Assembly: GCA_963514005.1 (NCBI GenBank)
Contig: OY740782.1
Span: 76,198,001 to 76,262,000 of the forward strand
Source: Raja brachyura
Taxonomy: Eukaryota
DNA length: 64,000 bases
Direction of reading: 5' to 3'
Part shown: in pieces, positions 1 through 64,000 of the stretch
How the letters are laid out: each line of letters begins with the position of its first letter
Numbering within the stretch: the stretch's first letter is position 1
Notes under the pieces: generated by a model
The model's input: the letters and a program-made list of their open reading frames with translations, nothing else
Databases searched by the model: none
Told to the model about the DNA's origin: nothing
Translations under genes and position numbers: made by a program

Positions 1-1232
1 GACACTGTTATAGTTTCCAATAAAAGTCCTATAAAATTCCTAAGCATAACCATAAATGTAAAACATTTAATGAACCGGTGAAATTGAACACTGCAATAGA
101 ACACCATCATTTATTGCTTTGCGTTAAAAAGCATTTCTTATTGACTTTAGTCTTTTGTTATTCTCTTGGTATTGGTGAAAATGGGGCTATCTCCAAAATT
201 AAATGTTTTTCATGATAATATCCACTTCTTGACCTGTGAAGTGATTAAAAATAAATCTTCAAAAATAATTTTAAAAAACAATACTGAGCCATTTTCTAGT
301 TTTATTGATGTACAATAATCAGTTTCTCAGTAATGTATTGATGTGAGGATACTTCATTATGCCTCTATAAATGCTTTTGCGCCAGTAGATTTGGGCCTAA
401 CCCATGTGTTTAAATTGTGTTTTTTTTGTACTGGCTCAGCCAATTTAATCAGAATTTACAAATGTAACCAATTTGAAGAGCCTTCTTTCATCAGCATTTT
501 CAGCTGTATCTCCTTATGTCTGGCTGGGCCATGAACAGATATGGGGGAAGGTGAATAATATCGGAACATAAGGTTGCGGAAAACACAAGTTTGGGTGCTT
601 TTGGGGCTAACCTGCAAGTTTAAACTTCACCTTTTGTTGGCAATGCTTCTTTCGATTGCTGCAGCCCCTTTATAAGAGGCAATTCCACAGTGACATTAAG
701 TCAGGTGTTTCAAGACACAGTGATAAAGAAGGGAGACACAAGGAACTACTATCACAAAATGATCCAAACTGCTGGAGTACCTCAGCAGGTCTGATGCTAC
801 CTGATAAAGAAGGAAATGTGTTTTATTTCTGAATCAGGATAATGTGTGATTTGAAGTGGAGCCTGTTGCTTGTGGTGTTACCATGGGTTGGCTTGATCTT
901 TTTGGTGGCAGTATTCCATGGTGCAGGCGACACAGAGGGGACATACGTATTCTACATACGTGATTCAATTTAGATTTACGTCCAAAGGTACTTTATGTTT
1001 GAAAATCTTGGAGCCAAATTATTAAGGATAAATAATAACTTGAAATTAAACGTGACTTTAATAAACTGTTATGTGCCACAACTTCAGATATACAAGATTG
1101 CACTTTTGCAAACCTTGTTTATTTTGTTCACTGAGTAGTATTAGTTTCACCTTAAATATTAATGTGGATACCCGAGTTTGGAATTACCTTTCCTAATGTT
1201 GTTCCCAAGTAGTGCCAAAAGTAAGAGACTAA

Positions 1233-1971
1233 TGGGCCTGTCCCATTTACGTGACTTTTTAGGTGACTATAGGGAACTATGTGGTCACCACAAGGTCACC
1301 ACATGTTCGCCAGAGGTTGCCCGGGTGTTGCCTGCATGGTGGAGAGTAGTTCCCGCATTCTTGTAACTAGTTGAGGCTTCATTCTGGTTGCCGCTAATTT
1401 TTCAAGATGTTGAAAAATTACCGGCGACCAGAATTTTGACGCCATGGAGAGTAGTGAGAATTCTTGTGACGTAGGTGCAGTGGTAGTGGGTTGCCAGGAG
1501 GTCGTGGGTTGTCATAGGTTGTCGTAGGTTGTCGCCGGTGAATTTCGTTGGCTCATTGGGAAAAAAAAACCGTAAACAGTAGTTTTCAGAACCAAGAATA
1601 ACCGACCGGTAATGTTAATGTCCGCCGAGCTTCACAGCCATGTACTTCTGGCTTCTTAAAAGATGTCTCCACTGCTTCCCCACTCTTTTAAAGGACTGTG
1701 ACCCTTCACGAACACTGTGCTTTCACCGTCTTAATTACAGCGCCAACCTTCTTGTTCACATTGGCTTCGCACCATGTGAATTTCACTCAGACAGCGCTCC
1801 CCCTGCTTGCCCTGTCCCCCGCCTGCATAACTGGCTGATGAAGGAAGCGATGTATGTATGTGTGTTGCACTCTGACAGTTACTGTTCCAGTTGGTGGTTT
1901 TTCAGCGGCCTGCTATGACCCTGACAGTCGCCGGCAGTCGCCTGAAAAATTGCCTAAGTGGGACAGGCCCA
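1233..1971. mobile_element. PIF/Harbinger-type MITE (non-autonomous DNA transposon)
   Basis: TIRs TGGGCCTGTCCCATTTA ... TAAGTGGGACAGGCCCA, flanked by TAA on both sides (TWA TSD). The interior is homologous, in reverse orientation, to 40332-41648. Confidence 0.85.
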
Positions 1972-4900
1972 TAAGAATAGAGCATTGAAAGTCATCCAAA
2001 TAACTTTTATATATATTCCCTCTTTGCACCATCTCTTTTTTTTTGTAAAGTTAATCTTCATTGCAACGAGTTGTTATTTGACTTTATGAATTTATAATTG
2101 CTAAACTACTAAAGCTGCAATAATTATTTCAAAGGGCAATGTTTAGTGAAGGCTTTACTTTCTGCAGTTCTGCCAATCGAGATATGATAGGAATGTTTAA
2201 ATCAATTAGACAGGCTTGATCCACTGCCATTATATTTTGACCTGTTCTCATCAAAATCAGTTTCACAGCTGCATGGTGAATTTTAAGTTCAGCTTCCTTG
2301 GATTCTGCATTTTAATGTAGCCCCGCAGTGAGTTAAACGCAATTTACATAAATTCACAGCACCCCATGAGAAGGCACTATTTTGAATATCGAGGCCATTC
2401 CGGGCTGCGGTCCTCTCCTTACCTGAACAGAGAATTTTCAGTGGTTTGAGGGAGCAATACCTGACATTGCTTTGATAACCTCAGCTGCTCTGATTCACAC
2501 AGTAGTTAGTCGAATCCCTGGATAATATCATATTCAGCCCGGCTGACGTGAGAAAGTGATAGGGTCGCAGTTTGCAGCATAAGAACACCTCCCTTGGAAA
2601 GAGATGAGCCTATATTCAGTTTCAATCCAGCTTCTGCACTGAGGGCCAGGCTAATTAATTAGACATTTGTATGCACAAGAAAACATTTGATTATAAACAG
2701 AGATATGCATGTTTCTCAGGTAAATTTCTCCACTGTTGCCTATAATTGTTTTTTTCGATTCAACAAAATGTGGACTTAAGTAACATTAATGAAAATGAAT
2801 GCAGTATAGAACTTTATGTGTGCGATAAATTATCACTTTTTATTTTGATCTGCAGTAGTACAAAACCAGAAAGAAAATAAATTATTTTCCTATTAAACAG
2901 GTACACTTAAAGCATTCACCAAAGCCTAAAAACAGAAAGCTAAAGTGAATACTTAAAACAATTTCAGTGCTAGAAAGAAGGTGGGTTCAAAAATTGTGTC
3001 GGTATACTTGGAGACGCCAGCTGTACTGGAAATATTTCTGATATTTTAACCCCAATCCTCCAAAAAAAAAATTTGAAAGCAGGGCCACTGGGTGGCGCAG
3101 CTGATAGCGACAATTGCTTCATATTTTTGGGACTGAGGGAGACAATGGCTTCTCACAGGACCTGTTGTGACTTGTGGAAAGACACCTCCTGTTGCCTTGC
3201 ACTGCACCGTCATTCCGACTGTCAGGGGAAACTGATAGTGCAAGGCAGCAAGAGAGCACCTACCAGAGGGAATAAGAGAACATTTGGATTGAAACATTGT
3301 GTTGATGGAATTCTACTTATTGATTCATGTTTCAAGATGCAGAGACATGCTCCTATTTTCAGACCATTAAGTAGGAAATGAGTAATGGTGCATTATAGGT
3401 CATGAGTGTGGGTTTAGGCAAAATTGACCCATGATCTGCAAATAAAAAAGTCATGATGATTATTGCAAATCACAGGCACTAAGCAGATCAAAATAGTGGC
3501 CTGTAAGCGACTTGGATAATAATGCCCTCGTAGGTTTATGATTTTTATTAGGTTATGAATTCTTTAAACCATCATTTCCATAATTTTGGATGCTTTTGTA
3601 AAGTCTGCATAAATACGCATGCTTGAAGATTGATGTGGGAAATGGGGTTTGTTCTGAAAAAGGAGCAATTTTACCACCAAATAAAATTCAACAAACACAG
3701 AGAGGGTAACTGAACTCAGATATTTTGACAGAAACTTTGTATAACCATAATTTATTAGATGTATGATTTGATAACTATTTATATATCATGGATCTATTTT
3801 ATCACACGATTTATCACTAGCATTAGTTGCGGCCCATCTGTAAGCAAACAAAATTCAGAAAAAAATCCAAAAGCAAAACACGCAACGGAACATTTTTAAC
3901 AATTCTAATGGGAGTCTCCCCCTCCTTCCATTTTAAAAGTCGTATACACCAATTAGCAAAAAAACTAGAATATACTTGTTGCAATGCTGACAAACAGGTA
4001 AACATTCTGAACATGCATACAACAGATATTGTTCTATCTGTAACAAGATCCCTAATTTACAGTTATGCACAACTCTCCAGCTAAAATGAAAATCAATATA
4101 GCTCTCAGAAAATCCACTCTCTTTGCAATTTGGTTTTACAATGCTTTTGGCACTTGTGTAGAGGTAAGACTTCAAACATTAATAAGCAAGTAATATTCAT
4201 TAAGCTTTGAGGAACAGCAAAGAGCAATTACCAGGAAACTTAATTATGATATTCTTCTGGTCCAGTCAAATTTTATGTTCAGATTGATTACATTTTGCGC
4301 AGTAGAGGTGAATCAGCTGAATTAGAGAAAAAGCAGGATTTCTCTGGTTACTATTTAACAACAATGTAATTGTCTTTCAGTGTTTTTAATGCAAGCTCAA
4401 AACCATTCTGAACAGATATACTGTATTTATCATATTATTAGGATAAATCTTCTCCAGTGTATTAATAATGTAACAAATAGTGACTTGAGAGATCCGTACA
4501 CCAGGATGAGAGATTCTGCAGAAACCTTGCATTTAATAGAGGGACTGTCATTGTCATAAATTTCTCCCTGAATGGACGGCTGCCCAAATGGTTTGAAAAT
4601 ACAATTAAAATACCCTGTGTAAAGGCTGATTACTGGATGATTCAGTTGCTGGAATTGCGTTCCAAATAACATTTTTTATTTGTTTGCAGTCTCAATACAA
4701 AATCATTTTTGAACAAATAAATCAATTGGAAGCACCTGTATTAAATTCTCACTTTGCTATAGTAATTCAAATAATTGGTGTTTGTTTTCTTTAAATGCTT
4801 CAAAGCACTGGTAGATGCTGATGTCATTTTACTTCACAATACCACAACTCAGGAATCAGACTCTTTCTGTTGATGGTTTATGGTTTATGATTATCTTTTT

Positions 4901-7900
4901 TTTAAAACTAGAATTAGCAATGAAAGTTTATCCCCATTTTCAATGAACCTTCAGTTGGTACTGTGTGAAATACTAAATGCAGGTTTTGTGTATATCCTTT
5001 AAGTTCTAAACATAGGATTTTTTTTGTACCTGCTGTGACAATGTACCATATAAATATCTGATACCCTTGTTTCGGATTTTTATAAATATTTTATTAATTC
5101 GAAATTTATTTTTCCCAAATTGTCTATTTCTGATTTTAACAAATGGTTAATGATCATCATAAAGGTTTCTGAGATATGTACTTCATATAAATAATTCTCA
5201 AATATCTTTGATCGGTTCACTTGAGTGTGACTGTGAAACTATGTATTGTAAAAGTCTCAATAACAATTTAAAAAAATCTCAATTTCACTTCAGTTTCTTT
5301 AAGATAACATGGGTGCCATTGCAATACTTACCTCAATAGCTTTCTGCTTTGACAGAGTAAAGAAGCTTAAAATCCCACAAAACTAGGACTCAAACAAAAT
5401 TGGGACTACAAGATCAATTCCTCTTTATCCTATAGAACATGGGCTTATTGTATCACCGAGATCTCCTTTCCAAACTCCTCCTCAGAAGGTAAATTCTTGT
5501 GCTAATCTGCCCACATTGCCCACATTGCCTTTTTTTTCACTTCGTACATTATATGACATTGACTTCATGCATATTAATATTTGTCCTGAAGCTATTCTGC
5601 AGGCAAATATTTTCCCTTGCTTTTTCAAATATTATACTGGGATGAGCTTAGGTAAAAATGCTGGTGTTAGTTCTTGATTACTTTAACAATCAGCAAATCA
5701 CAGGGAAAGAACATTTAGCCCGCTGCATCTGTATGAGTACCGTGCTCATCACTGCAAAATGCCTTCTGTTTTTCAGAGTTGCATCAGCATATCAAATGTC
5801 ATAACAAACTGGAAAGATTTAAAGAATTGTCATTACCTGTGTTTTTAATGGTTATTCATTAGGTTAAATATGATTGCAAAATTAAAATGAACAAAACTTT
5901 ACTCCAGGTTCCCTGGAGACACTTAACATATCTTATAAAAAATACAGAAATGTTCTTGCAATGAAGTGGATGTTATTGAATAAGATCTTAAATTGATTAC
6001 AGAATTTTGGCAAGGATTATTTCCTTTATCAAATTTGCATTTAAGCAAATTTAAAATGAAACGTATAACCAAAGTAAGTTATATTGATTGAAGTTCTAAT
6101 AATTTGTATTAGAACTTATTTTCAACAAAAAAAGTAAAAGTGGCAGCCAAAGAAATGAAACCTTTTGCAAAGTACAAAATATAAATAGAACTACAATAGT
6201 AGCTATAGAACTAATATAAATATAATGCTGAATATGAAAAAAGGAATAATTTCATTTTGATAATGAAGTAAACATTTCCATCAATAAGGAGGTTCAAGAG
6301 ACTGGAGGATTGATATCCTAATAGATACAAAATATATTGTTGTTTCCATTCCACTGTATAAAACTGAAAATCCTCCTGTGTTCAATTATCTGTATCTACC
6401 TCACCCCGGAATCACACTGCAAAATCAGGTTCAGACTTAGGTTAAGAACATGCATTTACCTCAAGAATATTGGGTTGCACAAATATCCACACAATTAACA
6501 TCACTATATCAATAAGTATTATCATCAAGAGGTGTCAATCATGTTGCAAATTTAGCTTCAGGGAAACAAAACAATTTGAATTATAGTGTGGTCTTTTTAC
6601 ATGCCTTCCTTTAAATTGGATAATGATGGGGCTTTTCATTAGGTTTCTTGTGGTGTAATAGATTACAATATTCACCTTTTGACCTTGGTGATAAATGCTT
6701 CAAGTGAAAGTGCGTGGCAACCTGGTCTCTTGGTGAAGACAAGGTAGTTAAATAACTGTAAGTAACACTGGACTGCACGAAGACAAATATGCACCACATA
6801 CGGTATACTATGAACAAGAATACATCAGTACAGCAGAAAAGCAGTTCAGAAGACTGTTTTAATGCTGAATTTTTATTCTTTAGATAAATATGTATATTAT
6901 ATTTTATCTCAAATTTCTCATTTACATCAAGCATCCCTTTTAATCTTGAACGTTAACAAGGTTAATGATCCAATTATGTTTTTAACCTTTTAGAGTGCTA
7001 ATGGCCAGGAATAGAAGGAAAAGAAACAAGACAAAGGAAAGCAGAAAAACCAGCACCGACCACTTCAGATACATTTAAGACAAAATGATTTTACACATTG
7101 AAATATCACATATAAGAGATCATAAATTGTACTTTTTTGCTAAAATTATTTTAATTGACCATCCTATTTGCACATTTTGAAGATTATTTTGCTGAATGAT
7201 TGTTCGTGAATTAGTGGAAAAAGAGCCAAATATTTTGAAATAGGGGAAGCCGTAAGGCAGGTGACTTTTAGTTTGTAGATCTATTACTGTTTCTGAAGGA
7301 ATCTTGACTGTATTAAACTGTATGTTTTTGTGATTTTGTTAATATGTTACTCACATTCAGTACATACTCACCAGGGCTCCACTGCCAGCTCTGTCATAGG
7401 AATTTTCAGTGACATGGAAACGAAAATGAATTAAAAAACCTCACTGAACAAATCACTCTGGTGATTTGTATTTCAGTTTGTTAACCCAAATGTCTTTGTT
7501 TTTGCCCACTTAAATTAAAAGGGATTATAAAAACGCAGCCATTCTATCAGGGTAGCTCCACAGAATATAAAATATTGAAAGTGAACAGTAAAACCTCTCG
7601 ACAATGCCGCAGGATCATTTGACAAGAAATGGTCCCGTGGAACACTGCAATGTTTAGCTCTATTCCTTATCGTACCATTGCTGTTACCTGAAACTGTCAT
7701 TTCTTCCAATGACCAAATAGAGACCTGGTATGTTTGTGTTGCCCTGACACTGGAATGATTTCTGCCATGGATCCCCTGCTGTATCCTTTCCCTGATTGCA
7801 GTTGCCTTCCAGTCCTGATAGAGCTATTTAGACAAGATGAGTCCTGGAATGTCCACAATCAGCACTGCCCAACAGCCACATAAAAGCTTCCATTTTGTTG

Positions 7901-9456
7901 CTCCGATAAGGAGTCATGTTGGTGGTGGCTGTTTATCATTTTGCATTGTTCCTTGCAAGTTGGGACAATCCATTTGCCAGTGATCCCCTGTGTTCATGCA
8001 AACCTTTCATTATGAACTTGGTCAGATCAAATAATTCTGGGGAGATGCCAGCGCAGCGAGACTTCTAGCTATATCATACAGTCATGTCTGAAAGATATAT
8101 TGGATGAGTGCTTGGAGATTGCACACTGAGGAACCGTGTAGTGCAGCTGTAGGTCCCATTGCTGGCAATTATTTGTTTTACTGAAGCCAGTGGGGTTTAC
8201 TTTTCAACCACATCCTCTTTCTTTCTCCTCACACTCCACTCAACAAACTGCACTCCGAGCTTGTCAGAGTAAGTAGCTGCACTGCCAGTTGCTTTCCAAT
8301 CCTAAATTACCCTCTGCAGTCAAAGTAACGTAAGGTGAATAAAGCAGAGCTGGTCCAGAAAGGGGAGACTTCAGTACTGCAACCTGGCTGTGATCCATTT
8401 AATGCTTCCAGAATAAAACACATCCAATAAAAGCAAAAATACTCTGAGTGGCAGGTAACACTGGGAGGTAAGGTAAGGTAACACTCACCATCTGAGTGGG
8501 TAATATCAATGCATTCCAAAGAAAATGGCAGGTAACACTCACCATCTGAGACTCAAAACAGATGATTAACTACTTTGCTCAGCCACAGTACAGCCAGCTG
8601 TAAGTTGTTCTCAATGGTAGCCATGTTAATTCTGATGCTCGGGGAAAGGGATTGGAAACCCATTCAAGGATTTGAGCAGACAATCTCAATTTATTTTCTT
8701 AGATGCGTCACATTATTAAGTGAAATATTAAGTTGTGACATTGTCAAGTCTTTCGCAATATTTCAAATCAGAGTAAGAATGTTCTTCCAATTTTATTTTT
8801 GACCAATAGTTTTTTTTGTTTCATTTACTGTTTGTGGGATCTTCATGTTTTTCGTTTGACTGTCTATGTTTCTAGCCTTCAGTGGAGGTTGTATTTCAGG
8901 AAAAAAATCAAAGTTTGTGAAAAACTTTTGGACCTTGGATAACTAGGGCAGCCTATAAAATCCAAGGCTTTGCATTCTTCTTTCACTGTTTTATCACTTC
9001 TTAATTGTCGCACTCATGTGTACTCTGGTGCTGCAACGCCATTAAACCATCTTCTATTAAAACACACAGTGATGACATAAGCAAGACATAAGCAAAATAA
9101 AGAGAAATTACAGCAGTATATCAACATGATGCTTCATTGGGCAGCACTCTGCAGTAGAAAGACTCTAATTTCTGCTTGAGGCAAATAGCTTTGACAGGAG
9201 TGTTGAATGGGTAATATCAATCCATTCCAAAGAAAATGAAATTGCTCTGGAGGTTGGGGGTGTGTGATTCAAAATGCAATCATTTAACCCCCCTGGTTAA
9301 TTTGGAAATTCACCCCCATACATTCCAATTAGACCTCTGTTACAAATGGTGAAAGGAACCCAATATTTTCCTGGCAGCACATACCCACATCACATTGGTC
9401 AAGGTTGTGAATGGGATAGGCCAGGGAAATGGTACCTGATTTGTCTTCACAATAGT

Positions 9457-10235
9457 GATCACTTTGGTAGCAAAAACAGGAAGGCAGATTACTATCTAAA
9501 TGGTGTCAAGTTGGGAAAAGGGGAAGTACAACGGGATCTGGGGGTCCCTGTTCATCAGTCAATGAAAGTAAGCATGCAGCTACAGCAGGCAGTGAAGAAA
9601 GCGAATGGCATGTTGGCCTTTATAACAAGAGGAGTTGAGTATAGGAGCAAAGAGGTCCTTCTGCAGTTGTATAGGGCCCTAGTGAGACCACACCTGGAGT
9701 ATTGTGTGCAGTTTTGGTCCCCTAATTTGAGGAAGGATATTCTTGCTATTGAGGGAGTGCAGCGTAGGTTTACAAGGTTAATTCCCGGGATGGCAGGACT
9801 GTCATATGCTGAGGGAATGGAGCAGCTGGGCTTGTACACTCTGGAATTCAGAATGATGAGAGGTGATCTTATTGAAACATATAAGATTATTAAGGGTTTG
9901 GACATGCTAGAGGCAGGAAACATGTTCCCGATGTTGGGGTAGTCCAGAACCAGGGGCCACAGTTTAAGAATAAGGGGTAAGCCATTTAGAATAGAGACGA
10001 GGAAATACTTTTTCTCACAGAGAGTTTGTGGAATTATCTGCCTCAGAGGGCGGTGGATATTTTCAAGAGAGAGCTAGATAGGGCTCTTAATGATAGCAGA
10101 GTCAGGGGTTATGGGGAGAAGGCAGGAACGGGGTACTGATGGGGGATGATCAGCCATGATCACATTGAATGGCAGCGCTGGCTCGAAGGACCGAATGGCC
10201 TACTCCTGCACCTATTGTCTATTGTCAATTGTCTA
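9457..10235 (+). mobile_element. CR1 LINE, 5'-truncated 3' fragment (ORF2 C-terminus + 3' UTR)
   Basis: Translation contains HFGSKNRKADYYLNG...LYRALVRPHLEYCVQFWSP...RGDLIETYKII. Ends in a (CTATTGT)n tail. Confidence 0.93.
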
Positions 10236-11944
10236 TCTAGGAGATCTAAACAGTAATACCCGAACAGATTGTTCTTTTAAAATCAAAAATCAGACACCAA
10301 AAAGTGTTGGAAATGTGTAAGAAAGTCTTGCAAATGCTGGGAACCCCTTGCAGGCCAGGCAGCATCTGTGGAGAAATCTATTGTTCACATATATGTCTTT
10401 TTTATTTTCCCTTGAGTATGTCTTTTTATTGGTTGCCAAGAGAAACAGTGCCACATTTTAAATCTGTGCTGATCTGATAGTGTGAGGACAGATAACCTCA
10501 GTTTTGTCAAATATATTTCATAACCTTTAGCTGCTTCAGTGTTGGGCCGGAGAATACAGATTCTTTTGTTCCTTATGAAGGATATCATGATTTGGTTTAC
10601 AATCAAAATGCCAAAATTACTGTTTGTTGCTTTACAAACCTTGGAAATGCATAATATTGCATAATTCATTGTCAAAGCGCTTTCAGTTATCATGCTTTAT
10701 ACCTTCTTTCCCCGTGCAATTGTCTGTCTAATGTTTATTGTGTTTAGTCCCTCAGTGGTTGTAAATTGTGAAATAAACCATTAGACATGGCATTCTTAAC
10801 ATTCATGTTTATCACCTGAGCCGCATATATATTTTACTTAACCATACTGCCTAAACACAGTCCACTGACATAACTGTGTTTTGTGTTGGATGGTTTGATT
10901 CAGACAATAAATAGCCTGACAGGAATTTGTAACTCCTACTGCTTTAATCTGATCTGTTTCCATTTCTCATTTCTAATGTAGACATCAATATGAAAATGTG
11001 CTCCGAATGTGCTCCGAATGTTGTCCCAATTTCACAAAAGGAGGCATGCTGGCTTTATTTGATTCCAAGTGGCTAAGCTTGTTATTTGGTTTGTTAAAAC
11101 TGAAGCCTTTATGGTAAATTCCAGGCATGATATAATGAACACTGAATGCAAGGTACAATCCTTGAGGATTAACGGGGATGGGTGGGTGGGGCGGGGGGAG
11201 GGGTGGAGGAGGAAGAGGAAGGGTGAAGATTGGGAGACAGATCTCTGCAAGCACACTGTTCACTTGAGGAAATTGCTCGCAACACAAAAATAAACAAGCC
11301 CAAGAGGGAAGGAAGCAGGGTTAGGTGCATTTTCCGTTGGGTCCAAATATAGGTAACATCTGATGTGTGGGGAGTGCTTTGCGACAAAGCCTGCCATTAA
11401 GTTAGCAATTCACAACGATGATAGGCAAAGGAATTGTGGGAATAAAATGAAGCTGAATTTGGGGCTGAATTGTTGGGCATTGTCTTTACTTCGCAGCTGA
11501 TATTGTTCTGCTTAATCTTGGGAACACCCAATTAGATTGTATCCCATTCATCCCTCATTTTAACACTGAGAGCCTGCAACTTGTTACGCTTAGTGAAATA
11601 AAAACTAGGAGAAAGGGATTAATGGACGAAAGGATAAGGCTGCAATGTTCCATTCAAAATGTTCGGGGGGAAATGCCATGGAACCACTGGAGCAGATGGA
11701 TGTGTGGGGTGGAGAGGGACATTTTCTCATTACTGTGACTTGCAGCTTATTCTGCACAGCTGCTCAGGGCAAAGTAATTACATAATTGGTGGGTGTATGA
11801 GCCTACAGCTATGGATTGCCGCAGAACATCCTGCCTTCATATGTGTGAGAGCCTGAGATACAACTGTTCTGATCAACATTATTGATTTGGCAACGAGACT
11901 GAGTGCTGTTTTCCTTTCCAGCATGAGGCAAGACTGAAACCTCC

Positions 11945-12219
11945 AGTGCAGGGTTTCAACGCAAAATGTCGACTCTTCCTTTACCTCCATTGATGCTGCC
12001 TGAGCTGCTGGGTTCTTCCAACAGTTTATCTTTTACTTCAGATTCCAGAAACTGCAGTCTTCCCAAGAGTGAAAGCTATGACTTTTGTCTGGAGTCACAG
12101 GGGACTGGAGATAATGGCTTACAAAAACAAGATAAAAGTGCTGGAATAACTAAGATGGTCAGGCAGCATCTTCGGAGAACATGAATAGGCGACATTCCGG
12201 TAATGACCACTTCTTCAGA
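11945..12219. mobile_element. Two degraded PLE-derived hammerhead-type repeats, tail-to-tail
   Basis: Plus copy: GGGTTTCAACGCAAAATGTCGACT...GATGCTGCCTGAGCTGCTG. Minus copy: ...GGCAGCATC...GGCGACATTCCGG...CTTCTTCAG. Both resemble 21832-21930. Confidence 0.65.
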
Positions 12220-12988
12220 ACCCATTTAGAAACAGATTCAATTTGGCACTGAAGATGGAATTCATGGGAAATCAAGGAATAACCCAAGGATATTCTCCCC
12301 CAAATATTAGCCAATGCTGTGTTAGCAGGTAGAGGAGGTGGAAGATTTGAATGTTGTAATTTCTTTCAAATGCTAAGTCTGAGTTCTATGGACCTGTCCT
12401 GGAGTTAGACCCAATCCAGATTTGGGCATGCCTTACTCATTCATGTCCATTATTTACTGGGGAAAGAAAGTGAAAATACTTTAAATTAAATATGTTACTA
12501 ATGTGGTACTCTTGTTTTTCAGATGTTCATCTGTTTGGGGTGGGCAGTTCATGAATATCTGAGTGTTTTGTACATGCACAGAAGCTTAAGACCTTTATGT
12601 CATTTTTCTGTGGTGAGTGCTGGCATGGTGGTTTTGGTGAACGAGGTGGTCTTCTTTCCATGCTACATATTTACAATAATTGTAAAGACATTTCTCTAAC
12701 TTATGCTATGGAGCCACTGGAAGAATAAATACAAATTTCCATATAATCAAGATTAATATTTCTTGTACTTCTACTAGGATGGATAATTGGCTGGGTGCAT
12801 TCACAGCAGGATCATTACATGGCACCCTACCCACACTTGCCTAAGTTCTATGTCTATCTTAAATACTTTTATAACTAGTAAACTAAAGTATTCAAAAGAC
12901 ATTAAAAAATACACACATTTTCTTTAATGGGCCTTTGATATTCCTCTAATTTTGCTCACAGCTAGTTGCAAAATCACTTATCAAATAT

Positions 12989-14569
12989 CAACAATAAGAA
13001 TAGAGGTGGAGAGGCTTTTCAGGGGACAAAAAAGCCAGAAATCTCCAGGACCAGACAACATTTCCCCCTCGACTCTTAAGCTCTGTGCCAAACAGCTGGC
13101 ACCGGTCTACACAGACATTTTTAACCAGTCCCTGCAAACATGTACTGTTCCTGCCTGCTTCAAAGTCTCCACTATTGTCCCTGTACCAAAAAGGCAAGGA
13201 TTACTTGTCTTAATGACTACAGGCCTGTCGTACTGTCCTCTGTAGTCATGAAGACACTCGAAAGGCTTGTGCTGGCCAAGCTGCAAAATATCACAAACTC
13301 CCTGCTGGACCCTCTGCAGTTTGCATATCGGGCCAATAGATCCGTGGATGATGCAGTCAACCTGGGCCTGCACTTCATCCTACAGCACCTAGACCGCCAG
13401 GGGACTTATGCGAGGATCCTATTTGTAGATTTTAGCTCTGCATTCAACACCATTGTGCCAGAGCTACTACACTCCAAACTTTCCGAGTTGACTGTGCCTG
13501 AACCCCTCTGTCGGTGGATCACCAGCTTCCCGACAGACATGAAGCAGCATGTGAGGCTGGGAAAGCACATCTCGAACCCGCAAACACTCAGCATAGGAGC
13601 ATCGCAAGACTGCGTACTCTCTCCTCTCTTCTACTCTCTCTACACCAACGGCTGCACCTCCACAGACACCTCTGTCGAGCTTCTCAAGTTTGCGGACAAT
13701 ACAACCCTGATTGGACTGATCCAGGATGGGGAGGAATCTGCCTACAGACAGGAAGAGATACAGCTGGCGTCCTGGTGCCGTAGCAACAACCTAGAGCTCA
13801 ATGCTCTTAAGACAGTGGAATTGATTGTAGACTTTAGGAGAGCTCCCCCTCCCCTCACCCCACTCACCATCAACAACACCACAGTCATATCTGCGGCGTC
13901 TTTTAAGTTCCTGGGAACAATCATCTCCAAGGACCTTAAGTGGGGGGCGACCATCGACTCCACAGTCAAAAAAGCCCTACAGAGGATGTACTTCCTACGG
14001 CAGCTGAGGAAGCACAATCTGCCACAGGCAATGATGGTCCAATTCTATAGGGCCATCGTAGAGTCTGTTCTCACCTTCTCCATCATGGTCTGATTTGGCT
14101 CAGCCACCAAGCACGACACCTGGAGGCTGCAGCGAATCATCTGATCAGCAGAGAAGGTTATTGGCTGCAACCTTTCCTCCATTGATGAACTGTACACTGC
14201 AAGGTCCAGGAAGCGAGCAGGCAAGATCATCGCTGACCCCTCTCACCCTGGCCACAAACTCTTTGAATCACTTCCCTCTGGAAGGCGACTCCGGACTGTC
14301 AAAGCTGTCACAGCCAGACATAAAAACAGTTTTTATCCACGAGTAGTTGCTCTACACAACAGCCAAAAATCTGTAGCCTCCCTTTGATCTGGTATTTTGT
14401 TGGTTCACATGCTTAATCAATGGTGTTTTATCATTAATGTTTTATTATTATTAATGTTTAGTATTTTCTGAGTCATTCATAACTGTCACTGTATGTCATG
14501 TTGTTACTTGTGGGCAGAGCACCAAGGCAAATTCCTTATATGTGAATACTTGGCCAATAAACTTACTTA
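12989..14569 (+). mobile_element. Rex1/Babar-clade LINE, 5'-truncated and inactivated
   Basis: RT motifs KSPGPDNI, LDPLQFAYR, DFSSAFNTI. The catalytic motif reads FADN instead of FADD; there is a frameshift near 13190 and stops after 14090. 3' end AATAAACTTACTTA. Candidate TSD AAATAT at 12983-12988 and 14570-14575. Confidence 0.92.
13140..14093 (+). pseudogene. Reverse transcriptase fragment of the Rex1/Babar LINE
   Basis: 317-aa ORF with RT motifs; D>N change in the (Y/F)ADD box. Confidence 0.9.
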
Positions 14570-16084
14570 AAATATATGCAGCCTTCAAAAGAGTTACCTT
14601 TGATGTTTCACTTCTGAGATGTCTGCTGCTGGCAAATGTACGCATAATTCCATGTTACATTGTACCTCCTATCTCATACTTTACAAAGGAATGTTAGCAA
14701 ATGTAAAAATGAGTACTTTAAATAGAAAGGTAAGCTCAGTGCTCAGAAACAGGAAATTCCAAATATATATTTTTTTAATTGTCTGCGAACTGGACTAATA
14801 GATATGCTTGATTTTCCTCCGTTAAAATAGTGGTTGCAGCTTGTTTTATCCCACTGATTCTTTTACGTGGAAATGACACAGACAACTTGTGACATCTGAA
14901 GGGTTGTACTGTTGAGTGCACTAAGTAGCTCTGTAGATGGGTGTGCAGGCTGTTAAGATATTACAATGCACTGACTGCAGCTCCAGACAATTTTAGACTA
15001 CTCCCCATATATTTATTTTAATTGAGCAAAAAGATTAGCTGATGTGCACAAATAAAATCTGAAAAAAGAATTCCTCTAATTCCTACAGGTATGCCCTGCA
15101 GTAGCCGTAGTTTCCTCAGTCCTGTTTTCAGCTTTTCAATATTAATATAAAGCTATGAGCTACGTTTATCTAATCTCGCTGTTAAGACATCTCAACAACA
15201 CATCTATCTGTAATGTCTGCCTAAACACCAATTAGTGAGTTTTATGATCTTTCCCCCAATTCAAATTGCTTGAAATATTTTCACAGTATCTGTCATTTGA
15301 TCATCTGGCTGTGATGAAAATGCATGCAAACACAGAGAGCAGCACAGAGGTTCTGTCAATCAGAGCTCAAGGCGCATGTACTCAAAGACACTTTTCATCC
15401 CAGCTGTTTTATTCCACATTAAAGGGACTGTCGATCTCCATCTAGGGAATGGCTTTTAGATGATGTGTCATACTTTTTGCGATCCAGTCACATTCTGTCA
15501 TCTAGTTATTTGTTTTCTTCTCCTTGGTGTTGGCACTGATGAGACAGAATCTCAGCCTTTTTATGAAATGATACCTTTAATGTCACATCTGATTTTTAAC
15601 CTGCATCAGTTTGGAATATGAGGTTTCTTAATATATACAGCCAAACTGACATGGATCAATTATTTGGAATAAATCAACATAAGAGGCTTGAATATTTGTT
15701 ATGCTACTTCCCCAACGCATAATTTCAGTCACTTTTACCCTGCATGTCTGACTCTTCAGGAGATCCACAAGTCTTGACAGCACTGCTGTCTGATCATGCA
15801 CAAAGCAAGAAGCTGGGCATCAACAGAATGTCTGGCCATAGGGGACATTTGTGCACGTTTGATTCATCTTTCTGCTGACAATTGCATACAAGTCCTTTTC
15901 AGCAGGCGTCTCTCGAGTGGTTGGAATGGGAAGTGATTTGCTGCTCTCTTGCTCAGGGTGTAGTGGTCAAATTCACCGTGCACTCAGAGAGCCATCACTC
16001 AGGAGCTTTTTGGGGTGTTTTGTCTGTCCTATTAATCTATTAAAGGTGGATGAAAATGGAAGGGCCTCAATCCAAAGCATTGAC

Positions 16085-16180
16085 CACAGCCAGATGAAGG
16101 GCCTTGACGTGAAATGTTGACTGGCCATTTCCTTCTACAGATGCTGCCTAGCCTGCTGAATTTACCCAGCATTTTGTTTG
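16085..16180 (+). mobile_element. Degraded PLE-derived hammerhead-type repeat
   Basis: CAGATGAAGGGCCTTGACGTGAAATGTTGACTG...GATGCTGCCTAGCCTGCTGAATTTACCCAGCATTTTG resembles the other copies. Confidence 0.65.
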
Positions 16181-16414
16181 CAATATATTAAGGATTTTCA
16201 GGCCTTCTGAATTAAAAAATGGGAACAAATTCTGTGGATGGACTGTTTTAACGAAGACTTTTGGAAGTAACCACCAGACAAAACCTGTCAAACCTCTCCT
16301 CCACCCAAGGGGGAAAAACACCAGAGCCTTCAGACTGTGGTTCTTTGCACCACGAAAGTGGAAAATCAATGGGGTGGAATTGAAAGCACACTCGGAGACG
16401 CCACACAATTTACC

Positions 16415-17156
16415 CACCAGGGGCGCCACACGATTTGCAGCCCCGCTAGCTGTTTTTTTGTATTTTTTTAATTTTTAGTGGCTGTTAAAACTTTGTGTAA
16501 ATGTTCTCCGGATGTGGCGGGAGGGGGAGAGGGTCCGGGGAAACTTTTTTTTCAGTTTCTTATCTTGCAGGAGATGCGATTGTTTTACCAGATCGCATCT
16601 TGGTCACTCTGTGGCCTACCATTGATGGAGCTGGAGGCCTCCTCGGACTGACTGTGAGCTCCACTGTGGGGCGTGGACTTAACATCGGAGACGATCCCTT
16701 GACTGGGATCACTCCAACCTCGGCTGTGGACTTTACCATCGAGTGCTCGCAGTCTCTGGAGAGGTCGAGTCGGGAAGCTCCAACGACACAGAGGCTCGAC
16801 CAGGCCCGATGTGGGGTCCGATTGCCGACGCGGGGAAGCTGACTTCCCCCAAATGCCGCCGGCTACAGAGGCAAGATCGTCCCGTCAATGGAGGGCTCAA
16901 GGCTACCGACCGCAGGGGAACAAAGAAGGGAAGAGATTTGAACTTTTCTCGTCTTCCATCCCAGTGAGGAATGTGGAGGAGTCACTGTGGTGCATGTTTA
17001 TGTTAAAATGTATTTTGTGTGTTCAGTTGCTTTTTATTTGTATGACTGACTTGGCAAATGTAATTCCTTGTATGTTGCAAAACATACTTGGCTAATCAAA
17101 TAGTATTGTGATGGATTGTGATTGTGTGATTTTGATTGTGATTGTGTGATTTTGAT
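16415..17156 (+). mobile_element. GC-rich non-coding retroelement (SINE-like) with Rex-type 3' tail
   Basis: Head and 3' body are homologous to 35673-36532 (minus). The end AATTCCTTGTATGT...ATACTTGGCTAAT resembles the Rex LINE end at ~14530-14560. (TTGTGA)n-like tail. Confidence 0.75.
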
Positions 17157-17839
17157 CACAACATCATGACAAGGAGTTAAAGCTCACACAGTTCAGCAAT
17201 GCTGCTCTATTTCTAGGGAAAGGTCACTTCAGGGCTAAGACTGCAATATTAGTGATCATCTCTGTGGCATCTCACGTGGGTCATGACCAAGTATCTGTGA
17301 AGTGATGTGAAGTAGGGAATTAATCAGATATGATTACAGCAAAAGTTAAATGAAAAATGTCAAACTACATATTCTGACCAGGTTTTTAAAATTCCAGTTG
17401 TAATTCTCATGCTGATATTTATAACAGAAACTAACTATGTGTGCCTGTCATATGATAATTATACTCCACCACCATCATGCCAGTGCAAGCTCCTTAATAG
17501 GATGGATCATGCATGACATGGATTCACTTGACAGTTTCCATAAGAAACGCAGAAGGTGAATTTCCAATGCAAATGTTGAACATAAGAATGAAATAGGACT
17601 TAGGAGCAGAGGAAATGCAAGTAGATGCATGATTTTTCAATAACTGTAGGTATATGGTTATTTATTTTATTTATCTTTTTGATGAGATGTTTAACTGCAA
17701 TGCTATTTGACCTGTCAACACATGTTAAACTCCATAAGGAGAATGTAAGAAGAGTATGCATGTTGCCCTCTCGGGAAACAGGACCAAAAAGCAGATTAAC
17801 TCCTCTGTTACTGTTTGAGGAAGAATCCGCTGCCACATT

Positions 17840-18205
17840 TGTCTCTAGAACGGCAAAGGTTCAGCGGAGACATGATATAAGTTTATAAAATTATGTGAGA
17901 CATAGTTAGCATAGACAATCAGAACCTTTCTTCCATAATGGAAATGTGAAAGACCAAAATGTGCAGCTTCAATGTGAGAAGGGATAGGTTTAAAGGAGAT
18001 GTGCGAGGGAGTTCTTTACATGTAGGGTAATGTCTGAATGTCTGGAACGTGCTGCCAGGGTGGTGATGGAGGCAGATATGAGTGGATTTAAGCACATGGG
18101 CATGCAGGGAATGGAGGGATTTGGATCATGTGTAGCAGATGAGATTAGTTTATCTAGGCATCATGCTTGGCCAAAGAACCTGTTCCTGTACAGTACTGTT
18201 CAATG
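17840..18205 (+). mobile_element. Old degraded CR1 3' fragment
   Basis: CTAGAACGGCAAAGGTTCAGCGGAGACATGATATAAGTTTATAAAATTATG resembles LE.RRLRGD.IEVYKIM, followed by CR1-like 3' UTR remnants. Confidence 0.7.
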
Positions 18206-19672
18206 TAACTATAGCAATTAGACTTCAAAACTAATTATTCGTACTTTGGGATAAAGGAAAGTTCATAATTGGAAATGTATGCTTTTTAGTCTTTATGGCG
18301 CTCATTTGCTCTCTTTCTACTTGAAATTGTGCACTCATTATTGGAACACCTTCTTGGGACCATTTGCCTTTTATTTCATTATTTAAATGGCCATCATTCA
18401 CTCTTGAATATAGGCAGTTAATGTTGACAGGTTGGTTTATTACTTGAGCATATCAGAGCCAATACTGATGAAGGCTTCAACACATACCTATGCAGGTGCA
18501 ATTCGTTACAGAAGTCAATAAACTCCAACTAATTTCCCTTTCCCAGCTCAGGGATGCTAAAGCTAATTTTGTCTTATTTGCAGCACATGGCATGGGATCA
18601 GTTGACCGCCATTCAAGTTGGAATACTTCAGGCAAAGTCTCAGGCGAACAGGATAAAGCTTAATCTAAACGTGATGCTCTGTGATTCTCCCAGAATAGCA
18701 TGAAAGACTGAAGCCAGAAATACAATCACATTAACTGAAAATATGACTACAAAGTGATCAATCTTTATTCACCAAATACTTGGTATTATTTTCACCACTT
18801 CAATATTTTTATGAATGTGATGTTTCCTCTCTACTTATTGGGCTAAAAGATTATCCTCTGAATATGGTAGGGGAGAAACATTGAAGTAGCTAGCCTAATC
18901 TTCAGGACTTTCGCTCAGCTGACTTACCCAAAACTAGTGGAATTATTTTCTGACTTGATGTTCTTGGCAGGAAACATGCCCAGAAAGAGCACATACTGCA
19001 AATCTGGGCATGGTCTGAACATTATGCAACACTGAGTCGAAATATTAGCATCGTCTGCACTTCCTAACTGAAATTCCAGCCAATCTCTTTTATAAACATT
19101 TTCTGCATCAGTGCGAGAGCTGGTAATTGTTCTGCAATTCCATTATCCTGTTGCTGTACATCATGAACCTGCATTCAAGTCAAACTCATGGATGACTTTC
19201 AAATCCCACTTCATGGTTAGGGTAAAAAGACCCTAATAGGAGCTATCTACCGGCCCCCAAAAATTGCCTGGATATAGGGTGCAAGGTGAATCAACAGTTA
19301 AAATTGGCATGTCGCAAAGGTAATGCTATGGTTATTATGGGAGATTTCAACATGCAGGTAGACTGGGAAAATCAAGTTGGTGCTGGGCCCCAAGAAAGGG
19401 AGCTTGTGGAGTGCCTCTGTGATGGATTCTTAATGCAGCTTAATGGAGCCTACCAGGGAGAAGGCAATTCTGGATTTAGTGTTGTGTAATGAATCGGATT
19501 TGATAAGGGAACTCAAGGTAAAGGAAACATTAGGTGGTAGTGACCATAATATGATAAGTTTTAAGCTACAATTTAAGAGAGAGAAGGGAAAATCGGAAGT
19601 GTCAGTATTACAGTTGAACAAAGGGGACTATGGAGCCATGAGGGAGGAGCTGGCCAAAATTGACTGGAAAGG

Positions 19673-20242
19673 TAGACAATAGACAATGGGTGCAGGAGTA
19701 GGCCATTCGGCCCTTTGAGCCAGCACTACCATTCAATATGATCATGGCTGATTATCTACAATCAGTACCCCATTCCTGACTTCTCCCCATATCCGCTGAC
19801 TCCACTATCTTTAAGAGCCCTATCTAGCTCTCTCTTGAAAGTATCCAGAGAATCGGCCTCCACCACCCTCTGAGGCAGAGAATTCCACAGACTCACAACT
19901 GTTTGAAAAAGTGTTTCCTCACCTCCATTCTAAATGGCTTACCCATTATTCTTAAACCGTGGCCCCTGCCCCAACATCGGGAAAATGTTTCCTGCCTCTA
20001 GTATGTCCAAACCTGTAATAATCTTATATGCTTCAATAAGATCTCCACTCACCCTTCTAAATTGCAGAGTGCAGAAGCCCAGCTGCTCCATTCTCTCAGC
20101 ATATGACAGTCCCGCCATCCCGGGAATTAACCTTGTGAACCTACGCTGCACTCCCTCAATAGCAAGAATGTACTTTCTCAAATTTGGAGACCAAAACTGC
20201 ACACAATACACCAGGTGTGGTCTCACTAGGGCCCTGTACAAC
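19673..20242 (-). mobile_element. CR1 3' fragment inserted antisense into the CR1 above
   Basis: Minus ORF YRALVRPHLVYCVQFWSP. The tail reads TAGACAATAGACAAT on the plus strand at 19673. Confidence 0.92.
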
Positions 20243-21897
20243 TAGCAGGGATGACAGGGGAACAACAATGGCAGGTATTTCTCGAAATAATACAGAAGTT
20301 GCAGGATCAGTTCATTCCAAAGAGGAAGAAAGATTCCAAGGGGAGTAAGGGGCGGCCGTGGCTGACAAATGAAGTCAAGGACATTATAAACATAAAAGAG
20401 AAGTATAACATAACAAAGATGAGCGGGAAGCCAGAGGATTGGGAAACTTTTAAAGAACAACAGAAGATAACTAAAGACAATATGGGGAGAAAAGATGAGG
20501 TACGGAGGTAAGCTAGCCAAGAATATAAAAGAGGATAGTAAAAGCTTCTTTAGGTTTGTGAAGAGGAAAAAATTAGTTAAGACCAAAGTTGGACCCTTGA
20601 AAACTGAAACAGGTGAATTTATTATGGGGAACAAGGAAATGGCAGACAAGTTGAACACGTACTTTGGATCCATCTACACTAAGGAAGACACAAACAATCT
20701 CCCTGATGTACTAGTGGCCAGAGGATCATGGGTGATGGAAAAACTGAAGGAAATTCACATTAGGCAGGAAATGGTGTTGGGTAGACTGATGGGACTGAAG
20801 GCTGATAAATCCCCATAGCTTGATGGTCTGCATCCCAGGGTACTTAGGAAAGTGGCTCTAGAAATCGTGGATGCATTGGTGATCATTTTCCAATGTTCTA
20901 TAGATTCAGGATCAGTTCCGGTAGATTGGAGAGTAGCTAATGCTATCCTGCTTTTTAAGAAAGGAGGGATAGAGAAAACAGGGAATTATATATCATTAGC
21001 CTAACATCGGTGGTGGGAAGATGCTAGAGTCAATTCTAAAAGATGAAATAACGGCTCATTTGGATAGCAGTAACAGGATTGGTCCGAGTGGATTTACGAA
21101 GGGGAAATCATGCTTGACTAATCCTCTGGACAAGAAACAAAGAGTAGGGATTAATGGATCCCTTTCAGAATGGCAGGCAGTGACTAGTGGCGTACCGTAA
21201 GGTTCGGTGCTGGGACCAAAGCTGTTTACAATCTACATCAATGATTTAGATGAAGGGATTCAAAGTAACATCAGCAAATTTGCAGATGACACAAAGCTGG
21301 GTGGCTGTCTGAACTGTGAGGTAGATGATATGAGGATGCAGGGTGACTTGGATAGATTGGGTGAGTGGGCAGATGCATGGAAGATGCAGTTTAATATGGA
21401 TAAATGTGAGGTTATCCACTTTGGTGGCAAAAACAGAAAGGGAAATTATTATCTGAAGTTGGGAAAAGGGGAAGTACAAAGAGATTTGGGGGTCCTGGTT
21501 CATCAGTTACTGAAAGTAACCATGCTCTTTACAGCAGGCAGTGAAGAAAGCTAATGGCATGTTGGCCTTTATAACATGAGGAGTGTAGGAGCAAAGAGGT
21601 CCTTCTGCAGTTGTACAGGGCCCTAGTGAGACCCCACCTGGAGTACTGTGTGCTGTTTTGGTCTCCAAATTTGCGGATTTTTGCTATTGAGGGAGTGCAG
21701 GGTAGGTTCATTAGGTTAATTCCCGGGATGGCAGGACTGTCATATTCTGATAGAATGGAGTGGCAGGGCTTGTATACTCGGGAAATTAGAAGGATGAGAG
21801 AGGATCTTATTGAAACATATAAGATTATTAAGGGTTACACAAAAAGCTGGAGAAACTCAGCGGGTGGAGCAGCATCTAAGGAGCGAAGGAGATAGGC

Positions 21898-21925
21898 GAC
21901 GTTTCGGGTCGAGACCCTTCTTCAG
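21898..21925 (-). ncRNA. Minimal type I hammerhead-ribozyme-like core in the PLE 3' end
   Basis: Minus strand CUGAAGA-A-GGGU(CUCG)ACCC-GAAAC-GUC: conserved core boxes, stem II, and palindromic ACGU in place of stem III. Stem I pairing is weak and activity is unproven. Confidence 0.7.
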
Positions 21926-22159
21926 ACTGGTCAGGGATCAGGGAAACGAGAGATATAGACGGTGATGTGGAGAGATAAAGAACAATGAATGAAAGATATG
22001 CAAAAAAGTATCGATAATAAAGGAAACAGGCCATTGTAAGCTGTTTGAAGTGTGAAAATGAGAAGCTAGTGCGACGTGGGTGGGGGAGAGATAGAGAGAG
22101 AAGGAATGCCAGGGCCCGAGGGCTGAGGGGCAGGTGGGAAGGGGAGGAGGCAGCCTGGG

Positions 22160-22702
22160 TTAACAGAATTGAGAAAATTCAATGTTTAAGCCCAGAGGAT
22201 GCAGACTCCCCAAGCGGAATATGAGGTGCTGTTCCTCCAACTTGCGGTGTTGTTCACTCTGGCCGTGGAGCAGGCCCAGGACCGAGAGGTCGGATACGGA
22301 ATGGGAGGGGGAGTTGAAGTGCTGAGCCACCGGGAGGTCGGGTTGGTTATTGCGGACCGAGCGGAGGTGTTCGGCGAAACGATCGCCCAGCCTCCGTTTG
22401 GTCTCACCGATGTAGATCAGCTGGCATCTGGAGCAACGGATGCAGTAGATGAGGTTGGAGGAGGTGCAGGTGAACCTCTGTCGGACTTGGAAGGACTGCT
22501 TGGGTCCCTGAAAGGAGTGGATGGGGGAGGTGAAGGGACAAGTGTAGCATCTCTTGCGATTGCAAGGGAAAGTGCCCGGGGAAGGGGTGGAGCGGGAGGG
22601 AAGGGAAGAATTGACAAGGTAGTTGCGGAGGGAGCGGTCTTTGCGGAAGGCAGACAGGGGGGGAGATGGGAAGATGTGGAGAGTGGAGGGGTCACGTTGA
22701 AG
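22160..22702 (-). CDS. PLE ORF C-terminus: Cys-rich linker + GIY-YIG endonuclease (180 codons, no start codon, absent from ORF track)
   Basis: Manual translation: LQRDPST...PGTFPCNRKRCYTCPF...FTCTSSNLIYCIRCSRCQLIYIGETKRRLGDRFAEHLRSVRNNQPDLPVAQHFN...RKLEEQHLIFRLGSLHPLGLNIEFSQFC*. Confidence 0.92.
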   Translation of the reverse strand, partial: LQRDPSTLHIFPSPPLSAFRKDRSLRNYLVNSSLPSRSTPSPGTFPCNRKRCYTCPFTSPIHSFQGPKQSFQVRQRFTCTSSNLIYCIRCSRCQLIYIGETKRRLGDRFAEHLRSVRNNQPDLPVAQHFNSPSHSVSDLSVLGLLHGQSEQHRKLEEQHLIFRLGSLHPLGLNIEFSQFC

Positions 22703-23779
22703 ATTATTAAGGGATTGGACATGCTAGAGGCAAGAAACATGTTCCTGATGTTCGTGATGTTGGGGGATTCCAGAACCTGGGGCCACAGTTTAAGAATGAG
22801 GGGTAAGCCATTTAGAGTGGAGGTGAGGTAAAACATTTTCACGCAGAGAGTTAGGAATCTGTGGAATTCTCTGCCTCAGAAGGCAGTGGAGGCCAATTCT
22901 CTGGATGCTTTCAAGAGAGAGCTAGAGCTAGATAGAATTCTTAAAGATAGCGGAGTCAGGGAATATGGTGAGAAGGCAGGAACGGGGTACTGAATGTGGA
23001 TGATCAGCCATGACCACAGTGAGTGGAAGTGCAGGCTCGAAGGGCTGAATGGCCTCATCCTGCATCTATTGTCTATTGTCTATTCATCCTATTGTTACGT
23101 GTTTCCTAACTATCTTTACAAGTTAAAACCATTGTAGTACCCCCTGTGGATAGTTATGTATATTTCTACACCTGCACTGCTATAAAGGAAGCCAGTGGTG
23201 TTGTGATGCTCCAAGCGTGGCTTTGCCAAGGTTTCAACCACACCTTCAGGCTTGCATCAAAAGCTCTGGCCACATCAACCAACATTTTCATCGCTTTTCT
23301 TAGCAGGTTACAAATGTTATGAGTTTAAGTAATCCATCCACTAAAACTGCACATCCAAATTCATGACCTTGTAATTTTCAGCATTGAGCTGCATCTGCCA
23401 GTAAACTGCCCACTTGCCAGCTTGTGCTAAATCTCTTTGGTTTGATCCATATCAGCAAACATCAACGAACAGTATTTTACACATGAGCAAAAATGTTTCC
23501 CAGCACTGCTGTAGATATGAGAAACACTGTCAGATGCAGTGGATACCTCCTCCCCATCTTCTTCTTCACCTCACCTGGGACCAATGTAACCCTTGGCTGT
23601 TGAACGATATTTGATTTTCCATAACTTTCTGCTGAAGCTGAACAGGTGGCTCATGGAATCCCATTTGTGTGCTTTATATCCATCCTTCAGCACAGGAAAC
23701 TAGCGGTAATGGATATCTGCTGCCTTGTCGATCATTTCACCTATTACAGGCATCAATCAGCACAAATTGAACCATATAA

Positions 23780-24380
23780 CAATTACAGCACGGAAACAGG
23801 CCATCTCGGCCCTTCAAGTCCATGCCGAACAACTTTTTTCCCTTAGTCCCACCTGCCTGCACTCATACCATAACCCTCCATACCCTTCTCATCCATATGC
23901 CTATCCAATTTATTTTTAAATGATACCAACGAACCTGCCGCCACCACTTCCACTGGAAGCTCATTCCACACCGCTACCACTCTCTGAGTAAAGAAGTTCC
24001 CCCTCATGTTACCCCTAAACCTCTGTCCCTTAATTCTAAAGTCATGTCCTCTTGTTTGAATCTTCCCTATTCTCATAGGGAAAAGCTTGTCCACATCAAC
24101 TCTGTCTATCCCTCTCATTATTTTAAAGACCTCTATCAAGTCCCCCCTTAACCTTCTGCGCTCCAGAGAATAAAGACCTAGCTTATTCAACCTATCTCTG
24201 TAACTTAGCTGTTGAAACCCAGGCAACATTCTAGTAAATCTCCTCTGTACCCTCTCTATTTTGTTGACATCCTTCCTATAATTGGGCGACCAAAATTGTA
24301 CACCATACTCCAGATTTGGTCTCACCAATGCCTTGTACAATTTTAACATTACATCCCAGCTTCTATACTCAATGCTCTGA
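23780..24380 (-). mobile_element. CR1 3' fragment (different subfamily)
   Basis: Minus ORF 23843-24394: LYKALVRPNLEYGVQFWSP...RRLRGDLIEVFKIM...FFTQRVVAVWNELP. Confidence 0.93.
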
Positions 24381-24589
24381 ATATGCTGTATCAAACAATG
24401 CAGTTTGAACTGAGGATTGTTAAAGGGAAGTGCATGATCTCAGCCTTGTCTCTGGTAGAGGATACCAGGGCAAATGGGTAAACCTGAAAAACACCAACTA
24501 TTCAATGAGCAGTTAATCTTGACCAATCAAGCAGACCTTTTGGAAATGTTCTCTCAGTAAAGGTAGAGAGCAAATGTGGGTTTGAAGTA

Positions 24590-24815
24590 AGAACCGATGT
24601 GCTGGAAACACTCAGCAGGCCAGGCAGCATCAATGGAAGGAGATGCAGAGTTAATGATTCAGGTGGAAGGTCCTTCATCAAAACTAGTAAAGGATCTTCC
24701 ACCTGAACATCTGTTCGTGCAGACTGAGCATCAGTTCTGGTGAATGGTCTTTGACCTAAAGCATTCATTCTCTTTCATGGATGCTGCTTAACATGGTGAG
24801 TATCTGCAGGTATTT
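24590..24815. mobile_element. Old inverted pair of PLE-derived hammerhead-type repeats
   Basis: GCTGGAAACACTCAGCAGGCCAGGCAGCATC...CCTTCATCA (minus), then CTGGTGAATGGTCTTTGACCTAAAGC...GATGCTGC (plus). Confidence 0.65.
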
Positions 24816-26824
24816 GATTTTCAATTAATAGAACTTATTAATGCTTGCTCATCCAGTCTTTGAGTATGCAGTAAATGGAAACATTTGATTGCTTCAATGT
24901 GAGTGTCTAACTAATAGGTTTAAAATGAAATTCGACTTCACAAAGCTCATGTGTTTTTATGTACAAATCACAGGGATACATAAATAATATTGTAATATAA
25001 TATTGTAATATAATATAAAGTACTGTAAACATTCTTGAGATTGGTAAAATAGTTCTTATCAGCATTTCTTCCAATTGATCTTACGCTTCTTCAATGACTG
25101 TTGTATAATAGAGCTTCCACCGGGACTAGAAAAATAGTTTGTTACCACATTTGTCACTGTACCACATGAGCATATGTTAAGGAGAACATTGTCACATTGC
25201 AAGAATCAGAGATACAAATATATTATGAGATCTTGCTGGTATAATTATAGCTCGGTAACCTGGCGAAAAGGCCATGGGACCACATTTACATTGAATACAT
25301 TTCTGCGAGAATACCACAAATTTGCACTTTGTTCACTTAAAGGATTCAGATAGGGTGGCCAGCATGCCATTTAGGATTTTCCACCGTTTAATTTTAACCT
25401 GCCTATCTGCTCTCCAAGGAGGTCATTCGTGACCTAAGCTCATATGGTGCGTGAATCACAATGTAAATTGAGTCCATAACTCAATAAAATGTCAAGATTT
25501 TATCGCTGACTCAAGTACAATATGCATTGGTTAAATATTGACAGGAAAATCTATCAACAGCTTCCTTATTCCTAACCATGCTATGTATTCAGCCTATTAT
25601 AAATACATTTATCACAACGTAATTCTACAAACATTAACTTCTTGTCAAAGATGCACCAACATTGCTTCCTCAAGCCCTTGCATGTTCAGCAACTTTATCT
25701 GTCCTTTCTGTTCCTTTCTCAGTCCTGCAAGGTGAGGGAGAAGGCATGATTTTGTGTTGCTGTCTGAAAGCCCATTCCCATCTCCATTTCATAGACCTGG
25801 GCACCTCCCATCAATAATTTAAGGCCTGTTAACAACACCACATTTTTTCAGTTATTCCTTGTTGAACTGTTTCAAACTGTGTGAATCCTCACATGGTTCA
25901 GGGCAACCTACCCTCTTGTCTAATTCCTCTGCAGATAACTCTGGCTTCGCATTTGACATTACCACCAACCTATTTAGTGCTTCAAACTCATGTCCTGTGA
26001 CCAGGATCCCAGGTAATCACTTCCACTACCCACGAGACCCAGTCTCAGATCCAACTTCTCTACTTCTTCCCAGTTGAATTTCTGATCCTTGATTCAACTG
26101 TATTAATGAATTTTCCTTCCACTACAGAGGAGTACCAAAGCACAAAGTTGAGCCCACTGCTGCCAGTGACACAAGTCACTTATCTCTTGTACATTGAGAC
26201 CATTCTTTGACTTGACATTCCTGCTAGAGAACCTGATCCTTGAAAGCACATTTGCTGCCAGCATGCAGCCCTTTACATTAATGTCTGTACAATATTTATT
26301 GCTAATAATATAAACCATTATAATCACAAATGAAAATTCTGGAACAAAATCACATCAAGTTCCATATAACACTCTGGATGTAGCAAATTGAACAATTTAC
26401 TTTATTTTACAATATTATGAAGCAAATGGACATTTAAAATGTTGCAGATTTCCATTGATACACAACAGTAAAAATAATTTTGAATCCTTAATGTTTTTCT
26501 TCGATCCTTTGACCTGCATATTCCAGCTTGATCATGTGAAATCTTATAATTGCATAGTTCCCTGGGTCCTTTCAGCAACCTGTGTGAGAATTTGCCCACT
26601 ATGGCATTTTGGAGGAGTTGTACACAAGAGGAAAATTAGAAGTATTCGATTCAATCAATCACTTTGTTCAGCTAATCCATCAGTGAGTTTGATCAAATGA
26701 CTTGCAAAGTTCATTTCACAGTAAGTCCCAAGGTTTTCAGGTATGTGAGAAAATGGAAGTAATTAGATTTGGATCCTTTTTTCTCAAATATAAGTTTAGA
26801 TCAGTTGAAGAAATGAAATTTTAG

Positions 26825-26910
26825 CTGAAGATAGACACAAAATGCTGGAGTAACTCAGCATCTCTTGATAGAAGCGATAGGTGACGTTTAGGGTGGAGTC
26901 CCTTCTTCAC
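26825..26910 (-). mobile_element. PLE-derived hammerhead-type short repeat
   Basis: GAAGATAGACACAAAATGCTGGAGTAACTCAGC...GTGACGTTTAGGGTGGAGTCCCTTCTTCA. Confidence 0.75.
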
Positions 26911-40060: not shown

Positions 40061-40611
40061 TTAGGAGCTAAGTTAGTCTCTGCAGGACTGCTCTGATTTC
40101 TGACCTGTCCTTGTAGCCACGGTATTAAGGGGTCCTGACTGATATAGTTTCTTGCCAATGTTCACCCCCAGGATATTGATAGATGAGGCCCCAGTGATTA
40201 TAATGTCACTGAATGTTAAGAGAAGGGTGGTTAGAATTTCATTTTCTGCAAATCCCCATTACCTGGCACTTTTCTGGCACAAATGTGACTTGCCACTATT
40301 TAGCCCATGCCTGAATGTTGGCTAAGTCTTATGGGCCTGTCCCACTTAGGCGATTTTTCAGCGGACTACCGGCGAATGTCAAGTTGCCGGCAGTTGCCTG
40401 AAAAACCGGGAACTGGAACGGCGACTGTCAGAGTGGAACACACACACACACACACACATAGACAAACACATCGCAAAGGCGGGGGCCTGGGCAAGGGGGG
40501 GGAGCGCTGTCTAAAATTTACATGGTGCAAAGCCAAGATGATACAGACACACACTGCGATGAACAGGAAAATTGGCCCTGTAATTAAAACGGCTAGCACA
40601 GTGTACGGTAA

Positions 40612-41267
40612 AGGGCCTGTCCCACTTACGCGACCTCATGGTCACGTTGAGCCGCGATGGTCTCGCGAAGGTCGCACGCGATTTTATTCGACCGCACACC
40701 CGTCTGGAGCGTGTGACGTCATTTGAAGAGGACACAAAATGCTGGAGTAACACAGCGGGACTGGCAGCATCTCTGGAGAGAAGGAATGGGTGATGTTTCG
40801 TGTTGAGACCCTTCTTCAGTCTGAAAGAAGGGTTTTGACCCGAAATGTCACCATTGCTTCTCTCCAGAGATGCTGCCGGTGCTGCCGAGTTACTCCAGAA
40901 TTTTGTGTCTATCCTCAATTATCTTGGCCCCACTCTGGGAGTAGAAGTGGGGGCGGATCCGGACTGCAATGGCTGTGAGCCCCAGGCTGAGCTCGGTGAT
41001 CGATTGCCTTCTTCTGCTGCAGTTGGAAGTAAGATGTTGCGTCGCGCCAGGGTCTTGTGCCTGTCGTACTTTGGCCGTCAGTTACGTGACAGGCCGTTGG
41101 CGCACGAAGATTTTGTTTGCTACAAAAATTTCCGAGCGCCGCACGATGTTGCGCACAACTACATACCCCTCCGTGCTTCTCAGTGGGACCGGCTCTGTGC
41201 GGCCATATGATGCCCGTGCGCCTCAATGCGACGATGAGGTTGCGTAATTTGCGTGCCAAGTCACCCT
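40612..41267. mobile_element. Second Harbinger-type MITE nested in the previous one
   Basis: TAA|AGGGCCTGTCCCACTTACG ... CCCT|TAA. CpG-rich; the right TIR is partly deleted. Confidence 0.75.
40724..40917. mobile_element. Palindromic PLE-derived hammerhead-type repeat
   Basis: Two ~95-bp inverted arms, GACACAAAATGCTGGAGTAAC...CTTCAG-T-CTGAA...GTTACTCCAGAATTTTGTGTC. Confidence 0.85.
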
Positions 41268-41280
41268 TAAGACCTTTAAA

Positions 41281-41358
41281 AGAAGGGGGGAGAGAGAAGC
41301 GGGGAGAAGGGGGGAGAAGAGGGGAGAAGGGGGGAGAAGGGGGAAGAAGGAGTGGAGA
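41281..41358 (+). repeat. Purine-only low-complexity tract, (GGGGAGAAG)n-like
   Basis: Read directly; lies within the MITE. Confidence 0.9.
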
Positions 41359-41654
41359 CAACTTTTAAGAAGCCAGAAAACTTTTAATAAGCCAGAGATA
41401 CACAGATGTGAAGTTCGCTGGACATTTAACATTACTGGTCGGTTATCCTTGGTTCTGAAAACTCTTGCTTACGTTCTATTTTCCCAATGAGCCAATGAAA
41501 ATGACCGGTCAGCAAAGGCAATTAACTAAATCTACCTACGACTACCTTGTCTACCTACAACTACATGGTGACCCCACTACAACTGCACCTACGACTACAG
41601 GATTATCGATTATCTCCATGGCAACCAATTTTTGGTTGCAGAAAATTTGTATAC

Positions 41655-43205
41655 TGGTGTTTAGTTGTCAAGTTTTTTCTTTATAGCCCTTCTTAAATAT
41701 GGGCACAAATTAGCCCCCCTCACCCATATTTAACAATGATTCATATATCTCAGCCAGGGATCCTACAATTTGTTCTTTGGCTTCCTCCAATGTGCTTGTA
41801 TATGCCTGTTCAGGCCAAGGAGATTTATCTACTTTCATTAATTTTAGGACATCCAGCACCTCTTTGACTGTAATACTGACTATCCTCAAGATATTGCTAT
41901 TGACTTTCCCAAACTCCCCAGTCTTCATATCTTTCTCTGTGGTAAAAGTAGAGGAGAAATACTCATTGATAACCTTGCCCATTTCCTGCAGCCTCACACA
42001 TGTATAGATGATCGTTTCCGTGTCCAAGGGACCCTGCTCTCTCTCTAGTTACCTTTCCCCTCTTAATATACATAAAATCTCTTTGGATTCTCCTTATTTT
42101 AATCTGCCAATGGTCCCTTTTTGTCCCTCAGTCCCTTAAACTCTTCCAGAGATACATTTGATTGCAGCTGCCTATAACTGACCCAAGTCTCCTTCAATTT
42201 CCTGATCAGAGCCTCAATGTTCCTCATAATCTAATGTTCCTTACCTGCCTTGCCCTTCACTCTAATAAGAATATGCATGCCTTGAACTCTCACATTATTA
42301 AAAGCATCCCACTGTCCAAGCATCCATTTGTTAGCAAACAACATATTCCAATCAACTTTTGCAAGTTCCTGTCAAATACTTTCAAAGTTTGCCTTGTCCC
42401 AATTTGAACTTTAGCTTGTGGACCACCCTATCCTGATCCATAGCTATTTTAAAGCTAGTGGAACTGTGGTTGCTGATCCCAAAAGAACCACCCACCGACA
42501 TTTCAGTCATTTGCCCTACCCACTTCAACAAGAATAGGTCAAGCTAGGACCTTGCCCTTGTAGAGCTCTCTACATATTGTGTGAGGAAACCTTTCTGAAC
42601 ACACTTAACAAATTTTACCCCATCTAAGCTCTTGGAACAATGGCAGTTCCAGCCCATATTGGGAAAGTTAATATCCTTTAATATGGCAACCTTATTAGTC
42701 TTGCAACTGCCTTCAATCTCACCATACTTGTTCCTCTAATTCCCGTTGACTATTTGGGGGCCTGTCGTCCAATTGCAGTAAGGTGATCATCCTCTTTTTA
42801 TTTCTCACCTCCACCCATAGTGCCTCACACAATGCTCCCACAGTAATGTCATCTTGGACTACTGCCATGATCGTCTCTCTAAACCACAATGCAAATCTCC
42901 ATCCTCTTTTATCCTCACCTCTATCTTGCCTGTAGCACCTGTACCCTGGAGCATTACGCTGCCAGTCCTGTCCCTCCGAAGGTTCTGTAATGGCTATAAT
43001 GTCCCAACCACATGCACCTGTCCATGGCTCGAGTTCATCCACTTTACCTGTCTGGCTTCTTGCATTGAAATAAATGTAATTTAATCCAACTGTCTTTCCT
43101 TGCTCCTTGTTTCTGTCTGCCCTGTCAACTGAACTTAGTATCATTCCAGCCGTCCTCACCACTCAGTATTGCATTGGATCTCGTCACCCTGCCAATCTAG
43201 TTTAA
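41655..43205 (-). mobile_element. Old CR1 LINE ORF2 5' portion (endonuclease to RT start)
   Basis: Minus fragments YFNARS.TGKVDEL...WDIIAITE, RPPNS and INEYFSSTFT...KVDKSPWP, with many stops. Confidence 0.82.
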
Positions 43206-43296
43206 TTTGTAGGTAGCAGTGCTTTTGCTGTTATGGCACAGCATGTTACAGGTGTACCTAGTTCTAGAGCGTGTGTTTTTAAGTTTTGCAACAAGG

Positions 43297-43380
43297 AAAC
43301 TGACTAGTCCATCGTCTTTTCTGTATCCAGTACTCAGTTGAGAGTACTGGATACAGAAAAGATGATGGACTAGTCAGTTT
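43297..43380. repeat. Near-perfect inverted repeat (39-bp arms, 6-nt loop)
   Basis: AAACTGACTAGTCCATCGTCTTTTCTGTATCCAGTACTC-AGTTGA-GAGTACTGGATACAGAAAAGATGATGGACTAGTCAGTTT, with one G:T pair. Confidence 0.97.
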
Positions 43381-44789
43381 GGCTTTGGAGTGAATTGGGT
43401 TTCATGTTGAGTGAATTGATTTGGTTGTAGACTGGGAATCTCAGGAAGAAGTTAAGGTGGTTCATCAGCTCCTCCCTTGGTATAAACAATATAATCAAAC
43501 CTCGAGTTCCAGCCCCCTTCGTCATCTTGGAAATAAAACCCAACATATGTCGATAAATTAAATGATCAAAATTGTCGTTTTTCTGTTGTATGTAGCAGCA
43601 CATTTTGGAGAGCAAATTAGACACAGTGTGAATGATAACACAATTGTGTACAACCCAGACTCAAATGCAGCTGAATTTAAAAGCTGCAGTATCATTACGG
43701 ACTCCCTAAGGTACAAGACTGGCACCAAGCAACAATTTGTAGACAGTGTCATAATTTGCTTTTATCAAGACAGTATCTATGTGTAATTGATTGCACTGTG
43801 AAACTTTAACTAGATATGTTAAGGTAAAATATTACCAGTGGACGCCACACACTTCTGGGCATAAAACAGAACTATGTCATGTACGTATAAATAGACTTTG
43901 GAATGAGTTTAGGTCTTTTGGCAGGTCATATAACAGAAGAACAGTAAAGGAACTAGTAGGGAGCCCAAAGGAACACCAGCGTCAATCACATCACTGTTAG
44001 AGGATAATCCATTAAAAGCAGCTCTTTTAAGTCATCTCCTAAGACAAGATTGAACCCATTTCACTTTATTATTCGATAGGCAACTTTCATGCACTTTATT
44101 GCTAAGTATGTTATGACTGGCTGTGTCAAAAGCCATTTAGATTTTAAAATATTATTCCCTATAAGTTAACTCAGTCAATACTGTTGTAAATTTGGCTAAT
44201 AAATTCAAGCAAAGGTCTGCTCAAGTAATATTTAGCCGAAAAATTGACAGCTACATCCCAAAATACTTTGCATTTTATTGGTTAGATGAAGCATGGAGCC
44301 TGCAGAATATCCAACAGACAGGTTGGACAGAGTAGCATATGATTAATAAAGACTTTGACTTTATGCCTGTAGCTCACATATTCTAAACAAAACATACTGA
44401 TTTTCTTTTAGTGTATAGCAGTTTAAATTAGAAATAAAAATTAATGATAATCTTTATGGATAAATGGCTGTATCATTTGCTAATACCATTGAGTTAAAAT
44501 CTAGGAGCAAAAATAATGAGTTTCTGTCATCGTGAGTGTCAGTTCAGGAGCTACGTATTTGGTTGGAGATCTCCTGGTCTTTGGTTGCCATGTTAGGATA
44601 ACAAATACTGAATGGGGCTGAATTTTAAGCATCTAATCATTGTTGAATGATTGAATAACACAATCACTTAATTATATCTGTATTCTATAACATTGGATCC
44701 AATAGAATTGGATTACAATTGAGCAATACAACCATTGAAAATAATTATATGAATTCATACTTTTATTGAGAATTGGGAAGCAAAGATGA

Positions 44790-45045
44790 GCAGACATTTT
44801 CACTTAAAGGGTGATGGTAGATGGAATAAACTGTTACAAGAGATAGATCAGCTGACAGACCAGCTGTCATGAGACAGGTATGATAACAACATTTAAAAGA
44901 CACTTGGACAGATATGTGGGTAGGAAACGTTTGGAGGGTTATGTGCCAAACCTGGGCAATGGGTCCAGCTTAGATGGGGCATCTTGGTTGGCATGGAAGA
45001 GTTGGGTTAAAGTGTTTTCGCATGGCATTTATGCTATGATTCTAT
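44790..45045 (+). mobile_element. Old CR1 3' end fragment
   Basis: TTTTCAC...GGGTGATGGTAGATGGAATAAACTG...ACATTTAAAAGACACTTGGACAG matches CR1 ORF2 terminus (FF.QRVV..WN.LP...FK..LD). Confidence 0.7.
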
Positions 45046-45571
45046 AACATTCAGGCAGAAAACAGAAATGCTCGAAGAACTCTGCCAGTAGAGCAACATC
45101 TGTGGAAAGAGAAACCAGTTAATATTTCAGGTTGAAGACACATCAGAACTGACAATTAATTTATCAGAACTGATGGCCTTTAAAACTTCAGTTGCATGTG
45201 ATTCTTTGCTGATAAAGATATCTGGACAAATAATTTACCTATATTTATCAATGCTGGTTAATTGAAGCTGTTATTATAATGTTGTCTGGAGTAAAAGAGG
45301 GAATGTTTATAATAAAATAATAATATGCATTCCACATCAAGTGTAGATTAAGACGAAAAAAATGCACAGAACATATCAGCCATTATGCTTTGTTGTAACT
45401 TCTACTTTTGCAAAAACAAAAATGCAAGAATAACTCATTTATCTTGGCATTTAAAATGCTTGAGCCTCTTTCTCCAAGATGTTCTGTGAATAATTATGTA
45501 TTAGAATTCCATTTGGTAGATTTAGAGTTATAGTGTCACTGAATCATACATCAGGAAACAGTCTCTTCAAA

Positions 45572-47160
45572 CTGAAGATAGACACAACATTGCTGGAGTA
45601 ACTCAGTGGGACAAGCAGCATCTGTGGAGAGAATGGACATAACACATTTCGGGTTGGGAACTTTCTTCAGCCTCAGAAATATCAGTCTGAATGAACATCA
45701 GTCCGAAGAAGGGTTCTGACCCTAAACGTCGTCTGCCCATTTGGATAGCAGTAACAGGATCGGTCCGAGTCAGCATGGATTTACGAAGGGGAAATCATGC
45801 TTGACTAATCTTCTGGAATTTTTTGAAGATGTAACGAGGAAAATGGACAAGGGAGAGCCAGTGGATGTAGTGTACCTGGACTTTCAGAAAGCATGTGATA
45901 AGGTCCCACATAGGAGGTTAGTGGGCAACATTAGGGCACATGGTATTGGGGGTAGAGTGCTAACATGGATAGAGAAGTGGTTGGCAGACAGGAAACAAAA
46001 AGTAGGCATTAACGGGTCCCTTTCAGAATGGCAGGCAGTGACTAGTGGGGTACCTCAAGGCTCGGTGCTGGGACAGCAGCTATTTACAATATACATCAAT
46101 GATTTGGATGAAGGGATTCAAAGTAACATTAGCAAATTTGCAGATGACACAAAGCTGGGTGGCAGTGTGAACTGTGAGCAGGATGCTATGAGAATGCAGG
46201 GTGACTTGAACAGGTTGGGGGAGTGGGCAGATGCATGGCAGATGAAGTTTAATGCGGATAAATGTGAGGTTATCCACTTTGGTAGCACAAACAGGAAGGC
46301 AGATTACTATCTAAATGGCGTCATGTTTGGAAAAGGGGAAGTACAATGGGATCTGGGGGTCCTTGTACATCAGTCTATGAAAGTAAGCATGCAGGTACAG
46401 CAGGCAGTGAAGAAAGCGAATGGCATGTTGGCCTTTATAACAAGAGGAATCAAATATAGGAGCAAAGAGGTCCTTCTGCAGTTGTACAGAGCCCTAGTGA
46501 GACCACACCTGGAGTATTGTGTGCAGTTTTGGTCACCTAATTTGAGGAAGGACATTCTTGCTATTGAGGGAGTGCAGCGTAGGTTTACAAGGTTAATTCC
46601 CGGGATGGCGGGACTGTCATATGCTCAGAGAATGGAGCAGCTGGGCTTGTACACTCTGGAGTTTAGAAGGATGAGAGAGATCTCATTGAAACATATAAGG
46701 CTTTTAAGGGCTTGGACACACTAGAGGCAGGGAACATGTTCCCGATGTTGGGGGAGTCCAGAACCAGGGGCCACAGTTTAAGAATAAGAAGTAAGCCATT
46801 TAGAACGGAGACGAAGAAACACTTTTTCTCACAGAGAGTGGTGAGTGTGGAATTCTCTGCCTCAGAGGGCGGTGGAGGCAGGTTCTCTGGATGCTTTCAA
46901 GAGAGAACTAGATAGGGCTCTTAAAAATAGCGAAGTCAGGGGATATGGGGAGAAGGCAGGAACGGGGTACTGATTGGGAATGATCAGCCATGATCACATT
47001 GAAGGATGGCTCGAAGGGCCAAATGGCCTACTCCTGCACCTATTGTCTATTGTATATAGTCTGTTGTCCATTCCCTCCACAGATGCTGCCTGACCTGCTG
47101 AGTTCCTCCCACACTTTGTTTATTGCTCAAGATTCCAGCATCTGCCGTTTCTTGCTCTCC
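45572..47160. mobile_element. Inverted pair of PLE-derived repeats split by a CR1 insertion
   Basis: Minus arm 45572-45670. The plus arm begins CAGTCCGAAGAAGGGTTCTGACCCTAAACGTC (~45700) and resumes at ~47060 with TGTCCATTCCCTCCACAGATGCTGCC. Confidence 0.75.
45738..47056 (+). mobile_element. CR1 LINE, 5'-truncated, with long RT ORF
   Basis: ORF 45741-46724: SQHGFTKGKSCLTNL, YLDFQKA, GVPQGSVLG, KFADD. Frameshift near 46680; CTATTGT tail. Confidence 0.95.
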
Positions 47161-47249
47161 TATTTATACTAATTGTACACAAACCACTTTATTCTCCCTA
47201 TACTGCAATCAACCAATCATCTCACTCCATATCATACCACTTACTATGG

Positions 47250-47442
47250 AGCAGGGACAAATTACACTGGCCAATTAACCTACATCTTTGAGATATGGCA
47301 AGAAACTGAGGCACTTTGAGGAAGCTCACATATTCACAGAGAAAATGTGCAAACTCCATAGAGACAGCACCTGAGGTCGGGATTGAATCTGGATTGCTGG
47401 CACTATGAAACAGCACCCATATAAACTGTCCCCTGTCCCACT
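47250..47442 (-). mobile_element. tRNA-derived V-SINE/HE1-like SINE
   Basis: TGCAAACTCCATAGAGACAGCACCTGAGGTCGGGATTGAATCTGG is the reverse complement of the B-box plus central domain. Confidence 0.75.
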
Positions 47443-47766
47443 CTTTCTTCATTAATTAATTTGTTTCCATATTTTCTTCTTAAGAAATGCTTAATTTCTT
47501 CTTCTCTTATCCAATAATGTTTCATGGGGGATAATTTGTGCATTTTGAAAAAAATATTTTTTCTGAAATGCAATTTTCATTTTGCAATATTTAGTCCAAA
47601 GGCGGTGAAATCTTCCTCCTTTAACGTACACAACCTTACCACAAATTTGAAATTTCTTCATCATCATATTCCTGCAAAAAGGCATGCACAAGATAATGAG
47701 TCGTAATGTCTTTTAAAAGTCAAATTGAATGGGGTCCTATAGCTTCCTCTGGCAGCTCATTCAAGA

Positions 47767-50540
47767 TAATATTCAATTCAATTCAATTCAAACTTTAATT
47801 GTCATTGTGCAGTGTACAATACAGAGACAACAAAATGCAGTTGGTATCTCCGAAGGGCGAACTTACGAAAATAAACAAGTAATTGCGCAGTAGTATGAGT
47901 ATATACATCTATACATATACAGTGGTATCCGTGCAATTTGCTGGTGATTGGATAGTCCGGAGGGGGGGGAGGGGAGGGGTGGAGACAGGCAGTCATTCAG
48001 GTGCAGCATTGAGAAGTGTGACAGCCGCAGGGAAGAAGCTGTTCTTGAGCCTGCTGGTACAGCAGCGGAGGGACCTGTAGCTTCTCCCGGATGGGAGGAG
48101 GGTAAACAGTCTATGATTGGGGAGTGAGCTGTCCCTGGCGATGCTGTGCGCCCTGCGCAGGCATCGTTTACTATGGGCAGACTCAATGGAGGGGAGTGAG
48201 GAGCCTGTGATGAGTTGGGCGATCTTCACCACCCTCTGCAGGGCTTTCCGGTCGGCGACAGAGCAGTTACCATACCATACTGTGATGCAGTTGGTAAGGA
48301 TGCTCTCGGTGGTGCAGCGGTAGAAGTTCACCAGAATCTGGAGAGACAGGTGGACCTTCTTAAGTCTCCTCAGGAAGAAGAGACGCTGGTGAGCCTTGAC
48401 CAGTGTAGAGGTATTGTGGGTCCAGGAGAGGTCATCGGAGATGTTGACCCCCCAGGAACCTGAAGCTGGAGGCACGTTCCACCTCCGTCCCGTTGATATG
48501 GATGGGGGTGTGCGTGCAGCCTCTCGATCTCCTGAAGTCCACAATGAGCTCCTTGGTCTTCTTGGAGTTGAGGGCCTGGTTATTGTCGGCACACCATGCT
48601 GTTAGGAGCTGAACCTCCTCCCTGTAGGCCGACTCATCGTTGTCGCTGATGAGGCCAATCACCGTTGTGTCATCTGCATACTTGATGATGGTGTTGGTAC
48701 CACGTACAGGTATGCAGTTGTAGGTGAAGAGGGAGTAGAGGAGGGGGCTCAGCACGCAGCCCTGGGGTACGCCAGTGTTCAGGGTGAGGGTAGAAGAGGA
48801 GTGGTTTTCCAACCTAACAGACTGTGGTCTGTTGGTTGGAAAATCCAGTAACCAATTGCAGAGGGAGGGGTTGATGCCCAGGTCATCAAGTTTGGCAATC
48901 AATTTAGAGGGGATAATGGTGTTGAATGCTGAGCTGTAGTCGATGAACAGCATTCTCACATTAGTGTTTCTGTTGTCGAGGTGGGAGAGGGCGGAGTGGA
49001 GTGCCGTTGAGATGGCATTTTCCGTGCTCCTGTTCTTGCGGTATGCAAACTGGTAGGGGTCCAGAGTGGGAGGTAGGCAGCATTTGAGGTGTGCCATGAC
49101 CAGCCTTTCAACGCACTTGGCGATGATAGGGGTGAGTGCAACTGGGCGGAAGTCGTTGAGGCTCGCCTCAGTGGAGTGTTTTGGCACTGGCACGATGGAG
49201 ATAGTTTTAAGGCATGTGGGGACAACTGCCTGGGCAAGTGACAGGTTGAAGATGTCAGTCCAGACGTCTGTCAGCTGTGCAGCACAGGTCCTGAGGACGC
49301 GCCCGGGGATGCCGTCAGGGCCGGCAGCCTTACGTACATTGATCCTACTCAGTGCCATGTGCACGTCGTAGGGGTTGAGGGTGAGGGGCTGGTGGTCATC
49401 GGGGAGCACAGCCTTGATGGCCAACTCTTGGTTGTCCCTTTCAAAGCGGCCATAAAAGTGATTGAGTTCCTCGAGGAAGGATGCGTCGCTGGAAGTGGGG
49501 GTGGAGTTGGTGACTCTGTAGTCAGTGATGGCCTGGATGCCATGCCACATGCGTCGGGGGTCGGAGTTGCTGTCGAAGTACTTGTATCTGTGTTTGGCGT
49601 TCTTGATTCCCCTCTTCAGATTGGCCCTCGATGAACTATAGGCACGGGCGTCGCCTGACCTGAAAGCCGCGTCTCGTGCTTTCAGCAGTAACCTGACCTC
49701 GCTGTTCATCCATGGCTTCTGATTCGGGTATGTGGTGATTTGTTTGAGAGTGGTGACACTGTTGATGGAGGAGTTGATGAAGTCCAGAACAGAGGAAGTA
49801 TAGGCGTCAATGTCAGTGTGGGAGTCAAGGGTGGCCTGAGCTGCAAACGCATCCCAGTCAGTGTTACCAAAACGCTGCTCGAGTGTGGAGTCCGCTTCAT
49901 CTGACCAAACTTTAACTGTCCTCACTGTGGGTTTAACGCGTCTGATGAGTGGGGAGTACTTAGGGAGCAGGAACAATGATAAGTGATCAGACTGACCAAG
50001 GTGGGGGAGGGGGATGGCTTTGTAGGCTTCAGCCATATTTGTGTAGACTTTGTCCAGTGTCTTGTTCTCTCTAGTGGCGAAGGAGACATGTTGGTGGAAT
50101 TTGGGGAGTACAGTCTTCAGGTTGGAGTGATTGAAGTCACCCGCAACAATGAAGGCTGCGTCTGTATTGAGGGTCAGTTGTTTGCTAATGGCAATATGCA
50201 GTTCTTTCATTGCAAGCTTGGCATTAGCATCAGGAGGGATATAGGCTGCAGTCACAACAGTGGAGGTTCTCGGGCTCGTCCCCGTCTGTGTGCGCCTCCG
50301 GACGCCCGGGCCGACGGTGCGGTCCTCAGGTCTACCGCCCAGCAGCTCTGCAGATTCGCCGCCCCGTAGCTCTGCGGATCCGCCGCCCCGTAGATCCGTG
50401 GTGAATGTGAGTGCAGGAGGGAGCCGGAGTTCGTCCAGAAAGTCGACCGGGGGAACGCTATAGCCGCAGGAACCGTGATTTAAAAGTTCCTGCCGGCTAT
50501 AGTGGATGATAGAGAGACTGCTCCAGAAGATACGTACTTC
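47767..50540 (-). mobile_element. Rex1/Babar-clade LINE, near full-length, with internal deletion
   Basis: 607-aa ORF ([42 protein letters not shown]). Frameshift near 48450; (GAATT)n tail at 47767-47790. The reading frame extends upstream to ~50540. Confidence 0.93.
48432..50540 (-). pseudogene. Rex1/Babar ORF: N-terminal leader fused in frame to partial APE endonuclease + RT
   Basis: Manual translation EVRIFWSSLSIIHYSRQELLNHG...RRRTQTGTSPRTSTVVTAAYIPPDAN is continuous with track ORF 48432-50255. Confidence 0.85.
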
Positions 50541-50559
50541 TCTCTGAATAAAAACATTT

Positions 50560-51780
50560 CCCTGAGGCCCCTCTTAAAACTCTTTCCTCTCATCGTAAGC
50601 CTGTGTTCTTTAGTGTTAGAATCTTCTGTGCTGGGAAAATGACGTTGAGAATTCACTTATCCATAAGGTCACATCGTACGTAATAGGAGCAGAATTAGGC
50701 CATTTGGTCCATCAAGTCTACTCCTCCATTCAATCATGGCTAATCTAGCCCTCCCTCCTAAACTGATTCTGCTGTCTTCTCCCCATAACCCCTGTCATCC
50801 GTACTAATCAAGAATCTATCTATCTCTGCTTTAAACATATCAATTGACTTGGCCTCCACAGCTTTCTGTGGCAACGAATTCCACAAATTCACCACCCTCT
50901 GACAAAAGAAATTCCTTCTCATCTCCTTCCAAAAGGAACATTCTTTAATTCTGAGGCTATCACCTCTAGTTTTAGACTTTCCCACTAGTGGAAACATCCT
51001 CTCCACATCCACTCAATCCAAACCTTTCACTATTTGGTATGTTTCAATGAGGTCCCCCCTCATTCTTCTAAACTCCAGCGAGTACAGGCCCAGTGCCCTC
51101 AAACGCTCATGATAAGTTAACCCACTCATTCCTGGGATGATTCTTGTAAACCTCCTTTGAACCCTTTCCCGGGCCAGCACATCCTTCCTCAGATATGGTG
51201 CCCAAAATTGCTCGTCCTTCTCCAAATGCAGCCTGACAAGCGCCTTATCAGCATTATATCTCTGTTTTTGTATTTTAGCCCTCTTGATATCAATGCTAGC
51301 ACTGCGTTTGATTTTATTTACTACCGATTCGACTTACCGATTAACTTTTTGGGAATCCTGGACCAGTGCTAACAAGTCCCTTTGCACCTCCAATTTCTGG
51401 ATTCTCGCCTCATTTTGAAAATAGTCCACGTTTTTATTCCTACTACCAAATGCATAACTCCACACTTTGCAACACTATATTCTATCTGCCACTTCTCTGC
51501 CCACTCTCCCAACCTGTCCAACTCCTTCTGCAAGGACCCTGCTTTCTCTGCATTTAATGCCCCTCATAACCTTGTACTTCTCAATAAGGTCATTCCACAG
51601 CCTCCTGTAATCCAAAGAAAAACTCTGAGCCTATCCAATCACTCTATAACTCAAACTCACAAGCCCAGGTAACATCCTGGTGAATCTTTTCTGCACCCTT
51701 TCCAATGTAATTACACCCTTCCTATACTGGGTGACCAGAACTGTGCACGATATTCCAAGTGAGGTCTCACAAACAACTAG
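50560..51780 (-). mobile_element. Cluster of CR1 fragments (at least three pieces)
   Basis: Minus ORFs with QFWAPYLRKD, RRMRGDLIETY, FFCQRVVNLWNSLP and LERVQKRFTRMLPGL. Confidence 0.88.
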
Positions 51781-51789
51781 TACTGCTGC

Positions 51790-51950
51790 ATCGTGCTTCA
51801 CCACCCTGTGGAAGATATTGCCTGGTCCATCACAGATACTGACTTCCCCCACTTCGAAGGGCTTATAGAAGAAACTGCTTCAAAATACTGTGACTACCAG
51901 GTTCAAGAAAAGCACCTTCCCAACAACCATCAGTCTCTTGAACACACTCT
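51790..51950 (+). mobile_element. Degraded Rex-type LINE 3' fragment
   Basis: ACTACCAGGTTCAAGAAAAGCACCTTCCCAACAACCATCAGTCTCTTGAAC resembles TTRFKNSFFP.AIRLLN. Confidence 0.65.
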
Positions 51951-52112
51951 TGACACTTTGTCCATTTAACTCGCTACTTTTAGGGAAACATGCACCAGTT
52001 CTCCTAGACCACTTTAACATTCAGCATCTTCCAGGACTCCACCATTTACTATGTACTCCAGGTTTACTCCAGCCCTCCAGTAAACCTTCATTATAATGGA
52101 CCACGGAGGAGG

Positions 52113-52142
52113 TGGGGGGGGGGGGGGGGGGGGAGGGGGGGG
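52113..52142 (+). repeat. Poly-G run (~30 nt)
   Basis: Read directly. Confidence 0.9.
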
Positions 52143-52296
52143 ATGTTGTCCATTAATGCCGAGTGTCTGCTATAACCGAGTAAGCCATTATCATTGCATG
52201 CAGTAGAAATAAAGAACCACAGATGATGGTTAATACCCAAAATGACACAAGGTACTGGGGGAGCTCAGTGGGTCAGGCAGCATGTCTGGAGAACAT

Positions 52297-52890
52297 CTCT
52301 GGTGAAACCACATATGGAGCATTGTGTACAGGTTTGGTCTCCTAATTTGAGGAAGGACATCCTGTTGATTAAGACAGTGCAGCGTAGGTTCACGAGATTG
52401 ATCCCTGGGATGGCGGGACTGTCATATGAGGAAAGATTGAAAAGGCTAGGCTTGTATTCACTGGAGTTTAGAAGGATGAGGGGGCATCTTATAGAAACAT
52501 ATAAAATTATAAAAGGACTGGACAAGCTGGATGCAGGAAAATTGTTCCAATGTGGGGGCGGGTCCAGAACCAGAGGCCACAGTCTTAGAATAAAGGGGAG
52601 GTCATTTAAGACAGAGGTGAGAAAAAACATTTTCACCCAGAGAGTTGTGAATTTATGGAATTCCCTGCCACAGAGGGCAGTGGAGGCCAAGTCACTCGAT
52701 GGTTTTAAGGGAGAGTTAGATAGAGCTCTAAGGGCTAGTGTAGTCAAGGGATATGGGGAGAAGGCAGGAACGGGATATTGATAGGGGACAATTAGCCATG
52801 ATTACAATGAATGGCGGTGCTGGCTCGAAGGGCCGAAGGGGCGAATGGCCTCCTCCTGCACCTATTTTCTATGTTTCTATGTTTCTATGT
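52297..52890 (+). mobile_element. CR1 3' fragment inserted into a PLE-derived repeat (52203-52296 + 52891-52930)
   Basis: ORF LVKPHMEHCVQVWSP...WNSLP; (TTCTATGT)n tail; TSD AACAT at 52292-52296 and 52891-52895. Confidence 0.93.
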
Positions 52891-53709
52891 AACATGGATA
52901 GGTGACATTAGATCCCTTCTTCAGACTGATATTGGCGCTGATGCCGCTGGTCTGCACCAGTGAGCCCTTCTTCATCATTCCACCCGATTGTTGTTGCGGT
53001 CACATTGTATCCCCTAGCTGACAGTGCTTTCTTCAGGCTACTGCCAATGACAAGACGTGCTCAGTCACCATGAGGCTCCCTCCTCTGTCACCAGCTGCTG
53101 CTTCTTCCTTCGCTTCATCTGCCACCTCCTCCTCCCTACCCTCCTCAGTCACCGACATCTTCCAAGGTGGAGTATATCAGCGTCTCTGGGGGCAGGAGAT
53201 GGCAGTGGAGGAGAGGGAAGAGGCTGAGTGGACAGAGCGACGGAGGACAAAAGTAGGAAACTCCACAGTGACCGAGAGCGAACAATTGGTGGCAGCAGCC
53301 TGAAGCTCCCAGAGGCTTCAATGTGAGCTGTAACAATTGACATGTCAACTGGACCAGGCAATGGGGGAAGAAGGGCTCACTGGTGCACCTTGCCACCTGG
53401 GTGTGGCGTTGGAAGCCGGGGTTGTAAGCAGAGGGGAGGTGGTGCAAGCCGGGGGTGGCATCAACAGGTCCGTCTGCTATAACTGAAATCTATTATAAAG
53501 GGGTCCCTCGTTGGCCTGTAGATCCCAAGCTAGTCCTTGCTCCCTGTCGTAAATAATAGCACGCCACCAGTCTTATGAAATTGCACCTACAGCTAAAGAT
53601 GATGCACATATCTCTGCAGGGCCTCACATTTTCCTCCCCAGCTTCACACAGGGTTCGCAGATAGGAGTCACTGCATGACTTAAGCTCCAGTGCAGCAAAA
53701 TTACAGTGA

Positions 53710-54365
53710 AACATAGAAATATAGAAAACATAGAAAATACGTGCAGGAGCAGGCCATTCGGCCTTTCGAGCCAGCACCGCCATTCAATGTGATCATGGCT
53801 GATCATCCAAAATCAATACCCCGTTCTGGCTTTTCCCCCACATCCCTTGATTCCTTTAGCCCTAACAGCTAAATCTAACTCTTTCTTGAAAACACCCATG
53901 AATTGGCCTCCACAGCCTTCTGTGGCAGAGAATTCCACTGATTCGCAACTCTCTGGGTGCAAATGTTTTTCCTCATCTCAGTTCGAAATGGCCTTCCCCT
54001 TATTCTTAAACTGTGACCCCTGGTTTTGGACTCCCCCAACATTGGAAACATTTTTCCTGCATCTACCCTGTCCAATCCTCTAAGAATTTTATATGTTTCT
54101 ATAAGATCCCCTCGCATTCTAAATTCCAGTGAGTACAAGCCCAGTCCAGCCATTCTTTCATCTTACTTCAGTCCCGCCATCCCGGGAATTAATCTGGTGA
54201 ACCTACGCTGCACTCCCACAATAGCAATAATTTTCATCCTCAAATTAGGAGACCAAAATTGCACTCAATTCTCGAGGTGCGGTCTCACCGGGGCCCTGTA
54301 CAATTGCAGTAGGACCTCCTTGCTCCGAAACTCAAATCCTTTCGCAATGAAGGCCAACATTGGCT
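53710..54365 (-). mobile_element. CR1 3' fragment
   Basis: Tail (AACATAGA)n on the plus strand at 53710; minus ORF GLYSLEFRMRGDLIETYKIL. Confidence 0.92.
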
Positions 54366-54419
54366 TTCTTCACTTCAGAGTTAGAATATCACAGCACTGT
54401 GCGAAGTAGTGGATGATTG

Positions 54420-54590
54420 GGCAGGTGACATTTTGGGTCATCACCCTTGACGAAATTCAGAATCCAAAGAACGCTCTCAACCTAAAATGTCATCTGTCCA
54501 TTCCTCCAAAGATGCTGCCTGACCTGCTGAGTTCCTCTAGTACTTTGTGTTTTGCTCAAAATTGCAACATCTGCAGGGTTTTATTTTGTT
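54420..54590. mobile_element. Degraded inverted PLE-derived hammerhead-type repeat
   Basis: GGTGACATTTTGGGTC (minus arm) and CCTAAAATGTCATCTGTCCATTCC...GATGCTGCCTGACCTGCTGAGTTCC (plus arm). Confidence 0.65.
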
Positions 54591-55780
54591 TTTTGAGAAC
54601 AGGATGGATAATGCACAGGTAGAAAGGAGACAACTGTGCGGCAACTTAAATAGAAGGGGGAAACTATGAATGGTGATAATAGCATTGAAACTCATCGCGA
54701 AAATGAAAGACTGCAAGATGGAACAGTATGTGTAAGAGAGAGACACCAAGGATGTTACTTGTAATCATGGCTTGATGAACAGTGTTCACCAGCAACAGCA
54801 GAGCAGGCCCAGTTATACAAATATCTGAGCAACGCCATGGGGGATCAACTTGAATAATAAAACCATCAGATGAATGAAAGTGATTCCAAGGCTGTAATCT
54901 CATCACAGGGTTCAGATAAAGGTTATAAACAGCAGGCTTTCACTCCGTAGTTTATGGCACCATCTGAACTCAGAGCGATTACTCTTTGTAATCACTCTGA
55001 GGTCTGCTATATTTTTATATAACATATGTCTACACACAATGTCTCATTGACTAACAATGGGAAAATGAAAGGATAGAGAAATCCATCTTGTTCCTTATTG
55101 TCTTTAATGGGTGGAAGTACAGAACAAGCTTCCACTGTTGATCTAATAGCCTAAGCAATAAAATGATTCACTAAATGAAGAAAATAAAGCCGGCATAAAT
55201 ATGAAACACTGCATAAATATGAGGCTACCACTCTTGTCACAAATGTAGACTGGCTTATTACAAATATTATGAGTATTATTTTATCAATAATATCTCAATC
55301 ATAATAATGTTACACATTTAATAGCCTTGCTTATTTTAAGTTCCATTTTTTGAAATAGGATGTACTTTGCAGATGTACAGATTATGTTTTCCAGTGACTA
55401 ATGATTTATTGACTGATTGCAATAATCTGATGGTAGAGAGTTTTGTGGCAAATTACTTGGCAGTCATTGAAACCTAATTGTTAGAACATGCAACTGCAAA
55501 CACCTGAGCTCACGTGGAACCTGAACAATTGGCACTGAGAACAAAGATTGTCCAGAGTGTGATTAACGATAGGGATGTAAATTGTGCTTGTTTTGTGAGG
55601 ATATACTTTTCCCTGAGTTTCCAATCAAACTCACCAATTGAATGAAGAAGCACAAACCAGTGTCATGGGCAGTATTTTAAAGGGGTATTTTCTTTAGTAA
55701 GCAGCTTTTACATATTTCTTGCCCTATTTTAGAATGATAAAAGTGCAGTTTAATTAATGCAATTGAAGACCACATGACAA

Positions 55781-55883
55781 CATCAGTCTGAAGAAGGGTC
55801 TTGACCCAAAACGTCACCTATTCCTTTTCTCCAGAGATACTGCTTGATCTGCTGAATTACTCCAGTTTTTAATGTCTATATTT
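55781..55883 (+). mobile_element. Solo ~100-bp PLE-derived hammerhead-type insertion
   Basis: CAGTCTGAAGAAGGGTCTTGACCCAAAACGTCACC... with CpG-type decay of core G12. Flanked by CATGACAA / CATGATAA. Confidence 0.85.
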
Positions 55884-56173
55884 CATGATAAAAGTTGTTC
55901 TCATAGCCTCAATTTTCTACCTCTTTCTAACAATTTAAAATTTACCAAAGCTATGGAGAAGACTCTGCCACTATATTAAGTTAGAATAATCAGTTTAAGG
56001 ATAAGCCTATCTATAAAATCACATCTCTTAAAACATTCCTGGTAGCAATTTTGTAGGTAATTCTTATTTGGATTCTTTTTGATGCACAGGTTAGTCATTT
56101 TCTGTGTGGCTCTTGGTTTATTTTTTTAAACTAATGCAAATTATTGCAAAAGCTCAATTTGACGTAAATATAG

Positions 56174-56270
56174 GGTTACACAAAAAGCTGGAGAAACTCA
56201 GCGGGTGCAGCAGCATCTAAGGAGCGAAGGAGATAGGCGACGTTTCGGGCCGAGACCCTTCTTCAGACTT
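56174..56270 (-). mobile_element. Solo 97-bp PLE-derived hammerhead-type insertion, young
   Basis: Almost identical to 21833-21928. Perfect TSD CGTAAATATAG at 56163-56173 and 56271-56281. Confidence 0.95.
56239..56266 (-). ncRNA. Minimal hammerhead-ribozyme-like core
   Basis: CUGAAGA-A-GGGU(CUCG)GCCC-GAAAC-GUC; stem II is kept through a U:G wobble. Confidence 0.7.
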
Positions 56271-57864
56271 CGTAAATATAGTTTGCACCTAGAACTCTGG
56301 GACATTTTCTAGAATTGCACCAATTTTTGAATTATGCTGACAAAATCCTTGCAATGGGGAGAAAGTCAACCCTTTGTGGTTTAACTTTCTGGCAGTAGCG
56401 TCTTTAAATATTTACATTTACAATCCCCTGTATATTTGTTGATTTCAATCCCCTCTTCCACTCCACCTGTGCAGCAAAATTAAAAAAAAAACCTGCCTGA
56501 ATTTGTTGACAATGTTTGTAACATAATTGCTCACTTCATGATTATTGCACCAGAACATGATGCTGGTGCTCTCCTAGTTTCTGGAAGTTGTACTTCCTGT
56601 CACACAGCAGAAAAATGATGTCAACCAGGATGCAATACTGAAGGGCTCCCTCTAATTTTGTGCAGGGAACTGGCGATCATTTGTCATAAGCTTATGGAAA
56701 GTGGGCCGAAAGCTATTGCAGGCATTCTTAAACATCCACCAGCAAATATGTCGACAGGTACAGAGACAAAATGACAGATTAGCAACACGCTCAAATACTT
56801 CCTACAGCAGGACAGAGCCTACTGAAATCGTGGTTTAAAACAGCCATTCAACCTGAGATTAAAAATGTTTTACAATATTCAAATACAGTGTATATTGAAA
56901 AACGTGGAACTAATTTCCATAATCTTGCAATTTCTAAAGCATCGCTAGAGTTGTCATGACTATTTCCCTGGCGATTTTGATATGGTATTACAGAAGGGGG
57001 TTGGGCTTCATTTCCACATTCAGGCTGACAGTAAATCTGAAGGTATATTTAATGGCAATATTATACTGAATCACTGGGCTAAAACTTGACATCAGTTCCG
57101 TGACTCACTACTCAAACAAATAATTTTATGGGCAGAGGTAACACTGGGAATTGAACGTTTTATTCCCATGTAACAAGGTTCTTAATCAGTCAGCTACAGA
57201 GAGGTTACAGGAACAACTCATGCTAGCTAATGAGGATTGTTAAAATGCCCTTCACAGCCATATTACTTCTCATTAACATTAAGTAAACATTTAATTAAGC
57301 ATATTTTAGAGCCTGTTTTATTATTACAAATTGAATGATCTGGGCGATTGGAACATGCAGCGTGAGGCACAGTGACCTTTCCAAGCCCTGGAACCAGTTG
57401 CAGCTTAGGCTATGTGGTTGAAAGGCTCCTTTTTCTTCTCGGTTGGACATGATTTGAAAGAAGCAGGTTTGAGCTGGATCCATTTCATCTCCTGGTAAAT
57501 GGCTCCACGCTGTTCATGATTGGTGTTGAATGGTACCAAACTGACAATCTCACTACTGTGTGGGAAATAGAAATGTCGCACCAGTGTTTTATAGTGCGCT
57601 GTTGGGCAGCACAGGGAGATTTATTTTCCACCTAACTCATTTAAGAGTGCTCGACGCTGACATTCCATGGGCAGTGTGGACATTCCTCCACACTAACATT
57701 TTTTATACTCTGCGTATATATTTTCAAAAAAACTGTGAATCATGGTTTGCTCAAAATTCACCCACATCACCCAGGCAATTGTAATTGAACCTCAGTGGAC
57801 TTTATCAAATGATATATTATTTTCTGAACTATTTCCATGCTTGCACAAGAAAAGCATACACTTT

Positions 57865-58175
57865 GGGATAGCACAGTGGCACACCGGCAGAGTTGCTGCC
57901 TTACAGCGCCAGAGACCCAGGTTTAATCCTGGCCTCTAGTGCTCTCAGTATGGAGTTTGTATGTTCTCCCTGTGACCACATGGATTTTCTCCAGGTTCTC
58001 TGGTTTCTTCCCACGCTCCAAAAGACCTATAGGTTTGTAGGTTAATTGACTTTGGTAAGTTGTAAAATTGTCCAGTGTGTGTAGGTTAATGTGTAGGTGA
58101 TTGCTGGCTTGCGCGGACTTGGTGTGCCGAAGGGTTTGATTTGAGCTGTACCTCTAATGTCTAAAGACTAAAGAC
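57865..58175 (+). mobile_element. tRNA-derived SINE, HE1/V-SINE-like, near full-length
   Basis: tRNA-like head (GCACAGTGGC...GGTTTAATCC), central TGGAGTTTGTATGTTCTCCCTGTG domain, CR1-like end (GCCGAAGGG...GCTGTA) and (CTAAAGA)n tail. Confidence 0.82.
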
Positions 58176-58799
58176 TTAGGTCTCTTCAAATCATATTCTG
58201 TGGGATTAATTTTACATGGAATATGAAGTTCTGTTAATCACATGATGAGGTATGCAATGTTGTGATTGTAATTCTGGATAAATAGAAACTAGTAGAGTGC
58301 TAAAAATTAGTTCTACACAGTTGAATTTCTACACCTGTGAGTTCAGATGTTAAGTTATGAGTCTGATTGTGTGACTTAGTTCTAGTGCTACTAAAGATAC
58401 ACTCCTTTGTACAGGTATTGTCATGTGTGTGTATTTTAGGAGATCTTTAAAAATCCCATGGCACCAACTGAAGTACAGGAAGTACGCCCGTTTGCATAAG
58501 GTAATTGAGACTTAAATCAACTCAAGTTTAGGCTTGATGTAGAGAGCAGGCACTTTGAAATTAAAGTAAATATTAATTGCAAAAATATTATTTCAATGCA
58601 CTTTCTTGGAGAGTTTCACATTTTCTGTAAGCAAAGCAAAATGAAAAAGGAAATTTTAGGAAGGAATAAATAAAGCAAAACTATAGTAGTTGTTAGTTAA
58701 TGTCACCATTTAAATGGCGGTAGCTTAATTATAGAAGTGTTGCTTGGGTTTTTATTTTGAGGAGTTAGTGATGTTATTCCCTTTTCTCCACAACCTGCT

Positions 58800-58895
58800 T
58801 CTCTGAAGTCTGAAGTCTCCTGAAACATTACCTATCCATATTCTCCAGAGATGCAGCCTGACCCGCCAATTCATCCCAGCACTTTGTGTTGTTTC
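58800..58895 (+). mobile_element. Degraded PLE-derived short repeat
   Basis: GTCTGAAG...CTGAAACATTACCTATCCATATTCTCCAGAGATGCAGCCTGACCCGC. Confidence 0.7.
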
Positions 58896-60099
58896 TGTTT
58901 CTTCTCCTCTCGGTTATTAGTCTATTGTCAATTTGCAGCTGAAGCTTCTCTTACCTCAGTTTAAAAAAAATCCTGATATATTTTTAAATCATGGTGAAAA
59001 TGGAAGCAAATGTTATCAATGCAACAAACTTGACATTGCATCTTCTGGGTTAGGAACAAGAGATTGATTGGTTGGTTATATCAGAAACAGGCAAATGGAA
59101 GTTGCAGAGCATGGTAGGAGATTTTAGTGAGCAGCACCTGGTTATCAGGAGCCCTCAGTGGCAACAGGTGTACAGGAGCTGATGACAATGGTACAAGTGT
59201 CAAGTAAGAACTCACCACACTATGCAATGCACGAAGGGGAATAATTGAACTATTGTTGATTGGATCACACCTCTGCTGCGCCTGGTCCTATACCTCCTGC
59301 ATAGCCGACCCCACCGCACCCACACTTCTGCCCCCAACCCTGACCCCACATCACATCAGTTCCCCACCTCTGACTCCACCATCTAAAAATATGTCTTACT
59401 CCCTTGAACCTCTCAACTAACCATATGCCAGTTAACTCCAGCTGTTCCACCATTCATATTTGCCACATTCCAAAAATGACTAAACCCTTAGTTCTATGAC
59501 CCAACGCCCTCCCCGAAGCTTCTACCCACCTGATTCCAGTATCCTCAACCTACAACCCCTTGCCCTTTCTCTACCTCTCCCTATCTGCTCCACAACCAGC
59601 TTCTCTGAAGTCTCAGGAAGGGTCCCAACTGCTTAATCCTCACCGATGGTTCCTTTGTGACTTTCAGCCCACACACAGTAGATGGCCTCACGAATGATCA
59701 AGGGTTTGGATATGGGTGACTTTAATAAAACTGTTGTGAAACCTTGCAAAACATTTTTAAAGTTAATTTCCAGTCATGAAAAAATCCTTAGCGCTGTCAG
59801 CTAATGTTGTACTGAAGCTTATTGAACTGCAAGATATTGGGTTTGATCCTTGGACTGTACTGATTCAAGAACCTTAGTTGATTATGGAGTCATGAGCCAA
59901 GTTGGCAGAACTGAGAGAGAAGATTTTTCAAAGGCACCTGGGTGTAAGTGGATGGTTGGATGCAAGATATCTGACAGTGGCTGTGATGCTTTCTCTTATC
60001 AAGTAGCCCTTGATGAAATGTTGAGATGATGAGATGCGATGACACATGAAGAGATGATGATATATCTTCGTTAGACCACATACTGACATTACCAGGAGT

Positions 60100-60296
60100 A
60101 AGACGCAAAAGTGTGGAGTAACTCAGCGGGTTAGACAGCATATCTGGAAAAAAGGAATAGATGACGTTTTTGGTCAAGACCCTTCTTCATTATCATATTT
60201 AATTTCTCCAGAGATGCTGTCTGAACCGCTGAGTTACTCCAGCTTTTTTGTGTCTATCTTCGGTTTAAACCAGCATGTGCAGTTACTGCCTACACA
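60100..60296. mobile_element. Palindromic PLE-derived repeat with partial central deletion
   Basis: GGAGTAACTCAGCGGGTTAGACAGCAT...CCCTTCTTCA, then the inverted arm ATGCTGTCTGAACCGCTGAGTTACTCC. Confidence 0.8.
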
Positions 60297-61574
60297 TTAT
60301 CAAGAGGAAGACAGAAGAAAGATAAAGGGAACAAACTTGACCTTGAATACACAAAGAACTGCTTGACGCAGGGTTTCTATTTTGGGTCCAGTTGTTGATT
60401 TGTAGTTCTACCCACTTTGAAAAACATTTACCTTGGAATTACTGATTGCCCTTACCTTGGTGACTGAATGGGCTGAAAAATAGCAAAAATGGTGAAAGGG
60501 CATATTTTAGAAAGATCGACATGATGGTTTCTTCAATGAACCATGCACAGAAACATTAACTTGGCGCTGCTGGTTTGCAGAGCTTGCAGTGGATTGCAGC
60601 ACTTTCACATAAATCCTGGGAAGCAAGTCAGTTCTGACAGCACACTCTCTGCATCGGAGCAGGAAAGGCTGCCACTGAGGCGAGAATAATGGAAAGTGGC
60701 GATGGAGGAACAAGATGCTCTCTAGGGTATCTGAACCCAACCCATGCAATGGCACTGCCCAATCTATCCCTCTACTGTGAATGACCCCCAAGCCTCTGTG
60801 TGCTGCCAGTGGATCAATGGGCCAGTGATTACAGCATGCAGGCCACAAGTGGTCGGTACAGAAGCTGTGATCAGTGAAGAGAGCTTGAGGGAATTACCTA
60901 ACATACCGGTCGCCATTGAAAAGTGCAACCAGGATTTGCTGTGGACAGGAAATTGAAGGGATGTTTTAACTGCTCTCTCATTCCTAAACATTGTGTAATG
61001 TGCTGTTGTGTGTTTTTTTGTGTTAGCAACAGAAGTCATGGATTAGACTCAAAAGCTCCAGTTTCTTCCTGCAGTGAAGGAAACTGGCCTGGCAGCACCT
61101 TGTGATGCCATTATATGTGACCGGCACAGGGCAGACATCAGCTGGGTGCTGGCCCTTCATGCCAGGAAATGTCCAGGCCAATTTCCCTGATATACTTGGT
61201 AAAGTTGGATTAATACAGTAAAAATGAATGATTACCCAAGAAGCAGGTATGATAAATGACAGTTGCAATCCATCACCAGTGGGTGACCTGATTATTAATT
61301 ATAGAAAAATATACAGAACTATTTTCTATTTAGATTGGGACACGGCTGTCATGCCCACTGCAACTTTCAAACATATTCCATTTTGAATCTTTTCTTTACG
61401 CACCTCTTCCTACTATTTCTCCCAGAACATCCAGCTTCATTATTGGAGCTTCTTCGAAGGCCTGCAAAAGGGACAGAATCAGAGGAAACCGCAAATGAAT
61501 TCATCCTGGGAGCAGAGCCTGCCTTTGGGTGAAGGCAAGCTAGCGTTAAACTCATTGCTTTTGCAAAATTAGCG

Positions 61575-61705
61575 GCAAGGATTGAGAAGGTCTGATTTCT
61601 TGATTAGTATGGGTGTCATTGATGATCTATTCATGATTGAATGGCAGAGTAGACTTGATGGGCCGAATGGTCTAATTCTGCTCCTAGTACTCATGACCTT
61701 ATGAA
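61575..61705 (+). mobile_element. CR1 3' UTR remnant
   Basis: GATTGAATGGCAGAGTAGACTTGATGGGCCGAATGG...CTGCTCCTA matches the reverse complement of 50685-50740. Confidence 0.75.
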
Positions 61706-63174
61706 ATTATGAATTTACAGCAAACACCATTTACGCTTAAAATTCTGCAGCTTCTTCACTGAATAAAGCAAGCCCACTGAATGGTAGTTTTGGGGCCCAG
61801 GGAAGCTTAAGGATGTGATAGTGAGCTGAGTGATGCCAACAAATAATTAAATAAATCATGTGATGAAAATGAGTACATAGCTGTGGTGGCCTGAGCAAAC
61901 TTGTAAATAAGGCAATAAATGAAGATAATGTATGGTGCTTAAGACAGGTAATGTGGGCACTACATTTTCAAATGGAAGTAATGCCATTAAATTAATTGAT
62001 TAATTCATATCTTTTCCACTCATTTCTGTGAAAGCTTTGAATATTCAGTTCAGAAATTCTGCAGGTACTAATTAAATAAAATGATGGCTTTCCTATGCCT
62101 GATGTACAACAAACATCATGGATCAGACTGAAAATAAGTGCTTAATATAGACAGCTTTAAACTGTAGCAATATTGCTACTTGTTTTGCTGTTGACAAGAT
62201 GTTATAGAGGTTAGTGCTTACTGTAGCTCAATTATGTGTTCACCATTAACGGCATGTCAGTCATGAGAAATAATTCAGAGAATCCTTGCTCCCCCACACA
62301 TAATTAAGTTGACAAAGGTACCAACTGCAAAATCAGATCAATAAAAGATGCCAAAAATGAAATTCAATCATCACCAGATCTTAGCTGATTTGTATCTGAA
62401 ATTAATCTCTGGAGAGGAAATTATAAATGCTTCATGTTTAAAATGTTTAGAAAGAGACCTAAATATAATGACCTTAATTCATAATTAATTCACTGCAAGA
62501 AAAAACTGAAAATGTACATTACAATAGAAGTCAGATACCCATTACGGGCTGTCAGTTGCATATAATATGATACCGTTTTTCACAGAATTCTAGACTTGTT
62601 TCCTAACCATGTATTAATTAGATTTTTTTCCCTCTGCTCTACTGCAGTCAGGATTGTGTGGATGTGTTACGGCCATTTCTTGATTTGTTTGTTTTCCTTC
62701 GTTACTACCTGTGTCATCAGACAAAGACATCTCAAATTAAAAATGATGCCACTTTTTAAAGCTTTAGAATTTTGCCTTTAACTACGTATAATGCCTTGGA
62801 GGGTAATCTACAAAAAAATTAAACTTCCTATCGGGGTGTGGAGTGGATACCATTGTTAAAGAGGTTAGCATGAGAGAGAAATGGGAAGCCAATGTTGAAA
62901 TAAAAGTAGGGCTTACTTGAGTGGTGCAGGATACAAATGTAGGGATTGTAAAGGATGATTCACTTGCTCTGGAGCATGATTTATTCAACTTGTATTTCCC
63001 TACATTTTTTTTCTAATTTCAGCTTTCAGATGACCTTAATTCTGCTCCTTATTTCCTTGGCCGCATTTGCAAGTAATGCGAATCTGAGAATGGCCAGCAG
63101 CAATTCCAACTAATCACTACTGAATGAGCCTCAGTCTGCACCTCTTAAAGAGGAGGTGCTCATTGTTTACAACC

Positions 63175-63540
63175 AGTGAATCCCTCTTTCCTCCTTCCAT
63201 CAGGCAGAAGATCCAACAGCTTGAAAGCATGTACCAGCAGATTCAAGAACATCTTCTTTCCTGCTGTTATCAAACTAGAGCAGACCGCCCATACGCTAGG
63301 GTGTAACCACGATCTTCCTACCTACCTCCAAGTGAACCTTGGACCTTTCTCTCTGTAATTGTAATTCCCTAATGTTGTAACACTATATCCTGCACTTTGG
63401 TATATTTCACTTTTGACCATCTCTTGTACTTGTGCATGATGTAATTGTACTCATGTACAGTATGATTTGAGTTGTTAGCATGCAAACAAAACTTTTCACT
63501 GTAGCTCTTTTACATGACAATAATAATCCAATATCAATTT
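63175..63540 (+). mobile_element. Degraded Rex-type LINE 3' end
   Basis: Translation LLPSGRRSNSLKACTSRFKNIFFPAVIKL; terminal TTTTCACTGT...ACATGACAATAA. Confidence 0.8.
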
Positions 63541-64000
63541 CATGGAAAATTTCAAAGACTGCAGTTGACCCAGGTTTCAAATATGGTTCTGACAAAATAT
63601 TTGCTTGAATGCTGCCTTGCTTGACAAAATGGAGAGAATGAGGGAGGTCCTCAACCCACAGATCCTCGATCTATAATCAAACGGCAGTAGGATGGTGCCA
63701 TGCTCAAAGGCAAATCCAGGAGTGAATCCCCAAGGGCAACATTACAACATGGTTACAAAGTTTAATTATCTCACACCTGGGATCAAGTCCAATGAGTCAG
63801 CTTTTAAAGTTATACATTCACAGGACACCAATTAATAGATAGTTAGCATTTACTGGTCATTCTTGATTGCCCCTAAAATGAGGTGATTTAAGTCAACTCC
63901 ATTATTGGACCAGTAATCACATACAGGCCAGATGTATAACGCTTCCTTTCCTATCATTGGTGAACCAGATGAGTTTTACAACAATCCAGTAGTGCATTGG

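Follow-up and report, generated by a model that had tools for sequence, protein, structure and literature searches.

A 64-kb stretch of the Raja brachyura genome (64,000 nucleotides, here called the window) carries a Penelope-like element (PLE) with a hammerhead ribozyme motif and many short repeats of that motif's surroundings, raising the question of whether the repeats form a ribozyme-bearing family in their own right or are pieces of the element itself. PLE hammerheads, tails and inverted copies are already published. Comparison of the copies indicates that most of the short repeats are decayed remnants from several waves of an ordinary PLE, and the ends of the young copies suggest how such pieces are made.

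The fragment at 21832-22702 and its parent element

The earlier note had placed a PLE fragment with a GIY-YIG domain and a hammerhead-like 3′ motif at 21832-22702 on the minus strand, and both domain and motif were recovered. The fragment is young, 5′-truncated and 871 bp long, lies inside a LINE fragment and consists of the end of the ORF (zinc-knuckle linker and GIY-YIG endonuclease), 3′ non-coding sequence, the hammerhead unit and a short tail. It is flanked by a 14-bp TSD at 21821-21834 and 22700-22713, which slightly overlaps the ends of the element. The endonuclease coding part (22160-22702, minus) shows a CX4CxxC linker, LIY-CxxC-YIG and H..H, as these motifs are defined in PMC8557442; its Pfam match (E 1.6e-4, 22.4 bits) is marginally under the cut-off of 22.6. 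An intact minimal hammerhead core occupies 21898-21925 (minus), with a predicted cut at 21898/21897 and a helix I of only 2 bp. It is overlapped by an Inr-like heptamer at 21924-21930 (minus), whose A at 21928 is the putative RNA start and falls inside the hotspot at which short copies stop. The Inr consensus is YYANWYY.

Upstream continuation with shared element sequence was found in 27 of 29 relatives of the fragment (96-98% identical). The full-length element measures 4.04 kb, with tandem full-length units spaced 4043 and 4051 bp apart, and has a single 774-aa frame matching RVT_1 (E 3.9e-4) and GIY-YIG (E 9e-4), both under the curated Pfam cut-offs. DKG and YIDD motifs are present in the relatives, and the one-ORF arrangement of reverse transcriptase (RT) and C-terminal GIY-YIG is that of EN+ PLEs, the window copy holding the endonuclease only. 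The CCHH motif as defined in PMC8557442 is also present (LIYCIRCSRCQLIYIG followed by two histidines). So is the EN+ architecture of pLTR or partial tandems, inverted 5′ copy, optional 30-40 bp tail and TSD. The linker CNRKRCYTC fits the Neptune pattern CX2-5CxxC, given as absent in Penelope/Poseidon in PMC8557442; a Poseidon label was dropped because the linker, compared with the definitions there, is of the Neptune type. By its sequence the parent is an autonomous PLE, probably of the Neptune type, to which the linker motif points. A tblastn search gave no match in phages. The ~93-nt unit occurs twice in the 4.04-kb element, once as its 5′ UTR and once at its 3′ end.

Described EN+ PLEs of the Neptune/Nematis type (Craig et al. 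2021, PMC8557442; Arkhipova et al. 2013, PMC3846280) are alike in RT with C-terminal GIY-YIG, DKG, CX2-5CxxC and CCHH, in 5′ truncation, partial tandems, an adjacent inverted copy, TSDs and palindromes at inverted junctions, and in a 30-40 bp tail that is often at one end only. The passages of both papers used for this comparison make no mention of a fixed 5′ stop at the hammerhead edge or of counts of short and long arms in pairs.

Copies of the unit and the state of the hammerhead core

A profile built from the window detected 22 copies of the unit, and none in the reversed window. Sixteen of the 17 sites named earlier have a profile match; the exception is 59600, where only a degenerate core-like stretch was seen. 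The proposal of one parent within the window was not confirmed, as the 21832 fragment is itself 5′-truncated and only one of the 21 other copies (56172, 98%) belongs to its subfamily, the remaining 20 being 60-81% identical to the 56172 copy. The latter (56172-56269, minus) is young and short; its core is intact, its first base lies at the inferred RNA start, and an 11-bp TSD flanks it (56163-56173 and 56271-56281). Four older loci are head-to-head pairs: 40732-40908, joined at a CAG-T-CTG near-palindrome and with damaged cores; 60104-60248, with a degenerate outer TSD (60086-60104 and 60294-60312, ~45 nt beyond the plus arm); 24599-24816, with decayed cores; and 45588-45742, where a LINE fragment cuts the plus arm off at its 3′ side. 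At 54420-54550 (plus) an old copy (54463-54550) has a probable short inverted arm upstream, judged by eye.

The other copies are single and old. Partial copies lie at 765-793 (minus, 3′ part only) and, without core, at 10332-10378 (minus), 52245-52300 (minus) and 47060-47119 (plus, absent from the earlier list). Decayed cores are found at 11944-12028 (plus, followed by long-tail-like sequence) and 45066-45148 (minus), while the second box is lost at 12135-12221 (minus), the first at 16089-16177 (plus), and a deletion runs through stem II at 58807-58889 (plus). Older subfamilies are represented at 26835-26912 (minus), with both boxes mutated and an internal deletion, and at 55785-55874 (plus), with the G12 position mutated. 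No host gene was identified in the window, a crude splice-site scan giving 9 unconvincing candidates.

Beyond the window, 500 kb of unselected blocks held 163 unit matches, or 1 per 3.1 kb, and reversed controls held 0, which bears out the suggested density of about one locus per 4 kb and extrapolates to ~0.9 million matches in the genome. The 28-mer of the young 3′ end has 42,751 exact matches genome-wide. Intact hammerhead cores are rarer, in 14 of the 163 copies in the blocks and 86,541 times genome-wide, 1 per 31 kb; at most about 9,000 are reported in PMC4209133 (Cervera and De la Pena 2014), two supplement files of which contain no shark or skate terms. That paper ascribes thousands of single motifs to truncated PLEs and notes opposite-strand pairs 100-700 bp apart, as seen here. 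The min-HHR it describes from metazoan PLE pLTRs likewise is without loop 3 and has a palindromic 15.2-16.2, a bulged base before stem II and G10.1-C11.1.

For most copies the description as ribozyme motifs was not borne out. Both catalytic boxes are kept in 3 of the 22 window copies, stem II and the ACGU palindrome in addition in 2 (21832 and 56172), and the full set of type I min-HHR elements (CUGANGA and GAAA boxes, UH site, bulge, stem II, palindromic helix III) is complete in the same number, 2/22. No Rfam hammerhead family matched the window at E up to 1, and a loose hammerhead descriptor matched 3 times with 0.98 expected, a count reached in 7 of 100 shuffles. Five weak Rfam matches, two of them on head-to-head pairs, were to miRNA or plastid hairpin models far below gathering scores and were set aside. 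Of 121 young copies that retain both boxes, 91 have a helix I of 2 bp and 7 one of at least 4 bp, so that few reach the 4-5 bp of S. mansoni motifs; 2 bp is also the length in D. virilis (PMC4209133). A dimer fold was predicted in silico at -7.3 kcal/mol, 21 kcal/mol higher than the best fold (-28.1).

Excess conservation of the core, by which the earlier note would have its proposal judged, was lacking among copies, so that at this level the proposal fell in part: core and rest of the unit decay equally (0.0229 versus 0.0228; 0.0593 versus 0.0588), and the listed stem II types include no compensatory pair. Between masters, variable columns number 1/28 in the first 28 nt versus 16/58 (p 0.009). 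The motif thus appears, from these comparisons, to be kept in master elements and to decay neutrally once inserted. It possibly doubles as an internal promoter in the masters. The D. virilis Penelope promoter (Schostak et al. 2008, PMC2377424) is TATA-less and internal, with an Inr and a downstream element RGACGTGY, which the second box here (AAACGTC, ~+25 to +32 from the inferred start) partly matches. Given the neutral decay of inserted cores and a helix I of 2 bp, the suggested load of cleaving or dimerising motifs on host pre-mRNAs is unsupported, the spacing of intact cores being 1 per 31 kb and not 1 per 4 kb.

Ends of the young copies and head-to-head pairs

Young copies were sampled as the first 100 matches of the 3′ 28-mer on C1 (94 after removal of 6 local duplicates), a sample that covers one 3.9-Mb stretch and was chosen by that exact 28-mer. 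Their lengths range from 41 nt to >2 kb, all from the common 3′ end. The stop at the hammerhead front edge is sharp: 44 of the 79 copies reaching it end at -6 to +1 of C3 (8 nt; 7.0% per nt), whereas of the remaining 35, which run through the edge, 10 have their end within the following 200 nt (0.14% per nt). About half of the young copies thus stop at one spot, likely because the element's RNA begins there. Hammerhead cleavage was rejected as the main route to the copies, as only 1 of 89 copies ends at the cut site ±3. With unpaired copies only, 23/53 stop at the front edge and 0/59 at the cut site. Rare cleavage may still occur, since 272 ends fall exactly at the cut site compared with 104 and 185 at two control positions. 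TSDs were found in 31 of 58 unpaired copies and in 1 of 58 controls. By titles and abstract openings no published description of a fixed stop was found, most subscription papers lying outside the scope of that search.

The 3′ ends are fixed at two places ~38 nt apart, giving 62 short, 35 long and 3 intermediate tails in the 100-copy sample. Most close pairs of this sample have a head-to-head arrangement. Among 24 hand-counted pair events, 20 joined a short-tail to a long-tail arm, 1 an intermediate to a long and 1 a long to a long, with 0 short+short and 2 unclassifiable; short+long thus makes up 20 of 22 classified pairs, against 41% expected (p 1.6e-6). An outer TSD was present in 15/16 pairs versus 2/16 controls. 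The ends at pair junctions sit at -4 because the 7-nt junction overlap sets them there by construction.

The base before the start A is G in 3,865 copies and A or T in 4,253, a G share of 48% versus 27% expected; the excess is inflated because the G at head-to-head junctions, found at 17/40 G loci versus 2/20 A/T loci, may derive from the partner arm. In a local small sample it was not significant (6/12, 5/11, 2/8). Where the TSD of an unpaired G copy could be resolved (8 copies), the G was outside it every time, and 3 of these copies have no other extra base. The link between an extra G and the cap comes from L1 work, a literature search having given no paper on a cap-derived extra G. Near-full-length copies give mixed support for the edge stop: of 20 examined 16 reach the ATG region, ending at -4 to +10 in 4, at +21 to +88 in 5 and at -32, -32 and -304 in 3, while 4 read on into a tandem copy upstream. 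At the hammerhead edge, loose contig ends were seen in four runs with three organism codes (assembled contigs only, run type guessed).

Origin of the short copies and its meaning

The best explanation, given a probability of about 70%, is that the repeats represent several successive subfamilies of a Neptune-type PLE and that the ~95-nt copies are run-off cDNAs to the predicted RNA start. Priming by the element's enzyme would take place within the first 95-135 nt of the element's RNA, and synthesis would run back to that start, 3 nt before the hammerhead core, the stop being the 5′ end of uncut, probably capped RNA. A head-to-head pair would form if each of the two nicked DNA strands were primed, one per start site, and the resulting cDNAs annealed at their ends. 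The copies would be dead ends, because the part of the RNA that the protein requires would, by analogy with PAc, lie downstream of the priming sites and stay uncopied. PAc (Poseidon, green anole; Frangieh et al. 2024, PMC11167929) likewise has two internal priming sites that define its tail in vitro, cuts and extends both DNA strands and uses uncut RNA as main template. Its hammerhead is near the ORF start, while here C3 lies 163 nt before the ATG, and PAc was tested in vitro, while the Neptune element indicated here by its linker is known from genomic sequence alone. Head-to-head junctions have otherwise been explained by self-priming on an antisense template (PMC3846280).

The same element could instead meet a barrier to its copying enzyme at this point, such as a bound protein, an RNA fold or a template-switch hotspot, which fits the run-through of the edge, the missing sharp pile-up of near-full-length copies and a predicted pairing of the 5′ part with the tail region. 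This is unlikely: the stops lie on the 5′ side of the hairpin, whereas an RT would be expected to pause on its 3′ side, the z-scores of the fold (-0.54 to 0.92) do not stand out, and the lone extra G adjoining the TSD in 3 of the 8 resolved copies fits an RNA end; the run-through is accounted for by transcripts reading through from tandem copies. A splice acceptor, with copies made from a spliced transcript whose first exon is very short, is more doubtful again. A pyrimidine tract and CAG directly precede the core and a D. virilis Penelope intron ends at helix I (PMC4209133), but the bases upstream of the stop are heterogeneous and share no common exon, in 3 copies a single base separates the TSD from the start, and among the joints listed no GT..AG joint ends at the stop (258 further joints stood beyond these).

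Slightly less probable still, and at sequence level largely refuted, is an independent SINE- or retrozyme-like family that spreads from short copies by means of the PLE protein and loads host pre-mRNAs with ribozymes. Fixed size, TSDs, the very high copy number, the many intact cores and the constrained first 28 nt between masters would suit it, an Inr-like start would permit transcription of short copies, and retrozymes derive from PLE pLTRs (10.64898/2026.07.22.740005). Non-LTR retrozymes (also PMC7229834) are similarly small, PLE-related and without coding capacity, and carry a type I hammerhead. They form head-to-tail arrays with a hammerhead per unit, however, whereas the copies here are single or head-to-head, none of the 22 window matches being in such an array, and do not form a separate lineage: between 91 short and 67 long young copies no position differs except the first two edge bases. 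In that comparison the class without upstream match includes indel-shifted copies and was excluded from end positions. Lengths are continuous, older subfamilies own long copies (endonuclease upstream in 4/56 and 1/14), and the neutral core decay, short helix I and poor dimer fold weigh against it as well. A Pol III head (tRNA, 7SL, 5S) with a simple-repeat tail is likewise missing, no such Rfam match being found in the window and the unit being a PLE 5′ UTR. What stands of the earlier proposal is a PLE that carries a minimal type I hammerhead motif and has a very high copy number, its protein as maker and the motif marking one end; a separate SINE-like family does not.

Within the preferred run-off reading, a more detailed scheme has about an even chance. 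The first ~32 nt of the RNA would be read twice, as internal Pol II promoter and as vestigial hammerhead; a dimeric enzyme would prime both nicked strands at two 5′ UTR sites; and strong-stop-like cDNAs would end at the cap, failed jumps being frozen as hundreds of thousands of short or head-to-head insertions. If true, both the one-sided tail and the inverted pseudo-LTR would be explained.

Hammerhead descriptor counts in such genomes would mostly tally inert transposon debris. The tens of thousands of young copies here give sharp, countable ends: the 5′ stop is fixed, the 3′ ends are two, pairing is strictly short+long, and cut-site ends are few. Two predictions follow, an RNA start site and a priming reaction on both strands, and the published PAc-type assay is applicable to both; the failed jumps would then be a genome-scale record of the PLE replication cycle.

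The element behind the repeats

As the earlier note claimed, the fragment at 21832-22702 (minus strand) has coding sequence for a GIY-YIG endonuclease, and its end carries the hammerhead motif quoted there. It is not the parent of the other repeats, since it is flanked by its own 14-bp TSD, lacks an RT and has 29 close relatives of which 27 continue farther upstream with common sequence. Walking upstream led to a Penelope-like element (PLE) unit of 4.04 kb, which occurs as tandem copies spaced by 4043 and 4051 bp and whose single reading frame holds both RT and GIY-YIG. DKG, CCHH and a CX4CxxC linker are present in its protein, and the linker excludes membership of Penelope/Poseidon by the definitions in PMC8557442. 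The supposed 3' unit runs directly into the ORF, with the ATG 163 nt after core position C3, and is therefore the element's 5' UTR too. At one locus (L160) this ATG lies within splice-donor-like sequence (AG/GTATG). A tandem PLE array at G000:C2:3634001-3650000 (loci L204 and L205) has four cores 4043, 4051 and 1966 bp apart, and two of its units share an identical frame break between pieces of 346 aa and 774 aa.

An iterated profile search of the window gave 22 copies of the ~93-nt unit, and the same profile gave none in the reversed window. Among 17 repeat sites named from sequence alone, 16 match the profile and the site at 59600 does not; at 59540-59630 a pyrimidine-rich stretch precedes a degenerate core-like motif that lacks the 3' unit, and this may be what is left of an old pLTR. 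To call the copies ribozyme-motif derivatives was too generous, as both catalytic boxes are intact in only 3 of the 22 and the whole minimal core in only 2. The 56172 copy alone belongs to the fragment's subfamily; the remaining 20, with 60-81% identity to it, belong to older subfamilies or are old unclustered copies. The repeats are real and very abundant: unselected genome blocks held 163 unit matches in 500 kb from 13 contigs (1 per 3.1 kb), 14 with intact cores, which extrapolates to ~0.9 million copies genome-wide with pair arms counted separately, and an exact descriptor found 86,541 intact cores in the genome.

The PLE fragment is embedded in a LINE fragment, and several sampled PLE copies appear inserted in the same LINE family. 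RT matches reveal many broken LINE fragments, of two or more kinds, at 9301-10230, 13125-14093, 19673-20243, 45726-47064, 48432-50573, 52227-52872 and 53730-54409, and a minisatellite of 37-bp units lies at 36814-37099. A near-perfect inverted repeat of ~88 nt at 43295-43382, unrelated to the PLE, is possibly a small MITE; both its strands weakly match the mir-144 model, far below threshold.

Ends and pairing of young copies

The young 3' end 28-mer had 42,751 exact matches, and ends were analysed in the first 100, all on one contig (C1). Two 3' ends ~38 nt apart were found, giving 62 short, 35 long and 3 intermediate copies. After removal of 6 local duplicates, the 5' ends showed a single hotspot: 44 of the 79 copies reaching the 8 nt at the core's front edge stop there (7.0% per nt). 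In the following 200 nt the rate falls to 0.14% per nt, and 1 of 89 stops at the predicted hammerhead cut. Unpaired copies behave alike (23/53 at the front edge, 0/59 at the cut), and a TSD was found in 31 of 58 unpaired copies versus 1 of 58 in the control. The picture for near-full-length copies is mixed, with 4 of 16 ending in the range -4 to +10. Genome-wide, a single front-edge position has 8,118 ends versus 272 exactly at the cut. Control positions have 104 and 185, and small deletions and CpG decay confound their comparison with the cut. Hammerhead cleavage can have produced no more than a small share of the copies, and may still occur rarely. Loose ends at the front edge also occur in contigs of four runs under three organism codes; contigs cannot reveal an RNA start. 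Ends at -32, -32 and -34 from the core, seen in one copy each (L148, L164, G000:C1:2934694), may mark a minor start or stop site farther upstream. At G000:C2:55272483-55272628 three same-strand matches 61 bp apart all begin at the predicted cut, forming a tiny head-to-tail repeat that might be due to cleavage or stutter.

Among the C1 copies 24 head-to-head pair events were counted by hand. A short copy is paired with a long one in 20 of 22 classifiable pairs and short with short in none (p 1.6e-6). A single TSD surrounds the whole pair in 15 of 16 pairs (control 2/16), and each pair is therefore one insertion event.

The base preceding the start A is G at 3,865 and A or T at 4,253 ends genome-wide (G 48% vs 27% expected), an excess inflated by pair junctions, which make up 17 of 40 G loci. 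At 8 unpaired, TSD-resolved G loci the G lies outside the target in all and is the sole extra base in 3; of the resolved A/T loci, 2 of 5 directly adjoin the TSD. At ~5.1-7.3 Mb of C1, copies with A before the start are clustered more densely than elsewhere on that contig, possibly by local segment amplification.

The hammerhead as ribozyme

The element's core fits the published minimal hammerhead, as described in PMC4209133. Of 121 young copies, 91 have a helix I of 2 bp; an RNA start at -3 would leave this helix just 3 nt, and the predicted dimer fold has -7.3 kcal/mol versus -28.1 kcal/mol for the best fold. Nor can head-to-head pairs provide a dimer, because in any single transcript one arm is sense and the other antisense. 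In three subfamilies the inserted core decays like the tail, that is neutrally (core/tail 0.0229/0.0228, 0.0593/0.0588 and 0.065/0.050), and no compensatory change was seen among the listed stem II pair types. Inserted copies thus showed neither excess core conservation nor, among those pair types, covariation, which is one part of what was to refute the ribozyme reading. The proposed loading of host pre-mRNAs with cleaving or dimerising motifs is not supported. Among subfamily masters the first 28 nt, loop included, are constrained (1/28 vs 16/58 columns vary, p 0.009); selection here acts on the element itself, whether for a ribozyme role, a promoter role or both. At 56172-56272 and 40727-40826 the pyrimidine run that follows the cut site is base-paired to the first hammerhead box in the best predicted fold; such pairing, modelled in two subfamilies, would hold the core inactive, with z-scores that are not significant.

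Copying of the element

According to PMC11167929, the green anole Poseidon PLE (PAc) is primed at two internal sites close to where the ORF begins, with extension of both DNA strands, requires RNA downstream of these sites and uses uncut RNA as template; an internal Inr/DPE promoter is described for Penelope in PMC2377424. In the skate element, RNA would begin at the Inr-like A, and priming at +95 or +133 would be followed by run-off at the capped RNA end, leaving the extra G. Priming of both DNA strands would yield the head-to-head pair, joined via the CAG-T-CTG near-palindrome or other microhomology, and longer copies would come from priming at the unit's downstream copy in read-through or tandem transcripts. 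We give this account as a whole a probability of about 0.7. An extra G left by run-off at a capped RNA end is a link known from L1 work; no paper supporting a cap-derived extra G was found in the literature searched.

That the front-edge stop is made by a barrier to RT is unlikely, and that it reflects a spliced leader is quite improbable. A SINE or retrozyme family, the former being the earlier reading, is very improbable: short (91) and long (67) copies, the long class being search-enriched, show no differing position past the first two bases, and endonuclease-bearing copies also exist within older subfamilies (4/56 and 1/14; two small clusters 0/5 and 0/4). The copies are almost certainly PLE debris. 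Dispersed minimal hammerheads ascribed to truncated PLEs, and their opposite-strand pairs, have already been published (PMC4209133), as have inverted 5' copies and the one-sided tail of PLEs (PMC8557442 and PMC3846280). Neither the fixed stop with its extra G nor the counted short-long pairing rule was found in the literature searched, most subscription papers being outside its reach. The copy ends are a useful and testable record of how PLEs are copied.
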